IMG/VR virus record: IMGVR_UViG_2877251553_000001
Location: 1 to 64,000 of that record
Length of the DNA: 64,000 nt
Reading direction: 5' to 3' (one strand)
Source of the DNA: a virus
Taxonomy: Duplodnaviria > Heunggongvirae > Uroviricota > Caudoviricetes
Part shown: positions 1-64,000 of the stretch, in pieces
Numbering within the stretch: position 1 is the stretch's first letter
Layout of the letters: every line of letters starts with the position of its first letter
Translations under genes and position numbers: made by a program
Notes under the pieces: model-generated
Told to the model about the DNA's origin: nothing
What the model saw: only the letters and a program-made list of their open reading frames with translations
Database searches by the model: none

Positions 1-1254
1 ATGCTGGAACAAATGGGCATTGCCGCGAAGCAAGCCTCGTATAAATTAGCGCAACTCTCCAGCCGCGAAAAAAATCGCGTGCTGGAAAAAATCGCCGATG
101 AACTGGAAGCACAAAGCGAAATCATCCTCAACGCTAACGCCCAGGATGTTGCTGACGCGCGAGCCAATGGCCTTAGCGAAGCGATGCTTGACCGTCTGGC
201 ACTGACGCCCGCACGGCTGAAAGGCATTGCCGACGATGTACGTCAGGTGTGCAACCTCGCCGATCCGGTGGGGCAGGTAATCGATGGCGGCGTACTGGAC
301 AGCGGCCTGCGTCTTGAGCGTCGTCGCGTACCGCTGGGGGTTATTGGCGTGATTTATGAAGCGCGCCCGAACGTGACGGTTGATGTCGCTTCGCTGTGCC
401 TGAAAACCGGTAATGCGGTGATCCTGCGCGGTGGCAAAGAAACGTGTCGCACTAACGCTGCAACGGTGGCGGTGATTCAGGACGCCCTGAAATCCTGCGG
501 CTTACCGGCGGGTGCCGTGCAGGCGATTGATAATCCTGACCGTGCGCTGGTCAGTGAAATGCTGCGTATGGATAAATACATCGACATGCTGATCCCGCGT
601 GGTGGCGCTGGTTTGCATAAACTGTGCCGTGAACAGTCGACAATCCCGGTGATCACAGGTGGTATAGGCGTATGCCATATTTACGTTGATGAAAGTGTAG
701 AGATCGCTGAAGCATTAAAAGTGATCGTCAACGCGAAAACTCAGCGTCCGAGCACATGTAATACGGTTGAAACGTTGCTGGTGAATAAAAACATCGCCGA
801 TAGCTTCCTGCCCGCATTAAGCAAACAAATGGCGGAAAGCGGCGTGACATTACACGCAGATGCAGCTGCACTGGCGCAGTTGCAGGCAGGCCCTGCGAAG
901 GTGGTTGCTGTTAAAGCCGAAGAGTATGACGATGAGTTTCTGTCATTAGATTTGAACGTCAAAATCGTCAGCGATCTTGACGATGCCATCGCCCATATTC
1001 GTGAACACGGCACACAACACTCCGATGCGATCCTGACCTGCGATATGCGCAACGCCCAGCGTTTTGTTAACGAAGTGGATTCGTCCGCTGTTTACGTTAA
1101 CGTCTCTACGCGTTTCACCGACGGCGGCCAGTTTGGTCTGGGTGCGGAAGTGGCGGTAAGCACACAAAAACTCCACGCGCGTGGCCCAATGGGGCTGGAA
1201 GCACTGACCACTTACAAGTGGATCGGCATTGGTGATTACACCATTCGAGCGTAA
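1..1254 (+). CDS. proA: gamma-glutamyl phosphate reductase (glutamate-5-semialdehyde dehydrogenase)
   Basis: Full-length 417-aa ORF recognised from memory as E. coli ProA ([20 protein letters not shown]...); followed by thrW as in E. coli. Confidence 0.95.
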
Positions 1255-1368
1255 ATAAAACCGGGTGATGTAAAAGTAGCCATTTGATTCACAAGGCCAT
1301 TGACGCATCGCCCGGTTAGTTTTAACCTTGTCCACCGTGATTCACGTTCGTGAACATGTCCTTTCAGG

Positions 1369-1444
1369 GCCGATATAGCTCAGTTGGTAGAGCAGCGCAT
1401 TCGTAATGCGAAGGTCGTAGGTTCGACTCCTATTATCGGCACCA
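1369..1444 (+). tRNA. thrW: tRNA-Thr (anticodon CGU)
   Basis: 76-nt cloverleaf-compatible sequence GCCGATATAGCTCAGTTGGTAGAGCAGCGCATTCGTAATGCG...GGCACCA with anticodon loop CATTCGTAATG (CGT); 3' CCA encoded. Confidence 0.9.
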
Positions 1445-1458
1445 TTTAAATCAATAAG

Positions 1459-2622
1459 TTACACATCATTAGTACCTTCCTTATTTTTTGACTGGGACAA
1501 ATTTGGGACCGATGGGTTCAGGATCGAGTCTATTTGCCGTGCGTGTTCGGTAAGGTGATTAGGTGCAAGGTGAGCATATCGACGAACCATTTCGATAGAC
1601 TCCCAGCCTCCCATTTCCTGTAACACTGACAACGGGACTCCGGCTTGAACCAGCCAACTTGCCCAGGTGTGTCTCAAGTCGTGAAATCTGAAATCATCAA
1701 TACCTGCTCGTCTCAGCGCCGCTTTCCAGGCTGTGTTTGCGTCATACCGCATCTTCCTGACCGTTGGCGCTTTCGTTCCGTCTGGTTTGGTACAGCTTTC
1801 CTTGTAAACAAATACCCAACGGTGATGATTCCCGATTTGTTTTTTCAATACGCGACATGCAGTATCATTCAGCGCAACGCCAATTGCGCGGTTTGATTTA
1901 CTCTCTTCCGGGTTTATCCATGCCACCCGGCGCTGCATGTCTATTTGTTGCCATTCAAGGTTGATGATGTTCGAGCGTCTTAAGCCTGTTGCCAGTGCAA
2001 ATTCAACAACAGACTTTAATGGCTCCGGACATTCATCAATCAGCCTTTGTGCTTCATGAGGCTCCAGCCAGCGGATACGTTTATTCTTCGGTTGAGGCAC
2101 TTTAATAATTGGTGCCTTATCCAGCATTTTCCATTCACGCTCTGCGGCTCTTAGCAGGGCCTTTATAAATGAAAGATGCGTAGCCTTCGTTGCAACGGAC
2201 GCTGGTTTTGGCGTGTATTCTGGAACAGGTTTCCCTTTTTTTCTGCATGCTTCTGCCCTGAGTTTCCAGTTTTCCTCATGACGCCGGTTTGTCATTTTCT
2301 GCATCGCTGAATAAATTTTTGATTCAGTGATGTCTCTTAGTTGCATCCCTGCGAAATGTTGAAGCCAGAATCCGATCCGGCTTTTGTCATCGTCCAGTGA
2401 TTTTTTATGTGCTTTCTCTTCAAGCCACCTGACACACGCTTCCTCGAACGTTATATCAGGTATTTCACCAAGTTTGCTGACCCGCCATGCTTCAGCCTTT
2501 AGCTTGTCATGGAGTTCTGTCGCCTGCCTTTTGTCCTTTGTTCCAAGAGACTGTTTAAATCTTTTACCGTTCGGCAATGTGAAACTGGCGTACCATATTT
2601 CACCTCTGCGGAAGAGTGACAT
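1459..2622 (-). CDS. int: phage integrase (tyrosine recombinase)
   Basis: 387-aa ORF immediately downstream of the tRNA; C-terminal R...HxxR...Y catalytic region ([10 protein letters not shown]...VRRYAHL) typical of tyrosine recombinases. Confidence 0.9.
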
Positions 2623-2849
2623 TTTCTTTCCTCTGTTATGCCATCACCCGCGCTCACCTGGACAGTATGCAGCGGAGACTGAAGAGCCGCAATGCAGGCT
2701 TGTCGTGTTGTGAGGTAAGGAGATTTATTCTTAGTGGGATCTTTGCGTGTTGCCTGAAGACGCCCTGTGCGTATCCAGTTAATGGCAGTCGGTCTGGATA
2801 TCTTGAGAAAATGACAGGCCTCATCGAGTGTGAGGCTGTATGGCTCCAT
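2499..2849 (-). CDS. xis: putative excisionase (Xis-like DNA-binding protein)
   Basis: ORF beginning [26 protein letters not shown]... directly upstream of int and overlapping its start; start overlaps the upstream gene stop (TAATG). Exact 3' end uncertain. Confidence 0.45.
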
Positions 2850-3154
2850 TATTTCACCTCTTGCTGTGACATTGTTGAAAAATGGATACCAGCTCGTTGC
2901 TGCCAGACGATCCAACCGAGAGTCATATCCCATGCCATGTATTCGTTATCGCCGTTTTTTGCTCTCCGACGATCTACTAAGTCACCGAAACGCTTTTCCA
3001 TGAATAATTCATAAGCTTCGCGTTCATCTGGTTCTACTTCCAGAGATAGGAGTGCGATTTCATAAGCACGGCGCTCAATATCGTCTCGCACGTCAAGGCT
3101 GCTGATACGCTCTTTAATTTCTTTAATCAGTTCTTTGTCGGTAAAAGTGGTCAT
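2849..3154 (-). CDS. hypothetical prophage protein (YfdT-like, 101 aa)
   Basis: ORF in early-left operon; size and position match CPS-53 yfdT as recalled. Confidence 0.45.
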   Translation of the reverse strand: MTTFTDKELIKEIKERISSLDVRDDIERRAYEIALLSLEVEPDEREAYELFMEKRFGDLVDRRRAKNGDNEYMAWDMTLGWIVWQQRAGIHFSTMSQQEVK

Positions 3155-3516
3155 TATGCTCCAGCCTCCGGTGCTTTTGGCATTACTGCCCAGTGAGTGA
3201 TATTGACGTTTTCAAGGTCCCCGACCTGAAATGTCCACTGCCATTCTCCGGTTTCTTTTTGTCCCCAGGTGTACCAGAGAGAACGCCAGCCAATTAGCCA
3301 GCCTTCTCCGTTAGCATCGAATAACAAAACACTTTCATTTGCTGGTGGCAGTTCAGTTGACACTGGTATTACTTTGTTTTCCTGTGCTGCACATTTAGCT
3401 TCAAGCGCATCGAATTTACGCACCAGGTATTCAGCATCTGTTTCATTTACTTTCAGATCTCGCGGTACACATCTCCCACGAAGAAACCCTTCCATTTCGA
3501 AAACATTCATGCGCAT
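3154..3516 (-). CDS. hypothetical prophage protein (YfdS-like, 120 aa)
   Basis: ORF in early-left operon; size and position match CPS-53 yfdS as recalled. Confidence 0.5.
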   Translation of the reverse strand: MRMNVFEMEGFLRGRCVPRDLKVNETDAEYLVRKFDALEAKCAAQENKVIPVSTELPPANESVLLFDANGEGWLIGWRSLWYTWGQKETGEWQWTFQVGDLENVNITHWAVMPKAPEAGA

Positions 3517-4043
3517 TTGCGTAACTCCGATAACTCGTTAAAGCGTTCCATAAACATCCCGTAGGCATGGCCCGGTGCCAGTGGAATCACGTTGAACATC
3601 TCTGTTGCCGGGATACCTTCCAGTACAGGCCAGAAAGAGCCATCATCAAGCCCGAGATCGCGGCGTTCGGTTGCCAGCATGATGAGATCGGCATATTTCA
3701 CGGGCGTACTCATAACTGGGGGTAACCCGTATTTCTCACGGATTACGGCGTCTATTTTTTCTTCCATTTGTTTATAGTCAGGAAGAAGGCGTTTCAGTGG
3801 TGCGGGAATGTCCTGGCAATACGCTTCTGTTGCATCATGCATTAACGCTTCAAAAGCAAATTCCTGCGGCACCAGCTGGCTGCAAAGAACCGCATGTTGG
3901 GCGACGCTGTAGAAGTGCGAAAGATGACCGGCAAAGCGACAGATATTTGAAAGGGAAACCGCGATATCGTTAATATCGATGTCGTCTTTATTTATCCTGT
4001 CATAATAAAAATGCTTCCCGGAAAAAGTTTTAATAAATGACAT
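3507..4043 (-). CDS. yfdR: HD-domain phosphohydrolase (YfdR-like 5'-deoxynucleotidase)
   Basis: H...HD motif (LMHDATEAY) in a 178-aa product if started at MSFIKTF; ORF track gives a 15-codon longer N-terminus. Confidence 0.7.
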   Translation of the reverse strand: MSFIKTFSGKHFYYDRINKDDIDINDIAVSLSNICRFAGHLSHFYSVAQHAVLCSQLVPQEFAFEALMHDATEAYCQDIPAPLKRLLPDYKQMEEKIDAVIREKYGLPPVMSTPVKYADLIMLATERRDLGLDDGSFWPVLEGIPATEMFNVIPLAPGHAYGMFMERFNELSELRKCA

Positions 4044-4170
4044 TTTGTTCTCCACGTATATGCGCTGCACCGCGCTGAATTCTGGCAAAAAGAATCCCTC
4101 ACCATCCGGCGATTATTGAGTAAATTACGTTTCCATAAATGCCCCCGCAGGGGCATTTGCAGTAATGAAA

Positions 4171-4995
4171 TCAGGCGGTGAAAGTACCAATAAAGGTTTC
4201 TACTTTGCTGTCCTTGAATTTCTCAACAAGCAGATCACGAAATTCGTTAGCCATTTCTTCCTGCACCGCCTCCAGCTGAATAATGCGCAGAACCAGTACA
4301 GGACGATCGCCAGTGATAATACTGAGGCGTAATTTAAACGGACGTTCTTTCAGACCTTCAAACGGAACGCATTTAAATTCAAATGCCACTGGCATAATGT
4401 CTTTGGTCTTCGCTTCGACAGACTCCATCAGGGAGCGTTTGCCGCTGAAGTCATTATCTTCAAAATCAGCGGTCTGGTTTGCTTCAATCGTGATTTTACG
4501 GACAGCCGCAGCCGCTTTTGTTGCCTGAATAGCGTCACCATTAGCATCAAAGCCCACAAGATAGTCGGCCCAGTCTTCAATCCATTCTGCCAGTGACTTC
4601 TGGGAGTTACGCTCGCCGTTAACAGACAACAGAGCAGAGAACGGTGCTGTCTTTTTCAGTTTGAGTGTGGCGGTGTTATCTGCGTGACCTGGTTCATCAA
4701 TAGTACCCAGGTTAAGCACACTGACGGCACGCATATTATCAGCATCGATAAAGCAGCGGGTGCCTTCATCTGCAAGATCTTTAGAATAACGGGTAAAGTC
4801 ATCGATGCTGGCAGTGGAAAGCGCACCACGGAAACGGAAGCGATTTAAATTAAATTTTTCCAGATCATGAATGCGGAAATTCTCAGGCAATGCCACAGCA
4901 TCGGCACCAATCTTACTGATAATTTCATTAACACCCTGAGCAGAAATAAGGGCATGGATTTGATTAATTGCGGTTGCGTCTAAGTTCTGAGACAT
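4171..4995 (-). CDS. yfdQ: hypothetical prophage protein (YfdQ-like, 274 aa)
   Basis: 274-aa ORF in the same operon; length and neighbourhood match CPS-53 YfdQ as recalled. Confidence 0.55.
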
Positions 4996-5060
4996 AATAA
5001 GTCCTCACTATATAAAGATATTCAGTGATGAGATAAATAATCAGTTAATTAAAAACGATA

Positions 5061-5423
5061 TTAACGACCTGCTGCGCGGAGTTTTCCGTCAGGTTCACCG
5101 GCAAGAGTCAGTAACTGTCCCTGGTCTTCCTGCAGAATAGTCAGGCGACCACCGCGATTGACATACATCGGCGTTTCGGTGGTGTCTTCTTCGGAAATTT
5201 TCCCGCGGTTAGTCGGGCGAACATATGAGAGTTTGTGTTTGATTTTCACTCGGTTCTCATCAAACGGTTCGATTTCCAGGTTGAGCGAGACCTTACCTTT
5301 GGTTTTCGTGTTCATCACACCGGAAGCGACTTCACTGAGAACTGCGCCGATTTTGGTTTCAAATACGCCGCCGTCCAGCTCCCCGATAAATGCCTGCACA
5401 TCAGTACTGCGTTCGCTAGCCAT
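5061..5423 (-). CDS. hypothetical prophage protein (YfdP-like, 120 aa)
   Basis: Start chosen at MASERSTDV (GAGGA RBS upstream); the 197-aa ORF-track version has an implausible N-terminal extension. Confidence 0.5.
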   Translation of the reverse strand: MASERSTDVQAFIGELDGGVFETKIGAVLSEVASGVMNTKTKGKVSLNLEIEPFDENRVKIKHKLSYVRPTNRGKISEEDTTETPMYVNRGGRLTILQEDQGQLLTLAGEPDGKLRAAGR

Positions 5424-6057
5424 TTTGCTGCTCCTCATCATATCGACCCTGCAAGGTCGGTTGGTTTCTCCACAAAACAGAGAAGAACACCTGCGGTGAC
5501 TGCCGCCCGGATGGATTGGGTTATGAGCCCGTCGTCCGGTGATGCTCTTCTCTGTTTTGTAAAAAGAGCGGTACCAGCCGGAAGCAAGGGTACAAACTGG
5601 TACCGCCAAAGCAGTGGCTGTTGTGGTGGGGTTGTCACTCAGGCGTATGGTCAACCTGACAATCCGGTGTCCTCAACGGGGAAAGAGTAACCCCGCCATA
5701 CTTACCGCCGCGCCATTTCGCGGATTACCACAACGCTGAGAGCACTTAGCCAGTTACGGCACCACACTTTGTCGCGGCTCCATAAATGCCCTCATCGTTG
5801 CACCCTGGTCTCTTCCCAGGCGTCAAACCGAATCGCCACGCTGGTTAGGCGTCTTATCAGCATCATCATTGACTTGCACATTCCGGCTACCTGGTTTGTT
5901 TGCTCGAGCAAGGAGTGGATTGTCCCCTTTAACGTCACCAGACCGCTAACGACGCATGTGCCATACGCCGTGTTACAACCAAATTTTGTTTTAATCTTGC
6001 CTGTGTTATGTTTCTTTTAGATACATTATGTATCTCATGGGTACATTGTCAAGTATA

Positions 6058-6082
6058 AAAAAACCTGCCGAAGCAGGTTCAT
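6058..6082 (-). terminator. rho-independent terminator downstream of cI
   Basis: Minus-strand hairpin AACCTGCTTCGGCAGGTT followed by a T-run, just after the cI stop. Confidence 0.5.
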
Positions 6083-6091
6083 AAATATTGA

Positions 6092-6766
6092 TTAGGCCTT
6101 TATTGTGTATCTTCTTGGTTTTCCCGAGAAAATCACTGTACCAATTATAGAGCAATTACCGTTAATCTTAATGTAAGGCTCAGGCCAGTTTGGGTTTAAT
6201 GCTTTGAGATAACGCTGTGTTCCATCTTCTATCAATCGCTTGAAGGTGGTTTCGCCTGTATCGTGCATCAATGCAATAACGTCGTCACCGTGGCAGGCAG
6301 GGACTTCGGGATCAACAAAAATCATGTCTCCAGGGCGGTACTCATCAATCATTGAATCACCAATCACCCGCAAGATATAAGTCATTTCGCCACAGGGTAC
6401 AGGGCAGGGATACGTTTCTGCTGTGCTCAAATCAACCTCAGAATAGCCAACTTCTTTCCATGCTCCGGCCTGTACCCATGATATGACAGGGACTAACGTT
6501 ATTTGTTTGTTAGTGATTGAAACATCAGGTTTTTTTGTGATGTTCGTTGTCTGGTGTTCTTGATCAAGCCATCCGACAGGCAGGTCGAAACATTTTTCGA
6601 TGTGCCGTGCCATGCTGTCACCGATATTTTTAGTAGCGCCATCCCCCATAAACCTGCTGGTTTGGGTTGGCTCGCGATCAATCATGGTGGCAAAGGATGA
6701 ATTTCCGCCAACACCATCTCTCAGTTTTCTGGCGTTAGACCGCCGGATGTCATGGATTGTTTTCAT
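6092..6766 (-). CDS. cI: CI-like phage repressor (N-terminal HTH, C-terminal LexA/S24-type autopeptidase domain)
   Basis: 224-aa ORF divergent from cro; C-terminal region (VIGDSMIDEY...GDMIFVD) resembles S24 peptidase domain. Confidence 0.8.
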   Translation of the reverse strand: MKTIHDIRRSNARKLRDGVGGNSSFATMIDREPTQTSRFMGDGATKNIGDSMARHIEKCFDLPVGWLDQEHQTTNITKKPDVSITNKQITLVPVISWVQAGAWKEVGYSEVDLSTAETYPCPVPCGEMTYILRVIGDSMIDEYRPGDMIFVDPEVPACHGDDVIALMHDTGETTFKRLIEDGTQRYLKALNPNWPEPYIKINGNCSIIGTVIFSGKPRRYTIKA

Positions 6767-6785
6767 AACGAAATTAAAACCTTTG

Positions 6786-6853
6786 TACCGATAAGGTACA
6801 AGTATCTTGAAGGTTCATTTCAATCATGTAATATGTATACCGGAGGTACATAT
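6786..6853. promoter_or_regulatory. cI/cro divergent promoter region with two palindromic operator-like sites
   Basis: Perfect inverted repeat TTGTACC-GATAA-GGTACAA (6786-6804) and imperfect TGTATACC-GGA-GGTACATA (6835-6853) between cI and cro starts. Confidence 0.5.
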
Positions 6854-6856
6854 TGT

Positions 6857-7057
6857 ATGAAAGCGTATTGGGACTCTTTAACCAAAGAACAGCAGGGCGA
6901 GTTGGCCGGAAAAGTTGGCTCAACACCTGGCTACTTACGGCTGGTTTTCAATGGTTATAAAAAAGCCAGTTTTGTGCTGGCGAAAAAACTTGAGCAATGC
7001 ACGTCAGGTGCAATTACGAAATCTGACTTAAGACCGGATATCTATCCGAAAGATTAA
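6857..7057 (+). CDS. cro: Cro-like HTH regulator
   Basis: 66-aa ORF starting MKAYWDSLTKEQQGELAGKVG with GGAGG RBS, divergent from cI. Confidence 0.6.
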   Translation: MKAYWDSLTKEQQGELAGKVGSTPGYLRLVFNGYKKASFVLAKKLEQCTSGAITKSDLRPDIYPKD

Positions 7058-7088
7058 CAGAACACCTTCAATTTTTAACCACAGAACG

Positions 7089-7652
7089 ATGAGGCTAACC
7101 GTGGGTAAGTATCACTGGAAAGTAGAAAAACAGCCTGAGTGGTACGTGAAAGCTGTCAGAAAAACTATCGCAGCGTTGCCGGGTGGTTACGCTGAAGCAG
7201 CTGACTGGCTGGATGTAACAGAGAACGCATTATTTAACCGCCTTCGTGCCGATGGCGATCAGATTTTCCCGCTGGGATGGGCAATGGTTTTACAGCGCGC
7301 GGCTGGCACTCACTACATTGCGGATGCTGTCGCACAGTCTGCTGGTGGGGTGTTCGTATCGCTTCCTGAAATTGAGGAAGTAGAGAACGCCGATATAAAC
7401 CAGCGCCTGCTGGAAGTCATCGAACAGATCGGGAATTACTCAAAGCAGATTCGTTCGGCAATCGAAGATGGGGTCGTGGAGCCACACGAGCAGACAGCAA
7501 TTAATGATGAGTTGTATCTGTCAATTTCGAAGCTCCAAGAGCATGCAGCACTGGTCTACAAAATCTTTTGCGCTCCAGAAAAGAGTGACGCCCGCGAGTG
7601 TGCAGCTCCGGGCGTCGTGGCGTTTTGTGTCTGTGGAGAAACTAACGCATGA
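7089..7652 (+). CDS. hypothetical early regulatory protein (CII-like position)
   Basis: 187-aa ORF directly after cro; function not recognised. Confidence 0.35.
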   Translation: MRLTVGKYHWKVEKQPEWYVKAVRKTIAALPGGYAEAADWLDVTENALFNRLRADGDQIFPLGWAMVLQRAAGTHYIADAVAQSAGGVFVSLPEIEEVENADINQRLLEVIEQIGNYSKQIRSAIEDGVVEPHEQTAINDELYLSISKLQEHAALVYKIFCAPEKSDARECAAPGVVAFCVCGETNA

Positions 7653-8485
7653 ACAGTTTAACGGCAAATAACCGTTTGTCGCAACAGCTGGTGGTCAGCG
7701 TCGCTGAACACCTGTTGTTACGGCATGAATGCAGATTACCAAATCACCTGGCTGTAAGTAACCACAGAGAACTTTACCTGACTGTGGGGGGCGAGTTGTG
7801 CAGGAACTTAACCGCTGGTTTAGTGACGGAAGAGGACTTTATGTTCATGTTATTCGTTGGGAGCCAGAAACACAGCGCGTTATCTATCTTCGCAAAGACT
7901 ACCCGCATGAGTGCTTTAGTCCTTTGTGGAAATTCAGGCGTGATTTTATTGAGTGTGAAGGACCACCAGCACATTGATTCTGCCATTCCGGGACGTTACA
8001 CTGTTCAGGCACCTTATAAAGCGGGTGCCGGGATTGGCGTCCTGGAATTGATCAAGGCGATATATGACGCGCCAGCGTCTTTTTTATCGTCCGCATTTGC
8101 TCACATCAAAGTTATGGTGGGCTGGGCGGGGGCATCGAAAGATGCGCCGGTTTCCTTGATCACCGGTTACGCCAACCCCGTTCAGTTCACCACCAGCGAA
8201 ATTGGCGTTTCCGGTGGTGGAAGTATTTCACCGATCAAGGAGGCTGCCATCATGGCTACTGTCCCAGCCCTCACTCGTCTGAATGATGAAGACTTACATA
8301 AACTCAGTTATGTAACAACAGCACTACGTGCTCTGCGCAAGGTAACTCTTTCAGATCCGCAGGCGCATCAACTTCTGGTAGAAACCCTTCTTAACTTGCA
8401 GGCTGAACGTATTCGTTTGGCGGATAAGGCTAATCTTCATATTCACCGTCTCCTGAATATCAGCGGAGGGCATCGTCATGCTTAA
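7649..8485 (+). CDS. hypothetical prophage early protein
   Basis: 278-aa ORF overlapping previous stop (ATGA); shares a conserved core (AGAGIGVL...[16 protein letters not shown]) with the minus-strand ORF at 57805-58872. Confidence 0.5.
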   Translation: MNSLTANNRLSQQLVVSVAEHLLLRHECRLPNHLAVSNHRELYLTVGGELCRNLTAGLVTEEDFMFMLFVGSQKHSALSIFAKTTRMSALVLCGNSGVILLSVKDHQHIDSAIPGRYTVQAPYKAGAGIGVLELIKAIYDAPASFLSSAFAHIKVMVGWAGASKDAPVSLITGYANPVQFTTSEIGVSGGGSISPIKEAAIMATVPALTRLNDEDLHKLSYVTTALRALRKVTLSDPQAHQLLVETLLNLQAERIRLADKANLHIHRLLNISGGHRHA

Positions 8486-8714
8486 TCCGTTGATCCTCAA
8501 TATTCACCGTTTACTTCAGCGTAAAAAAATATCAATTCCTACAGTTGGGCAGTGGTACACCACACCTGCAGGGCATGTTCTACGTGTTAGCCTGGTTGAC
8601 CGTGAATGCCAGAAGGTGATTTGTGAACCGCTTGGCCGTAATTACCGCGTCAGTATGCCGCTTATAGCCTTTCGCTCCGGAAAAAACATGAAGCATCTCG
8701 GAGGTGCAGCATGA
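8478..8714 (+). CDS. hypothetical small protein
   Basis: 78-aa ORF with overlapping stop/start to neighbours. Confidence 0.35.
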   Translation: MLNPLILNIHRLLQRKKISIPTVGQWYTTPAGHVLRVSLVDRECQKVICEPLGRNYRVSMPLIAFRSGKNMKHLGGAA

Positions 8715-9528
8715 GTATGGAGCTGATGGTTAAAGCGATGAAAATTCGAGTGGGTAATCCATTGCGAAAACTGGTTCTGATCAAGCTGGCTGATAATGCC
8801 AGCGATCAGGGTGAGTGCTGGCCCAGCTACCAGCATATTGCTGACCAGTGCGAGATTAGCAAACGTTCTGTGATGAATCATATTGCGGCCCTTTGTGAGT
8901 CCGGGCTGGTAAAAAAAGTCACCCGGAAAGGTGAAAAAGGTAACTCAAGTAATATCTATCTCCTTCATCTTGATGGTGCAGGAGATTCACTAGGGGGTAG
9001 TGCAAATAATTCACTATCTGGTGCAGCAAATTCACCAGGTAGTGCAGGAGTTGCACCAGGGGGTAGTGCAGGAGATTCACCCAGAACCAGTCACTCTTTT
9101 GAACCAGTCAAAGAACCAGTCAATGAACCAATAGCTGTTGGTGCATCAGTTGATGAGTCCGTGCGAGTTCGTTCAAACCGACCGGAATACTCTCCGGAGT
9201 TTGAGCAGGCATGGCTGGTATATCCCAAACGTGCTGGTGGCAATTCAAAATCTGCAGCCTTCAAAGCCTGGAAAGCCCGTTTGAATGAGGGGGTAAACCC
9301 GAAACCATGCTGGAAGGTGTGAAACGCTACGCGGGCTGGGTATCTGCGATGGGTAACAGCGGCACACAATTTGTGAAACAGGCTGTCACGTTCTTTGGTC
9401 CGGATCGTCATTTCGAAGAATCCTGGGAAGTTCCTGCGGTATCTGCAGCCAGACGCGAGGACCCGTACTTCAAAGCCAGTTACGACAACGTGGACTACAG
9501 CCAGATCCCGGCAGGATTCAGGGGGTGA
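8711..9528 (+). CDS. replication initiation protein (O-like, N-terminal HTH); reading frame broken by a -1 shift at a G5 run near 9286-9290
   Basis: N-terminus resembles phage replication-protein HTH domain; contains iteron-like repeats; two ORF-track pieces (8711-9322, 9307-9528) merge if one G is restored. Confidence 0.55.
8985..9090 (+). repeat. iteron-like direct repeats inside the replication gene (putative origin)
   Basis: Repeated GGTAGTGCAGGAGATTCAC / GGTGCAGCAAATTCACC-type units encoding GGSA..S repeats. Confidence 0.45.
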
Positions 9529-9530
9529 TC

Positions 9531-10025
9531 ATGAGTCTTTTGAATGAAGTTCAGAAATACATTGAAGCCCATCCGGGGTGTACTTCCGGAGACATTGCGG
9601 ATGCTTTTGCAGGTTACTCACGGCAGCGCGTTCTGCAGTCAGCAAGCAAGTTACGTCAGAGTGGGCGTGTGGCTCACCGTTGTGAAGGGGATACACGCAG
9701 ACATTTCCCGCGCCAGACAAAGATATCGCAGGAGGCGGAACCGCAACCAGTTCGTGAAACCAGACCTGTGCGCAATTTCTATGTCGGCACTAACGATCCC
9801 CGGGTGATTTTGTGCCTGACCCGCCAGGCGGAAGAACTGGAGTCGAGGGGCTTATACCGTCGTGCTGCAACCGTGTGGATGGCGGCATTCCGTGAAAGCC
9901 ACTCCCAGCCAGAGCGAAACAATTTTCTTGCGCGTCGTGAGCGGTGTTTACGGAAAAGCAGCAAGCGCGCTGTACCGGGTGATGAGTGGTATCTGTCAGG
10001 GAATTACGTGGGGCTTAATGAGTAA
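9531..10025 (+). CDS. hypothetical protein
   Basis: 165-aa ORF (MSLLNEVQKYIEAHPG...); stop overlaps next start (ATGAGTAA). Confidence 0.45.
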   Translation: MSLLNEVQKYIEAHPGCTSGDIADAFAGYSRQRVLQSASKLRQSGRVAHRCEGDTRRHFPRQTKISQEAEPQPVRETRPVRNFYVGTNDPRVILCLTRQAEELESRGLYRRAATVWMAAFRESHSQPERNNFLARRERCLRKSSKRAVPGDEWYLSGNYVGLNE

Positions 10026-10671
10026 TAAATATTGCCAGGCGCTGGTCGAACTGCGGAACAAACCAGCCCATGAACTGAAGGAAGTGGGCGATCAGTGGCG
10101 CACGCCGGATAACATTTTCTGGGGAATTAACACCCTGTTTGGCCCGTTTGTTCTGGATCTGTTCACTGACGGTGATAACGCCAAATGTGCCGCGTATTAC
10201 ACGGCGGAAGACAACGCGCTGGCGCATGACTGGTCAGAACGTCTTGCGGAGCTTAAAGGTGCTGCCTTTGGTAATCCCCCATACAGCCGCGCCAGTCAGC
10301 ATGAGGGGCAATACATCACCGGCATGCGTTACATCATGAAACATGCCAGTGCTATGCGTGATAAAGGCGGGCGCTATGTTTTCCTGATCAAAGCTGCCAC
10401 CAGCGAAGTGTGGTGGCCGGAAGATGCAGACCATATTGCTTTTATTCGCGGGCGTATTGGTTTTGAACTGCCTGCCTGGTTTATCCCGAAAGACGAGAAG
10501 CAGGTGCCGACAGGTGCTTTCTTCGCTGGTGCTATTGCTGTTTTCGATAAGACCTGGAAGGGACCGGCAATCAGCTACATCGGGCGCGATGAACTTGAGG
10601 CATGTGGTGAGGCGTTTCTGGCGCAGGTTCGCCAGCAGGCAGAACGGCTGGTCAGGGAGATAGTGGCATGA
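10018..10671 (+). CDS. phage N6-adenine DNA methyltransferase (Dam-like, NPPY motif)
   Basis: 217-aa product from MSNKYCQAL; motif GNPPYSR; resembles phage Dam family. Confidence 0.7.
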   Translation: MSNKYCQALVELRNKPAHELKEVGDQWRTPDNIFWGINTLFGPFVLDLFTDGDNAKCAAYYTAEDNALAHDWSERLAELKGAAFGNPPYSRASQHEGQYITGMRYIMKHASAMRDKGGRYVFLIKAATSEVWWPEDADHIAFIRGRIGFELPAWFIPKDEKQVPTGAFFAGAIAVFDKTWKGPAISYIGRDELEACGEAFLAQVRQQAERLVREIVA

Positions 10672-19245: not shown

Positions 19246-21346
19246 TGCTGAATCAGGAAACCGCAAAGGCAGCACGAACCGATTCAGGTTATATCCTTCG
19301 CGCACCGAGACGAATGCGGGTTGCTGATGCCGTTGCTCAGTATATGCGGGTGCCCATGGGGGCAGGGAACTCAGTCCCGTGGGATCCGCTGGTGGCACCG
19401 TATGTTATTGAGCCGATGAACTGCCTGGCCTCGCGTGAATACGACGCAGTGATATTTGTTGGCCCGGCACGAACCGGCAAGACTATCGGCCTGATTGACG
19501 GCTGGGTGATTTACAACGTGATTTGCGATCCTGCTGATATGCTGATCATTCAGATGACGGAGGAAAAAGCCCGCGAACACTCCAAAAAACGACTCGCCAG
19601 AACGTTTCGCGTCAGCCCGGAAGTGGTCAGTCGCCTGAGTCCGAACAAAAATGACAACAACGTTTATGACAGAACATTCCTTGCTGGTAACTACCTGAAA
19701 ATCGGCTGGCCGTCAGTCAATATCATGTCCTCATCAGATTATAAATGCGTCGCGCTGACGGATTATGACCGTTTTCCGGAAGATATTGATGGCGAGGGGA
19801 TGCTTTCTCTCTTGCCTCAAAACGTACCACCACATTTATGTCCAGCGGTATGACGCTGGTGGAGAGTTCCCCCGGCAGGGATGTGAAGGATGTGAAATGG
19901 CGACGGACTTCACCGCATGAGGCTCCACCAACCACGGGGATCCTGTCGCTCTATAACCGTGGTGATCGCCGTCGCTGGTACTGGCCCTGTCCACACTGTG
20001 GTGAGTATTTTCAGCCCTGCGGCGATGTGGTTGCTGGTTTCCGTGATATTGCCGATCCCGTGCTGGCAAGTGAGGCGGCTTATATTCAGTGCCCTTCCTG
20101 TTCAGGACGGATTATGCCTGAACAAAAACGTGAGCTGAACGGACGTGGGGTCTGGTTGCGGGATGGTGAATCCATCAATGCGGATGGCAGTCGTTATGGT
20201 GATCCCCGACGCTCACGTATTGCGTCATTCTGGATGGAGGGTCCGGCAGCTGCTTACCAGACACTCTCGCAACTCGTTTACAAACTGCTTACTGCAGAAC
20301 AGGAATACGAGACAACCGGAAGTGAAGAAACACTCAAGACGGTTATCAATACCGACTGGGGATTACCTTATCTTCCCCGCGCCAGCATGGAGCAACGAAA
20401 AAGTGAACTGCTTGAGCAGCGGGCAGAGCCAGTTCCTTCCCGCAGTGTGCCGGATGGCGTTAATTTCCTTGTGGCGACAGTGGATGTGCAGGCGGGACGT
20501 CATCGCCGTTTTGTGGTTCAGGTAACGGGCTATGGCAGCCGTGGCGAACGCTGGATTATTGATCGTTACAACATCACGCAGTCATTGCGCGGTGACAGCG
20601 ACGGGGAGAGCCAGCGAATTGATCCGGCCAGCTATCCGGAAGACTGGGATGTCCTGCTGACGGATGTTTTTCATAAAAGCTGGCCGCTGGCCTCCGATCC
20701 TTCTCAACAAATGCGACTGATGGCAATGGCGGTGGACTCCGGCGGTGAAGACGGGGTCACTGATAATGCCTATAAATTCTGGCGTCGTTGCCGTCGTGAT
20801 GGCCTTGGTAAACGTATTTACCTGTTTAAGGGCGACAGCATCCGGCGCGCAAAACTGATCACTCGTACATTCCCTGATAACACCGGACGAACGGGCCGAC
20901 GGGCGCAGGCCGCAGGTGATGTGCCGCTCTGGCTTCTTCAGACGGATGCACTGAAAGACCGGGTGAATAACGCGTTATGGCGTGACTCGCCAGGTCCCGG
21001 CTATGTGCATTTCCCTGACTGGCTGGGGAGCTGGTTTTACGACGAACTGACGTATGAAGAGCGGAGCAGTGACGGGAAATGGAGTAAGCCTGGTCGCGGT
21101 GCCAACGAAGCTTTTGACCTGATGGTGTATGCCGAGGCTCTGGTCATTCTGCATGGATACGAAAAGATCCGCTGGCCGGATGCACCGGAGTGGGCGAGCC
21201 GGGAAACCTGGCTGGAGTGTGTCCAGGACAGTACCGAACCGTCATCCTCACCGGAACCGGTATCCACGCCTGTTAAAAAACAAAAACGGAAGAAAACAGT
21301 AACTGACGATGTTAACCCCTGGCTGACTTCCGGAGGATGGTTATGA
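19245..21346 (+). CDS. terminase large subunit (lambda gpA-like); frame broken by a -1 shift near 19790-19850
   Basis: Two ORF-track pieces (19245-19853, 19838-21346) that together resemble gpA, including a CPHCGE zinc-finger-like motif. Confidence 0.8.
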
Positions 21347-21555
21347 ACCAGAATGATATCGAAGCCATGATTCAGCGTTATATGGAAGCTGAAATGGCGG
21401 TGCTGGACGGAAAATCCGTCACCTTTAATGGTCAGCAGATGACCATGGAAAACTTATCTGAGATCCGGCAGGGACGGCAGGAGTGGGAGCGCCGCCTTGC
21501 GGCTCTGATTACACGACGACGGGGGCATCCCGGGTACCGGCTGGCGAGGTTCTGA
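21337..21555 (+). CDS. head-tail joining protein (gpW-like)
   Basis: 72-aa ORF between terminase and portal; C-terminal RRRGHPGYRLARF resembles lambda gpW C-terminus. Confidence 0.55.
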   Translation: MVMNQNDIEAMIQRYMEAEMAVLDGKSVTFNGQQMTMENLSEIRQGRQEWERRLAALITRRRGHPGYRLARF

Positions 21556-23062
21556 TGGCAATTCTTGATGATGTGATTGGCGTTTTTTCACCTGGATGGA
21601 AAGCGGCAAGGCTGCGTTCCCGTGCGGTGATCCAGGCTTATGAAGCCGTAAAAACGACGCGGACACACAAAGCCCGACGGGAGAACCGAACTGCCGACCA
21701 GCTAAGCCAGTACGGGGCCGTGTCGTTACGTGAGCAGGCCCGTTACCTTGATAACAACCACGATCTGGTTATTGGTGTATTTGACAAGCTGGAAGAACGG
21801 GTGGTGGGGAAAAACGGGATTATTGTCGAGCCACATCCGGTATTACGCAATGGGGCCATTGCCCGTGATCTGGCAGCGGAGATTCGCACCCGATGGAGTG
21901 AATGGTCTGTCAGCCCGGAAGTCACCGGGCAGTTTACCCGTCCGATGCTGGAACGTCTGATGCTGCGTACCTGGCTGCGCGATGGTGAGGTGTTTGCCCA
22001 GATGGTTTCCGGGCGCATAAACAGCCTGACGCCTTCTGCCGGTGTTCATTTCTGGCTGGAGGCGCTCGAGCCGGACTTTATTCCCATGACCAGTGATGAG
22101 AGCAACAGGCTGAATCAGGGCGTGTTTGTTGATGACTGGGGCGTCCCGAAAAATATCTGGTGTATAAAAGCCGTCCCGTATCCGGACGGCAGATGGAAAC
22201 CAAAGAAGTGGATGCAGAGCGAATGCTGCATCTTAAATTTGTTCGCCGTCTGCACCAGATGCGCGGGACGTCTTTGTTGTCCGGTGTGCTGATCCGCCTC
22301 AGTGCCCTGAAAGATTATGAAGATTATGAGCTGACTGCAGCAAGGATCGCCGCTGCTCTGGGGATGTACATCCGCAAAGGCGACGGGCAGAGCTATGAAC
22401 CGGATGGTAATGGCAGCAAGGATAAGGAACGCGAGCTTACCATTCAGCCAGGCATTATTTACGATGATCTGAAACCCGGCGAAGAAATCGGAATGGTGAA
22501 GTCGGATCGCCCCAATCCTAACCTTGAAACTTTTCGTAATGGTCAGTTGCGTGCCGTGGCGGCGGGCAGTCGTCTGAGTTTTTCCAGTACAGCGCGCAAC
22601 TATAACGGCACTTACAGCGCCCAGCGTCAGGAGCTGGTTGAATCTACTGATGGCTACCTGATCCTGCAGGACTGGTTTATTGGTGCCGTCACCCGCCCGA
22701 TGTATCGTGCATGGCTGAAACAGGCTGTGGCATCCGGTGTTATCAGGCTACCCCGCGATCTTGACCGTTCTTCACTGTATACCGCGGTGTATTCCGGACC
22801 AGTGATGCCGTGGATTGACCCTGTTAAGGAGGCTGAGGCCTGGAAAATCCAGATTCGTGGTGGAGCGGCGACAGAATCAGACTGGGTACGTGCTGGTGGT
22901 CGTAATCCGGATGATGTCAAACGTCGGCGCAAGGCCGAAATTGATGAAAACCGCAAGCTGGATCTGGTATTTGATACCGATCCGGCCAGTGATAAAGGAG
23001 GCAGTAGTGCCGCAACGAAACGACAGGAGCCGCAGCACACCGACGACCAGTCCGAAGATTAA
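21555..23062 (+). CDS. portal protein (lambda gpB-like); -1 frameshift in an A-run near 22148-22153
   Basis: Pieces 21555-22292 and 22160-23062 align in order with remembered lambda gpB; start overlaps gpW stop (TGATG). Confidence 0.8.
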
Positions 23063-23075
23063 TTCCTGGTTCAGG

Positions 23076-25033
23076 ATGCAGGCTGGTCACCAGAGTGACG
23101 CGGATATTTATATTTATGACGAGATTGGTTTCTGGGGTGTTACAGCGAAGCAGTTTATCAGTGATCTGAATGCACTGGGCGATATCACCCACATTAATCT
23201 CCATATCAATTCACCGGGTGGCGATGTCTTTGAAGGCATCGCCATTTTTAATGCGCTGAAAACACATGGTGCGTCCATTACCGTTTATGTCGACGGTGTG
23301 GCGGCGTCAATGGCGTCGGTCATTGCGATGGTGGGAAACCCGGTCATTATGCCGGAAAACACCTTCATGATGATTCATAAACCATTTGGCTTTACGGGCG
23401 GTGATGCGGAGGACATGCGCACCTATGCCGACCTGCTCGATAAGGTTGAGGCGGTTCTGTTACCCGCTTATGCACAGAAAACCGGGAAAACCACCGATGA
23501 AATTGCTGCCATGCTGGCGGATGAGACCTGGATGTCCGGTGCCGAATGTCTGGCACATGGATTTGCTGATCAGGTGACGCCAGCCGTTAAGGCAATGGCA
23601 TGTATTCAGTCAAAACGTACAGAGGAATTTAAAAAGATGCCGGAATCCATTCGAAACATGATTACTCCGCCACGCAACAGTGCTCCACGCGTACAGGATG
23701 ATGAACCTGCAGCCTCCCGGACGCCAGTGCAGGCAGCAGCACCCGTGGTGAATGAAAACAGTATCCGTGCGCAGGTACTGGCAGAGCAAAAAGCGCGTGT
23801 AAACGGTATTAATGATCTGTTTGCCATGTTTGGCGGGCGTTATCAGACGCTGCAGGCTCAGTGTCTTGCCGATCCTGAGTGTTCGCTGGAGCAGGCCCGC
23901 GAAAAGCTGTTGAACGAGATGGGGCGCGAGTCCACGCCATCCAATAAAAATACACCGGCTCATATTTATGCTGGTAACGGTAATTTTGTGGGGGACGGGA
24001 TTCGCCAGGCGCTGATGGCGCGTGCCGGATTTGAAAAAACCGAACGTGATAATGTCTACAACGGGATGACCCTGCGTGAATATGCCCGTATGTCACTGAC
24101 TGAACGGGGTATTGGGGTTTCCGGTTATAACCCGATGCAGATGGTCGGTGCGGCGTTCACCCACAGTACGTCTGACTTCGGTAATATTCTGCTGGATGTT
24201 GCGAACAAAGCCATTCTGCAGGGCTGGGAAGATGCTCCTGAAACCTATGAACAATGGACGCGGAAAGGTCAGTTGTCTGATTTTAAAATTGCCCATCGTG
24301 TGGGTATGGGGGCTTCAGTGCTCTGCGTCAGGTGCGTGAAGGGGCGGAATATAAATACGTCACCACCGGAGATAAACAGGCCACTATTGCACTGGCGACC
24401 TATGGCGAGCTGTTCAGTATCACCCGTCAGGCCATTATCAATGATGATCTGAATATGCTGACCGATGTCCCGATGAAACTGGGCCGTGCGGCGAAATCCA
24501 CTATTGCCGATCTGGTTTATGCCATTCTGACGTCTAACCCGAAAATCTCCACAGATAATGTAAGTCTGTTCGATAAAGCGAAACATGCAAACGTACTGGA
24601 GAGCGCTGCAATGGACGTGGCATCGCTGGATAAAGCCCGCCAGTTGATGCGCGTTCAGAAAGAGGGGGAGCGTCATCTGAATATTCGTCCTGCGTTCGTA
24701 CTGGTACCGACGGCGATGGAGTCTGTTGCTAACCAGGTCATTCGCTCCTCAAGTGTCAAGGGGGCTGACATTAACGCCGGTATTATTAACCCGGTGAAAG
24801 ATTTTGCGACCGTTATTGCAGAGCCCCGTCTTGATGATAACAGCCAGACCACCTTCTACCTGGCTGCGTCAAAAGGCTCCGATACGATTGAAGTGGCTTA
24901 TCTCAACGGTGTGGATACGCCATATATTGATCAGATGGAGGGCTTCAGTGTGGATGGCGTGACAACGAAAGTGCGTATTGACGCCGGTGTCGCGCCAGTT
25001 GATCACCGCGGTCTGGTGAAATGTACGGCGTAA
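23076..25033 (+). CDS. prohead protease / scaffold / major capsid protein (ClpP/S49-like N-terminal domain fused to capsid); -1 frameshift at G-run near 24306-24310
   Basis: N-terminal serine-protease-like region; C-terminal capsid-like region continues in frame of 24332-25033. Confidence 0.65.
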
Positions 25034-25055
25034 ACGTCGCAGACAACAACTCTGA

Positions 25056-25077
25056 TGGCCCGTAAGGGCTTTTTTTG
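25056..25077 (+). terminator. hairpin plus T-run after the capsid gene
   Basis: GGCCCGTAAGGGC followed by TTTTTTT. Confidence 0.4.
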
Positions 25078-25119
25078 TACCTGAAATCAGCCCCTGAACG
25101 GGGCTGTGCGGAGACAGTT

Positions 25120-25428
25120 ATGGCAAAGAATTTTGTAGAAGAAGGAAAAACGGTGGCGATTGTTGCCAGTGCAGCCATCAGCAGCGGAGACCTGGTGCAG
25201 GTGGGTGATGTTTTTGCGGTGGCGCTGACCGATATTCCACAGGGTGAAACAGGCGACGGCCTGACCGAAGGTGTGTTTATGCTGCCTAAGCTGAAAACGG
25301 ATGACATGAAAACGGGTAAGAAGGTTTATCTGAAGTCCGGAAAAGTTCAGCTGACTAACAGCGGCTCTGATCCGCTGGTCGGGTTGTCTGGGCAGATGCC
25401 GGAACCAGTGCAGAAGAAGTGCCGGTAA
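25120..25428 (+). CDS. hypothetical head-associated protein
   Basis: 102-aa ORF starting MAKNFVEEGK in the head module; family not securely recognised. Confidence 0.4.
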   Translation: MAKNFVEEGKTVAIVASAAISSGDLVQVGDVFAVALTDIPQGETGDGLTEGVFMLPKLKTDDMKTGKKVYLKSGKVQLTNSGSDPLVGLSGQMPEPVQKKCR

Positions 25429-25434
25429 AACTCA

Positions 25435-25710
25435 ATGTCTGATCCCTTTTCCCGGCTGGCAGCGCGTATGGATGCGATCACGGTCAGAAAGATGGGAAAG
25501 ACAGCCTCGATTAATGATGTCGATATGACTGTGATCCCGGGAGAAACACTGGCAGAGCTGAATGCTCTGTCCGGACCTGCGGTCTCTCTGGTGGTGTTTT
25601 CTTCGGGATACCGCCCACGGCGCGGGGATCGCGTTGTTTATGACGGACAACATTGGACGGTCACACGGCATGAACGCTTTAACGGTAAGCCAATGATCTT
25701 TATTGAGTAA
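25435..25710 (+). CDS. head-tail adaptor / head completion protein (putative)
   Basis: 91-aa ORF between capsid and tail genes. Confidence 0.4.
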   Translation: MSDPFSRLAARMDAITVRKMGKTASINDVDMTVIPGETLAELNALSGPAVSLVVFSSGYRPRRGDRVVYDGQHWTVTRHERFNGKPMIFIE

Positions 25711-25721
25711 AGAGGTGTGGG

Positions 25722-26300
25722 ATGAAGGGGCTTGAGAATGCCATCCGCAATCTGAACAGCCTTGATACCCGTATGGTGCCACAGGCCAGCGCATGGGCGA
25801 TAAACCGTGTGGCACAGAAAGCGGTCTCGGTTGCCACCCGGCAGGTTGCCGGGAATACCGTTGCGGGAGATAACCAGGTGAAAGGGATACCCCTGAAACT
25901 GGTACGTCAGCGTGTCCGGGTGTTTAAAGCCAGTCCGTCAGGAAAAATGACGGCCAGGATCCGCGTTAACCGGGGCAATCTGCCTGCCATTAAGCTGGGG
26001 ACCGCCCGGGTCAGACTGACCCGGCGTGGTGGAAAACTGCAGTACCGTGGCAGCGTGCTGAAGGTGGGTAAATATCTTTTCCGGGATGCGTTTATTCAGC
26101 AACTGGCGAATGGTCGCTGGCATGTGATGCGGCGTATTGATGGCAAAAATCGTTACCCCATTGATGTGGTGAAAATCCCTCTGTCCGGACCGCTGACACA
26201 GGCATTTGAAGATGCCCGCGACCGCATCATTGCTGCGGAAATGCCGAAACAGCTGGGGTATGCACTGAAACAACAACTGAGGTTATGGCTGACCCGATGA
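25722..26300 (+). CDS. tail completion protein (lambda gpZ-like by size and position)
   Basis: 192-aa ORF immediately upstream of the gpU-like gene, as in lambda. Confidence 0.5.
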   Translation: MKGLENAIRNLNSLDTRMVPQASAWAINRVAQKAVSVATRQVAGNTVAGDNQVKGIPLKLVRQRVRVFKASPSGKMTARIRVNRGNLPAIKLGTARVRLTRRGGKLQYRGSVLKVGKYLFRDAFIQQLANGRWHVMRRIDGKNRYPIDVVKIPLSGPLTQAFEDARDRIIAAEMPKQLGYALKQQLRLWLTR

Positions 26301-26698
26301 ACCGACATACACAAATCCGCCAGGTCGTACTGGCACGCCTTCGGGAACAGTGTGGAGACAGCGCCACGTTTTTTGACGGGCTTCCGGCATTTGTTGATGC
26401 GCAGGAACTGCCTGCCGTGGCGGTGTGGCTGAGTGATGCTCAGTACACCGGAAAAATGACGGATGAAGATGACTGGCAGGCTGTTCTGCATATTGCTGTC
26501 TTCATCCGGGCACAGGCACCGGATTCAGAGCTGGATATGTGGATGGAGAGCACCATTTTCCCGGCCCTGAATGATGTACCGGCACTTTCCGGACTCATCG
26601 ACACCCTGATCCCACTCGGTTTTAACTATCAACGTGATAATGAGATGGCCACCTGGGCGATGGCGGAAATCACGTACCAGATCACGTACACGAATTAA
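26285..26698 (+). CDS. tail terminator protein (lambda gpU-like)
   Basis: 137-aa; conserved stretches (ATFFDG...PAVAV...ELHI.VF...PDSELD.WMES) match remembered lambda gpU. Confidence 0.75.
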   Translation: MADPMNRHTQIRQVVLARLREQCGDSATFFDGLPAFVDAQELPAVAVWLSDAQYTGKMTDEDDWQAVLHIAVFIRAQAPDSELDMWMESTIFPALNDVPALSGLIDTLIPLGFNYQRDNEMATWAMAEITYQITYTN

Positions 26699-26708
26699 GG
26701 AGGTGGCA

Positions 26709-27452
26709 ATGACCACACCAAATCCACTGGCAAAAACGAAAGGTGCGGGAACGACGTTCTGGATGTACACCGGCAAGGGCGATGCGTTTGCGAACCCTTT
26801 ATCGGACACTGACTGGCTGCGTCTTGCGATGGTGAAGGATCTGCAGCCTGGCGAAATGACCGCTGATGCAGAAGATGACACTTATCTCGATGATGAAGAT
26901 GCAGACTGGAAAACGACAACCCAGGGGCAGAAATCCGTCGGTGATACTTCGGCGACGCTGGCCTGGCGTCCGGGTGACAGCGGGCAGAAAAAACTGGTTC
27001 AGTTGTTCGACTCCGGTGAAGTCTGCGCGTTTCGTATCAAATATCCCAACGGTACTGTTGATGTTTTCCGTGGCTGGCTGAGTTCACTGGGTAAAACCAT
27101 TGCCTCAAAAGACGTGATGACCCGCACAGTGAAAATCAGCGGTGTGGGGCGTCCGTATCTGGCAGAAGAAGGCACTGAAATCGTGGGCGTTACCGGGCTG
27201 ACGGTGGCACCGGCATCTGCCAGTGTAAAAGTGGGAGCAACCACCACGCTGACCTTTACAGTAAAACCTGACGGAGCCAGTGACAAAGCGATCAGTGTGC
27301 ATTCGACAGATCCACAGACTGCCACGGTGACCCTGAACGGGCTTGTGGCCACGGTGAAAGGCGTGAAGCAGGGCAGTGTCAGCATTGTGGGCATGACTTC
27401 TGACGGCGATTTTGTGGCAGTGGCTACGGTGGCTGTCAGCGCCGCAGGTTAA
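26709..27452 (+). CDS. major tail protein (lambda gpV-like) with C-terminal Ig-like domain
   Basis: Start MTTPNPLAKTKGAG; C-terminal Big_2-like region. Confidence 0.8.
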   Translation: MTTPNPLAKTKGAGTTFWMYTGKGDAFANPLSDTDWLRLAMVKDLQPGEMTADAEDDTYLDDEDADWKTTTQGQKSVGDTSATLAWRPGDSGQKKLVQLFDSGEVCAFRIKYPNGTVDVFRGWLSSLGKTIASKDVMTRTVKISGVGRPYLAEEGTEIVGVTGLTVAPASASVKVGATTTLTFTVKPDGASDKAISVHSTDPQTATVTLNGLVATVKGVKQGSVSIVGMTSDGDFVAVATVAVSAAG

Positions 27453-27512
27453 CAGGACGATACTCATCATTTGCCCCGATTATCCGGGGCTTTTTTGCAG
27501 GTGGAGAACATG

Positions 27513-27899
27513 ATGTTTCTGAAACAGGGCACGTTTAATTATGAAAAGCAGTCCGTGGTGCTCAGTGAGCTGTCCGGGCTGCAGAGAATTGAATATCTGG
27601 CGTTTGTTCAGCAGCGAACGGCAAAGTTTGATGCCGAAGAGGGAGAACTGCCGGAGGCTGAACGACAGATTGCTTTTCTGCGGATGGGGATGGATATCAA
27701 TGCCTGGCTGGTTTCCCGCTCACTGTGGAATGCGGATCAGTCTAAGGATGTAGAGACGCTTTGCGCATCCGTTATTACAACATGGTCGTATGATGCCCTG
27801 GGTGCGGGGGCGGAGATGGTTCTGTCGCTGAGCGGTATGGGGACCATTGATAATGCCGGGGATGATGAGCATGAGGCGCTGACGCCGGAAAAGTCCTGA
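27513..27899 (+). CDS. tail assembly chaperone G
   Basis: Starts MFLKQG like lambda gpG (MFLK...), immediately before the tape measure gene. Confidence 0.7.
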   Translation: MFLKQGTFNYEKQSVVLSELSGLQRIEYLAFVQQRTAKFDAEEGELPEAERQIAFLRMGMDINAWLVSRSLWNADQSKDVETLCASVITTWSYDALGAGAEMVLSLSGMGTIDNAGDDEHEALTPEKS

Positions 27900-28237
27900 C
27901 GCGGGAAATGCAGTTTGTCATGCGGCTTGCCCGGGAGTTCCGGCGGGCAGACTGGCGGCGGATGCTGTCGGAAATGTCGGCCACTGAGCTTGGTGAGTGG
28001 GGCGATTATTTCCGGATGCAGAGCTTCAGTGATGTGTGGATGGATGCGCAGTTTGCCTCGCTGAAGGCATTGATCGTGAGAATGGTGTCCGGCAGTAGTG
28101 ATGCTGCGGTGGCTGATTTCAGCCTTTTACCGGAAGAGAACGGGATACCGGAGCGAACGGACGAAGAACTGATGCATCTTGGGGAAGGTATTTCCGGAGG
28201 TGTGCGTTATGGACCAGATAGCCAACCTGGTCATTGA
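27513..28237 (+). CDS. tail assembly chaperone GT (product of -1 translational frameshift near the end of G)
   Basis: T-region ORF (27908-28237) is in the -1 frame relative to G and overlaps the tape measure start, as in lambda G-T. Confidence 0.55.
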
Positions 28238-31200
28238 TTTGGGGATTGATGCGGCAGAGTTTAAAAATGAAATCCCCCGTATCAAAAACCTTCTGAATGG
28301 TGCAGCCAGCGATGCAGAACGATCTTCTGCCCGTATGCAGCGTTTTATGGAGCGTCAGACTCAGGCCGCCCGGCAGACAACGCAGGCGGCTTCTTCGGCT
28401 GCAACAGCCGCATCCGTCCATGCGCAGACGGTGGAGAAGAACGCACAGGCTCATGAACGCATGGCCCGCGAGGTGGAGAAAACCCGCCAGCGCATGGAGG
28501 CGCTGAGCCAGAAAATGCGCGAGGAACAGGCGCAGGCCATGGCTCTGGCGGAGGCTCAGGATAAAACAGCTGCTGCGTTTTATCGTCAGATTGACAGTGT
28601 GAAACAGGCCAGTGCGGGGCTGCAGGAATTACAGCGTATTCAGCAGCAGATCCGACAGGCCAGAAACAGTGGCGGGATTGGTCAGCAGGATTATCTGGCG
28701 CTGATTTCTGAGGTTACGGCGAAAACCCGTGTTCTTACGCAGGCTGAGGAAGAGTCTACCCGACAGAAAGTGGCGTTTATCCGTCAGCTTAAAGAGCAGG
28801 CAACCCGCCAGAATCTTTCTTCTTCTGAGTTGCTTCGTGCCAGGGCTGCCCAGCTGGGGGTAAGCAGTGCTGCAGAAGTGTATATCCGCAAAATGGAGCA
28901 GGCAGGAAAAGCCACGCATTCGCTGGGTCTGAAAAGTGCAGCAGCCCGCCAGGAGATAGGCGTTCTGATAGGTGAACTGGCCCGTGGCAATTTAGGAGCG
29001 CTGAGGGGATCCGGGATAACGCTGGCTAACCGTGCCGGATGGATAGACACACTGATGTCACCGAAAGGCATGATGCTGGGCGGGGTTATTGGCGGTATTG
29101 CCGCGGCCGTCTATGGTCTGGGTAAAGCCTGGTATGACGGTCAGAAGGAGGGGGAAGAATTTAACCGCCAGCTGTCACTGACGGGGCATTATGCCGGAGT
29201 CACTGCCGGGCAGCTGTGGACGCTCAGTCGTGCTATTTCCGGGAATGGTATCACGCAACATGCTGCAGCCGGTGCGCTGGCTCAGGTGGTGGGGAGTGGT
29301 GCATTTCGTGGAAACGATATCGGTATGGTGGCGAGAGCTGCCGCACAGATGGAGCGATCGGTTGGCCAGTCGGTCAGCGATACCATAAATCAGTTTAAGC
29401 GGCTGAAGGATGATCCTGTAAATGCCGCGAAGGCTCTGGACAATGAGCTGCATTTTCTTACTGCCACTCAGCTTGAGCAGATACGCGTCCTTGGGGATCA
29501 GGGGCGGTCCAGTGATGCTGCACGGATAGCCATGTCTGCACTGGCAGAGGAAACCGGTCGGCGTACTGCGGATATTGATAATAACCTCAATGCGCTGGGC
29601 AGTACGCTGAAGTATCTGTCTGATTTATGGAATCGTTTCTGGGATGCGGCCATGAATATTGGTCGTGAAGACTCGCTGGATGAACAGATTGCCGCTTTAC
29701 AGGAGAAAGTGTCGCGGGCGAAAAGACTCCCCTGGACGGCATCATCTTCTCAGGTTGAATACGATCAGCAGCGTCTTAACGATCTTCAGGAGAAAAAACG
29801 CCAGAAGGATTTGCAGGATGCAAAAGAGCAGGCAGAGCGGAATTATCAGGAGCAACAGAAACGCCGTAATGCTGAAAATGCTGCACTGAACCGGATGAAT
29901 GAAACGGAAGCTGCACGACATCAGCGTGAAATTGCGCGTATTAATGCCATGCAGTACGCCGATCAGGCTGTCAGGGATGCGGCGATACAACGTGAAAATG
30001 AACGTTACGAGAAAGCCCTGGCATCCGGTAAGAAAAAAACACGCGAAACCCGTAATGATGAGGCCACCCGGTTATTGCTGCAGTACAGTCAGCAACAGGC
30101 ACAGGTGGAAGGACAGATTGCTGCTGCCAGACAGTCAGCAGGCATTGCCACGGAAAGGATGACAGAAGCGCATAAACAGCTTCTGGCTCTGCAGCAGCGC
30201 ATCAGCGACCTGGACGGGAAAAAACTGACGGCAGATGAAAAGAGTGTGCTGGCCCGTAAAGATGAACTGATTCAGGCACTGACGCTGCTGGATGTAAAAC
30301 AGCAGGAGCTTCAGAAACAGACGGCACTCAACGAGCTGAAGAAAAAAACAATTCAGCTGACCAGTCAACTGGCTGAAGAAGAGCGCGCTCAGCGTCAGCA
30401 ACATGACCTGGATATCGCCACGGTGGGTATGGGTGATCAGCAGCGACAGCGATATCAGGTACAACTGAGTCTTCGCCAGAAATACCAGCAACAGCTGGAG
30501 CAGTTGAGGCGGGATAGTGAGCAGAAAGGGACATATAACACGGATGACTACAGAAAGGCCGAGCAGGCGCTGACGGAGAGCCTGAACCGACAACTGAATG
30601 AGAATCGCCGTTACTGGCAACAGCTTGAAGTTGTGCAGGGTAACTGGAAAAACGGAGTCCTGCGTGCATTTCAGGATTTTACCGTGGATGCAGATAATAC
30701 GGCAGAAACAGCAGAACAGGTGTTCTCGTCAGCCTTCAGCAACATGGGAAATGGCCTGGCAACTTTTGTCACTACCGGCAAACTCAATTTCAAATCCTTC
30801 ACCTCTTCTGTGCTGTCAGATATGGCGAAAATCCTGGCGCAGGCAACCATGATGAAATCGATAAAAGGGATTGGCAGTGTACTGGGATTTGATCTCAGCA
30901 GCCTTTCCCTGAATGCCAATGGGGGGATTTATCAGTCTGCTGATTTGAGTCGTTACAGTGGCACGGTGGTTAACCGTCCGACGTTTTTTGCTTTTGCAAA
31001 AGGCGCGGGTGTGATGGGGGAAGCGGGACCTGAAGCCATTCTGCCATTGCGTCGTGGTGCTGACGGTAAGCTGGGGGTTGTGGCGGATATTGGGGGTTCA
31101 GGTATGGCGATGTTTTCCCCGCAGTACAACATCGAGATCAATAACGATGGCACGAACGGGCAGATAGGTCCGGCTGCCCTGAAGGCGGTTTATGACCTCG

Positions 31201-31274
31201 GGAAAAAAGCGGCAGCGGACTTTATGCAACAGCAGGCCCGTGATGGTGGTCGGTTAAGTGGAGCATATCGGTAA
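28209..31274 (+). CDS. tail tape measure protein (lambda gpH-like)
   Basis: About 1020 aa, coiled-coil-rich; C-terminus ...INNDGTNGQIGPAALKAVYD... matches remembered gpH C-terminus. Confidence 0.9.
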   Translation: MDQIANLVIDLGIDAAEFKNEIPRIKNLLNGAASDAERSSARMQRFMERQTQAARQTTQAASSAATAASVHAQTVEKNAQAHERMAREVEKTRQRMEALSQKMREEQAQAMALAEAQDKTAAAFYRQIDSVKQASAGLQELQRIQQQIRQARNSGGIGQQDYLALISEVTAKTRVLTQAEEESTRQKVAFIRQLKEQATRQNLSSSELLRARAAQLGVSSAAEVYIRKMEQAGKATHSLGLKSAAARQEIGVLIGELARGNLGALRGSGITLANRAGWIDTLMSPKGMMLGGVIGGIAAAVYGLGKAWYDGQKEGEEFNRQLSLTGHYAGVTAGQLWTLSRAISGNGITQHAAAGALAQVVGSGAFRGNDIGMVARAAAQMERSVGQSVSDTINQFKRLKDDPVNAAKALDNELHFLTATQLEQIRVLGDQGRSSDAARIAMSALAEETGRRTADIDNNLNALGSTLKYLSDLWNRFWDAAMNIGREDSLDEQIAALQEKVSRAKRLPWTASSSQVEYDQQRLNDLQEKKRQKDLQDAKEQAERNYQEQQKRRNAENAALNRMNETEAARHQREIARINAMQYADQAVRDAAIQRENERYEKALASGKKKTRETRNDEATRLLLQYSQQQAQVEGQIAAARQSAGIATERMTEAHKQLLALQQRISDLDGKKLTADEKSVLARKDELIQALTLLDVKQQELQKQTALNELKKKTIQLTSQLAEEERAQRQQHDLDIATVGMGDQQRQRYQVQLSLRQKYQQQLEQLRRDSEQKGTYNTDDYRKAEQALTESLNRQLNENRRYWQQLEVVQGNWKNGVLRAFQDFTVDADNTAETAEQVFSSAFSNMGNGLATFVTTGKLNFKSFTSSVLSDMAKILAQATMMKSIKGIGSVLGFDLSSLSLNANGGIYQSADLSRYSGTVVNRPTFFAFAKGAGVMGEAGPEAILPLRRGADGKLGVVADIGGSGMAMFSPQYNIEINNDGTNGQIGPAALKAVYDLGKKAAADFMQQQARDGGRLSGAYR

Positions 31275-31603
31275 TGGAGACGTTTCACTGGAAAGTGCGC
31301 CCGGATATGAATGTGGTATCAGAGCCGAAAGTGGTGACAGTGAAGCTGGGCGATGGTTATGAACAGCGTCGTGCGGCGGGACTGAATAACCAGTTGTCGA
31401 CTTACAGCGTGACGATACGTGTTCGTAAATGTGAACACCCATCTTTAAAAGCCTTTCTGGAACGGCACGGTGGCGTCCGTGCATTTCAGTGGACGCCACC
31501 TTATGACTGGAAACCGATCAGGGTGGTTTGTCGTAAATGGTCGGCAAGCGTGGGGGCGCTGTGGGTAACCATAACGGCAGATTTTGAACAGGTCGTGGCA
31601 TAG
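31274..31603 (+). CDS. minor tail protein M
   Basis: 109 aa, size and order as lambda gpM. Confidence 0.85.
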   Translation: METFHWKVRPDMNVVSEPKVVTVKLGDGYEQRRAAGLNNQLSTYSVTIRVRKCEHPSLKAFLERHGGVRAFQWTPPYDWKPIRVVCRKWSASVGALWVTITADFEQVVA

Positions 31604-31612
31604 GAGGCTCTG

Positions 31613-32311
31613 ATGCAGGATATTCCACAGGAAACACATCATGAGACGACACGCCTCACTCAGTCAGCCCAGGTGGTGCTCTGGGAAATCGATCTGACAG
31701 AGGTCGGTGGTGAACGTTATTTTTTCTGTAATGAGCAGAACGAAAAAGGTGAGCCGGTTACCTGGCAGGGGCGGCAGTATCAGGCATACCCCATTCAGGG
31801 GACAGGATTTGAACTGAACGGCAAGGGCAGTGCTGCCCGTCCGACACTGACGGTTTCTAACCTGCACGGTATGGTCACCGGGATGGCGGAAGATCTGCAG
31901 AGTCTGGTCGGCGGAACGGTGGTCCGGCGTAAGGTTTACGCCCGTTTTCTGGATGCGGTGAACTTCGTCAACGGAAACAGTGACGCCGACCCGGAGCAGG
32001 AGGTGATCAGCCGCTGGCGCATCGAGCAGTGCAGCGAACTGAGCGCGGTCAGTGCCTCTTTTGTACTGGCCACGCCGACGGAAACGGACGGCGCTGTTTT
32101 TCCGGGACGTATCATGCTGGCCAACACCTGCACCTGGACCTATCGCGGCGATGAGTGCGGTTATCACGGTCCGGCGGTCGCGGATGAATATGACCAGCCA
32201 ACGTCCGATATCACGAAGGATAAATGCAGCAAATGCCTGAGCGGTTGTAAGTTCCGCAATAACGTCGGCAACTTTGGCGGCTTCCTTTCCATTAACAAAC
32301 TTTCGCAGTAA
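31613..32311 (+). CDS. minor tail protein L
   Basis: 232 aa with Cys-rich C-terminus, as lambda gpL. Confidence 0.85.
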   Translation: MQDIPQETHHETTRLTQSAQVVLWEIDLTEVGGERYFFCNEQNEKGEPVTWQGRQYQAYPIQGTGFELNGKGSAARPTLTVSNLHGMVTGMAEDLQSLVGGTVVRRKVYARFLDAVNFVNGNSDADPEQEVISRWRIEQCSELSAVSASFVLATPTETDGAVFPGRIMLANTCTWTYRGDECGYHGPAVADEYDQPTSDITKDKCSKCLSGCKFRNNVGNFGGFLSINKLSQ

Positions 32312-32316
32312 ATCCC

Positions 32317-33060
32317 ATGACAGAAACAGAATCAGCGATTCTGGCGCACGCCCGGCGATGTGCGCCAGCGGAGTCGTGCGGCTTCGTGGTGAGAACGCCG
32401 GAGGGAGAAAGATATTTTCCCTGCGTGAATATCTCCGGTGAGCCGGAGGAGTATTTCCGGATGTCGCCGGAGGACTGGCTGCGGGCAGAAATGCAGGGTG
32501 AGATTGTGGCGCTGGTCCACAGCCACCCCGGTGGTCTGCCCTGGCTGAGTGAGGCTGACCGGCGGCTGCAGGTGCAGAGTGATTTGCCGTGGTGGCTGGT
32601 CTGCCGGGGTGAGATTCATAAATTCCGCTGTGTGCCGCATCTCACCGGGCGGCGCTTTGAGCACGGGGTGACGGACTGTTACACGCTGTTCCGGGATGCT
32701 TACCATCTGGCGGGGATTGAGATGCCGGATTTTCATCGCGGGGATGACTGGTGGCGTAACGGTCAGAATCTCTATCTGGATAATCTGGAGGCCACAGGGC
32801 TGTATCAGGTGCCGTTGTCAGCGGCGCAGCCGGGCGATGTGCTGCTGTGCTGTTTTGGTTCATCGGTGCCGAATCATGCCGCTATTTACTGCGGCGACGG
32901 CGAGCTGCTGCACCATATTCCTGAACAACTGAGCAAACGAGAGAGGTATACCGACAAATGGCAGCGACGCACACACTCCCTCTGGCGTCACCGGGCATGG
33001 CACGCATCTGCCTTTACGGGGATTTGCAACGATTTGGCCGCCGCATCGACCTTCGTGTGA
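32317..33060 (+). CDS. tail assembly protein K (MPN/JAB plus NlpC/P60-type domains)
   Basis: HSHP motif and Cys/His peptidase-like region, as lambda gpK. Confidence 0.85.
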   Translation: MTETESAILAHARRCAPAESCGFVVRTPEGERYFPCVNISGEPEEYFRMSPEDWLRAEMQGEIVALVHSHPGGLPWLSEADRRLQVQSDLPWWLVCRGEIHKFRCVPHLTGRRFEHGVTDCYTLFRDAYHLAGIEMPDFHRGDDWWRNGQNLYLDNLEATGLYQVPLSAAQPGDVLLCCFGSSVPNHAAIYCGDGELLHHIPEQLSKRERYTDKWQRRTHSLWRHRAWHASAFTGICNDLAAASTFV

Positions 33061-33605
33061 AAACGGGGGCCGAAGCCATCCGGGCGCTGGCCACACAGCT
33101 CCCGGCGTTTCGTCAGAAACTGAATGACGGCTGGTATCAGGTGCGCATTGCCGGGCGTGATGCAGGTGAAACCGAATTATCTGCCCGTCTTAATGAGCCG
33201 CTGGCAAATGGTGCCGTGATCCATATCGTGCCGCGTCTGGCGGGAGCTAAAAGTGGCGGTGTGTTTCAGGTGGTGCTGGGGGCGGCGTTGATTGCGGTGG
33301 CATGGTGGAACCCTGTGGGCTGGCTGGGTGCCGCGGCTGTATCGGGCATGTATGCGGCAGGGGCCAGTATGATCCTGGGCGGTGTGGCGCAGATGCTGGC
33401 ACCGAAAGCCAGGACGTCCACGGCAGCCAGTACAGATAACGGCAAACAGAACACCTATTTTTCCTCACTGGATAACATGGTTGCTCAGGGCAATGTTTTG
33501 CCTGTTCTGTACGGTGAAATGCGTGTGGGGTCGCGGGTGGTTTCTCAGGAGATCAGCACGGCAGACGAAGGGGACGGTGGTCAGGTTGTGGTGATTGGTC
33601 GCTGA
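32958..33605 (+). CDS. tail assembly protein I
   Basis: Matches remembered lambda gpI (MAATHTLPLASPGMARICLYGDLQRFG...); overlaps K as in lambda. Confidence 0.85.
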   Translation: MAATHTLPLASPGMARICLYGDLQRFGRRIDLRVKTGAEAIRALATQLPAFRQKLNDGWYQVRIAGRDAGETELSARLNEPLANGAVIHIVPRLAGAKSGGVFQVVLGAALIAVAWWNPVGWLGAAAVSGMYAAGASMILGGVAQMLAPKARTSTAASTDNGKQNTYFSSLDNMVAQGNVLPVLYGEMRVGSRVVSQEISTADEGDGGQVVVIGR

Positions 33606-33665
33606 TGCAAAATGTTTTATGTGAAACCGCCTCCGGGCGGTTTTGTCGTTTATGGAGCATGACGA

Positions 33666-37063
<3,398 letters not shown>

Positions 37064-37129
37064 ATTTTATAACCCAGAACGGGCGCCAGAAATGACGCCT
37101 TTTTTATTGCAGAAAAGCGAGAGGTAATT

Positions 37130-37726
37130 ATGCGTAAAGTTTGTGCAGCAATTTTGTCCGCAGCCATTTGTCTGGCCGTATCCGGTGCGCCTGCATGGGC
37201 GTCTGAACATCAGTCCACGCTGAGCGCGGGTATCTTCATGCCTCGACGAACGTCCCCGGCAGTGATGATCTGAACGGGATTAACATGAAATACCGTTATG
37301 AGTTTACGGACACACTGGGGCTGGTGACGTCATTCAGCTATGCAGGAGACAAGAATCGCCAGCTGACCCGTTACAGCGATACCCGCTGGCATGAAGATTC
37401 CGTTCGTAACCGCTGGTTCAGCGTAATGGCGGGCCGTCTGTGCGCGTGAATGAATGGTTCAGCGCGTATGCGATGGCGGGTGTAGCTTACAGCCGTGTGT
37501 CGACTTTCTCCGGGGATTATCTTCGCGTAACTGACAACAAGGGGAAAAAGCACGATGTGCTGACCGGAAGTGATGACGGTCGCCACAGCAACACGTCTCT
37601 GGCGTGGGGGCTGGCGTGCAGTTTAACCCGACCGAATCCGTGTCCATTGATATTGCTTATGAAGGCTCCGGCAGTGGTGACTGGCGCACTGACGGTTTCA
37701 TCGTGGGTGTCGGTTATAAATTCTGA
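37130..37726 (+). CDS. lom: outer membrane protein Lom; reading frame interrupted several times
   Basis: N-terminus MRKVCAAILSAAICLAVSGAPAWASEHQSTLSAG and internal segments match remembered lambda Lom; several single-base gaps in homopolymers break the frame. Confidence 0.7.
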
Positions 37727-37751
37727 TTAGCCAGGTAACACAGTGTTATGA

Positions 37752-37780
37752 CAGCCCGCCGGTTCAGGCGGGCTTTTTTG
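37752..37780 (+). terminator. rho-independent terminator after lom
   Basis: CAGCCCGCC-GGTTCA-GGCGGGCT followed by TTTTTT. Confidence 0.6.
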
Positions 37781-37789
37781 TGGGTGAAT

Positions 37790-40700
37790 ATGGCAGTAAA
37801 GATTTCAGGTGTACTGAAAGACGGCACAGGAAAACCGGTACAGAACTGCACAATCCAGCTGAAAGCAAAACGTAACAGCACCACGGTGGTGGTGAACACG
37901 CTGGCCTCAGAAAATCCGGATGAAGCCGGGCGTTACAGCATGGACGTTGAGTACGGGCAGTACAGCGTTATTCTGTTGGTGGAGGGATTCCCGCCGTCAC
38001 ATGCCGGGACCATCACCGTGTATGAAGATTCCCGACCCGGTACGCTGAATGATTTTCTCGGTGCCATGACGGAGGATGATGCCCGTCCTGAGGCACTGCG
38101 CCGTTTTGAACTGATGGTGGAAGAGGTGGCGCGTAACGCGTCCGCGGTGGCACAGAACACGGCAGCCGCGAAGAAGTCAGCCAGTGATGCCAGCACATCA
38201 GCCCGTGAGGCGGCAACCCATGCGACTGATGCTGCAGGCTCAGCACGCGCAGCCAGCACATCAGCCGGGCAGGCCGCGACGTCGGCTCAGTCAGCGTCTT
38301 CCAGCGCAGGAACGGCATCAACAAAGGCCACTGAAGCCTCAAAAAGTGCTGCCGCTGCAGAGTCCTCAAAAAGCGCGGCAGCTACCAGTGCCGGTGCGGC
38401 GAAAACGTCAGAAACGAATGCGGCAGCGTCACAAAAATCTGCAGCCACTTCTGCATCCGCAGCGACCACAAAGGCGTCAGAAGCTGCCACCTCAGCCCGG
38501 GATGCGGCGGCCTCAAAAGAGGCAGCGAAATCATCAGAAACGAACGCATCATCAAGCGCCAGTAGTGCCGCTTCCTCGGCAACGGCGGCAGGAAATTCCG
38601 CGAAGGCGGCAAAAACGTCCGAGACGAACGCCAGGTCTTCTGAAACGGCAGCGGGACAGAGTGCCTCAGCTGCGGCAGGCTCAAAAACAGCGGCTGCATC
38701 ATCTGCCAGTGCCGCATCAACAAGTGCCGGGCAGGCCTCAGCCAGTGCCACCGCTGCCGGAAAGTCGGCAGAAAGTGCCGCATCGTCTGCTTCAACAGCC
38801 ACAACGAAGGCTGGCGAAGCCACTGAACAGGCCAGCGCAGCAGCGAGGTCAGCTTCCGCAGCGAAGACATCCGAAACGAACGCGAAAGCGTCGGAAACCC
38901 GTGCAGAATCCTCAAAAACGGCTGCCGCATCGTCAGCCAGTTCGGCGGCGTCATCGGCATCATCGGCGTCTGCTTCAAAAGATGAGGCGACCAGACAGGC
39001 GTCAGCAGCGAAGGGCAGCGCCACGACAGCATCCACGAAGGCGACAGAGGCAGCTGGCAGTGCGACGGCGGCAGCACAGAGCAAAAGTACGGCGGAATCC
39101 GCGGCAACGCGCGCTGAGACAGCGGCAAAACGTGCAGAGGATATTGCATCCGCCGTGGCGCTTGAGGATGCGAGCACGACGAAAAAGGGGGTAGTACAGC
39201 TCAGCAGTGCGACCAACAGCACGTCTGAAACGCTGGCGGCAACGCCAAAGGCAGTAAAAGCAGCCTATGACAATGCAGAGAAACGTCTGCAGAAAGACCA
39301 GAACGGTGCTGATATTCCCGACAAGGACCGCTTCCTGAGTAACATTAATGTTTACAGCAAAGGTGAAGTGGATCAGAAAAAGGGGATGCGATACGTTGTG
39401 GTAAATGCCCCGGCGGGTGTCCAGGAAGGTAAATATTATCCGTTAGTGATAAAAAGGAATGACAGCCATCGAGCATCCCGCGTTGTCATTTCAACGCCAA
39501 GGCGCACAGCTAATCACAGAATGAATAACTGTGAGTTTAATGGTTTTGTTTGCACAGGCGGCTGGACGGACCGGGGTAGCTATGCCTGTGGTATGTTCTG
39601 GGCTTATTCATCATCGGAACGCGCTATTCATTCCATTCTGATGAGTAATAAAGGCGATACCGTAGACAGCGTATTCTATATAGAAGGTGGGGCATTTCCC
39701 GTAGAGGTTTTTTTAGAAGAAGGACTCTCCGTTACTGCACCTGCTTCTGATTATGTTGTTGCTGAAACAACTTATAAATTTGGTGCAACTGATCCTTATT
39801 CTGAATCAGTTGCTGTAAATTTAATTTTAGATTTTAAACAAGGTAATGGATTTTATAGTTCGTATCCTGTTTTGAGTAAGTCAGATATTAGCGGGAATAA
39901 GATTTACGCTAATGATGAAGTTATTGTCCGTAGTCAGAACGCGTTAAGGATGATTGCAGGCGATTACGGTGTCATATGGCGAAATGATGGAGCAAATACT
40001 TACTTGCTCATGACTGATAAAGGCGACCAGTACGGTGGCTGGAACGGTCTTCGACCATTTGCTGTAAATAACGCAACAGGTGAAGTGACGATCAATACAC
40101 CACTTAATTCGCCTAAGGGATTAAGGGAAATTCTGATACAGCTACGAAACTTCAGACAGCAATAAAAATATCTGGTGTTTCGTTTGATGGTTCTACTGAT
40201 ATCACTTTAACCGCTGCGCATGTTGCTGCTTTTGCCAGAAGAGCAACGGATACGTATGCCGATGCGGATGGGGCGTTCCCTGGAATGCCGAATCAGGCGC
40301 TTATAATGTCACCCGCTCTGGCGACAGCTATATTCTGGTTAACTTCTATACCGGAGTCGGAAGTTGCCGGACCTTGCAGATGAAGGCGCATTACAGAAAT
40401 GGTGGTCTGTTCTACCGTTCTTCAAGAGACGGTTATGGTTTTGAGGAAGACTGGGCAGAAGTTTATACCTCGAAAAATCTTCCACCAGAAAGCTACCCAG
40501 TCGGCGCACCAATCCCGTGGCCATCAGATACCGTTCCGTCTGGTTATGCCCTGATGCAGGGGCAGACTTTTGACAAATCTGCTTACCCGAAACTTGCAGC
40601 TGCTTATCCGTCAGGCGTGATCCCTGATATGCGTGGCTGGATGATTAAGGGCAAGCCCGCCAGTGGTCGAGCCATATTGTCTCAGGAACAGGACGGCATT

Positions 40701-40988
40701 AAATCGCACACCCACAGCGCCAGCGCATCCAGTACGGATTTGGGTACGAAAACCACATCGTCGTTTGATTACGGCACTAAATCCACGAATAACACCGGGG
40801 CGCATACCCATAGTGTTAGCGGTACGGCTGCTTCAGCCGGTGCACATACCCATTCGATGACATTTGTTTCAGGTGGTTCCAGTGGTGCTCCGGGAAGTGG
40901 ATCACCTGATTATTCTAAATACAGTGTTAACACTTCTTCTGCAGGCGCTCATACGCACTCTGTATCGGGTACTGCTGCAAGCGCAGGT
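37790..40988 (+). pseudogene. stf: side tail fibre (Stf-like), 5' portion; interrupted by IS2 and by frameshifts near 40165 and 40270
   Basis: Ala/Ser/Thr-rich repeats then GAHTHS-type repeats; ORF pieces 37790-40165 and 40374-40991 plus read-through frames. Confidence 0.75.
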
Positions 40989-42317
40989 TAGACTGGCCCC
41001 TGAATCTCCAGACAACCAGTATCACTTAAATAAGTGATAGTCTTAATACTAGTTTTTAGACTAGTCATTGGAGTACAGATGATTGATGTCTTAGGGCCGG
41101 AGAAACGCAGACGGCGTACCACACAGGAAAAGATCGCAATTGTTCAGCAGAGCTTTGAACCGGGGATGACGGTCTCCCTAGTTGCCCGGCAACATGGTGT
41201 AGCAGCCAGCCAGTTATTTCTCTGGCGTAAGCAATACCAGGAAGGAAGTCTTACTGCTGTGGCCGCCGGAGAACAGGTTGTTCCTGCCTCTGAACTTGCT
41301 GCCGCCATGAAGCAGATTAAAGAACTCCAGCGCCTGCTCGGCAAGAAAACGATGGAAAATGAACTCCTCAAAGAAGCCGTTGAATATGGACGGGCAAAAA
41401 AGTGGATAGCGCACGCGCCCTTATTGCCCGGGGATGGGAGTAAGCTTAGTCAGCCGTTGTCTCCGGATGTCGCGTGCGCAGTTGCACGTCATTCTCAGAC
41501 GAACCGATGACTGGATGGATGGCCGCCGCAGTCGTCACACTGATGATACGGATGTGCTTCTCCGTATACACCATGTTATCGGAGAGCTGCCCACGTATGG
41601 TTATCGTCGGGTATGGGCGCTGCTTCGCAGACAGGCAGAACTTGATGGTATGCCTGCGATCAATGCCAAACGTGTTTACCGGATCATGCGCCAGAATGCG
41701 CTGTTGCTTGAGCGAAAACCTGCTGTACCGCCATCGAAACGGGCACATACAGGCAGAGTGGCCGTGAAAGAAAGCAATCAGCGATGGTGCTCTGACGGGT
41801 TCGAGTTCTGCTGTGATAACGGAGAGAGACTGCGTGTCACGTTCGCGCTGGACTGCTGTGATCGTGAGGCACTGCACTGGGCGGTGACTACCGGCGGCTT
41901 CAACAGTGAAACAGTACAGGACGTCATGCTGGGAGCGGTGGAACGCCGCTTCGGCAACGATCTTCCGTCGTCTCCAGTGGAGTGGCTGACGGATAATGGT
42001 TCATGCTACCGGGCTAATGAAACACGCCAGTTCGCCCGGATGTTGGGACTTGAACCGAAGAACACGGCGGTGCGGAGTCCGGAGAGTAACGGAATAGCAG
42101 AGAGCTTCGTGAAAACGATAAAGCGTGACTACATCAGTATCATGCCCAAACCAGACGGGTTAACGGCAGCAAAGAACCTTGCAGAGGCGTTCGAGCATTA
42201 TAACGAATGGCATCCGCATAGTGCGCTGGGTTATCGCTCGCCACGGGAATATCTGCGGCAGCGGGCTTGTAATGGGTTAAGTGATAACAGATGTCTGGAA
42301 ATATAGGGGCAAATCCA
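40989..42317 (+). mobile_element. IS2 insertion sequence (1329 bp here) with 5-bp target duplication CAGGT
   Basis: Ends TAGACTGGCCCC... and ...GGGGCAAATCCA; CAGGT at 40984-40988 and 42318-42322. Confidence 0.9.
41079..42306 (+). CDS. insCD: IS2 transposase InsC/InsD (orfA/orfB)
   Basis: [26 protein letters not shown]... (InsC) and DDE transposase InsD recognised from memory; one missing G in a G-run near 41430 removes the InsC stop. Confidence 0.85.
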
Positions 42318-42469
42318 CAGGTGCACACGCACATACTGTCGGTATTGGTGCTCATACGCACTCCGTTGCGATTGGTTCACATGGACATACCATCACCGTT
42401 AACGCTGCTGGTAACGCGGAAAACACCGTCAAAAACATCGCATTTAACTATATTGTGAGGCTTGCATAA
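42318..42469 (+). pseudogene. stf: side tail fibre 3' remnant
   Basis: ...[50 protein letters not shown] continues the GAHTHS repeats after IS2. Confidence 0.7.
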
Positions 42470-43051
42470 TGGCATTCAGAATGAGTGAACAACCACGGAC
42501 CATAAAAATTTATAATCTGCTGGCCGGAACTAATGAATTTATTGGTGAAGGTGACGCATATATTCCGCCTCATACAGGTCTGCCAGCAAACAGTACCGAT
42601 ATTGCACCGCCAGATATTCCGGCAGGCTTCGTGGCTGTTTTCAACAGTGATGAGGCATCGTGGCATCTCGTTGAAGATCATCGGGGTAAAACGGTTTATG
42701 ACGTGGCTTCCGGCGACGCGTTATTTATTTCTGAACTCGGTCCGTTACCGGAAAATGCCACTTGGTTATCCCGGAAGGGAGTTTCAGAAGTGGAACGGCA
42801 CAGCCTGGGTGAAAGATGCAGAAGCAGAAAAACTGTTCCGGATCCGGGAGGCGGAAGAAACAAAAAACAGCCTGATGCAGGTAGCCAGTGAGCATATTGC
42901 GCCACTTCAGGATGCTGTAGATCTGGAAATCGCAACGGAGGAAGAAACCTCATTGCTGGAAGCCTGGAAAAAGTATCGGGTGTTGCTGAACCGTGTTGAT
43001 ACATCAACTGCACCGGATATTGAGTGGCCAGAAGAACCAGACACCGTGTAA
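42469..43051 (+). CDS. tfa: tail fibre assembly protein Tfa; -1 net frameshift near 42770-42790
   Basis: N-terminus [31 protein letters not shown]... and C-terminus ...[24 protein letters not shown] match remembered lambda Tfa. Confidence 0.8.
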
Positions 43052-43059
43052 GCAAAAAA

Positions 43060-43101
43060 GAAAAACCGCAGACACGACGTATGCATGACGTGCTGCGGTT
43101 T
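43060..43101. terminator. long hairpin between convergent tfa and the GIY-YIG gene; also copy 1 of a ~30-nt repeated motif
   Basis: AAACCGCAG...CTGCGGTTT inverted repeat enclosing ACACGACGTATGCATGACGTG. Confidence 0.45.
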
Positions 43102-43112
43102 ATGCTTATCAC

Positions 43113-43936
<824 letters not shown>

Positions 43937-44297
43937 TCATTGCAAGGGCTCACAACCAGTAGTGTTGAGAAAACCATCGGAGAAATGAGGCTAAGCCTTT
44001 GAATTTACATAGTACAAAAAAGATACTTTTCCTCATAATGTGAGCTAATTTTATGTTTCGTTTGATGATTGGACCGGTCTCGAAAACCGTAGACACATAG
44101 TATGCGTTAATTTATGAACAAACTACTTGTCTGCTGTTTTTCTGTCATTAGTCGTATATAGAATGATTCTCTATGCCTAACAAAGCATCACCAGTGCTAG
44201 ATTACGTTGTAGTCACTGTTTAAATATCCAGATAAAACATTTCCTTCTGGGTTGAATGAGTGATAAAGTTTCACCCATTAGACCCCTTGGAGGAATT

Positions 44298-45730
44298 ATG
44301 TCTGAATTTGAAGTGTTGGCACAGCATCTGCTGAAGGAAGCCGAGGCGGAAGAAAAGCTGCGACAGGAAAATGATAAAAAGCTTATCGAGAAAGTGCTGG
44401 AAATCTATGATCAGAAGTATGTGGCTGAATTACTGAGAAAAGTCGGAAAAAATGAGTGGAGCCGTGAAACCATTAACCGCTGGATTAATGGCAAGTGTTT
44501 ACCAAAATCGTTGACTTCAGTAGAAGAGTCTCTTCTGCGTAAGATGCTACCAGAACCACCTGCAAACCATCCGGAATATGCTTTCCGCTTCATTGACTTA
44601 TTTGCTGGAATTGGAGGGATACGGAAAGGTTTTGAGGCCATTGGAGGCCAGTGTGTTTTTACCAGTGAATGGAATAAAGATGCTGTGCGTACATACAAGG
44701 CCAACTGGTTTAACGATGAACAGGTGCATAAATTCAATCTCGATATTCGGGAAGTCACGCTGAGTGATAAAACCGATGTATTGGAAACGGATGCTTATGC
44801 ATATATTGATGAGCATGTGCCGGATCATGATGTGCTTCTTGCGGGGTTCCCGTGCCAGCCATTTAGCCTTGCTGGTGTTAGTAAGAAAAACTCACTTGGT
44901 CGTGCGCATGGTTTTGAATGTGAAGCACAAGGAACACTTTTTTTTGACGTGGCACGTATTATACGAGCAAAAAAACCGGCAATTTTTGTGCTGGAAAATG
45001 TCAAAAATCTGAAGAGCCATGATAAGGGTAAAACTTTCAAAGTCATTATGGAGACCCTTGACGAGCTGGGCTACGAAGTTGCCGATGCTGCAGAAATGGG
45101 AAAAAACGATCCAAAGATTATCGATGGGAAGCATTTTTTGCCTCAGCATCGTGAACGCATTGTTCTGGTCGGATTTAGACGAGATCTGAATATTCACAAG
45201 GGGTTTACCTTGCGTGATATCAGTCGTTTTTATCCGGAACACCGCCCATCATTTGGTGAATTGCTGGAGCCTGTAGTCGACAGTAAATATATACTTACGC
45301 CAAAACTATGGGAGTACCTTTATAACTACGCCAAAAAGCATGCAGCCAAGGGGAATGGTTTTGGCTTTGGGTTGGTCAATCCTGAGAATAAGGAAAGCAT
45401 TGCACGCACACTTTCTGCCAGATATCACAAAGACGGATCAGAAATTCTTATTGATCGTGGTTGGGATATGGCAACGGGAGAGGCTGACTTTATGAATGAG
45501 AGTAATCAGGCTCGTCGACCACGCAGGCTGACTCCCGAGAGTGCGCACGCCTTATGGGATTTGAAAAACCTGGAGGGAAACCATTCCGTATTCCGGTTTC
45601 AGATACTCAGTCATATCGGCAGTTCGGTAACTCAGTTGTGGTGCCAGTATTTGAAGCTGTTGCCAGACTTCTGGAACCCTATATCCTCAAAGCTGTTTCT
45701 GCTGATGCTGGTAAGACTGGGCAGCCTTGA
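44298..45730 (+). CDS. DNA cytosine-5 methyltransferase (Dcm / M.EcoRII-like, CCWGG-type); -1 frameshift at a C-run near 45533
   Basis: Strong resemblance to remembered E. coli Dcm ([14 protein letters not shown]...GFPCQPFS...ENVKNL...[15 protein letters not shown]); restoring one C gives a Dcm-like C-terminus. Confidence 0.85.
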
Positions 45731-45764
45731 GAACATCTCCCGGCCTTTTAAGCCGGGAGTCAGC

Positions 45765-46979
45765 CTATGATAGTTCAGCGTAAAGCTCTATCAGCTCAGT
45801 AATGAATGCTCCGAGCGTTATTAATTCTTCTCTAACTGCTTCTGGGTATTTTTTATGTAAAGTTGATGGTACAACGAGTCTGACACCCGCATCTTTCATT
45901 TCTCGGTATTGTGCTGAAGAAACACCTTCTTGCAGTGTAAATAAATGTACCTGATGGATTTTATCTGCTTCATTCAGTATCTGACGCCAGCGATCTTTGC
46001 AGGTGGTCTTTACTGCCAGCATACGTAAGTTTTCTACAGGAAATTCAACGTTATGATATGCCTCTGCTGAAGGAAACAGGAAATCTGGTTTTTTATTACC
46101 TTCAGTAACTGCCTGAGTGGAGAAATGCCGTAGTCCGTGCTCGATAAAAAGCTTCTCTAGGTGAAGTTCAAGTGATTTGCCTGCCCTTGATTTACGTCGA
46201 TTACTGACAGAGTTGGCTAATGCAATAAACTCATCTACAGAATCGAATCCTTTCTTAATAATATCAAGAACATGTAATTCCTCGACGAGTAGAAAAATAT
46301 CATACTCGACACGCCGACGGTCAATCAGTTGCTCATCTGGATCCTTGGAGTTTTTAGCATAATGGCCAGCAGCATATTGAATAATTTCGTTTCCAGAAGG
46401 AAAACGCTTCTTCCAGTCTTCAGGAATAACATATTTATGATTTACTGGAGTTTGCTGAAGAGACAATCCGCCCAAAATTTGTCCGGCAGGGCCGGAAATT
46501 AGGGTTCCAGGTATGATTTCGCCAATAGCAGACTCGATGATATCCTCTTCATCGGGATTGACGCAGACCCATATATCTACCTCGGAACAGTCAGTGTTCT
46601 GTTCGTTTAACCTGAAAGCAAGAATTGTGAGGGCTCCTGTATTTTCAGGGTTCTGTAATGGACTTCCTCTCCCCCAGCGCGTAATTCTTTTTTCGTTTCG
46701 GGTCTTACCAAAATAACGGTTGTTGTAATAAATTGCGCGTGCTTGGGTATCAGGGCAATCATGGGATGATACATGCGCAGTAAGGAAGACTGAAGGGTTC
46801 AGTTCGCGAGTATGATTGATAGATGGAAAAAGCTTTTCAACGATATTTGAGGGGATATAAAGTCCGACCTGATGGCCACCTGTTGCGCCTGTGTCGTTTG
46901 CAGAAAGGCGTTTGATGTAGATAAAGTAATTCCCGCTTGCGATATCAAGCAGCCAGTTATGAAAAACCGACATATACAT
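45765..46979 (-). CDS. type II restriction endonuclease, EcoRII-like (CCWGG)
   Basis: 404-aa ORF convergent with the Dcm-like gene; N-terminus (M)[25 protein letters not shown] matches remembered R.EcoRII. Confidence 0.8.
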
Positions 46980-47572
46980 CCCTTTGTTAACATACAGTCA
47001 GGGTTAACATTTTTCCATAGTTATAGATAAGCGGCTAGGAACTTAAGGGAAAAACAAAAAGCCCGCATAAGCGGGCTTTTGTGTCACTCGAGAGCCGCGG
47101 CTCCTTTGCGTATCCTTTTTTGTCTCCTCACCGTCTGGTCGGTGTCCTGCTGAGACTGCTAACTTCCTGTTTTTGTTGGTGTTGCCCTTACACCGTCCAA
47201 TCATGATTGGTGGAGCTGGCGGGAGTTGAAACCGTAGCCACGTCGTATGCAAGAACGTGCTACGACTGGCTGGTGAACTTCCGATAGTGCGAGTATTGAA
47301 TGATTTCCAACTGTTATCGATTTTGCGTATTTTTTGCATGAGAGGATTTTTACCTCCTCCCACCGATCCTCCATGGCTTTACGCCAGTGTCTCTAGGACT
47401 GCTATGTGCCAAAAGCAGAACTTGCTTACATTGTGCTATGTTAATTTGTTGGGAGCAGGTCACAAAGTCCAGCCAGGACGAAAATAAATAATTGCCATAC
47501 ATTTAGTGTTGATTATTTCGGGATTGTTCATCTATTCTGATTGTATCAGCGAGCAGGCCGGAGTCACTCTTC

Positions 47573-47797
47573 GTGGAACATCCCATACTTCAGAAAACAA
47601 TCGTTCTCTTTATTCTTGCCCTATGGGTAATTGATCCATTCAGGACAAAGAGAAGAAAGCATACTGAATCCACCATTGAAGAAGCCGATGCCAGAGAACG
47701 TCATAAATGGCGATATCTCAGATGGGGAGTACGAACAATACAAATTGCAGCGACAGTATATATGTTTGCTATGCTGATTCAGTTTTTACTGAAGTAG
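47573..47797 (+). CDS. hypothetical small membrane protein
   Basis: 74-aa ORF with two hydrophobic segments in an otherwise unassigned region; weak. Confidence 0.25.
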   Translation: MEHPILQKTIVLFILALWVIDPFRTKRRKHTESTIEEADARERHKWRYLRWGVRTIQIAATVYMFAMLIQFLLK

Positions 47798-48641
47798 ACG
47801 GCTCAGGCAGGTACGACCGGACGGAATTGGCAGCCAATTCAGCGGAGGCCGGACGGGGTTAAACGTCCCCTCTGTGCCAGTGACCTGCTCCCCGTTGATT
47901 CACACGGAAGACTGTTAGAAATGTGCAATTTTTGCTCACAGCAGACTTTAAGAGTTGATTGTGTGTTGCACTGTGAGATCAAATCAAAACCAATATATTC
48001 AGGCATCTTCCCACAGCGCCCCCATTCAACAGGCAATTGCTCCTTATCAAATCCCTCAAACCAGTAAACACTACTTTTTGCCCAACAATAGGCACTTCTC
48101 CCCAACCCTAATGAAACAATGCGCGACTCCAGTCCGGCTTGAGACGACCATGCCGTTTAAGGCGCACACCATTACAAGCAGTTGCTCATATTGAGGGAAA
48201 GTTAATAAAGAAACTTAACGGCATTTCCTCTTTTGCGCACGTTTCAATTGCCTTGATATCCAGTCTTGGTTACGTTTGCGAATTTTTTGTTTCATTGGCT
48301 ACTGTTCTGATTCGACTCACTTATTAATCAATGATCTTACTGTATTCCAACGCCATGCTTTGTACAGGAATGTCCGCTTTTCGCTCATAACAGACATTAA
48401 CTACAGTTATGGTAGAAGGTATGCATGCTGGGTGGGGAAAGTATGAAGGAAAAGAAGACTGCTGCGCCGTTTGTCGTCACATTTATCTTCATTGGCTATG
48501 CAAGTCGTAATACAAGGTGGGACAAAACTGAGACACATAAGGCCTCGCAATGACTTGCAAGGCTTTACATGTTTTGATGTGGTGGGACGTGTGAGCGCAG
48601 TGTTGATGGGGTAATGCTTTGAATTAGAAGCGGATTCTTAT

Positions 48642-48687
48642 AATTCGTAATGCGAAGGTCGTAGGTTCGACTCCTATTATCGGCACC
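48642..48687 (+). repeat. 46-bp direct repeat of the thrW 3' end (prophage attR / island attL core)
   Basis: Identical to 1399-1444 (ATTCGTAATGCGAAGGTCGTAGGTTCGACTCCTATTATCGGCACCA). Confidence 0.85.
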
Positions 48688-48853
48688 ATTCAAACATCTC
48701 CCCAAGTCTACTAAAGTCTTTCAAAACCCCTTATAATCCGCGTATTAAAGCCCCGTTCGTCTTTTGACGCCTACTAAAGTCCCTCAAAATCTACGGTCAG
48801 ATGGGGGTACTTATGGGGGTATTTGCTGTTCGGTTTAGTGGAGGTACCCCCAA

Positions 48854-50068
48854 GTGAAACTCAATGCCCGTCAAATAGACACAGCCAAGCCAAAAGAGAA
48901 GGCTTACAAGCTGGCCGATGGTGGCGGTTTGTATCTCTTGGTAAAACCTAATGGAGGTAAATACTGGCGACTTAAATATCGTGTAGCTGGTAAAGAGAAG
49001 CTATTGGCACTAGGTGTGTATCCTGAGGTTACTCTAGCCGATGCTCGGGCAAAACGTGAAGATGCGAAAAGAGGTATCGCTGGTGGTATCGATCCGATGG
49101 AAGCGAAACGAGAGGAAAAGATTGCCCGGGAAACGCAGTTAAACAACACCTTCAAAGATATTGCCCTTGAGTGGCACAGCAGCAAATTAAAAAAATGGTC
49201 TGCTGGTTATGCTTCAGACATCCTCGAAGCCTTCAACAAAGATGTGTTCCCTTACATTGGCAAAAAACCAATCGCCGAAATCAAACCACTTGAACTTCTG
49301 AATGTGCTGCGGCGCATCGAGGGGCGCGGTGCTACAGAAAAAGCCAAAAAAGTGAGGCAGCGGTGCGGGGAAGTTTTCCGCTATGCAATAGTCACTGGTC
49401 GCGCAGAGTATAACCCTGCACCAGACCTTACTAGCGCGATGCAAGGCCATGAATCTAATCATTACCCTTTCCTTACAGCTAAAGAATTACCTGATTTTTT
49501 CAAGGCATTGTCCAGTTACTCAGGAAGCGCATTGGTTGTTATGGCGGCTCGTCTACTGATTATCATCGGCTTGCGGACTGGCGAACTACGTGGCGCATTA
49601 TGGGATGAAATTGATTTCAACAAGGCTATCTGGGAGATACCCGCTTCACGTATGAAAATGCGGCGGCCTCATATTGTGCCATTGTCTGATCAGGCTCTTT
49701 CGCTTATTGGGAAGATTAGAGAAATAACAGGCAATTACCCTCTTATGTTTCCCGGGCGCAATGATCCAAGGAAAACAATGAGTGAGGCCAGCATAAACCA
49801 AGTGTTTAAGCGCATTGGCTACGCTGGACGTGTAACTGGTCATGGGTTCCGGCACACTATGAGCACGATTTTGCATGAGCAGGGCTATAACACCGCGTGG
49901 ATAGAAACGCAGCTCGCTCACGTTGATAAGAACTCAATTCGTGGCACATACAACCATGCGCAATATCTGGATGGAAGGCGGGAGATGCTTCAATGGTATG
50001 CCGACTATATGGATGCGCTGGAGAAGGAGGAGAACGTTGTTCATGGTTCGTTTGGGAAACGAGCTTAA
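48854..50068 (+). CDS. P4-family integrase
   Basis: 404-aa tyrosine recombinase with P4-int-like N-terminus (MKLNARQIDTAKPKEKAYKLADGGGLYLLVKPNGGKYWRLKY); GTG start; just downstream of the tRNA repeat. Confidence 0.9.
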   Translation: MKLNARQIDTAKPKEKAYKLADGGGLYLLVKPNGGKYWRLKYRVAGKEKLLALGVYPEVTLADARAKREDAKRGIAGGIDPMEAKREEKIARETQLNNTFKDIALEWHSSKLKKWSAGYASDILEAFNKDVFPYIGKKPIAEIKPLELLNVLRRIEGRGATEKAKKVRQRCGEVFRYAIVTGRAEYNPAPDLTSAMQGHESNHYPFLTAKELPDFFKALSSYSGSALVVMAARLLIIIGLRTGELRGALWDEIDFNKAIWEIPASRMKMRRPHIVPLSDQALSLIGKIREITGNYPLMFPGRNDPRKTMSEASINQVFKRIGYAGRVTGHGFRHTMSTILHEQGYNTAWIETQLAHVDKNSIRGTYNHAQYLDGRREMLQWYADYMDALEKEENVVHGSFGKRA

Positions 50069-50131
50069 CTGTATGAATAGACCGTGTTAAGCAATGGTAG
50101 TAGACTTATGTAGACGAACAAAGAATAGGCT

Positions 50132-50482
50132 ATGTCTAGGCTGATCCCGAAAACCCGTACACCCCTACGGGCTGGCATAGCCGTCAGAATTAGGGGCGCG
50201 GGGTGGCGTATGGTGAGAGCCAAAAAACAAGATTTAGCATGGTTTGATATTAGTAATTATGAATTTTTAAATGATTTAACCTTGCCGGACTTGATTCAAG
50301 AATTAGAGTGGCGCGATTTTTTATTGCGTCATGCAAAAGATGACACTGCTATATTCAAAGAAGAGTACGATATAAAATATGAAAGGATTTTTTCGGGCGA
50401 TCCTAACCTAACCATTCTCAATGAAGAAGAGGAAGAGGTCGAAGAATTTATTCGCAAAGTAAATGATGAAGCCCATCATTAA
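50132..50482 (+). CDS. hypothetical protein (116 aa)
   Basis: AT-rich ORF in the int-alpA interval. Confidence 0.4.
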   Translation: MSRLIPKTRTPLRAGIAVRIRGAGWRMVRAKKQDLAWFDISNYEFLNDLTLPDLIQELEWRDFLLRHAKDDTAIFKEEYDIKYERIFSGDPNLTILNEEEEEVEEFIRKVNDEAHH

Positions 50483-50555
50483 GAAATGAGTACGATGATC
50501 TACCCTCATTATCTTCAGCTATGGGGTTAGTCCAGTAACATTTTCAGAGCTGGCC

Positions 50556-51088
50556 ATGTACTCTTTCTCATCGATAGATCAAGGCTTTTTTAAAAGAGAC
50601 GAAGAGGATTGCTACCTCAAGGCAAACGCTATGCTTGCGAGTGTTACTGGAAACCTAAGTAATTGTTCCCCTAACATCATACTCGTTTCTATAGATTTAG
50701 ATGACGCCACTGATGACGAAATTATTACCAGCCTGACTCACCTTCTACCTCTATGGCGAAAAGAGTTAAAAGTACCAGAGAGAGAGCATGTCGCTCAGAA
50801 AAGGATTGGATTAAAGACCCTTCAGAAGTTGATATCTAATAGAGTGATACCTATTGTTGATCTGCTGATTTGGGTGAGAAGTCAGGTAAGGAAGTGAGCA
50901 ATCCGATGATTTCTGCCTTGGTTTTTAGTGATGATCCGAAAGATACGCAGGCTATTAAGGAATCAATAAAGCCTTTTGCACTTGAATCTATAAGCGAGAG
51001 ATACACCCGCTTGCTTCAGCTTTATGTAAACAAAGACAGAGAAATGAGCTTGATAAAAATATCTGATTTAATGAGTAGAGATTTATAG
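50556..51088 (+). CDS. hypothetical protein(s): two overlapping ORFs (113 and 72 aa), possibly one gene with a frameshift
   Basis: ORFs 50556-50897 and 50870-51088 in adjacent frames; AT-rich. Confidence 0.3.
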
Positions 51089-51285
51089 CAAGCAAAATCC
51101 TACGTAAACGTTTTAAGTAAATTTCGCGATTTCCGCTTTGAATACGCTACTGTGTATTTCAAAGCGGATAATCTTCTCAAAAAAATATTTTATTTTTATC
51201 CGCTATCACCCATTCACCGGTTTGTTTAATCTCCTTTCTGTCTACTGATGTCCATTAAAGAAGATGACAGAATATAGGAGTAAAC

Positions 51286-51483
51286 ATGTCTCAATCATTT
51301 ATTCGTCTTTCTGAGGTTCAACGCCGTACTGGTTACAGCAAAGTGTGGATTTATCGGCTCATCAAAGAACAGCGATTCCCTCAATCTGTAAAGATTGGAA
51401 GCCGATCAATTGCGTTTATTGAAAGTGAAATTGAAGAATGGATTAATCAGCGCATCGCTGAGTCGCGTGGCGAGGTAGCGTAA
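51286..51483 (+). CDS. alpA: AlpA-family transcriptional regulator
   Basis: 65-aa protein MSQSFIRLSEVQRRTGYSKVWIYRLIKEQRFPQSVKIG, typical of P4/CP4-57 AlpA. Confidence 0.7.
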   Translation: MSQSFIRLSEVQRRTGYSKVWIYRLIKEQRFPQSVKIGSRSIAFIESEIEEWINQRIAESRGEVA

Positions 51484-51821
51484 TGAATAAGAAAAACCGC
51501 CCATTACAGGCGGCTAATTCAGATATTCGCGTATCTGATGTTACGCCCCTTACAAAATCCCTTCAAGCACCAAAGCGCACACCGAAAAAGCATCGTGCCA
51601 GAGTCTATATGCTGCGTACTGGTATAGAGGGATGGACAGAAAATGACATTCTTCGCTACTGCCGTCTGTCTTCTGGTCGTAACTATGCAACAGAGTTAGA
51701 ACGCCAGCTTGGAATCACTCTGGAACGTATCGACGAAAAGAATCCTGATGGTATCGGAACACACCTTCGCTACCGTTTCTCCTGCCGTGGTGATGTTCTG
51801 AAAGTGATCACTCATATGTAA
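51483..51821 (+). CDS. hypothetical protein
   Basis: 112-aa ORF overlapping alpA stop. Confidence 0.4.
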   Translation: MNKKNRPLQAANSDIRVSDVTPLTKSLQAPKRTPKKHRARVYMLRTGIEGWTENDILRYCRLSSGRNYATELERQLGITLERIDEKNPDGIGTHLRYRFSCRGDVLKVITHM

Positions 51822-51947
51822 GGCAGTATGACTTTCCGTGAGACAGATGCTGGCCAACGTGGGATATTTAACGCGGGTTAACATCGTTGTCAGAGCCGCA
51901 TGGGTGAGCTGTTGCTACACCCCGGTATTTCCACCACGGAGGCCAGC

Positions 51948-53074
51948 ATGAACAACAATAACACATTGTACGTCGGGTTAGATGTTCACAAAGAATCGAT
52001 TACTGTCGCTTATGCTATCAATTCAGAACCTGTTGAACTGATGGGTAAAATTGGCACATCACCTACTGATATTCAGAATCTTTGTAAACGTCTCAGGTCA
52101 AAGTCATCGCAGGTCAGTATCGTTTATGAAGCGGGGCCCTGTGGTTATGGACTTTATCGTCGGCTGGTGAAATCCGGTTTTGACTGCATGGTCTGCGCCC
52201 CTCACTTATCCCGAAAAAACCGGGGGAGCGGGTTAAAACCGATCGCCGTGATGCCATCAGACTTGTGCGTTCACTGCGTGCAGGAGATCTTTCTGCTGTC
52301 TACGTACCCGGCATTGAAGATGAGGCATTCCGGGATTTGGCCCGGGCATGGGCATCTGCCCGCGATGATTTACGGCATGCAAGGCAACGTCTGAAATCGT
52401 TTCTTCTGGTTCATGGGGTCCATTATGTCGGGCGAGCAGATTGGGGCCCTGCACACCGACGCTGGCTCAGCAAATACTCATTCGAAAGTCCCTGGCGACA
52501 ATTAGCTTTTGACGAACACCGTCGTACAATAGAAGACCGGCAGGCACAATGTGAACGGCTGGAATCCGCCCTGAAGGAGGCCGTTACCGAATGGAGGCTG
52601 TATCCGGTAGTAGAGGCGCTGCAAGCCATGCGAGGGATTCAGTTTATTACTGCGGTTGGATTAATTTCTGAACTGGGTGATCTGACCCGTTTTGAACATC
52701 CACGACAACTGATGTCATGGTTTGGTATCACGCCATCAGAATATTCATCGGGTGGAAGCAGACATCAGGGCAGCATTACCAAAGCCGGAAACAGCTATGC
52801 CAGAAAGCTATTGGTCGAGGCAGCGTGGAGTTACCGTCATCCGGCACGCATCAGTCCGGCAATACAAAAAAGGCAGGAAAATTTACCCCGCCCCGTCATT
52901 GACAGAGCATGGGATGCTCAACTCAGGCTCTGTAAGAGGTATCGAAAACTTCAGGCCAAAGGAAAGAATGTCAATATTACAATTGTTGCTGTTGCACGTG
53001 AGCTGGCGGGTTTTATCTGGGATATGGGCCGAATAGCAATGTCTGTCGCACAACAACCACAATGTCACAAATAA
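51948..53074 (+). CDS. IS110-family transposase; -1 frameshift in A/G runs near 52215-52235
   Basis: N-terminus MNNNNTLYVGLDVHKESI (DEDD RuvC-like) and C-terminal IS110-type domain; two ORF-track pieces. Confidence 0.75.
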
Positions 53075-53366
53075 AAAATGAGAATAACCAGTTCCCTGAA
53101 GGCGACGTAGCCCGGTACAAGAGTAACCCACGTTAGCGCTTGGCGACGGCGGAACAAAGCTGATTCGCGACGTAAGAAAGTGGCAGGCTCATATGACGGA
53201 CCTCTGTAATGCGGTATCCAACCCGCGAATATCAGCGTGATTCACCGTCGGATTTACTGCTACGTCGCCCTCAGGGAATTAAACCTAAAAAGAAAATCGT
53301 CAAAATTAGAGATTCCGGTTTGACACGGAAAGTCATATCAGCGTCAACGGAGCACCGTATTGACGC

Positions 53367-54958
53367 TTATTTATTGGTGAGTGCTACGTTCCATGGCAGG
53401 AGTTCGTCAACACGGTTGGAAGGCCATTCCGGCAGTACGCTCAGGATATAGCGCAGATACGCTTCCGGATCGATACCGTTCAGTCGGCAGGTGCCGATCA
53501 GCCCGTACAGTAGCGCACCACGCTCTCCACCGTGATCGCTGCCGAAGAACATAAAGTTTTTCTTTCCGAGACAGACTGCACGAAGCGCTCTTTCCGCGGC
53601 ATTATTATCCGCCTCAGCCAGACCATCATCACTGAAGTTGCACAACGCAACCCAGTGCTTCCTGATATACCGGAACGCATCTCTCAGACGGCATTTTTTC
53701 GATAACGTCTGTTCTTTCTCCTGCATCAGCTTATACAGGGAAGTCAGTAGCGGTTTACTCTGCATTTGCCTGACCGCCAGGCGTTCAGACACCGGCAACC
53801 CGCGTATTTCGTGCTCGATGGCGTACAGCTCACCGATTAGTTTCAGGGCTTCTTCCGCTGTCGCGCTTTTGGTACTGATATATACATCGTGGACTTTGCG
53901 CCGCGCATGAGCCCAGCATCCTGCTTCCGTCAACGCGCCGCCTTCTCGTTCGGCACTGAACAGCCGATCGTAACCATTAAACGCATCTGCCTGCAGGATA
54001 CCCCGGAAGGGACTAAGGTGCTGCTCCGGATGTTTACCCTGATGGTCCGGTGAGTAGGCGAACCAGACCGCCGGAGGCTCTGGCGAACCGGCATTCCTGT
54101 CATCCCGGACATACGTCCAGATATATCCTGTTTTCGCCTTCTTCCTGCCCGGTGCCAGCACTTTTACTGGTGTGTCATCAGTGTGAACTTTGCGGCTGTT
54201 CATCACATAACGGTACAGAGCATCATTCAGCGGCGTCATTAACTGGCAGCACGCGTCAACCCAGTTGGAGAGTAATGCACGGCTCAGTTCGACACCCTGA
54301 CGGGCAAAAATTTCACTCTGACGATACAGTGGCAGGTGTTCGCAGTATTTTCCCGTTAACACGCGGGCAAGTAACCCCGGGCCCGCGATACCACGCTCTA
54401 TCGGACGGGATGGTGCCGGTGCTTCAACGATGCAGTCACATTTTGTACAGGCTTTTTTTACCCGTTCTGTGCGGATCACTTTCAGAGCGCTGCTCACCAG
54501 TTCCAGTTGTTCTGCGCTGACTTCCCCAGATAATCCAGCTCACCGCCACACTCCGGGCAACAGCTTTCTTCTGGCTCCAGGCGATTTATTTCGCGGGGCA
54601 GATGCTCCGGTAACGGGCGACGATGACGAGACTGTCGCAACTGGCGGGGAACCTGCGGATCGTCTTCCCGCCCACTGTAACGATCACTGTCCTGTTCGCG
54701 TTGTTTCAGCAGGGCCTCAGCCTGTTCAACTTCACGACGCAGTTTTTCAGAACGGGTACCGAACAGCATCCGGCGCAGTTTTTCTATCTGAGCCCGCAGA
54801 TGTTCTATTTCCCGTTCATCTTCTTCGATCTTTTCTTCGGCGCGGGCCAGTGCAGAGCGCAGGAAGGCCTCCGTCTCTTCAACCAGACTCAGTTGCTGGT
54901 CTTTCTGACGGAGCTGGCATTCCAGTTCTGCAATGCGAATGAGGTATTTTTGATTCAT
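53367..54958 (-). CDS. IS66-family transposase TnpC; frameshifted
   Basis: N-terminal leucine-zipper/zinc-finger (CPECGGEL) piece 54494-54958 and DDE piece 53367-54497. Confidence 0.8.
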
Positions 54959-54988
54959 GGCCGTTTTTATAATCCGGCCATGACATTT

Positions 54989-55348
54989 TTACAACATTGT
55001 CAGTGCGTTAAGGCGGGATGTTTTTGGCTGACGCCAGTCCAGCTTATCGAGGAGCATTGCCAGTTGCGAGCGGGTAATGGATACCTTGCCGTCACGCACA
55101 GCAGGCCAGATAAACTGGCCTTCCTCCAGGCGTCTGGTGAACAGGCACAGACCATCAGCATCAGCCCACAGGATTTTAATCATGTCACCCCGTCGGCCAC
55201 GGAAGATGAACAGGTGACCGGAGAAGGGATTATCATTCAGCACATGCTGTACCTGTTCACCCAGCCCGTTGAAAGACTTACGCATATCGGTTATCCCAGC
55301 AACGAGCCAGATGCGGGTGCCTGACGGGAGTGAGATCATCGTCCCCAC
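54989..55348 (-). CDS. IS66-family accessory protein TnpB (Orf2)
   Basis: 119-aa ORF typical of IS66 orf2. Confidence 0.75.
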   Translation of the reverse strand: MGTMISLPSGTRIWLVAGITDMRKSFNGLGEQVQHVLNDNPFSGHLFIFRGRRGDMIKILWADADGLCLFTRRLEEGQFIWPAVRDGKVSITRSQLAMLLDKLDWRQPKTSRLNALTML

Positions 55349-55767
55349 CCGGTCAGTTCACGGATCAACACTGTGAGCAGCTCTGGTGAAGGATTTTCCA
55401 GCGTCATGTTACCGTGACGGAACTCCACCTTGCAGGAGCTGGCACTAACTGTAGTCTGAGTAGATAAAGACGGAGTAAGAGCAGCCACCGGTTCTTTCGG
55501 CTCATCCGGCGTTATCTCCACAGGTAATAATTCAACGCCAGTGTCAGAAGAGGTTGTTACCGGAAGACGCCGCGATATGCGCCCTTCGTTCTGCCAGAGC
55601 CTGAGCCATTTGAACAGCAGGTTATCATTGATATCGTGTTCCCGGGCAATACGGGCAACAGAGGCTCCTGGTTGTGAAGCCAGTTTAACCATTTGAAGTT
55701 TAAACTCATTTGAAAATGATCTGCGGGTTCTGCAGATAATGCTTTCTGTTCCATAACAGGTGTCCAC
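55336..55767 (-). CDS. IS66-family accessory protein TnpA (Orf1)
   Basis: 143-aa ORF upstream of TnpB; IS66-type terminal repeat GTAAGCGTAAACTGACCGCCG (revcomp) near 55815-55840. Confidence 0.7.
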   Translation of the reverse strand: MDTCYGTESIICRTRRSFSNEFKLQMVKLASQPGASVARIAREHDINDNLLFKWLRLWQNEGRISRRLPVTTSSDTGVELLPVEITPDEPKEPVAALTPSLSTQTTVSASSCKVEFRHGNMTLENPSPELLTVLIRELTGWGR

Positions 55768-55848
55768 TAGTTGAAAAGGTGGGCACCTACGTTACCAATA
55801 CAGGCTTAATGGCTACATACGGCGGTCAGTTTACGCTTACACTCATAT

Positions 55849-57164
<1,316 letters not shown>

Positions 57165-57357
57165 TGATTCTGTAACTCATATTTGCCCAACAATTCGTCC
57201 GCTTCCTAAATAGCTTCTGGTACGCCATTGAGCAGTGACATAACCGCGCCAATCATTAACTTGTCTCTGTTGCTGGGGCTGGCCCCTTCAAGCCAGAACC
57301 CTAAAACAGTCTGAACCTGTTCGATGCGACATTGCGCTTCAATGAGCTGGATGTTGG

Positions 57358-57621
57358 TCATTTCGCACTCTCCACATCGATTAAACCGATATCTATCAGG
57401 GAGGTAACTTTTTGTAGCCAGCTATTGATTACTGTCGCCTGTTCCCCTCCCACCGAGGGAACAATCTCATTCATCACATGAACCAGACCTGTGCGCGCTC
57501 TGGTAAGCCGTTCAGTCGCGCAATCTGCGGGAGTGAATGTGTCTGGATATGGCTCTTCACGCCCCAGCAATGATTCAATTTCCAGCTCACACGGATGACG
57601 ATAAATTAAGTTGATATTCAT
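57358..57621 (-). CDS. hypothetical prophage-remnant protein
   Basis: 87-aa ORF in a minus-strand gene string. Confidence 0.3.
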   Translation of the reverse strand: MNINLIYRHPCELEIESLLGREEPYPDTFTPADCATERLTRARTGLVHVMNEIVPSVGGEQATVINSWLQKVTSLIDIGLIDVESAK

Positions 57622-57869
57622 TTTTCACCCCCAAGAATTACCAGCTCGGCACGGGCATCGTTAACCAAAGATGAGCACGCTTTAATCGCATCCACGACAT
57701 CAGTAGCGTCCATTTCTTCAGCCGAAAGACTGACAGCAACCAGGACAGCCGCTGCTTGCTCGATTAATTGAAGTGCGGACGTAAGGCGAGGGGTATTAAT
57801 TGAGTTATTCATTGGTTGCCCCCGTTTTTCCTGGCATTTCGCCACCTTCCAGCAGGAAATGAACGTCAC
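57618..57869 (-). CDS. hypothetical prophage-remnant protein
   Basis: 83-aa ORF, overlapping stop/start with neighbour. Confidence 0.3.
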   Translation of the reverse strand: MTFISCWKVAKCQEKRGQPMNNSINTPRLTSALQLIEQAAAVLVAVSLSAEEMDATDVVDAIKACSSLVNDARAELVILGGEK

Positions 57870-58872
57870 GAACGGCGAGATCCAATATCGCGAGTAACGC
57901 CTTCAGTCTTTCGTCTCGTGAGGGAGAGTTGCTCACCAGAATGTCGTTAATCACTTCTGTCAGTGTGATGATCTGGCTTGTGCGTTCGAGGGGATCCATA
58001 TGCACATCGTAGGTTTTAATCATGTGCCACCTCCATGCGGATACGACCAGCAAAAAAGCAGATGTGATCGCGCACCAGAGAACGGCGAGCATCGCGTTCA
58101 GACTCGGCAGCAATATGATGAATTTTGGCGGTAATTGTCGGGCAATCGCGGCGAACTGCGGCGATAATCCAGATAAATTGCGGTTTTTGGGTAGGGGTAG
58201 TAGCCAGCATGTGGCAGCCTCCATTCGATAGCATGTAACGCTACCACCGGAAACGCCAATTTCGCTGGTGGTAGCCCAGACAGGGTTGGCGTAACCGGCT
58301 CGAATGGATACCGGCGCTTCCGAAGAAGCCCCTGCCTGAGCCACCATTGATTGACAAAGGCGCTGGATTATACACCAACGCCCAAAAAATGGGTGAGTCA
58401 GACCTACGACATAAAAAAAGACGCTCGGCGCGTCATATGTCGCCATTCGATTTACCAGGACGCCAATCCCGGCACCCGTTTTATGAGGTGCCTTATAACC
58501 ATAAACCGTGTTGCCGCATAACGGCAAGCTCTTTTTTATGGACTCCGAAAACTCACTATTGGAAGAACCAGAAGCACAGTACATCGCGCTCATTTCGTTA
58601 ACGTCACGCGCGTGGACGAATGTTTTTGTGGAGTCACTACACGAGCTGAAGACATCATCTACGACCAGAAATTTTCTGGCGCAGCCGCTGACCTTCTCAA
58701 TGCTAATATCATCGCCCGAGATTTCTGGTATGGTTAAGGCATCCGTTCCGACCACAAGCAAATGATAAACTTTGCTTGTATCTGCTGTATTAATGCCTGA
58801 CTTTGCCGTCATATTTCTGGATTTTGGCGACATGCCAGCCAGTGAAAATGTCTTCTTCTGGACGGGTATCAT
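57805..58872 (-). CDS. hypothetical protein, paralog of 7649-8485 (probably frameshifted)
   Basis: Shares core AGAGIGVL...[17 protein letters not shown] with the prophage early gene. Confidence 0.4.
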
Positions 58873-59040
58873 TGGTTAACCTCCGCGAACTCCTTCATGA
58901 AACGCGCCAGCGGTTGTACGCATGGCGATTGATACCCGTCGCGATAAAACGTCACTCGGTTGTGAGACACGCTTTCGACAGTAACGAGTGCTCCGTGGGC
59001 ATCTTTGTAGCGTTTTTGTGGTTGTGGTGTTCCTGTTGGC

Positions 59041-59874
59041 TTAGACATTGAGCGCCTCCAGACGCTTGGCGAGCCAGCGTTGCGACAGGCGGGTGAGTTC
59101 TCCTTTGCGCTGCTCATATTCCATGCCCATATCAATTAACGTGATATTGGTGCTTTCGAGATATGAGAGGTGCTCAAGCTGTTCTGCGTTCATATGGTCG
59201 CGAGGTTCGCCAGAATAGCCATTTATCCGCGCCCACTGCTTAGCAGTTAGCCCACCAAGAACGATACGAGAAATCATATTGCTCTCGTTTGTGTAGTGGT
59301 GTTGCTGCGTCGTTTTCCCCATCTCGGCACGGGCCATATTCAGCGCATCGCACATTGGCTTAAAGTTGTTTGCGGCACTGATACGGGCTTTTAGCTGGCG
59401 ACGATAGCGTGCGGCGATTTCAGGCACGCTACGCTGTAATTCTTCCTCGCACTGGATGAAATAACGGCGGATAGCGTGACCCTGATCATTGCGTTCGATC
59501 ATTGCCAGTTCTTTCGCCATTCCGACACTTAACAGATAGTCTTTGCCGGGTCTGCCAGACTGCTTAATCTTGCTGTAAGCCGCGCCATTCGGGCTTTTCC
59601 CCAAATTTGGGGAAATTGTTTTATGGACTGAGTAATCGTGCCCAATGGTGAAGTCATATTCAGAGATGCGATCAGTGATCCATGTAGAGAAGTCTTTTCC
59701 CACGCCCAACGCTTTGTGTAACGCTTTTGCGCTAACAATATTGGTTTCACGCCCACCGATATGACCAGGAATAACCGGGACAATTGCGGCAAATTCATTA
59801 CCGTTAATTGTGCTCAGAGAGGCGTTCAGATGAGGGGCGGCCTCAGAAATTAATCTGCTTTTTTCGATGTTCAT
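59041..59874 (-). CDS. phage antirepressor-like protein (AntA/KilAC-type)
   Basis: 277-aa ORF; N-terminal region resembles AntA-type antirepressor domain. Confidence 0.45.
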   Translation of the reverse strand: MNIEKSRLISEAAPHLNASLSTINGNEFAAIVPVIPGHIGGRETNIVSAKALHKALGVGKDFSTWITDRISEYDFTIGHDYSVHKTISPNLGKSPNGAAYSKIKQSGRPGKDYLLSVGMAKELAMIERNDQGHAIRRYFIQCEEELQRSVPEIAARYRRQLKARISAANNFKPMCDALNMARAEMGKTTQQHHYTNESNMISRIVLGGLTAKQWARINGYSGEPRDHMNAEQLEHLSYLESTNITLIDMGMEYEQRKGELTRLSQRWLAKRLEALNV

Positions 59875-59997
59875 TTTCAGTCTCCGTTAAGCGGCGTTAA
59901 ACGCGTCCGGGTAGAGTTTCAGAATGTCGGCAATTTCCTGCTGAGAAAGTCCGTTGTGATCATTTATGTTCGCAAGATGGTTAATATGAAGTGGTCA

Positions 59998-62324
<2,327 letters not shown>

Positions 62325-62548
62325 TGACGCTCATCACGCAGTTGTTTGACCCATCCTGTCATTGTGGAAAGGCCAACATCCATAGCTTTGGCGGCATCTG
62401 CCACCGTGTATTTCTGGTCAACAACCAGTTGAGCGGATTCGCGTTTAAACTCTGCGCTAAAATTTCTTTTTTTCATTGGAGCACCTGTGTTGTTCTGAGG
62501 TGAGCATATCACCTCTGTTCAGGTGGCCAAATTCAGTGTGCCACTTCA

Positions 62549-63110
62549 GAACCAGACGTTCGCTCCTACAGCACCAAATCAGGTCTGGGTGGCGGACCTG
62601 ACGTATGTTGCCACACAGGAGGGATGGTTGTACCTCGCTGGCATCAAAGATGTTTATACGTGCGAAATTGTCGGCTACGCCATGGGAGAGCGCATGACAA
62701 AAGAGCTGACAGGTAAAGCCCTGTTTATGGCGCTCAGGAGCCAGCGCCCACCTGCCGGGCTAATCCACCACTCTGATCGAGGTTCACAGTACTGCGCATA
62801 CGATTACCGGGTCATACAGGAGCAGTCTGGTCTGAAAACATCAATGTCGCGTAAAGGTAACTGTTACGACAACGCTCCGATGGAAAGCTTCTGGGGAACG
62901 CTGAAAAATGAGAGCCTGAGCCACTATCGTTTTAATAACCGGGATGAAGCCATCTCAGTAATACGGGAATACATTGAGATTTTCTACAATCGTCAGCGTC
63001 GTCACTCTCGTCTGGGGAATATCTCCCGGCAGCCTTCAGGGAAAAATATCATCAGATGGCTGCTTAAAAAAAGAACAAATGGTAGTGTCCGCTATTGCCA
63101 GTACACCTCA
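62549..63110 (+). mobile_element. IS3-family element fragment (3' part of orfB), truncated by IS911
   Basis: DDE transposase C-terminal half (HHSDRGSQY...YDNAPMESFWGTLKNE); family member not identified; right boundary approximate. Confidence 0.55.
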
Positions 63111-63582
63111 CCGGGTGGCATGGATAAACCCGGAAGAGAGTAAATCAAACCGCGCAATTGGCGTTGCGCTGAATGATACTGCATGTCGCGTATTGAAAAA
63201 ACAAATCGGGAATCATCACCGTTGGGTATTTGTGTATAAGGAAAGCTGTACCAAACCAGACGGAACGAAAGCGCCAACAGTCAGGAAGATGCGGTATGAC
63301 GCAAACACAGCCTGGAAAGCGGCGCTGAGACGAGCAGGTATTGATGATTTCAGATTTCACGACTTGAGACACACCTGGGCAAGTTGGCTGGTTCAAGCCG
63401 GAGTCCCGTTATCAGTGTTACAGGAAATGGGAGGCTGGGAGTCTATCGAAATGGTTCGTCGATATGCTCACCTCGCACCTAATCACCTTACCGAACACGC
63501 ACGGCAAATAGACTCGATTCTGAACCCATCGGTCCCAAATTTGTCCCAGTCAAGAAATAAGGAACGTACTAATGATGTGTAA
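63110..63582 (+). pseudogene. integrase 3' fragment (about 98 percent identical to the C-terminus of int at 1459-2622), truncated by IS insertion
   Basis: ...[17 protein letters not shown]...[10 protein letters not shown]...VRRYAHL... with two substitutions versus the prophage int; followed by TTTAAATCAATAAG-type att junction in inverted orientation. Confidence 0.8.
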
Positions 63583-63809
63583 CTTATTGATTTAAATGGA
63601 TAATAGGAACAATACACATAGGCGATAAGCTTTGTTTTTGTTGCCTTTTTTATTGTTCATTTTTTATAGATACCCCCAAAAGTACCCCCATATCTTTTTC
63701 CGCCCCTGAAATTTGGTTGTTATTCATACAGCATATCAGGCGGTAACGCTCTCCCTTTAACCCACTTATTGTATGATAGTGCTATCCCACAATAAGGAAT
63801 CAGCCAGCC

Positions 63810-64000
63810 ATGAGAATGACCAGTCGCAAAAAAGAGATACTTAGCTACTTTGAACCGGATAACCTCGAATGGGTGACTGGTGAGATTGGTGCGCCGCCGT
63901 TCGATGTGTCGGGTGTGGCCTACCTGCTTCATGGCATGGTGTCGTTCGATAAGCGTCACCAGCTCGAATCAACCCGGCGCACACTGGAAAGCATGGTTGC
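63810..64000 (+). CDS. hypothetical protein, 5' partial (runs off window end)
   Basis: ATG with AAGGA RBS; open to the window end (MRMTSRKKEILSYFEPDNLEWV...). Confidence 0.3.
   Translation, partial: MRMTSRKKEILSYFEPDNLEWVTGEIGAPPFDVSGVAYLLHGMVSFDKRHQLESTRRTLESMV

Follow-up and report, generated by a model that had tools for sequence, protein, structure and literature searches.

The thrW locus in the window that we analyzed (the whole 64,000-nucleotide stretch of DNA) is, very probably, a layered array of integrative elements that were each acquired independently, among which an island with a P4-family integrase came first and a lambdoid prophage (prophage A) was the most recent arrival. The evidence comes from the repeats at the element borders, the identities of the genes between them, a phage attP that is reconstructed when the prophage ends are joined, and the existence of sibling genomes that carry the island only. 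The coordinates of the features are collected in Table 1.

The left flank of the locus is conserved, its proA ORF matching annotated proA regions of E. coli at 99.8% identity. ARAGORN found a single tRNA in the window, tRNA-Thr(CGT), which lies 115 bp downstream of this ORF. The 3' 46 nt of this tRNA gene (1399-1444), which constitute the phage-type att core re-formed at attL, recur exactly at 48643-48688; with the TT that follows they make up an exact direct repeat of 48 bp. No other direct repeat in the window reaches 40 bp, and chance alone would give about 2.6e-20 exact 48-mer pairs in 64 kb. The published att core of phages SfI, SfII, SfV and SfX equals the first 46 bp of this repeat (PMC3636060), and this core, ATTCGTAATGCGAAGGTCGTAGGTTCGACTCCTATTATCGGCACCA, is found exactly at both ends of prophage A. 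The int ORF of prophage A lies 12 bp past the first repeat copy, and a 404-aa island integrase ORF starts 164 bp past the second. A first-pass annotation of this DNA had described an intact tRNA-Thr followed by a prophage int, and a P4-family integrase behind a 46-bp copy of the tRNA end at 48642-48687; the gene order and the exactness of the copy stand, and the coordinates of the copy were one base off, within a repeat that is longer by TT.

Table 1. Features of the thrW array, with positions numbered from the first base of the window
Feature	Position	Strand	Basis or remark
proA (glutamate-5-semialdehyde dehydrogenase)	1-1254	+	417-aa ORF; conserved left flank
thrW, intact tRNA-Thr(CGT)	1369-1444	+	ARAGORN; identical to E. 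coli CP53 thrW
attL of prophage A	1399-1446	+	first 48-bp repeat copy
Prophage A, 47.2-kb lambdoid mosaic	1447-48642		SfV-like int/xis/early region; lambda/mEp460-like head, tail, lysis genes
int of prophage A	1459-2622	-	SfV-type tyrosine recombinase, 387 aa, full length; PF00589
xis of prophage A	2499-2933	-	HTH_17
IS3-family IS in side-tail-fibre region of prophage A	41034-42317	+	HTH_Tnp_1 and rve/rve_3 ORFs; left boundary approximate
Prophage A cargo block beside attP arm	43113-46979		slot of gtrABV on the SfV map
GIY-YIG-like ORF (cargo)	43113-43763	-	
Dcm/M.EcoRII-like methylase (cargo)	44256-45770	+	NF007772, 810 bits
EcoRII-type endonuclease (cargo)	45765-46979	-	EcoRII-N and EcoRII-C; convergent with methylase
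Phage-derived left arm of attP	48370-48642	+	kept beside att copy in other thrW prophages
Middle att (attR of prophage A and island left end)	48643-48690	+	second 48-bp copy, partial tRNA
Island integrase, P4 family	48854-50068	+	404 aa; Arm-DNA-bind_3, Phage_int_M, Phage_integrase; NF007246
Island left part	50132-51821	+	DUF6387 gene, AlpA/Vis-type regulator, IS110-truncated hypothetical gene
AlpA/Vis-type regulator	51286-51483		
IS block within island	51900-57101		IS110, IS66, IS3 families
IS110 family	51900-53074		
IS66 family	about 53340-55875		
IS3 family	55849-57101		
Inverted island segment	57097-59997	-	between inverted IS3 copies
Ash gene	57805-58872		PF10554/PF08346 hits cover Ash and AntA
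AntA gene	59041-59874		
Further IS3-family copies and fragments	59982-63110		
int'_B, second SfV-type integrase gene	63111-63582	+	3' 472 bp; IS3-truncated; inverted relative to int of prophage A
att*, third degenerate att (TCCTATTATC^CATT)	63595-63608	-	5 bp missing from 19-bp island core
Right end of P4-int island	63609-64000	-	inverted; runs off window

Prophage A carries an integration module orthologous to that of SfV, with 381 of 387 Int residues (98%) and 142 of 144 Xis residues (99%) identical between the two. Once the prophage ends are circularised, the joined segments 48518-48690 and 1447-1800 align unbroken to SfV 20467-20993 at 97.3% identity, and thus rebuild the SfV attP region; matches in other genomes to the left arm of this attP begin at ~48370-48381. 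Like SfV, SfI, SfII and SfX, prophage A sits at thrW beside proA with int at its tRNA-proximal end, and it shares with SfV the identical 46-bp core and a colinear attP region.

Prophage A is a lambdoid mosaic. Its DNA is 97% identical to SfV over 1447-16300, and the SfV match is confined to window positions 1447-16301 and does not reach the right end, whereas positions 25001-43000 are 97% identical to mEp460-type phages. Unlike those of SfV, its virion genes are of the lambda/mEp460-like siphovirus type, including the tail families Phage_tail_T, Tape_meas_lam_C, Phage_tail_L, Lambda_tail_I, GpJ and Ail_Lom (Pfam, source record), and the genes follow the lambda-type order of int/xis, S24 repressor, replication/nin, Q, lysis, terminase, portal, head and tail Z-J. 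These late genes, together with the Int/Xis and attP of SfV type, bear out the earlier description of a lambdoid prophage using thrW. The whole element is colinear with an annotated prophage of E. coli 6409 (annotated prophages overall, 94-99%), and positions 41108-42317 of its IS are 99.4% identical to an IS copy in L013. Serotype-converting cargo (gtrA-gtrB-gtr(type)/oac) beside attP is absent from prophage A: unlike SfV, SfI, SfII and SfX it is without gtrABC O-antigen genes, and the slot is filled by an EcoRII-type restriction-modification (R-M) pair and a GIY-YIG ORF instead.

The terminase, portal and J genes of prophage A appear as split ORFs. We considered whether the prophage is defective and did not accept these splits as evidence for it, as they coincide with 1-bp deletions in G runs. 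All indels relative to relatives and siblings are 1-bp deletions in G/C runs, inside and outside prophage A, and one of the sibling records is a PacBio assembly; the DUF6387 gene of the island is split by G/C-run indels as well. Judging from this pattern, the apparent pseudogenes in prophage A are probably homopolymer sequencing errors.

The island integrase combines an arm-binding N-terminal domain with the catalytic domains of the P4 family (PF13356, PF22022 and PF00589), and is unrelated to the Int of prophage A. P4 was not among the matches listed in a tblastn search of this protein against the phage collection; P4 Int was then compared directly and proved 42% identical over 405 aa, its full length (E 3e-115). 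The remainder of the island can be read against E. coli CP53, where the island is intact, 17.1 kb long, and has a 19-bp direct repeat at its ends, whereas in the window the distal copy of the tRNA end is degenerate (5 bp missing) and inverted. The inverted segment corresponds to CP53 island 25902-23003 reversed (99.0% identity) and lies between inverted IS arms (56196-57033/60051-60888 and 57027-57101/59982-60056), and the right end matches CP53 island 37538-37137 at 99.75% identity. As the array runs on beyond base 64000, the window sets no size for the composite island that was earlier put at ~62 kb.

Several traits link this island to P4: a P4-type Int, an AlpA/Vis homologue, a homologue of the Ash/cI region, an alpha-type primase in the intact relatives, and integration at a tRNA gene 3' end through a core of ~19 bp (as in the relative in CP53). 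In contrast to P4, the island targets thrW, and its copy in the window lacks the primase and is scrambled by ISs. Searching with P4 proteins by tblastn recovered int, vis/alpA and the cI/Ash region in the window, and alpha additionally in the intact relatives; for sid, delta, psu and epsilon it gave no match, whether in the window or in any of three intact relatives. A P4-like satellite is defined by int, psu, delta, sid, alpA, epsilon and alpha, with at most two missing (PMC8628076); with fewer than five of the seven components by this search, we rejected that assignment. The label "P4-type" therefore applies to the integrase and not to the island as a whole, which is a fossil with a P4-family integrase rather than a satellite. 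Other E. coli islands are associated with thrW, among them PAI III536 and the tsh/vat island of APEC (PMC7545054); the window island shares their hotspot but has other cargo, and the part of it that lies in the window showed no virulence genes.

To determine the order of arrival, prophage A was removed in silico and the remaining window was aligned to sibling genomes. It aligned as a single HSP, at 99.86-99.91% identity, to five siblings (those among the matches listed), which carry the same island with the same IS110 and IS66 insertions directly at thrW and are without the prophage. The island is therefore older than the prophage, unless precise excision removed the latter from the siblings; the presence/absence pattern in itself fits either gain in this strain or precise excision in the others. 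That the island is older, as the first-pass annotation proposed, is thus probably correct. Its picture of sequential integration holds for the two elements, but not for a common att core, as the cores overlap and differ in extent (46-48 bp for the prophage, 19 bp for the island).

Single-element genomes, with which that annotation had suggested a comparison, exist well beyond these five island-only siblings. Scoring what adjoins the thrW tRNA in 5,426 complete E. coli genomes, we counted an SfV-type int in 960, the island int in 709 and the tandem junction in 159. Each element thus occurs alone in hundreds of genomes, and E. coli 6409 carries the same tandem. The SfV-type attR also adjoins other elements, and in some strains a ykfI-yafW-type gene block.

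It is unlikely that the prophage was ancestral and was lost from the siblings by precise Int/Xis excision, in which case the siblings would be silent on order. With Int, Xis and both 48-bp att copies intact, scar-free excision is plausible, and the mere 1-5 substitutions that separate siblings and window in 8.8 kb make the polymorphism recent either way. However, all five independent siblings among the matches listed lack the prophage, the island int directly at thrW is 4.5 times as common as the tandem in E. coli, and decay is far greater in the island than in the prophage. In the laboratory, moreover, an incoming phage enters on the tRNA side: in double lysogens, SfI enters at the attL of a resident SfX (PMC3306764). 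The window resembles these SfI-SfX lysogens (Sun et al. 2011, PMC3306764) in its head-to-tail arrangement at thrW, with an att copy between the elements and the later arrival on the tRNA side, and differs from them in having, in place of a second phage of the same integrase family, a decayed island whose P4-family integrase is unrelated and whose core is shorter, and also in the remnant of a third layer.

Less probable still is that the prophage was resident and the island came second, by integration into the partial tRNA at the prophage attR. Such an entry would yield an identical final sequence, and secondary att copies seem usable, as in E. coli CP131_Sichuan, where a prophage with an SfV-type int occupies the 18-bp distal att of the island; but in the siblings, which have no prophage, the island adjoins an intact tRNA directly and has the identical IS insertions, so that IS damage followed by prophage loss in every sibling would be needed. 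That prophage and island form one composite mobile unit, or that the 48-bp copy is an assembly artefact, is the least credible reading: the assembly does have systematic 1-bp errors in G/C runs, but these are homopolymer indels and no rearrangements, each element is found on its own elsewhere, and the identical tandem junction recurs in the 159 independent complete genomes.

At the far side of the island we found a third att (att*), which links the island right end to the int side of a second SfV-type prophage (prophage B). The remaining part of its integrase gene, int'_B, is a 98% inverted repeat of 1442-1930 and encodes the integrase C-terminal domain; its 167-aa product is identical in at least 24 contigs. 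The sequence of att* is also present in siblings L010 and L011, and the same IS3::int' junction recurs in L012 and L013, there directly beside thrW. Searches of the window for a direct third att copy (exact from 16 bp upwards, or 20-30 bp when mismatches were allowed) returned none, because att* is inverted and lacks 5 bp, and it surfaced only via synteny with CP53. Att* and int'_B (63111-63608 in all) had been overlooked in the first-pass annotation. The presence of att* and the truncated int'_B therefore points to at least three integrations at the locus. Being inverted and 5 bp short, att* is compatible with prophage B integrating either before or after the island. Whether the far att remnant of the island (18-19 bp, beyond which it has no tRNA sequence) is a working secondary attB for SfV-type integrases seems to us evenly balanced; if it is, the SfV-type crossover would fall in the terminal ~19 bp of the 46-bp core.

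In the order that we favor, island first and prophage A last, the island would have occupied thrW by means of a 19-bp core (TCCTATTATCGGCACCATT) located at the 3' end of the tRNA gene. Prophage B would at some point have sat at the distal att of the island, leaving the IS3-truncated int as its sole remnant, and IS110, IS66 and IS3 elements would then have broken up and partly inverted the island. Latest, the 47.2-kb lambdoid phage A with its SfV integration module would have recombined its attP, which holds the 46-bp copy of the thrW 3' end, with the intact tRNA. We infer catalysis by Int, a crossover inside the last ~19 bp, and gain rather than loss of the prophage. The functional tRNA at attL would now end in the phage copy, and the chromosomal 3' part that this displaced would be the 48-bp partial copy before the island integrase.

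Tandem integration at thrW is real but ordinary, of an already documented kind at a known hotspot; what is new here is the third, degenerate and inverted att linking a truncated second SfV-type int to the right end of the island. The finding matters little beyond annotation, where it gives the correct prophage bounds (1447-48642). In practical terms, it places an EcoRII-type R-M system in prophage A where its relatives carry O-antigen-modifying genes. It also provides a worked example of elements stacking at thrW, for which close relatives supply the pre-insertion state. Should the far att remnant indeed serve SfV-type integrases, each resident island would add a docking site, and layers would build up at thrW in an order that records the arrivals.

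The last 46 nucleotides of the tRNA-Thr(CGT) gene thrW and the two bases that follow (1399-1446) recur as an exact copy at 48643-48690, and no other direct repeat in the window reaches 40 bp (chance expectation for a pair like this ~3×10−20). The first-pass annotation had correctly described this copy of the tRNA 3' end ahead of a P4-family integrase, but its coordinates (48642-48687) were off by one base. A gene for a 387-aa integrase lies on the minus strand 12 bp past the first copy, and a gene for a 404-aa integrase lies on the plus strand 164 bp past the second (coordinates of other features are in the Table).

The element enclosed by the two copies (prophage A) resembles Shigella phage SfV in its integration genes, with 381/387 identical residues in Int, 142/144 in Xis, and 97% DNA identity over its first ~15 kb. 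Joined end to end (48518-48690 plus 1447-1800), the termini of prophage A align continuously, at 97.3% identity, to the attP region that lies between gtrA and int in SfV. The 46-bp att core matches, at every base, the published core shared by SfI, SfII, SfV and SfX, which integrate at thrW beside proA (PMC3636060). The late genes of prophage A differ from those of SfV: they share 97% identity with lambda-like siphoviruses, mEp460 and PhiR55_1 among them, and the late region contains the Pfam families of lambda tail genes. The combination of SfV-like Int, Xis and attP with lambda-like late genes identifies prophage A, at the sequence level, as a mosaic lambdoid prophage with an SfV integration module, in agreement with the lambdoid prophage initially proposed at the tRNA.

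Where gtrABV adjoins attP in SfV, prophage A carries a GIY-YIG-like ORF and an EcoRII-type restriction-modification pair (43113-46979), in what looks like a variable position for cargo and defence genes. In related prophages this slot holds GmrSD (L016), a BCCT transporter with DUF2254 (L022-L024), or large hypothetical genes (E. coli 6409 and CX07). Two minus-strand ORFs (160 and 273 aa; 13265-14593) between the Q antiterminator and DNA methyltransferase genes matched no Pfam family significantly and lacked a counterpart among the compared prophages; these are probably morons. The tail-fibre region contains one IS3-family element.

Features of the thrW array in the window
Feature	Position	Strand	Remarks
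proA	1-1254		window start, ahead of tRNA
tRNA-Thr(CGT)	1369-1444		sole tRNA gene reported in window
EcoRII-type methylase	44256-45770		prophage A
EcoRII-type endonuclease	45765-46979		prophage A
Second SfV-type int, 3' part	63111-63582		98% identical to first int; inverted; truncated by IS3
att*	63595-63608	minus	TCCTATTATC^CATT; 19-bp island core without GGCAC (5 bp missing)
1-bp deletion sites, prophage A	18416, 19795, 22137, 24310, 25380, 26696, 34986
1-bp deletion sites, island	50145, 50471, 50522, 50871, 52197, 54523, 55724

Nearly all indels relative to close relatives are 1-bp deletions, mostly where G or C is repeated 4-5 times, and they split the terminase, portal and J ORFs of prophage A (in each case at a G run) as well as DUF6387, IS110 and IS66. 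Since such G-run deletions also occur outside prophage A, at ~1 per kb relative to sibling genomes, and one of the sibling records was assembled from PacBio data (PMC10132075), the frameshifts are probably homopolymer sequencing or assembly errors and not true pseudogenes.

The integrase past the second att copy is indeed of the P4 family (full-length identity to P4 Int 42%, E = 3e-115; P4-type domain architecture) and is unrelated to prophage A Int. An intact version of its island, 17.1 kb long, lies directly at thrW in E. coli CP53, with the 19-bp direct repeat TCCTATTATCGGCACCATT at its two ends; past the island come a truncated LysR-family pseudogene and, further on, paoD. Searching with P4 proteins (tblastn) retrieved int, vis/alpA and the cI/Ash region, as well as the alpha primase in intact relatives, but no sid, delta, psu or epsilon; we therefore rejected the island as a P4-like satellite under the seven-component definition (PMC8628076). 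The copy in the window is badly broken up: DUF6387, AlpA and a truncated gene come first, then IS110, IS66 and a number of IS3 copies, and the part inside the window has no primase left. Its Ash/AntA segment (57097-59997) runs in reverse and is flanked by IS3 copies in opposite orientations (56196-57101 and 59982-60888), the footprint of an IS-mediated inversion (55849-60888). The CP53 chromosomal flank past the distal att (L007, 37548-37580), AAAATCAAAGAGTTAC, is alike at 13/16 positions to the left end of SfV-type prophages (window 1447-1470), TAAATCAATAAGTTAC, and may preserve a trace of a still older phage or the native attB flank.

Across 5,426 complete E. coli genomes, an SfV-type int was found beside thrW in 960, the island integrase directly beside an intact thrW in 709, and the tandem junction (phage arm, att, then island int) in 159. 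The tandem of the window is shared by E. coli 6409; in CX07 it is a block of ykfI-yafW-type genes, and not the island, that borders the phage attR. The window itself is part of NCBI record CP026825.1. An identical island integrase directly follows proA-thrW in five sibling genomes. With prophage A removed in silico (1-1446 plus 48691-56070), the window aligned to each of these as one HSP (99.86-99.91%) that crosses the excision junction and runs through the same IS110/IS66 insertions, which indicates that the island was already IS-damaged in a lineage without prophage A. The comparison with single-element genomes, suggested at the outset together with sequential integration of two separate elements, thus supports the arrival of prophage A after the island, as a 47,244-bp insertion on the tRNA side; the remaining alternative is that the siblings lost prophage A by precise excision. 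Later insertion on the tRNA side agrees with laboratory double lysogens, where the incoming SfI uses the attL of an SfX already in place (PMC3306764).

The remnant of a second int and the degenerate att*, which links it to the right end of the island (itself inverted), indicate a third integration event, by an older prophage (prophage B). An undisturbed version in E. coli CP131_Sichuan (thrW, island, 18-bp att, then a prophage with SfV-type int) shows that SfV-type phages can occupy both flanks of the island. Two other siblings (L012 and L013) have the identical IS3::int' junction beside an intact thrW; prophage B may have arrived before the island, or the island may later have been excised in these strains.

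One sibling matches the final 7 kb of the window at 99.9% and, past that point, carries genes of the island right end, IS66 and a further lambdoid nin/Q region, from which the array at thrW would be longer than the ~62 kb first proposed. In sibling locus L011 (10922-20504) the inverted island right end is followed by IS66 and a second lambdoid nin-region set (PerC, Dam, LexA-like, RusA, KilA-N, DUF968, Q), which may be the remains of prophage B. In one sibling genome (UYIT01000003.1, the record of both L010 and L015), the island left part is at thrW (~1.92 Mb) and the int'-att*-island-right-end block at ~2.10-2.12 Mb, ~190 kb apart. Between strains, the array has been broken apart in different ways by large IS-driven rearrangements.

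Tandem occupancy of thrW is real, and its original interpretation is supported. thrW is a known integration hotspot (PMC7545054), and the stacking seen here is an ordinary case of a well-documented process.

Follow-up and report, generated by a model that had tools for sequence, protein, structure and literature searches.

Five dyad repeats within an HTH_36-type initiator gene and an adjoining invariant 38-nt box as a putative lambdoid prophage replication origin

In bacteriophage lambda, the replication origin lies in the middle of the initiator gene and is composed of phased inverted-repeat iterons, which bind initiator dimers, and an adjacent AT-rich tract (PMC5043065, PMC7466680). Iteron plasmids such as R6K, RK2, P1, F, and pPS10 have helically phased initiator-binding arrays beside an unwinding element, with the exact sequence being important (PMC5043065). 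The origin of plasmid pIGRK combines four 20-bp iterons with a "conserved region" that is common to its family, and both are bound by Rep (PMC6854812).

The 64,000-nt stretch of DNA analyzed here (hereafter designated as the window) contains a near-complete lambdoid prophage. Its replication-initiator gene, of the SfV orf39/mEp460 gp43 type, is located at 8711–9528 on the plus strand (as are all features described below), downstream of a cI/cro/cII-type immunity region. The pattern GTGCA-N5-T(T/G)CAC occurs five times within this gene. As in lambda O/ori-lambda and the Stx phages 933W and P27, the putative origin is placed between the parts of the gene that encode the N-domain and the C-domain. 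Lambda, the Stx phages, and the window have in common four to six dyad direct repeats spaced 20–24 bp apart and a less GC-rich tract directly 3′ of them. In both lambda and the window, the iterons encode the interdomain linker and the gene follows the immunity region. The copy number differs among relatives of the window type, as it does between lambda (four) and the Stx phages (six). In contrast, the lambda iterons adjoin a purine-asymmetric A+T run, whereas those of the window adjoin an invariant 38-nt box with a GC content of approximately 43%. Lambda also has a P gene, which is replaced by a PerC-like gene in the window and SfV type. Judged from sequence, the layout is the ordinary lambda-like origin arrangement set in an unrelated protein family.

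The conserved region and four iterons of the pHW126/pIGRK family follow the same logic as the box and iterons of the window. However, plasmid iterons are usually monomer-binding simple direct repeats that lie outside the rep gene, and the plasmid initiators are members of other families. In Gram-positive phages, the DnaD-like or "replisome organiser" initiators (for example, SPP1 G38P and the Rep proteins of the lactococcal P335 group) have a DnaD_N winged-helix N-domain, and direct repeats within the gene constitute the origin. To our knowledge, no invariant box has been described in these phages. The window initiator differs from them in that its match to PF21984 (DnaD_N) is slightly below the cut-off (25.0 versus 27 bits) and in that its hosts are Gammaproteobacteria. 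For the present phage group, literature searches with phage names and with literal DNA and peptide strings gave no experimental mapping or description of an origin. The records of SfV, mEp460, and Stx2a_1447 have no origin annotated at the array.

Direct reading, a repeat search, and TRF identified a 15-nt core that is repeated five times in frame at 8976–9080, with start-to-start distances of 24, 21, 21, and 24 nt. Iteron 1 (8976–8990, GTGCAGGAGATTCAC, GTGCA-GGAGA-TTCAC) and iteron 5 (9066–9080), which adjoins the conserved box, have the same sequence. Iteron 2 (9000–9014, GTGCAAATAATTCAC, GTGCA-AATAA-TTCAC) has a diverged center with intact arms, and iteron 3 (9021–9035, GTGCAGCAAATTCAC) reads GTGCA-GCAAA-TTCAC. 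Iteron 4 (9042–9056, GTGCAGGAGTTGCAC, GTGCA-GGAGT-TGCAC) has perfect 5-nt inverted arms. The original prediction of direct repeats inside the coding sequence therefore holds. It had placed them at 8985–9090, but its start cuts into the first copy. The repeats also stand above background, because GTGCANNANNTKCAC is matched exactly four times in the 64-kb window, each time inside the array, against an expectation of 0.19 from 100 shuffles, none of which gave four matches. Elsewhere in the window, sites resembling the consensus with up to three mismatches occurred at chance level only; hence, no operator-type autoregulation sites are indicated. A scan for promoters and terminators around the initiator gene gave nothing above the shuffle expectation that bears on the array. 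The repeats are coding (codons 89–124), and the encoded peptide is G(S)A(G/N)(D/N/V)S(L/P).

The array was compared across approximately 190 homologous loci (78 genome loci and 114 viral loci). One copy lies in another reading frame in 33 of the 78 genome loci and 36 of the 114 viral loci, where the same DNA encodes GVVQEIHQG instead of GSAGDSPG. The spacing is 21–24 nt in 249 of the 256 intervals from the 78 loci. The outer arms agree in dyad at four or five of five positions in 61 of these 78 loci, compared with approximately 2% of random 15-mers. Agreement among the copies within an array is 0.89–1.00 for the left arm, 0.75–0.99 for the right arm, and 0.66–0.85 for the center, and the conservation profile exhibits no 3-nt periodicity. 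The array starts at codon ~88–98 in most loci. Homologues with approximately 87–99% identity vary from 242 to 302 amino acids, and the differences in length mostly correspond to whole repeat units.

The repeat sequence also tracks the recognition helix of the initiator, which is located around ISKRSVMNH (residues ~49–57). When kinship among the loci was ignored, the Mantel correlation of the iteron sequence was r = 0.66 with the recognition helix and r = 0.24 with residues 1–46, and none of 2000 permutations reached either value. The helix ISKRSVMNH is paired with GTGCA..T(T/G)CAC, ..MRH with GTGAC..GTCAC, (G/S/A)RSTVK.H with GGGGC(A/G)G.., DRSTVR.H with TGTAGGCCCAGAAAGCAC, and CSKSAVR.H with TATGCCGTCAGATGGCAC. 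Because copies are kept in other frames, the spacing is confined to 21–24 nt, the arms form dyads, and the sequence follows the helix, the comparison shows that selection acts on the repeat DNA rather than on the peptide.

The last iteron is directly followed by the family-wide box CCCAGAACCAGTCACTCTTTTGAACCAGTCAAAGAACC (9080–9117), which adjoins it in a fixed register in every one of the ~190 homologous loci. This box is near-invariant across several orders of Gammaproteobacteria. Departures from the consensus comprise 7 synonymous and 189 non-synonymous changes at its codons, and its third-codon-position entropy is approximately 0 bits, compared with 1.26 bits at equally conserved residues of the N-domain. 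The N-domain is encoded in frame upstream of 114 of the 120 viral occurrences of the box, and the remaining six lie at contig edges or in frameshifted alleles. In a multi-locus meta-profile, the mean GC content is 0.43 at the box and 0.60 over the iterons, and the corresponding values in high-GC hosts are 0.45 and 0.61. The AT dip became clear only in this meta-profile and not from the window alone, where the GC minimum is approximately 0.43 and there is no strong A+T tract. An adjacent AT-rich tract had been suggested as a check of the prediction. A relatively AT-rich element is indeed present directly 3′ of the array, but at ~43% GC it is a sequence-specific conserved element and not a generic or classical A+T run. 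Within and beyond the box, the decamer GAACCAGTCA occurs at 9084, 9101, and 9113 with spacings of 17 and 12 nt, followed by a degenerate copy, GAACCAATAG, at 9125; these decamers overlap the box and run past its 3′ end (9084–9134). A hairpin or ssi-type structure in the box was rejected (single-strand structure z = −0.11), and comparison by eye gave no convincing match to the DnaA-box, IHF, or Fis consensus in the box. We propose this local AT island as the unwinding or helicase-entry element, and it may be the part of the locus that is new.

The intact initiator consists of 272 residues and has roughly 5,400 homologues. It matches Pfam HTH_36 (PF13730) with an E-value of 1.1e-11 (44.8 bits, cut-off 25) and PHROG 270 ("replication initiation protein") with an E-value of 1.7e-88, and its DNA is 97–98% identical to the replication genes of SfV, mEp460, Ayreon, and Stx2c phages. 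AF2 modeling, Foldseek, and covariation point to an N-terminal winged-helix DNA-binding domain (residues 1–88, 8711–8974). In the AF2 model, residues 1–90 have pLDDT values of 80–93 and form four helices and a β-hairpin, with predicted disorder in the iteron-encoded part (residues 91–157). The small helical C-terminal domain (residues ~160–272 of the intact protein, 9188–9528) has predicted helices at 162–214. When this model was searched against the PDB with Foldseek, the C-domain had no match, and the only matches were weak and generic winged-helix structures (best E-value 0.02), among them the DnaD N-domain (2v79). A sequence search of solved structures gave only insignificant helix-turn-helix matches (best E-value 0.23). 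Residues 145–272 match the PHROG families "DnaD-like helicase loader" and "primosomal protein". Homology with lambda O was rejected, because no match to PF04492 (Phage_rep_O) was found even at E ≤ 1 and the family alignment, when compared with lambda O in hhalign, scored a probability of 1.4%. By sequence, therefore, the initiator is of the HTH_36/DnaD_N type and not a homologue of lambda O, and the designation "O-like" is appropriate only by analogy. No Pfam match to the Rep_3 family was found in the initiator, and the model, in which one winged helix leads into a disordered linker, is unlike the WH1-WH2 fold of Rep_3.

In the window, the initiator gene is followed by the PerC-like gene (9525–10025) and Dam, and the window and SfV type have no helicase-loader or P gene after it. 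Modules represented by PHROGs 270, 8540, 391, and 4617 ("replication initiation O-like") in lambdoid and Pseudomonas phages have the same N-domain, array position, and box. Their iteron classes differ, each matched to its recognition helix, and most of them have another C-domain followed by a loader, whereas the initiator of the window type is "solo" and has a small helical C-domain of its own. The downstream gene in 77 homologous loci is DnaC/IstB-like in 31 and lambda-P-like in 11, and in a few cases it encodes a DnaB helicase or primase-helicase. A replication-module context is thus found for the HTH_36-type family at large, and the window itself represents the solo type. The same module is present at 97–98% identity in the isolated phages SfV, mEp460, Ayreon, and PhiR55_1, which indicates that it works in viable phages. 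In the regions examined of SfV, mEp460, and Stx2a_1447, no other replication gene or candidate origin is annotated. Among 5,426 complete E. coli genomes, 954 carry the module. It is likewise found in SfV, a serotype-converting Shigella phage, in Stx2c phages, in part of the Stx2a phages, and in numerous prophages of Pseudomonas, Aeromonas, Shewanella, and Xenorhabdus. In a plasmid collection, no bona fide small plasmid has the module as its replicon; the matches are phage-sized circles or chromosomal records, and no plasmid replicon type is assigned to records carrying the initiator gene.

The initiator gene of the window is itself interrupted. Alignment with SfV, mEp460, and Stx2a_1447 revealed a 1-nt deletion in a CCC run (9298–9300; CCCC in intact alleles), which divides the gene into two open reading frames (8711–9322 and 9307–9528), places the C-domain out of frame from 9298, and ends the protein at 203 residues. 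This exact product is recorded from one contig only, and the best matches in complete E. coli genomes align 502 nt to the 501-nt query. These sequence comparisons indicate that the frameshift is private to the window copy. The cis element (iterons and box) is intact despite the truncated initiator. If the frameshift is real and not an artifact of sequencing, firing of this element by the prophage would probably require that an intact initiator with matching specificity be provided in trans.

We consider it likely, with a probability of approximately 0.8, that the five repeats are iterons, that is, sites for the protein of their own gene, and that together with the 38-nt box they constitute a lambdoid prophage replication origin. 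The original reading of the repeats as iterons is supported by the retention of out-of-frame DNA, the phasing, the dyads, the helix covariation, the relatively AT-rich neighbor, and the neighboring loader genes. We infer four steps for this locus, namely, protein binding to the repeats, unwinding of the box, helicase recruitment, and replication start. The initiator would be expressed by early rightward transcription from the immunity region. Each dyad iteron, with 5-nt arms and a 5-nt center, would be bound by a dimer of the N-terminal winged-helix domain. Because the sites are approximately two helical turns apart, the bound proteins would lie on one face of the DNA, where they could build up a higher-order complex comparable to the lambda O-some. 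This complex would destabilize the adjacent box, which is less GC-rich and sequence-specific. The C-domain, tethered by the disordered iteron-encoded linker, would then bring in the host DnaB helicase, with the help of a DnaC-like or P-like phage loader in the relatives and without any such phage protein in the window and SfV type. Several observations count against this model: no helicase-loader gene follows the initiator in the window and SfV type, the initiator is unrelated in sequence to lambda O, the phage records annotate no origin at the array, and the adjoining tract, with 43% GC, shows just a moderate AT bias and folds no better than expected as a single strand.

Several other explanations of the array were weighed. 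The repeats could be initiator-binding sites with a mainly regulatory role (autorepression or roadblock, titration for copy control or incompatibility, or superinfection exclusion), with unwinding occurring elsewhere. All evidence for protein binding fits this explanation equally well, the copy number varies freely among close relatives, and plasmid iterons serve both initiation and control (PMC5043065). However, the array always abuts the invariant, relatively AT-rich box in the ~190 loci, and the layout with its helicase-loader neighbors is that of the lambda origin. In addition, the window has no iteron-like sites near promoters elsewhere, and no competing origin or replication gene is annotated in the SfV-type regions examined, which makes a mainly regulatory role unlikely. 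It is very improbable that the array has no function as DNA and is only a tandem repeat, prone to slippage, whose product is a flexible Gly/Ser/Ala interdomain linker. The predicted disorder of the encoded segment, the common frame of the five window copies, and the variation in unit number among close relatives, as slippage predicts, agree with such a linker. However, about one-third of the loci have one out-of-frame unit in which the DNA is kept and the peptide is changed, which largely refutes this explanation. The conservation within arrays, moreover, tracks the dyad arms and not codon positions, the repeat sequence tracks the recognition helix, and the spacing is narrowly confined.

Two further explanations we regard as extremely improbable. 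The DNA could be constrained by both frames if programmed frameshifting into the +1 frame (…VVQEIHPEPVTLLNQSKNQSMNQ*, ORF 9000–9134) produced a regulator consisting of the N-domain only. The +1 frame is open across the array and box in the window, natural frameshifted alleles ending in this frame exist (L037, L031, and L155), and in-frame truncated Rep regulators are found in plasmids (RepR′ of pIGRK and π30.5 of R6K; PMC6854812). However, no slippery heptamer was seen, and the position of the +1 stop varies between loci, with L037 stopping eight codons before the window. The frameshifted alleles are rare and lesion-like, and dual coding leaves the phasing, dyad symmetry, and helix covariation unaccounted for. 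Alternatively, the box could be kept mainly as a recombination joint for swapping N-domain and iteron modules onto other C-domains and loaders, with no origin function. Mosaic junctions do occur at the box (upstream of it, P0062 and P0072 diverge from SfV, to which they are almost identical on the downstream side), the Pseudomonas homologues share residues 1–145 only, and the downstream partners differ widely. Such a force is weak, however, and is unlikely to hold 38 nt at a 7:189 ratio of synonymous to non-synonymous changes across several gammaproteobacterial orders; a mechanistic role is suggested by the steep local drop in GC content and by the constant register of the box relative to the last iteron. 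The recombination-joint and origin roles of the box are not mutually exclusive.

Within the origin reading, we tentatively propose, at somewhat less than even odds, that the box is an undescribed sequence-specific origin element common to a wide group of gammaproteobacterial phage initiators, regardless of iteron specificity, C-domain, or loader. Its DNA, perhaps in single-stranded form once the duplex has melted, would be recognized either by the N-terminal ~47 residues of the initiator, which are near-invariant, or by a conserved host replication protein of these bacteria, and it would set the site of duplex opening and helicase entry. If this is true, the box is a portable, "universal" module for unwinding or loading embedded in coding sequence, and the specificity of orthogonal origins can be read as a code from the pairs of iterons and recognition helices. 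As an example of selection at the nucleic acid level within protein-coding DNA, the box is unusually clear, and it offers a concrete handle on origin opening, a poorly understood step. For O157 strains, a correlation has been reported between Stx2 output and the replication protein type of the phage (PMC4645166). Locating the origin and its specificity determinants would allow testing how a loader-less "solo" initiator recruits the host helicase, would help to explain the compatibility and cross-activation of co-resident prophages, and would provide natural matched initiator/iteron pairs for orthogonal replicons.

The array at 8976–9080 consists of five copies of a 15-nt unit, starting at 8976 (GTGCAGGAGATTCAC), 9000 (GTGCAAATAATTCAC), 9021 (GTGCAGCAAATTCAC), 9042 (GTGCAGGAGTTGCAC, a perfect 5+5 inverted repeat), and 9066 (GTGCAGGAGATTCAC, identical to the first copy), with start-to-start distances of 24, 21, 21, and 24 nt. 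The outer 5-nt arms are invariant (GTGCA on the left; on the right, TTCAC in four copies and TGCAC in one), and the central 5 nt differ among the copies. The degenerate pattern GTGCANNANNTKCAC matches four times in the 64-kb window, every time inside the array, against a shuffle expectation of 0.19, and none of 100 shuffles gave four matches. With up to three mismatches allowed, the 64-kb window contained only chance-level matches to iteron-like sites outside the array. The original prediction of direct repeats inside the initiator gene is borne out, and its description of them is accurate except that its start at 8985 cuts into the first copy. We consider it probable (about 0.8) that the repeats are the iterons of a phage origin, most likely of the ori-lambda kind.

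Homologues of the initiator at ~87–99% identity are between 242 and 302 aa long, and they differ in length mostly by whole repeat units gained or lost. We took 80 loci from one-genome-per-species collections via protein patterns outside the repeat region, with hosts including Pseudomonas, Aeromonas, Shewanella, Marinomonas, Xenorhabdus, Erwinia, Enterobacter, Microbulbifer, Photobacterium, and others. The 78 loci analysed (75 genome loci, the window, and the two metagenome loci L084 and L085) contain at least three iteron copies in 76 cases, usually four or five. In most of them the array starts at codon ~88–98, and the spacing is 21–24 nt in 249 of 256 intervals. One copy lies in another reading frame in 33 of the 78 loci (spacings of 23 + 22 = 45 nt), where the same DNA, GTAGTGCAGGAGATTCAC, reads VVQEIH in place of GSAGDS. 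A second, independent sample of 120 viral contigs, picked by the sequence of the conserved box described below, agrees with the genome loci (mixed-frame arrays in 36 of 114). Agreement between copies within arrays was 0.89–1.00 in the left arm, 0.75–0.99 in the right arm, and 0.66–0.85 in the centre, with no three-base periodicity. In 61 of the 78 loci, the last iteron has outer arms that are symmetric at four or all of their five positions; ~2% of random 15-mers reach this. A peptide-level explanation of the repeats was considered and rejected, because it can give neither the frame switches and the dyad-arm agreement nor the spacing and the symmetry. The comparative data show that the repeats are selected as DNA.

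The N-terminus of the initiator (8711–9528) matches Pfam HTH_36 (1.1e-11; 44.8 bits, cut-off 25), and its match to DnaD_N is slightly under the threshold. The intact protein matches PHROG 270 ‘replication initiation protein’ (1.7e-88); its N-terminal half has its own PHROG families (‘replication initiation O-like’), and its C-terminal half matches others (‘DnaD-like helicase loader’ and ‘primosomal protein’). Based on these profile matches, we assign it to the HTH_36/DnaD_N-type phage initiators. AlphaFold2 predicts a confident winged helix for residues 1–90 (pLDDT 80–93), disorder for residues 91–157, and a small helical domain at ~160–216. Foldseek with this model returned generic winged-helix matches only, including the DnaD N-domain and the Orc1/Cdc6 winged helix.

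The iteron classes track the recognition helix predicted in the N-domain. The helices ISKRSVMNH and ISRRSVINH occur with GTGCA-N5-T(T/G)CAC, ISKRSVMRH and MSKRSAMRH with GTGAC-N5-GTCAC, (G/S/A)RSTVK.H with GGGGC(A/G)G…, DRSTVR(K/R)H with TGTAGGCCCAGAAAGCAC, CSKSAVR.H with TATGCCGTCAGATGGCAC, and IGKRTVISH with GTGCAAATGCTGCAC. In Mantel tests, iteron distance gave 0.66 against helix distance and 0.24 against residues 1–46, and neither value was reached in any of 2000 permutations; the test ignores shared ancestry, so this is supporting evidence, short of proof. Across very different hosts, iteron classes, and C-terminal domains, 33 of the first 47 columns of the N-domain family alignment are at least 90% identical, as are 43 columns of the whole N-domain. 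Such conservation is out of the ordinary for a phage protein, and the invariant surface may contact something equally invariant, for example the box or a host protein.

The 38-nt box CCCAGAACCAGTCACTCTTTTGAACCAGTCAAAGAACC (9080–9117) adjoins the last iteron in every locus and encodes PRTSHSFEPV(K/N)EP, inside the segment predicted to be disordered. Its codons are fixed: Arg is AGA in 75/75 loci with Arg, Ser is AGT in 77/77 and TCT in 72/72, and Glu is GAA in 76/76 and 73/73, whereas at 43 equally conserved N-domain residues these genes draw on every synonymous codon. The fixed Arg codon, AGA, is a rare one. The mean third-position entropy is ~0 bits for the first eight box codons and 0.24 for all well-conserved box codons, versus 1.26 bits for the N-domain. 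Among the 75 genome loci picked by protein pattern, a set without bias as to the box, codons that depart from the consensus do so synonymously in 7 cases versus 189 non-synonymous ones. Conservation stops abruptly past 38 nt. An AT-rich tract beside the repeats had been proposed as a check; the box is a local AT island adjoining the array, although its mean GC is still 0.43, versus 0.60 over the iterons (0.45 versus 0.61 in hosts at ~59% GC). It holds two to four GAACCAGTCA-like decamers, spaced 17 and 12 nt apart in the window, and no significant single-strand fold of the box was found. The box is present in L004–L083 and L089–L208 (genome and viral loci), near-invariant from E. coli to Pseudomonas, Shewanella, Marinomonas, and Xenorhabdus. 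All 120 viral occurrences lie in such an initiator gene, except five at a contig edge and one in which the gene is frameshifted. We tentatively suggest that it could be a sequence-specific unwinding or loading element.

In the mechanism that we propose, dimers of the winged-helix domain would fill the phased, dyad-symmetric iterons, and the nucleoprotein complex thus formed would open the adjoining box. The C-terminal domain would then recruit the helicase on a tether, the linker encoded by the iterons. The gene directly 3′ of the initiator in 77 homologous loci encodes a DnaC/IstB-like AAA+ protein in 31 and a lambda-P-like protein in 11, with one DnaB helicase and one Toprim-plus-AAA protein resembling a primase-helicase; in a 43-kb circular element of Shewanella, the gene at this place is annotated as ‘replication protein P’. 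This is the classical module of an initiator followed by its loader. The window/SfV type departs from it, in that the C-terminal domain is one of its own and a loader gene is lacking. Phages of precisely this layout are viable, so loading must come from the host.

The window holds a near-complete lambdoid prophage beside a tRNA-Thr (CGT) gene (1369–1444). On the left, similarity to SfV sets in at this gene, from 1399 on, and takes in the SfV integrase region, which is consistent with integration at the tRNA-Thr gene. Large parts are ~97% identical to the plaque-forming PhiR55_1, PhiR40_1, and mEp460, and the replication region is 97–98% identical to the isolated phages SfV, mEp460, and Ayreon and to Stx2c/Stx2a prophages. 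Upstream of the initiator are a cI-type repressor gene (6092–6766, minus strand), a Cro/YdaS-like gene, a CII (CP76) gene, an Ash-family gene, and a 78-aa ORF. It is directly followed by a PerC-like gene (9525–10025; Pfam PerC 9.9e-10, MarR-like N-terminal part by PHROG), in the place of the helicase loader in relatives. Further downstream are genes for a Dam methylase (ending at 10671), RusA (rusA, 10668–11057), and a KilA-N protein, and a 331-aa ORF (11876–12871) at the position of a DUF968/HNH-type gene annotated in related phages. Dam and rusA overlap directly at 10668–10671, whereas a 327-nt LexA-like gene (SfV orf42) separates them in SfV, mEp460, and Stx2a_1447; its absence here is either a mosaic difference or a deletion. 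Fusion proteins of 275–297 aa in some E. coli genomes (P0047–P0050 and P0076) carry HTH_36 and RusA Pfam domains and are 99–100% identical to the first ~70–80% of the initiator; thus, deletions in degraded prophages seem to have joined the two genes. Phage-sized circles deposited as plasmids also carry the initiator and lack plasmid replicon typing, including NZ_CP148393.1 (a complete lambdoid phage genome from E. coli), CP080634.1, and other 38–45 kb records. Such records may represent phage that was excised or induced, or a phage-plasmid state.

The C run at 9298–9300 is CCC in the window versus CCCC in the aligned SfV orf39, mEp460 gp43, and Stx2a_1447 ‘O’ (819 nt each). One C is lost, and the gene therefore reads as two ORFs, 8711–9322 (203 aa) and 9307–9528. 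The exact 203-aa product is recorded from one contig only, and the run is intact in the complete E. coli genomes that match best; the loss is a private mutation that inactivates the gene, or else a sequencing error in the homopolymer. The iterons and the box are intact despite the frameshift. The +1 frame is open across them (9000–9134, …VVQEIHPEPVTLLNQSKNQSMNQ*); an N-domain-only product from it is conceivable but unlikely. Natural frameshifted alleles ending in this frame (L037, L031, and L155) are probably lesions.

The predicted lambdoid ‘O-like’ gene with internal iterons holds as to layout, and the system would work like lambda O/ori-lambda. The initiator itself, however, has no Phage_rep_O match, and profile comparison with lambda O was negative; lambda has a P gene after O, whereas none follows the initiator here. 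The pHW126/pIGRK plasmid origin (PMC6854812) likewise combines a conserved region with iterons, but its proteins are unrelated and its iterons are intergenic. No published mapping of the proposed origin was found in the incompletely covered literature, and the SfV, mEp460, and Stx2a_1447 records carry no origin annotation at this locus. Iterons contained in phage initiator genes are textbook knowledge, so the find is an ordinary feature, rightly recognised, in a family without its annotation. Three features are out of the ordinary: the iterons that switch reading frame, in which nature itself cleanly demonstrates selection on the DNA; the near-invariance of 38 nt within a coding region across several orders of Gammaproteobacteria; and the pairing of helix and iteron, an apparent recognition code.

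Follow-up and report, generated by a model that had tools for sequence, protein, structure and literature searches.

IS2 insertion into the side tail fibre gene of a thrW-integrated lambda-like prophage, with predicted loss of a functional fibre tip

The window, a stretch of 64,000 nucleotides, starts with proA followed by thrW. It belongs to the chromosome deposited as GenBank CP026825.1 (assembly GCA_002949915.1, 4.70 Mb), the sole contig for which the exact 203-aa product of the truncated stf is recorded, and the locus retrieved is contained in the window without any difference. Since the start of this protein is set by an upstream homopolymer error, the look-up carries no information on sister assemblies. 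The accession gave no hits in a literature search. A lambdoid prophage of ~47 kb is integrated at thrW between two att repeats (Table 1). Its tail genes are arranged in the order J, lom, stf and tfa. This is the lambda arrangement, and the genes are annotated likewise in three relatives. Within the window, Ail_Lom is matched upstream of stf and Caudo_TAP_N downstream of it. The N-terminus of Stf matches the complete Pfam model phage_tail_N (PF08400; E 9.4e-72, model positions 1-134 of 134), and Gp34_trimer also matches. Domain content and gene order thus identify a lambda-type stf, as proposed in a preliminary description that had named the disrupted gene a side tail fibre gene. The late region is 99.8% identical to that of an E. 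coli O25b:H4 prophage over 18700-37700 and 99.3% identical over 17467-39271, and the late genes of that prophage are all annotated as intact.

Table 1. Coordinates of the prophage boundaries, the interrupted stf gene and the inserted element
Feature	Position	Strand	Remarks
thrW, tRNA-Thr (CGT)	1369-1444		attL lies in its 3' half
attL, 48-bp direct repeat	1399-1446	+	in 3' half of thrW, next to integrase
Prophage tyrosine integrase	1459-2622	-	adjoins attL
stf 5' part (side tail fibre gene)	37790-40991	+	ATG at 37790 (MAVKISG...); TAG at 40989-40991 supplied by IS2
Target-site duplication, left CAGGT	40984-40988	.	5 bp
IS2 insertion sequence	40989-42317	+	orfA and orfB codirectional with stf; 1329 bp as written against 1331 bp in the reference
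IRL, TAGACTGGCCCC...	40989-41029	+	C5 run reads C4 at 40996
orfA (InsC / IS2 repressor)	41079-41510	+	143 aa as written; canonical 121 aa with G restored at 41435
A6G slippery sequence, programmed -1 frameshift to OrfAB	41396-41402	+	from sequence; mechanism PMC3299598
orfB (InsD, catalytic part of transposase)	41434-42306	+	Pfam rve and HTH_21 on called gene
IRR, ...GGGGCAAATCCA	42277-42317	+	inverted-repeat arms and terminal sequence
Target-site duplication, right CAGGT	42318-42322	.	5 bp, perfect copy of left
stf 3' remnant, stranded	42323-42469	+	48 codons and TAA; aligns to C-terminus of T4 gp37 tip, PDB 2XGF
tfa (tail fibre assembly gene)	42469-43051	+	ATG overlaps stf stop; Pfam Caudo_TAP_N; annotation in relatives
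attR, second copy of 48-bp repeat	48643-48690	+	far end of prophage

The stf gene is itself a mosaic. Together, lom and the 5' ~1.6 kb of stf, which make up the first ~2.35 kb of a query running from 37000 onward, are ~95% identical to strain 789. Homology is then lost until the last ~600 bp of stf. The similarity to phage PhiR30_1 extends to ~40818 and does not include the last segment. The stretch 38900-40988 is covered in one piece by only ~144 genomes.

By each sequence criterion tested, the element that interrupts stf is IS2 of the IS3 family. The 1329 bp between the two CAGGT copies align at full length and with 99.7% identity to annotated IS2 elements of 1331 bp, which carry the annotation 'IS3-like element IS2 family transposase'. 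The termini read TAGACTGG... on the left and ...AAATCCA on the right, and the inverted-repeat arms at 40991-41029 and 42277-42315 comprise 39 nt each and are 77% complementary. In the definition of IS2, IRL has 42 bp and IRR 41 bp, the two are imperfect repeats, and IRR ends CA-3' (PMC3299598); IRR ends CA-3' here as well. The NCBIfam models for the IS2 repressor TnpA (274 bits, cut-off 229) and the IS2 transposase TnpB (697 bits, cut-off 597) both score above their cut-offs. The element shares with IS2 of Escherichia coli the imperfect repeats (TA... and ...CA), the orfA/orfB pair, the A6G sequence and the 5-bp duplication. It differs by four changes. Two are private substitutions, a C>A change at 41180 that is synonymous in orfA and a G>A change at 41467 that replaces Val by Met near the start of orfB. 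The other two are 1-bp deletions, C5>C4 in IRL (40996) and G4>G3 (41435). Among 5,426 complete E. coli genomes, in which the closest IS2 copies are 99.7% identical, none has an IS2 with both substitutions, and the pair might serve as a marker of a lineage-specific IS2 variant.

IS2 transposes by a copy-out-paste-in pathway through a figure-of-eight and a minicircle, with IRR as the donor end and with OrfAB produced by a -1 frameshift (PMC3299598). As written, this copy lacks a G at 41435, which terminates its OrfAB at codon 121. With this one G put back, OrfA has 121 aa and OrfAB 409 aa, and the IS2 copy is therefore probably intact. The G deletion at 41435 is probably a sequencing error. A broken orfAB would be hard to reconcile with a recent autonomous jump of this IS2 unless the break is such an error.

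The borders of the insertion can be given to the base. On the left side, the stf reading frame GCA AGC GCA GGT is followed directly by TAGACTGGCCCC... (40984-40999), and on the right side ...GGGGCAAATCCA is followed by CAGGT GCA CAC (42306-42328). A duplication of 5 bp at the target is the standard footprint of IS2. The preliminary description had placed an IS2 with a CAGGT duplication at 40984-42322, which is exact and spans the locus from duplication to duplication. It had also put about 48 codons of stf beyond the element, and the exact count is 48 codons, followed by the stop. When IS2 is taken out in silico together with one CAGGT copy, the 3' end of stf is back in frame up to its stop codon. 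When a 967-nt construct of this empty site is compared with the 5,426 complete E. coli genomes, 3,629 of them match it without interruption, at 99.1% identity in the best case; the genes there carry the annotations prophage tail fibre and tail fibre assembly protein. The 41-nt span across the empty site, with a single CAGGT, is present as an exact match in two other E. coli prophages, those of strain 789 and of an O25b:H4 strain. Comparison with uninterrupted stf genes of related prophages, which had been suggested as a check, thus retrieves the empty site. In the alignment of the restored stf with the intact stf of strain 2EC1 (1115 aa), there is no indel at the junction. The chance probability of a 5-bp flanking match taken by itself is ~1 in 1,024. 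Chance is excluded by the combination of this match with the exact contiguity of the flanks in other genomes.

The joint between stf and IS2 was searched for in several collections. A query across the left junction finds no such joint among the 5,426 complete E. coli genomes, and the tail-fibre match stops at 40988. The junction was not found in GTDB species representatives, IMG/VR or JGI metagenomes either. This absence, together with the many 1-bp homopolymer undercalls of the assembly and the multicopy nature of IS2, could be taken to indicate that a repeated IS2 copy was misplaced into stf during assembly and that the real gene is intact. IS2-like sequence is present in 4,753 of the 5,426 complete E. 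coli genomes, at a median of 3 and up to 41 places per genome. However, a misjoin would not yield a perfect 5-bp duplication around a complete element that ends at its inverted repeats, nor would its flanks, when brought together, give an in-frame sequence with exact matches in other genomes. Homopolymer undercalls are, moreover, a different class of error. We therefore consider an assembly artefact highly improbable. We conclude that the insertion is a genuine transposition event, so far seen in this genome only. It may be confined to a fraction of the culture that was sequenced, or may stem from laboratory passage.

Several genes of the prophage are split as written, namely those for terminase, portal, capsid, J, lom, stf and tfa, and IS2 orfAB is split as well. 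Compared with relatives that are 97-99.8% identical, the indels of the prophage are 1-bp deletions in runs of at least four G or C; there are no insertions and none of the deletions lies in A/T runs. They are located at 9297, 10009, 18416, 19795, 22137, 24307, 25380, 34986, 37227, 37430, 37605 and 37785, within stf at 40116 and 40269, within IS2 at 40996 and 41435, and within tfa at 42770-42776. The two deletions in stf distribute the gene as written over three frames. They are the only two indels relative to the intact stf of strain 2EC1, and both are found in G runs. The alignment with the O25b:H4 prophage (21.8 kb, 99.3% identity) contains ten indels, each of them the loss of a single base in the window from a G run of at least four. 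This restriction to G/C runs is far from random, since the reference stretch holds 195 A/T runs of this length and 114 G/C runs. A strand bias towards G, with ten out of ten deletions in G runs, is not significant (p ~0.15) because the reference has 94 G runs and 20 C runs; deletions in C runs are found elsewhere (9297, 40996).

Judged from this pattern, the deletions most likely represent consensus undercalling, at about one per 2 kb, and not gene decay. The reading follows from their single direction and single context in DNA that is otherwise 98-99.8% identical to intact relatives. Such a spectrum of homopolymer undercalls is typical of early long-read assemblies. If the deletions at 40116 and 40269 were genuine, stf would have been a pseudogene in a decaying prophage already, and IS2 would have landed in dead DNA without being the cause of the loss. 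The sequence as written is compatible with this, as stf has two frame breaks upstream of IS2 and terminase, portal, capsid, J, lom and tfa are split too. Yet every break is a 1-bp deletion in a G/C run of at least four; insertions are absent, and neither the 195 A/T runs nor the sequence outside runs is affected. Natural decay does not give so uniform a spectrum. In addition, substitutions relative to the intact prophage amount to only 0.2-0.7%, and IS2 itself carries two deletions of the same type. A pseudogene that preceded the insertion is thus very unlikely, if somewhat less so than an assembly artefact. An insertion with a target duplication cannot arise by consensus error, and the IS2 lesion is therefore separate from the homopolymer shifts. 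The earlier distinction between a real lesion and the homopolymer shifts is borne out, given that the shifts are without exception 1-bp deletions in G/C runs relative to near-identical relatives. One genuine lesion, IS2 in stf, can be told apart from some eighteen apparent frameshifts, for which sequencing error is the most likely cause. For annotation this means that the prophage should not be written off as heavily decayed, as undercalls of this kind would inflate the pseudogene count of an assembly.

With the reading frame of stf restored, the effect of IS2 on the protein can be described. The stop codon TAG consists of the first three bases of IS2, and the truncated Stf ends in ...TAASAG. 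The insertion lies in the last 5% of the gene and deprives Stf of exactly 48 C-terminal residues. The C-terminal 215 aa of restored Stf align to the T4 gp37 tip (PDB 2XGF) end to end with E 5.6e-89, collinear to the last residue, and the last 15 residues are identical. Pfam Collar and Phage_fibre repeat models match the C-terminus once it is restored. The 48 residues absent from the product of the interrupted gene correspond to ~979-1026 of gp37, provided that the 242-residue chain of 2XGF ends at residue 1026. Seven HxH motifs are present in the restored tip, as in gp37, and three of them lie beyond IS2 together with the C-terminal strand. In contrast to these shared features, the central head segment, which in gp37 governs receptor specificity, is divergent in Stf, and the N-terminal 850 residues of Stf are lambda-Stf-like and not gp37-like.

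Along the gp37 needle, seven iron atoms are coordinated by HxH histidines. These histidines are described as critical for both folding and function, and no plaques form when single ones are replaced by alanine (PMC6957217). By analogy, the fibre tip of the prophage would be an interdigitated trimer in which each chain extends to the head domain and then returns, and the truncation would remove the return strand. A chain without its return strand should fail to fold, which would leave virions without functional side fibres. A folded tip from truncated Stf appears very unlikely on this comparison, since the lost part holds three of the seven HxH motifs and the C-terminal strand. One could still envisage that truncated Stf is functional or altered in specificity, since the ascending needle strand and the variable head region are still present; the equivalent of the specificity segment of gp37 (932-965) is encoded upstream of the insertion and is thus preserved. 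However, the descending strand with its three HxH motifs interdigitates with the ascending strand in the gp37 tip, and in gp37 the exchange of a single iron-binding histidine for alanine is sufficient to abolish plaque formation. Across the fibre family, conserved flanks (812-931 and 966-1026) border the specificity region (PMC9659904), and the flank 966-1026, common to the family, is the one affected here. We give a functional truncated fibre very little credence. The earlier proposal that side tail fibres are probably not made is a sound one, as the lost segment corresponds to the descending half of a gp37-type needle plus the C-terminal strand.

The insertion also separates stf from tfa. 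The stop codon of stf and the start codon of tfa overlap in TAATG at 42467-42471, and any translational coupling between the two genes would therefore be broken. The tfa gene as written is split by one or two 1-bp G-run deletions (~42770-42776). An outward hybrid promoter for tfa at the right end of IS2 was not detected, since a promoter scan of 40800-42600 gave no plus-strand site and a single minus-strand hit, within chance expectation. A frame of 62 codons at 42281-42469 opens with a GTG inside the right end of IS2, continues in phase through the stf remnant and closes at the stf stop. It has probably arisen by chance; its translation, if it occurs, could re-establish the coupling to tfa.

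Further cargo is found downstream of tfa. A gene for a LEM-3-like GIY-YIG domain protein is located at 43113-43763 on the minus strand. It holds the same position in strain 2EC1, and other relatives carry a YbcY-like methyltransferase there, so that this appears to be a variable cargo slot. Between tfa and attR, the prophage carries an EcoRII-like restriction-modification pair (44256-46979), composed of a Dcm-like cytosine methylase on the plus strand (NCBIfam PRK10458, 810 bits) and a convergent EcoRII endonuclease on the minus strand (Pfam EcoRII-N and EcoRII-C). The match of the methylase frame to PRK10458 (472 positions) ends at position 419, beyond which the frame continues into the endonuclease gene; a further homopolymer error may be responsible. 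Directly after attR follows a second integrase of P4 type (48854-50068), and after it an island rich in insertion sequences with transposases of the IS110, IS66 and IS3 families. Judging by this arrangement, two elements seem to have integrated in tandem at thrW. None of the complete E. coli genomes searched has the region 48643-64000 in contiguous form.

Taken as a whole, the locus is best explained by transposition of IS2 into stf, which gives a Stf without its last 48 residues and a phage without functional side fibres, and we hold this explanation with high confidence. In the proposed event, one IS2 would have transposed into codon 1067/1068 of the ~1115-codon stf of the thrW-integrated lambda-like prophage. 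The sequence shows the identity and limits of the element, the duplication, the frame regained when the element is removed and the homology of the lost segment. From these we infer the failure of the truncated fibre to fold, the effect on tfa and the phenotype, and for the loss of fibre function the homology to gp37 is the basis.

Laboratory lambda (PaPa) has a frameshift in stf, is viable and infects via J and LamB (PMC9659904). Side tail fibres can thus be regarded as accessory, and little can therefore be concluded from the insertion about viability or domestication. Adsorption via J, as in laboratory lambda, would still be open to the phage, and the expected effect would be slower or narrower adsorption and not lost viability. 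Domestication had been raised as a possible meaning of the lesion, and of this we find no sign. The prophage retains both att sites and the integrase, and once the artefact-like shifts are set aside, its late genes are almost identical to their counterparts in intact prophages.

Because IS2 sits exactly between two CAGGT copies, its precise excision would restore an intact stf. Excision of IS3-family elements is reported to be aided by an IS-excision enhancer (IEE). It is conceivable that the insertion acts as a reversible switch, in which excision restores stf and lysogens might release both fibre-less and fibred virions, but we rate this as extremely improbable.

Insertions of IS elements into prophage genes are commonplace. 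The insertion described here involves a known element and a familiar type of lesion, and it introduces no new mechanism or family. The virions predicted from it, without side fibres, would have a phenotype that is familiar from laboratory lambda. As in stf of lambda PaPa when compared with Ur-lambda, an inactivating lesion affects the side fibre of a lambdoid phage, and infection mediated by J is expected to be spared. The lambda fibre also shares with the present one a T4 gp37-like tip and a tfa chaperone gene downstream (PMC9659904). The lesions themselves differ. In lambda PaPa, a 1-bp frameshift splits stf into orf401 and orf314, whereas the prophage gene is interrupted by IS2 at 48 codons from its end. 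Unlike the lambda PaPa lesion, the IS2 insertion would in principle be reversible by precise excision.

Follow-up and report, generated by a model that had tools for sequence, protein, structure and literature searches.

Gene organisation of the locus

The stretch of DNA analysed here (the window) is 64,000 nucleotides long and corresponds to positions 1 to 64,000 of the IMG/VR virus record IMGVR_UViG_2877251553_000001. Between positions 44298 and 46979 it carries two convergent genes of the EcoRII restriction-modification (R-M) family. The first, on the plus strand (44298–45730), encodes a C5 cytosine methyltransferase of the Dcm/M.EcoRII type and was assigned with Pfam, NCBIfam and its repaired translation. 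The second, on the minus strand (45765–46979), is intact and encodes a restriction endonuclease of 404 aa, which was assigned to the EcoRII type (predicted type IIE) with Pfam and by its match to PDB entry 1NA6. In the ORF list, the main frames of the region from 41 to 50 kb are a plus-strand frame at 44256/44298–45770 and the convergent 404-aa frame at 45765–46979 on the minus strand. Both the outer boundaries and the convergent orientation given in an earlier note on this DNA agree with these data. RefSeq places the start of the identical gene of E. coli at the ATG of position 44298, and position 46979 belongs to the first ATG of the endonuclease gene.

The stop codons of the two genes are separated by 34 bp. 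This spacer contains an 8-bp inverted repeat, CTCCCGGC/GCCGGGAG, at 45737–45759, which was found in the sequence and folded as RNA. The resulting hairpin has a folding energy of −16 kcal/mol and, with z = −1.9 against shuffled sequences, is weakly distinguished from these. A role as bidirectional terminator is possible.

A Vsr-like gene had been reported to be missing next to the pair, and the same result was obtained here. The ORF list holds no plus-strand ORF of Vsr size 3′ of the methylase gene, and Pfam returned zero matches for the small ORFs flanking the pair. A tblastn search of the whole window with an approximate E. coli Vsr query gave a best E-value of 1.7, which is not significant.

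Prophage context and neighbouring gene

A tRNA-Thr (CGT) gene was located at 1369–1444 with ARAGORN. A repeat search revealed a perfect direct repeat of 48 bp, with one copy at 1399–1446 (plus strand), covering the 3′ part of this tRNA gene and representing attL, and the second copy at 48643–48690 (plus strand), representing attR. At about 1.7 kb from attR, the R-M pair is located between this site and the tail fibre assembly gene (42469–43051, plus strand; RefSeq annotation of the homologue in E. coli KKa014), which is the final structural gene ahead of the cargo. The equivalent prophage of strain KKa014 extends from the tRNA-Thr and integrase genes to the attachment site. Its gene order is integrase, regulatory, lysis, terminase, portal, capsid, tail, gpJ, lom, tail fibre and tail fibre assembly genes, followed at the right end by three cargo genes and the attachment site. 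Since the R-M pair is located inside the att repeats and follows the tail fibre assembly gene, it is cargo (a moron) of a lambdoid prophage that has integrated in the tRNA-Thr gene thrW, and occupies the right end of this element. This is in line with the earlier assignment of the pair to a prophage, and the pair also adjoins another defence gene.

This neighbour (43121–43891, minus strand) encodes the GIY-YIG type IV nuclease PD-T4-3/CMoRE, as assigned with PADLOC and PDB entry 9U75. Its intact copy in KKa014 was identified by PADLOC as PD-T4-3 (7.6e-140) and matches 9U75 at 5.1e-171. The structures 9U75 and 9U7U describe the protein of this neighbouring gene, which does not itself belong to the R-M pair. 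Recent work on PD-T4-3, under the name CMoRE, describes a type IV endonuclease active in the degradation of 5hmC- or glucosyl-hmC-containing DNA (PMC12923530). We considered the GIY-YIG protein as a substitute for Vsr and rejected this assignment, as it is PD-T4-3/CMoRE, a characterised hmC-dependent nuclease. The R-M pair and CMoRE cover complementary targets, namely unmodified DNA with CCWGG sites on the one hand and hmC-substituted DNA of T-even phages on the other.

The prophage contains 99 CCWGG sites compared to 93 expected, so that no avoidance of this sequence was seen within it. A second methylase gene of the prophage (15187–16239) was considered as a source of CCWGG protection and found no support, its product being of the N6/N4 type (PF01555). 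The dcm gene of the host is located outside the window.

Endonuclease

The endonuclease shows the two-domain architecture of R.EcoRII, with Pfam matches to EcoRII-N (PF09217, 3.9e-61, residues 18–165) and to the C-terminal PD-(D/E)XK catalytic domain EcoRII-C (PF09019, 2.4e-71). It aligns end to end and without gaps to R.EcoRII in PDB entry 1NA6 (E = 3e-243). Comparison with R.EcoRII of IncN plasmids yielded 348 identical residues out of 404 (86.1%), and the 56 substitutions are scattered through both domains. The protein is already present in RefSeq as WP_000110239.1, to which it is identical across 402 residues; the RefSeq start for the same gene is the third codon, giving a product of 402 aa.

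The active site of R.EcoRII consists of E271, D299, K324 and E337 (Golovenko et al., PMC2770665). In the same study, K328, D329 and R330 were found to contact the CC:GG base pairs, R262 to stabilise the compressed DNA or flipped base, and H36 to be a contact of the effector domain; K328-D329-R330 and R262 are called invariant in the EcoRII family (PMC2770665). All nine residues (H36, R262, E271, D299, K324, K328, D329, R330 and E337) are conserved in the endonuclease of the window. Inactivating changes at the catalytic positions were named in the earlier note as a finding that would refute its reading; E271, D299, K324 and E337 are all kept. Based on the gapless match to R.EcoRII, the identity of 86% and the nine unchanged key residues, a specificity for CCWGG and a type IIE behaviour are predicted for this enzyme, which we regard as a well-founded inference. 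Given this identity and the conserved contact residues, cleavage at CCWGG would need a second bound site and would be blocked by 5mC at the inner C.

Methylase and its reading frame

The methylase matches the Pfam families DNA_meth_N (1.8e-26) and DNA_methylase (2.1e-60), the latter along profile positions 1–286 of 324. Its score with the NCBIfam model NF007772 ('DNA cytosine methylase') is 927 bits, which is above the cut-off of 710. It could also be aligned to the Dcm-type structure 3ME5 over residues 28–468. The missing end of the DNA_methylase profile (positions 288–320) was found in a separate ORF of 58 aa at 45554–45730.

The frame is interrupted at 45530–45533 (plus strand), where an alignment to E. 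coli KKa014 shows CCC in the window in place of the CCCC of its relatives. The frameshift that the earlier note had flagged at 45533 is thus present in the sequence, with all relatives having CCCC at this position. As written, the methylase ORF spans 44298–45770 and encodes 490 aa, of which those past codon 411 are in the wrong frame. The switch occurs inside motif IX, changing RRLTPRE to RRLTPES, so that part of this motif is lost, and motif X (GNSV) is left in the separate 58-aa ORF. As motif X is out of frame, the product of the single ORF should be inactive.

When one C is restored at 45533, a protein of 477 aa is obtained, which is identical to WP_001288444.1 and shares 90.4% identity with M.EcoRII of IncN plasmids. 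Motifs I, IV, VI, VIII, IX and X of C5 methyltransferases are all present in this repaired translation (FAGIGG at residue 102, GFPCQ at 183, ENV at 233, QHRER at 283, RRLTPRE at 409 and GNSV at 444). Together with the identity of 86.1% obtained for the endonuclease, these values bear out the proposed membership of the pair in the EcoRII family. The description of the R-M system as intact does not hold for the window sequence, in which the methylase frame is broken, although this break is most likely an artefact.

A frameshifted methylase could still be functional if ribosomal or transcriptional slippage took place at the C run, or if two fragments (residues 1–411 and the 58-aa ORF) complemented each other. 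C5 methylases that are split or complemented from fragments are known, such as M.AquI, and the ORF at 45554–45730 starts at an ATG, the in-frame Met of motif IX, and contains motif X. However, a run of three C is not known as a slippery site, and the sole purine-rich stretch ahead of the ATG, GAGAG, is located about 14 nt 5′ of it, a poor spacing for ribosome binding. The arrangement was found in none of 263 relatives and a miscall is the simplest explanation, which makes an active product from the broken frame highly improbable.

Origin of the frameshift

The window is 100% identical to GenBank record CP026825.1. Over positions 42318–48698 (6.4 kb), comparison with KKa014 resulted in no substitutions and eight gaps of one base. 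Six of these gaps are deletions in homopolymer runs (42772, 42776, 43122, 43144, 43816 and 45533), while the remaining two are extra bases of the window at the extreme end of the alignment. The six contractions near the cassette comprise four in G/C runs, one in an A run and one in a C3 run. Two of them (42772 and 42776) fall in the tail fibre assembly gene, and the PD-T4-3 gene is broken by three (43122, 43144 and 43816).

The same pattern was observed in other parts of the window. In the structural region (18532–39348, 20.8 kb), 8 of 91 G runs with a length of at least 4 are contracted, the affected genes being those for terminase, portal, capsid, gpJ and lom, and no contraction was found among the A or T runs of this region. 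Conserved copies of insertion sequences located downstream are contracted as well (ISSso6 at 52197, IS911 at 57030 and IS600 at 63027). Positions 19795, 22137 and 24307 are further examples of contracted runs. The 64-kb window contains about 25 one-base homopolymer contractions, nearly all in G/C runs, which corresponds to roughly one per 2.5 kb. All homopolymer-run events in the window are deletions, with zero expansions. Scaled to a genome of 4.7 Mb, this density would yield well over a thousand frameshifted genes, which is not credible biology; the pattern is instead well known from long-read consensus sequences that have not been polished. The initial 6 kb of the window, from proA into the early prophage, contain 15 G/C runs with a length of at least 4, none of which is contracted. 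As counter-evidence to an artefact, this is weakly informative given the rate elsewhere.

Comparison with other records provides additional means to judge the break. Among 263 E. coli records carrying this segment of the methylase gene, none has the C3 allele. A 42-nt exact pattern spanning the frameshift had no match in the GTDB species-representative genomes or in JGI metagenome contigs, the 77-aa out-of-frame tail of the methylase was not found in a collection of 5.8 billion proteins, and a protein lookup gave no record of the 504-aa product that results from the alternative start. The window yields three more frameshifted products, none of which was found in any record other than the source, CP026825.1. 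The sole return of a lookup with a 502-aa terminase fragment was a gene at the end of a contig. Because about 25 similar contractions are spread across the window, including copies of insertion sequences, and none of the 263 records shares the C3 allele, we conclude that the C4-to-C3 contraction at 45533 most likely arose in the assembly as a miscalled homopolymer.

If the contraction were real, the prophage would carry a solitary, intact EcoRII-type endonuclease protected only by the chromosomal orphan methylase Dcm, forming a hybrid system of a prophage R gene and a host M gene. Such a situation would be compatible with the full-length endonuclease, which has all key residues, next to a methylase in which motif IX is partly and motif X completely lost, and with the 99 CCWGG sites that would need protection. 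Protection against EcoRII by Dcm is referred to as established in PMC3424554, which points to its reference 16, and a catalytically dead M.EcoRII was complemented by Dcm (PMC12707154). These observations are opposed by the frequency of the same class of event, the loss of one base from a G/C run, which also affects insertion sequence copies and essential phage genes, by the lack of any substitution relative to the reference over the same 6.4 kb, and by the absence of the frameshift from the 263 E. coli records. We therefore regard a genuine mutation as unlikely.

One further record bears on this question. A Logan contig of 3.9 kb from an independent read set (run ERR15284554) encodes the identical frameshifted product of 490 aa, indicating that the short methylase allele may exist in nature. 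The contig does not share the contraction of the window at 43816 and has a frameshift of its own (A5 to A4) at about codon 52 of the endonuclease gene, in an A run equivalent to position 46827 of the window, so that this other carrier has a dead endonuclease. In addition, a gpJ fragment is joined directly to the interior of the PD-T4-3 gene, and the first 30 nt of the contig are exactly the gpJ allele of the EC21Z-101 type, which differs from that of the window. The different gpJ allele indicates that the contig comes from another prophage background and says little on the strain of the window. A shared descent of the frameshift was rejected on the basis of this allele difference at the 5′ end of the contig, and no common ancestor lacking the methylase and retaining the endonuclease is shown by the two sequences. 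Most simply, the frameshift of the contig is an independent event in a wholly decayed cassette.

Distribution

The three-gene cassette was found intact in 244 of 5,426 complete E. coli genomes (about 4.5%) at a coverage of at least 80%. All 244 are annotated in RefSeq with a methyltransferase, a type II restriction endonuclease and a GIY-YIG protein. PD-T4-3 without the R-M genes occurs in roughly 600 further E. coli genomes, a number that is a rough residual from the counts. In strain EC21Z-101, which is one of these further genomes, homology to the window ends at 44089 and other cargo occupies the slot up to attR. The record NZ_CP081794.1, a circular 'plasmid' of 43.7 kb with phage genes, carries the same trio between the tail fibre assembly and integrase genes. 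The classical plasmid-borne EcoRII system (80–90% protein identity) was found in about 2,000 plasmid records, and no near match to the cassette was obtained in a collection of sequenced phage genomes. The EcoRII-type pair is thus an already catalogued and RefSeq-annotated defence cargo and not a new system.

Comparison with related systems

The closest characterised relative is EcoRII of IncN plasmids (N3 type; structures 1NA6, 3HQF and 3HQG). Both systems have in common the two-domain endonuclease of 404 aa, which can be aligned without gaps, its catalytic residues (E271, D299, K324 and E337) and its recognition residues (K328, D329, R330, R262 and H36), a methylase of 477 aa with an N-terminal regulatory domain, and convergent genes that are about 33 bp apart. 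The amino acid identity is 86% for the endonuclease and 90% for the methylase, while the nucleotide identity is about 80%. The systems are distinguishable by their setting, a cargo slot of a prophage versus a conjugative plasmid, and by their neighbours, PD-T4-3/CMoRE here and a small gene for an Mrr-like restriction endonuclease near the IncN locus.

The methylase of the chromosomal Dcm-Vsr system of E. coli and Shigella (3ME5) belongs to the same family and presumably has the same CCWGG target. However, Dcm is an orphan enzyme whose gene overlaps vsr, whereas the pair of the window has a cognate endonuclease and no vsr. The methylase of the window is far closer to M.EcoRII (90%) than to Dcm, the alignment to 3ME5 being visibly more divergent as judged by eye.

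Burkholderia phage KL3 is likewise a temperate phage with an EcoRII-family endonuclease and a CCWGG methylase as cargo (PMC3091744). In contrast to the convergent pair described here, which has no Vsr gene, the genes of KL3 point in one direction and enclose a Vsr gene, and this P2-like phage infects a different host (PMC3091744). For its enzyme of 414 aa, only the EcoRII-C domain was reported (PMC3091744), while the endonuclease of the window has both domains.

Proposed function

Taken together, the locus probably represents a standard EcoRII-family type IIE R-M system with predicted CCWGG specificity, carried as cargo of a lambdoid prophage beside PD-T4-3/CMoRE, with the methylase frameshift being a miscall. 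As in other members of the family, the methylase would produce 5-methylcytosine at the inner C of CCWGG, in the DNA of the host as well as in that of the prophage. Repression of the methylase promoter by the N-terminal domain of the enzyme is probable; for M.EcoRII, autoregulation of its own gene by this domain is attributed to Som and Friedman in PMC12707154. By analogy to R.EcoRII, the endonuclease would remain in an autoinhibited state as long as no second unmethylated CCWGG site is bound by its N-terminal effector domain, and the activated enzyme would then cut incoming unmethylated DNA. Phages that escape restriction through hydroxymethylcytosine would be attacked by CMoRE. In this way the cassette would protect the lysogen and hence the prophage. 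The addiction-like dependence on the dcm gene of the host that the earlier note had suggested is a reasonable idea, though not a new one, as this relationship has experimental precedent.

Implications

For the source genome, the data indicate that the assembly CP026825.1 under-calls homopolymer runs, mostly of G/C, at about one per 2.5 kb in the window. Apparent pseudogenes in this record, including those for the methylase and PD-T4-3, should not be taken as biology without the reads.

Should the frameshift be true, the prophage would harbour a natural endonuclease living on the methylation by Dcm of its host, that is, an 'R gene adopted by a host methylase'. Retention of dcm by the host would then be tied to a prophage gene, as loss of dcm would expose the 99 CCWGG sites of the prophage, together with those of the chromosome, to lethal cleavage. 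For the anti-parasite role that has been proposed for Dcm, such a strain would be an example seen from the other side, and would still be an illustration of a known relationship rather than of a new one.

Homopolymer runs and state of the methylase gene

Compared to near-identical E. coli references, about 25 homopolymer runs between window positions 10013 and 63027 are shortened by a single base. Examples are located at 16300, 19795, 22137, 24307, 25380, 34986, 37430, 37605, 37781, 42772, 42776, 43122, 43144, 43816, 45533 (the C4-to-C3 frameshift of the methylase gene), 52197, 57030 and 63027. The contracted runs consist of G or C in nearly all cases and of A in one, and fall in phage structural genes as well as in insertion sequence (IS) copies. 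All events are deletions relative to the E. coli references, with no expansions. The pattern has the appearance of a systematic under-calling of homopolymers in CP026825.1, the source assembly.

The identical methylase frameshift was found in an independent read set, ERR15284554, in a Logan contig (L008) corresponding to window positions 43362–47188. The endonuclease gene of this contig is also frameshifted, at around codon 52, and a deletion has fused a gpJ fragment, of the allele type of E. coli genome EC21Z-101, to the interior of PD-T4-3 (CMoRE), the gene adjoining the restriction-modification (R-M) pair. The entire cassette of CMoRE, methylase and endonuclease is decayed in L008.

Other features of the prophage and its surroundings

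Compared to the equivalent prophage of E. coli strain KKa014, the tail fibre gene is split by an insertion of about 1.33 kb (about 40989–42317). It codes for IS3-family transposase ORFs, HTH_Tnp_1 followed by rve, which appear IS2-like. The KKa014 coordinates on either side of the insertion overlap by 5 bp, which is consistent with a target duplication.

A two-gene insert of low GC content (35%) on the minus strand (13265–14593) is prophage cargo, flanked by the late regulator region and an N6/N4 methylase gene. One of its products appears membrane-associated, with a weak match to DUF4064, and neither of the two genes was matched by PADLOC. The flanking gene (15187–16239, plus strand; PF01555 at 2.2e-42) encodes the second methyltransferase of the prophage and is orphan-looking, with lysis genes immediately downstream.

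Directly past attR, a second integrative element (48854–64000) begins with a P4-type tyrosine integrase gene (48854–50068), followed by an IS-rich stretch including copies of ISSso6, IS911 and IS600. Among E. coli sequences, it is best matched by a plasmid, titled pINV in its record, of an isolate from human stool. Coverage of the window between 45 and 64 kb does not exceed 35% in any complete E. coli genome, which suggests a Shigella-like host.

The cassette and its distribution

Homology between the window and prophages carrying only CMoRE stops at 44089 and restarts near 48517; the R-M pair, together with some 1.6 kb of DNA that appears to be non-coding, thus behaves as a replaceable cargo block. 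Among the small ORFs scanned in 46980–48642, none had a Pfam match, and the only RefSeq feature in the KKa014 counterpart is a short 'capsid protein' remnant. The trio was also found in NZ_CP081794.1, a circular 43.7-kb sequence submitted under the label of an E. coli plasmid, which contains phage genes and looks like a circular phage genome. There, the trio is placed between a tail fibre assembly gene and an integrase gene, so that at least two distinct phage backgrounds carry the cassette.

CMoRE (43121–43891, minus strand), a type IV nuclease whose activity on 5hmC/ghmC DNA has been characterised, lies immediately adjacent to the R-M pair. The trio co-occurs in 244 complete E. coli genomes, and about 600 additional E. 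coli genomes harbour CMoRE without the pair. Together, a CCWGG R-M system and an hmC-specific nuclease cover complementary phage DNA chemistries.

What the first reader, a model, noticed from the sequence alone, without database searches (positions are those of the whole stretch)
50132..51088. Small AT-rich ORFs in the integrase-alpA interval of the P4-type island
The int-proximal interval of P4-like integrative elements is a known hotspot for compact defence or toxin-antitoxin cargo. Here about 1 kb of AT-rich DNA encodes a 116-aa protein and two overlapping small ORFs (possibly one ~180-aa protein with a frameshift), none recognisable.
Basis: partly seen in the sequence, partly recalled or inferred. 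Interest (0 to 1): 0.5.

Follow-up and report, generated by a model that had tools for sequence, protein, structure and literature searches.

The report
Frameshifted DUF6387 gene with RNA leader
The three small ORFs are pieces of one already-catalogued gene of unknown function (DUF6387), preceded by a catalogued RNA motif, in the cargo slot of a decayed phage-satellite-like island. The breaks are most likely sequencing errors, so the finding is largely ordinary, although the RNA-gated design of the slot deserves a follow-up.

Summary
The ORFs exist and the DNA is AT-rich, but they are not three unknown genes. ORF1, ORF2 and ORF3 are fragments of one 293-codon gene (true start 50210, stop 51088). 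It belongs to Pfam DUF6387 and matches the intact RefSeq protein WP_000251023.1 of E. coli O111 islands at thrW. The window lacks three single bases, each in a C or G run. All 16 indels found in about 27 kb of the window against near-identical references are the same kind of -1 G/C-run deletion. They break prophage and IS genes too, so an assembly artefact is the likeliest cause. The first 26 codons of ORF1 overlap Rfam RF02996, the int-alpA RNA (50129-50195). A hairpin loop of this RNA is complementary to the Shine-Dalgarno of the downstream gene, with two independent compensatory changes. The same leader precedes four unrelated cargo genes in other E. coli islands, so the int-alpA interval is a real cargo slot, apparently under translational control. 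DUF6387 sits directly upstream of alpA in 44 of 44 loci. It has no PADLOC, PDB or fold match. Its function is untested; gated anti-phage or competition cargo is my best guess. The island here is cut by an IS at 51818.

The parts
48643..48688 (+). Partial 3' copy of tRNA-Thr (thrW). It forms the left attachment repeat of the island, which sits in tandem behind a lambdoid prophage that occupies thrW proper (1369-1444).
   Evidence: One search finds thrW at 1369-1444. The sequence was read. Near-identity to the O111 thrW island begins exactly at 48643.
48854..50068 (+). P4-family tyrosine integrase, 404 aa, intact.
   Evidence: Pfam Arm-DNA-bind_3, Phage_int_M and Phage_integrase. It is 99.8% identical to WP_000772642.1.
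50100..50115 (+). Two direct GTAGAC hexamers 10 bp apart, the inverted form of the GTCTAC-N5-GTC motif also seen at attL (about 48706) and upstream of alpA (51240). Candidate AlpA or Int binding sites.
   Evidence: GTAGAC/GTCTAC occurs 5 times in 3.3 kb here, against 13 times in the whole 64 kb window. The motif is conserved at the same place in L004, L005 and L012. Binding was not tested. The AlpA-type RDF SEN1998 binds att regions in ROD21 (PMC8844411).
50129..50195 (+). int-alpA RNA motif (Rfam RF02996), the 5' leader of the cargo gene. The loop of its second hairpin (CACCCC, 50161-50166) is complementary to the Shine-Dalgarno GGGGTG (50200-50205).
   Evidence: cmscan gives 47.2 bits against a gathering score of 35.8, E 6.7e-8. 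On 15 leaders, 94.6% of cells are paired and 7 pairs change on both sides. Loop/SD complementarity holds across 20 leaders, with compensatory pairs CACCCC/GGGGTG (window, L003) and TACCTC/GAGGTA (L053) against the usual CACCTC/GAGGTG.
50210..51088 (+). DUF6387 family gene (293 codons when intact), read here as three ORF fragments because one base is missing in each of three homopolymer runs (50472-50474 CCC, 50523-50526 GGGG, 50872-50874 GGG).
   Evidence: Pfam hits, alignment to intact alleles L001 and L002, 374-member cluster P0001 named 'DUF6387 family protein', and 97 E. coli genomes carrying the interval with none sharing the deletions.
51074..51104 (+). Hairpin overlapping the DUF6387 stop codon (GTAGAGATTT...AAATCCTAC). 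A possible terminator, attenuator or operator ahead of the alpA promoter region.
   Evidence: The right arm is conserved outside the coding sequence in 5 of 7 diverse loci. The simple terminator scan did not call it.
51286..51483 (+). alpA, the AlpA-family regulator or recombination directionality factor, 65 aa, intact.
   Evidence: Pfam Phage_AlpA, 67.5 bits. An AlpA-family ORF follows DUF6387 on the same strand in 44 of 44 loci with room downstream.
51483..51817 (+). 5' three quarters of the 143-aa island gene (WP_001035842-like). Similarity to the O111 island ends at 51817/51818, where ISSso6/IS66 sequence starts, so the rest of the island (AntA, primase and so on) is missing here.
   Evidence: Alignment to L001 breaks at 51818. 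The IS annotation comes from H66/L051.

Best explanation
The interval holds one transcription unit, not three genes. A roughly 67-nt structured leader, the catalogued int-alpA RNA (RF02996, 50129-50195), is followed 14 nt later by a single DUF6387 gene (50210-51088). That gene lies directly upstream of alpA in the remnant of a PICI-type satellite island integrated at a thrW repeat.

The three-ORF appearance comes from three missing bases in C/G homopolymers. These are most probably base-calling or assembly errors (about 0.8), because the whole window shows the same error signature. Otherwise the copy is a recent pseudogene.

How it most likely works:
- Shown: the slot between int and alpA holds interchangeable single-gene cargo.
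- Shown: every cargo gene found inherits the same leader.
- Shown by complementarity and covariation: the leader's hairpin loop is an anti-Shine-Dalgarno sequence that can pair with the ribosome-binding site of the cargo gene.
- Inferred: the cargo is therefore kept translationally silent until some signal, such as helper-phage infection or island induction, opens the structure.
- Inferred only: DUF6387 is an acidic, mostly helical cytoplasmic protein with a basic C-terminal domain and no detectable relatives of known function. It is most likely an accessory effector serving the island, either anti-phage or inter-element competition cargo.

Confidence by step: identity of the parts about 0.95, artefact origin of the frameshifts about 0.8, cis anti-SD gating about 0.55, defence or competition role about 0.35.
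For: One gene:
- Pfam DUF6387 hits on two fragments at successive profile positions.
- End-to-end alignment to intact 293-aa alleles, differing by three 1-bp deletions.
- A family of 47 close clusters and 508 clusters at 50% identity, with 65 invariant columns among 28 sequences.

Artefact:
- 10 of 10 indels against a 99.6%-identical prophage and 3 of 3 against an IS pair are -1 deletions in G/C runs.
- These deletions break terminase, portal, capsid, J and transposases.
- No A/T-run indels were seen.
- None of 97 E. coli genomes carries the deleted allele. IMG/VR holds 0 copies against 6 intact ones.
- No RefSeq complete genome covers at least 80% of any of the three multi-kb stretches of the window that I searched (44000-56000, 56200-64000, 51818-55800).

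Leader:
- RF02996 scores above its gathering threshold, with covariation.
- Loop/SD compensatory changes.
- The single-sequence MFE fold also pairs the loop region with the purine blocks next to the start codon.

Cargo slot:
- Five mutually unrelated proteins sit behind the same leader, and the slot is empty in L016.

Linkage to alpA: 44 of 44 loci.

Literature:
- PICI 5' end carries immune systems (PMC11364771).
- alpA is the helper-induced master activator of Gram-negative PICIs (PMC6092414).
Against: - No PADLOC hit for DUF6387 or any sister cargo, and no experimental test anywhere in the searched literature.
- DUF6387 was never found away from alpA, and almost never in phages or plasmids. 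That is unusual for promiscuous defence genes and fits a life-cycle role equally well.
- EARL/ROD21-type copies lack a detectable int-alpA RNA.
- CACCUC is also the anti-SD of 16S rRNA, so any strong SD will look complementary to the loop. The covariation rests on only two independent events.
- The leader's folding energy is not better than shuffles (z = -0.28).
- Three of the four G/C runs of 4 or more bases in this gene are hit, against about 10% of runs elsewhere. A real pseudogene in a decaying island therefore cannot be excluded.
Confidence: 0.55

Rival explanations
1. DUF6387 is not cargo but a life-cycle partner of AlpA, for example a modulator of alpA expression or of AlpA/Int-mediated excision. 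It would be co-inherited with its cognate alpA allele as a two-gene module.
For: - An AlpA-family ORF lies directly downstream on the same strand in 44 of 44 loci, with DUF6387 identity from 23 to 100%. The backbones are unrelated: PICI-like, capsid-forming PICI-like L019, and EARL/ROD21-like L020, L022, L024 and L026.
- L016 shares 97-98% identical int and downstream genes but lacks DUF6387 and has an alpA only 73% identical, so DUF6387 and alpA swap together.
- The literature notes that in most ROD21-like islands the RDF gene 'is accompanied by an 843 bp gene of unknown function' (PMC6035254).
- The C-terminal domain is basic, pI 9.3.
- The gene is essentially absent from phages and plasmids.
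Against: - PICIs without it excise, replicate and transfer normally (EcCICFT073 in PMC6092414; EcCIMP1 in PMC11773190).
- Four unrelated proteins occupy the same position behind the same leader.
- No DNA-binding domain or fold was detected.
- It diverges faster than AlpA or Int, and there is a tandem paralogue pair in L025. Both are more typical of conflict genes.
Confidence: 0.25
2. The copy in this window is a real pseudogene, inactivated by three independent slippage deletions after the island was crippled by the IS insertion.
For: - The island is truncated at 51818, so selection on its cargo could be relaxed.
- Three of the four G/C runs of 4 or more bases in the gene are hit, more than the window-wide rate of about 10% per run.
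Against: - There are three indels but only one substitution in 879 bp, in DNA otherwise about 99.8% identical to intact alleles.
- The same -1 G/C-run signature is present in 13 of 13 other indels across prophage and IS genes, with none in A/T runs.
- The allele is absent from 97 E. coli genomes and from IMG/VR.
Confidence: 0.2
3. The int-alpA RNA acts in trans as a small RNA, or as a processed c4-like antisense RNA, rather than as a cis anti-SD leader. Its position ahead of the cargo would then be incidental.
For: - Rfam files it as 'Gene; sRNA'.
- These islands also use c4/isrK-type RNAs further downstream.
- A closed outer stem (P1) would suit a stable processed RNA.
Against: - The motif always ends 14-17 nt before the start codon of whichever cargo gene is present, and it is absent when the slot is empty.
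- The loop covaries with the adjacent SD.
Confidence: 0.2
4. The three ORFs are separate small proteins, such as a toxin-antitoxin pair plus a third gene, as first proposed.
For: ORF2 and ORF3 overlap by 28 nt, which superficially resembles translational coupling.
Against: - All three are collinear pieces of one conserved 293-aa protein.
- The ORF boundaries coincide with single-base homopolymer deletions.
- No TA domain was found.
Confidence: 0.02

Closest known systems
Pfam PF19924 (DUF6387) / RefSeq WP_000251023.1; in the literature SEN1999 of Salmonella ROD21 and ORF28 (KPNJ2_RS09320) of ICEKp258.2
   Same: Same protein family: the fragments score 36 and 72.5 bits against a cut-off of 28.9. 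The restored sequence is identical or nearly identical to the RefSeq protein. The position, immediately upstream of an AlpA-family gene, is the same (PMC10763509, PMC6035254).
   Different: The EARL-island members are only 24-29% identical. They sit at the attR end, divergent from int in the circular form, and lack a detectable int-alpA RNA. The window copy is frameshifted. No member has a tested function.
Rfam RF02996, the int-alpA RNA motif (found by comparative genomics; Weinberg et al. 2017, PMC5737381; I could not read the details of the original description)
   Same: Full-length match above the gathering score, the same two-hairpin-in-a-stem structure, and the same location between int and alpA.
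   Different: Rfam lists it as an sRNA of unknown role. Here it is seen to abut the start codon of a variable cargo gene and to carry an anti-SD loop that covaries with that gene's SD. Whether this was already noted by its discoverers I could not check, because the supplement is not held.
Accessory or immune hotspots of phage satellites: the 5' end of Gram-negative PICIs (Fillol-Salom 2022, as cited in PMC11364771), the int-stl interval of SaPIs (PMC6092414), and EcCIMP1 at thrW (PMC11773190)
   Same: Same position (just after int), same kind of element (int-alpA-...-primase), same attachment site as EcCIMP1, and presence/absence and replacement polymorphism of single genes.
   Different: None of the cargo genes here matches a known defence family, and none has been tested. 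A shared structured leader has not, to my knowledge, been described for this hotspot.
Phage P1/P7 c4 antisense RNA controlling icd-ant (Rfam RF01695); from my own knowledge of the system
   Same: A structured RNA is encoded just upstream, in the same transcript as its target, and its loop pairs with the ribosome-binding site of the next gene. These islands also carry real c4/isrK copies further downstream.
   Different: It is not a member: RF01695 does not match here, the architecture differs (one anti-SD loop inside a closed stem), and processing and trans action are untested.

Membership tests
Pfam PF19924 (DUF6387) | Profile HMM score at or above the gathering threshold (28.9 bits) | tested here: met
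   ORF1 scores 36.0 bits (profile 5-80) and ORF2 scores 72.5 bits (profile 137-205). The restored protein equals cluster P0001, annotated PF19924.
Pfam PF19924 (DUF6387) | A single uninterrupted protein of about 250-320 aa covering the whole profile | tested here: not met
   As written, the window gives three ORFs. An intact 293-aa reading needs one base restored in each of three homopolymer runs. Relatives are 278-320 aa.
Rfam RF02996 (int-alpA RNA) | Covariance-model score at or above the gathering score (35.8 bits), full-length | tested here: met
   47.2 bits, model positions 1-71 of 71, E 6.7e-8 at 50129-50195 (+).
Rfam RF02996 (int-alpA RNA) | Consensus helices kept by compensatory changes in relatives | tested here: met
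   Across 15 leaders the outer helix is 96.7% paired (2 pairs with double changes) and the inner hairpin 94.4% (4 pairs with double changes). At most 2 of 500 shuffles reach the observed values.
Gram-negative PICI (phage-inducible chromosomal island) | int, alpA and a pri-rep replication module in one direction, with no phage structural genes, about 10-20 kb | tested here: not met
   The window has int and alpA, but the island is cut by ISSso6/IS66 at 51818 and no primase follows. Relatives with the same int-DUF6387-alpA do carry a Zn_Ribbon_Prim/Toprim_3/DUF927 primase. The window copy is therefore a remnant of such an element.
Gram-negative PICI (phage-inducible chromosomal island) | Excision, replication and packaging induced by a helper phage | not testable with these tools
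   Shown only for other islands (EcCICFT073, PMC6092414; EcCIMP1 at the same thrW site, PMC11773190).
P4-like satellite | [quoted passage not shown] | tested here: inconclusive
   The integrase is P4-type. No psu, sid or delta appears in the 6 kb downstream of relatives, but whole islands were not examined and the window copy is truncated.
Known anti-phage defence systems (PADLOC-DB 2.0.0) | HMM match to any component model | tested here: not met
   There is no hit at E <= 1 for the fragments. There is none at E <= 0.1 for the intact protein, a distant member, or four sister cargo proteins.
Toxin-antitoxin pair | Two separately translated small genes, with a recognisable toxin or antitoxin domain | tested here: not met
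   The overlapping ORFs are halves of one protein. No TA domain was found in Pfam or NCBIfam.
EARL/ROD21-like island 'RDF-accompanying gene' (SEN1999 type) | A gene of about 840 bp of the DUF6387 family next to the AlpA-type RDF, at the end of an Asn-tRNA island with MOBQ/TraD, H-NS and DUF4756 genes | tested here: not met
   The protein family and the adjacency to alpA are shared. The window island, however, sits at thrW behind its integrase and belongs to the PICI-like backbone, not the EARL backbone.

The most novel reading that the evidence does not exclude
The int-alpA interval of enterobacterial PICI-type satellites would be a dedicated, RNA-gated expression slot. A conserved anti-Shine-Dalgarno leader (the orphan Rfam motif int-alpA) would keep interchangeable single-gene effectors translationally off until the satellite or its helper phage is activated. 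These effectors are DUF6387 and at least four unrelated proteins of 239-310 aa, none of them in PADLOC. They would be unrecognised anti-phage or anti-competitor systems, or alternatively variable helper-phage sensors feeding into alpA.
Probability: 0.3. Interest if true: 0.65.

Novelty: already known. Interest (0 to 1): 0.35.

Why it matters
For this window the result is mostly a correction. One catalogued gene and one catalogued RNA were mistaken for three novel ORFs, probably because the assembly drops bases in G/C runs. Anyone mining this window, or the genome it comes from, for 'small novel ORFs' will meet the same trap in many genes.

Three points reach beyond the window:
- An orphan Rfam motif (int-alpA RNA) can now be tied to a concrete job, as the leader of the variable cargo gene next to the integrase, with a testable anti-SD mechanism.
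- DUF6387 is shown to be invariably paired with alpA across PICI-like, capsid-forming PICI-like and ROD21/ICEKp258.2-type islands. The last group includes islands of clinical clones such as K. pneumoniae ST258.
- The slot offers a short list of five uncharacterised single-gene candidates for satellite-borne defence or helper sensing. How Gram-negative PICIs sense their helper phage is still an open question (PMC6092414).

Tried and rejected
- A profile search of PDB sequences found nothing. PHROGs gave only phrog_23422, of unknown function. NCBIfam gave nothing.
- A profile query to the word-indexed protein database returned only the close clade again.
- The 265-aa occupant of the same slot in EC20 was tested as a possible distant DUF6387 and rejected (hhalign probability 0.04; hmmsearch). 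YfjH of CP4-57, which lies between intA and alpA in K-12, is on the opposite strand and in another PHROG.
- The Tai system of PICIs was considered and rejected: it lies next to pri, not int.
- EcCIMP1_002 was considered as a homologue and rejected: it is a far smaller protein, described as about 10% of the size of UvrB.
- The sigma-70 and terminator consensus scans found nothing convincing in the two intergenic gaps.
- I first read Yokenella L007 as a third compensatory loop/SD change, then rejected it. There the loop pairs with a shifted purine block, not with the aligned SD.
- The supplement of the paper that described int-alpA RNA is not held, and the Cell 2022 PICI-immunity paper is not held.

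Full report
**What is in the sequence.** The window carries tRNA-Thr(CGT), thrW, at 1369-1444. About 47 kb of lambdoid prophage follows. A 46-nt partial copy of the thrW 3' end lies at 48643-48688, and behind it a second, smaller island. That island reads as follows:
- a P4-family integrase at 48854-50068
- the flagged interval
- alpA at 51286-51483
- a short ORF at 51483-51821

The interval is AT-rich, with GC 0.35-0.41 against 0.45-0.49 for the integrase.

**The three ORFs are one gene.** Pfam places ORF1 on positions 5-80 and ORF2 on positions 137-205 of the same 258-position profile, PF19924 (DUF6387). Both score above the curated cut-off. The interval is present in 97 of 5,426 complete E. 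coli genomes, in 84 of them at 99% identity or more. There RefSeq annotates one 293-aa 'DUF6387 family protein', WP_000251023.1, between the integrase and the alpA-type regulator.

A base-by-base alignment shows that the window differs from these intact alleles by one substitution and three single-base deletions:
- CCC instead of CCCC at 50472-50474
- GGGG instead of GGGGG at 50523-50526
- GGG instead of GGGG at 50872-50874

The net loss of three bases is why ORF1 and ORF3 share a frame. The annotated start of the intact gene corresponds to ATG 50210 (MVRAKKQDL...), and all relatives start there. The 26 extra codons of ORF1 (50132-50209) are out of frame in most other E. coli copies, which carry one more C at 50145.

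**Are the frameshifts real?** I compared other parts of the window with near-identical references.
- Over 20 kb of prophage (99.6% identical to E. coli O25b:H4 CP015085) there are 74 substitutions and 10 indels. All 10 indels are single bases missing from the window, nine of them a G within a G run of at least four (the tenth, at 18416, is a T next to a G run). They split the terminase, portal, capsid and J genes, which are intact in the reference.
- Over 4 kb of ISSso6/IS66 (99.6% identical to FDAARGOS_943) the three indels are again -1 deletions, in C5, C5 and G4 runs. They split two transposases.

So 16 of 16 indels have one signature, and none lies in the many long A/T runs. In three searches with multi-kb stretches of the window, no RefSeq complete genome covered at least 80% of the query. 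The deleted DUF6387 allele is absent from the 97 E. coli genomes and from IMG/VR, which holds six intact copies. I conclude, as an inference at about 0.8, that the frameshifts are homopolymer under-calls of the assembly.

The caveat is that three of the four G/C runs of 4 or more bases in this gene are hit, against about 10% of such runs elsewhere. The island is also decayed, so a true pseudogene cannot be excluded.

**The leader is a catalogued RNA.** A scan of 48500-52000 against Rfam gives a full-length match to RF02996, 'int-alpA RNA', at 50129-50195 on the + strand. It scores 47.2 bits against a gathering score of 35.8. The motif lies directly ahead of the DUF6387 start. On 15 leaders from different genera the two Rfam helices are 94-97% paired, with six pairs changed on both sides.

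Reading the alignments, I noticed that the loop of the inner hairpin (usually CACCUC) is the exact complement of the purine hexamer 4-5 nt before the start codon (usually GAGGUG). Two independent lineages changed both partners together:
- the window/O111 allele has CACCCC with GGGGTG
- the ZF34 island (L053) has TACCTC with GAGGTA

Wobble intermediates exist in other lineages. In the window allele a second purine block (AGGGG instead of AGAGG) also follows the loop change. The single-sequence MFE fold pairs the loop region with these blocks.

This supports, but does not prove, a cis-acting anti-Shine-Dalgarno leader. There are three caveats:
- CACCUC is also the 16S anti-SD sequence.
- Only two compensatory events exist.
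- The folding energy is not unusual.

**The interval is a real cargo slot.** Islands with 91-98% identical integrases carry different contents between int and alpA:
- nothing, and no RNA motif (CH4784, L016)
- a 265-aa coiled-coil protein (EC20, STEC388, Ec-RL2-1X)
- a 310-aa protein (LR-33)
- a 239-aa protein (ZF34)
- a 251-aa protein (F8111-1SC3)
- DUF6387, or a DUF6387 only 23% identical to the window allele (L044)

The four non-DUF6387 proteins are unrelated to DUF6387 and to one another. Each starts 14-17 nt after a copy of the same int-alpA RNA. None matches PADLOC or Pfam. EcCIMP1, an experimentally proven PICI at the same thrW site, has yet another small gene there (PMC11773190).

Relatives of the window island continue with a 143-aa gene, AntA/Ash-type genes, isrK and c4 RNAs, and a Zn-ribbon/Toprim/DUF927 primase. 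This is the Gram-negative PICI layout (PMC6092414). In the window the island stops at 51817/51818, where IS sequence begins, so only a remnant is left.

**What DUF6387 is.** The family is large, with 508 clusters at 50% identity. It is conserved (65 invariant columns among 28 sequences at 42-92% identity), acidic overall (pI about 4.6-5.1) with a basic C-terminal domain, and predicted to be mostly helical. It has no sequence or fold relative of known function. It is essentially absent from phage and plasmid records.

Its one striking property is context. In 44 of 44 loci with sequence downstream, an AlpA-family ORF follows on the same strand within about 200 bp. This holds at 23-100% identity and on unrelated backbones:
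- PICI-like islands
- a 16,971-bp circular capsid-forming-PICI-like element of K. pneumoniae (L019)
- ROD21/ICEKp258.2-type islands, where the pair sits at the attR end

The literature has noticed the gene only in passing. [quoted passage not shown] It is also ORF28 of ICEKp258.2 (PMC10763509). The neighbouring AlpA-type protein SEN1998 binds attL and attR (PMC8844411). Nobody has tested the DUF6387 gene.

**How it most likely works.**
- Shown: one leader plus one gene, interchangeable cargo behind a shared leader, loop/SD complementarity with covariation, and strict adjacency to alpA.
- Inferred: the leader holds translation of the slot gene off until a signal linked to induction of the satellite or its helper.
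- Inferred: the cargo serves the island in conflicts with phages or rival elements. This fits the reported use of the PICI 5' end for immune systems (PMC11364771), the presence/absence and replacement polymorphism, the faster divergence than Int and AlpA, and a tandem paralogue pair (L025).

The main rival is a life-cycle role with AlpA. It is favoured by the invariable pairing and by the joint swapping of DUF6387 with its alpA allele. It is disfavoured by fully functional PICIs that lack the gene.

**Verdict.** However, the 'unrecognisable small ORFs' are a frameshifted reading of a known DUF gene and a known RNA motif, in a truncated island within a window that shows systematic homopolymer errors. 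As a finding in this window it is ordinary. The RNA-gated cargo slot and the DUF6387-alpA pairing are modestly interesting leads that need experiments.

Noticed in passing
window 18416, 19795, 22137, 24307, 25380, 34986, 37227, 37430, 37605, 37781; 52197, 54523, 55724: Systematic single-base deletions in G/C homopolymers relative to 99.6%-identical references. They split the terminase, portal, capsid, J, ISSso6 and IS66 genes. Many apparent pseudogenes or small ORFs in this window are probably assembly artefacts.
   Followed up: yes
window 1459-48640: A lambdoid prophage of about 47 kb occupies thrW proper, so the island under study sits in tandem behind a second, partial thrW repeat. The right end of the prophage carries a DNA cytosine methyltransferase (44256-45770) and a type II restriction endonuclease (45765-46979, minus strand).
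   Followed up: partly
window 57805-60981 (minus strand): A second PICI-like remnant in inverted orientation. Its ORFs match ash-family, antA/AntB antirepressor and tyrosine recombinase genes of other E. coli islands, and it is flanked by IS3-family sequence.
   Followed up: no
window 51074-51104, and the same place in L004, L005, L009, L015: A hairpin overlaps the DUF6387 stop codon (consensus GTAGAATTT...AAATTCTAC). Its right arm is conserved outside the coding region. It could be a terminator, attenuator or operator ahead of alpA.
   Followed up: partly
window 48704-48795, 50100-50115, 51238-51255: GTCTAC-N5-GTC-type repeats lie next to the attL core, in inverted form between int and the RNA leader, and about 40 nt upstream of alpA. 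They are conserved in other genera and are candidate AlpA or Int binding sites.
   Followed up: partly
L052:2513-3526 (E. coli LR-33, WP_003838289.1), and window ORF1 50132-50209: The AUG inside the outer stem of the int-alpA RNA is taken as a start codon by ORF callers and by RefSeq. This adds a spurious 'MSRLIP...' N-terminus of 26-27 residues to whatever cargo gene follows.
   Followed up: yes
L025:1737-3421: A metagenome-derived contig carries two tandem DUF6387 paralogues (263 and 297 aa) between the integrase and alpA.
   Followed up: no
L019 (CP018459.1, 16,971 bp, circular, filed as a K. pneumoniae plasmid): This 'plasmid' carries an integrase, a distant DUF6387, an alpA-like gene, and terminase, capsid and head-tail adaptor genes. 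It looks like the excised circular form of a capsid-forming PICI-type satellite.
   Followed up: no
L003, L012, L016, L028, L031, L037 (about 3-3.5 kb downstream of alpA): Relatives of the island carry adjacent isrK and C4 antisense RNA genes (Rfam RF01394, RF01695). This part is lost from the window copy.
   Followed up: no
window 50143-50145: The first hairpin of the RNA leader has CCC where nearly all other E. coli copies have CCCC; only strain E2863 shares it. This may be one more homopolymer under-call, or a real polymorphism.
   Followed up: partly
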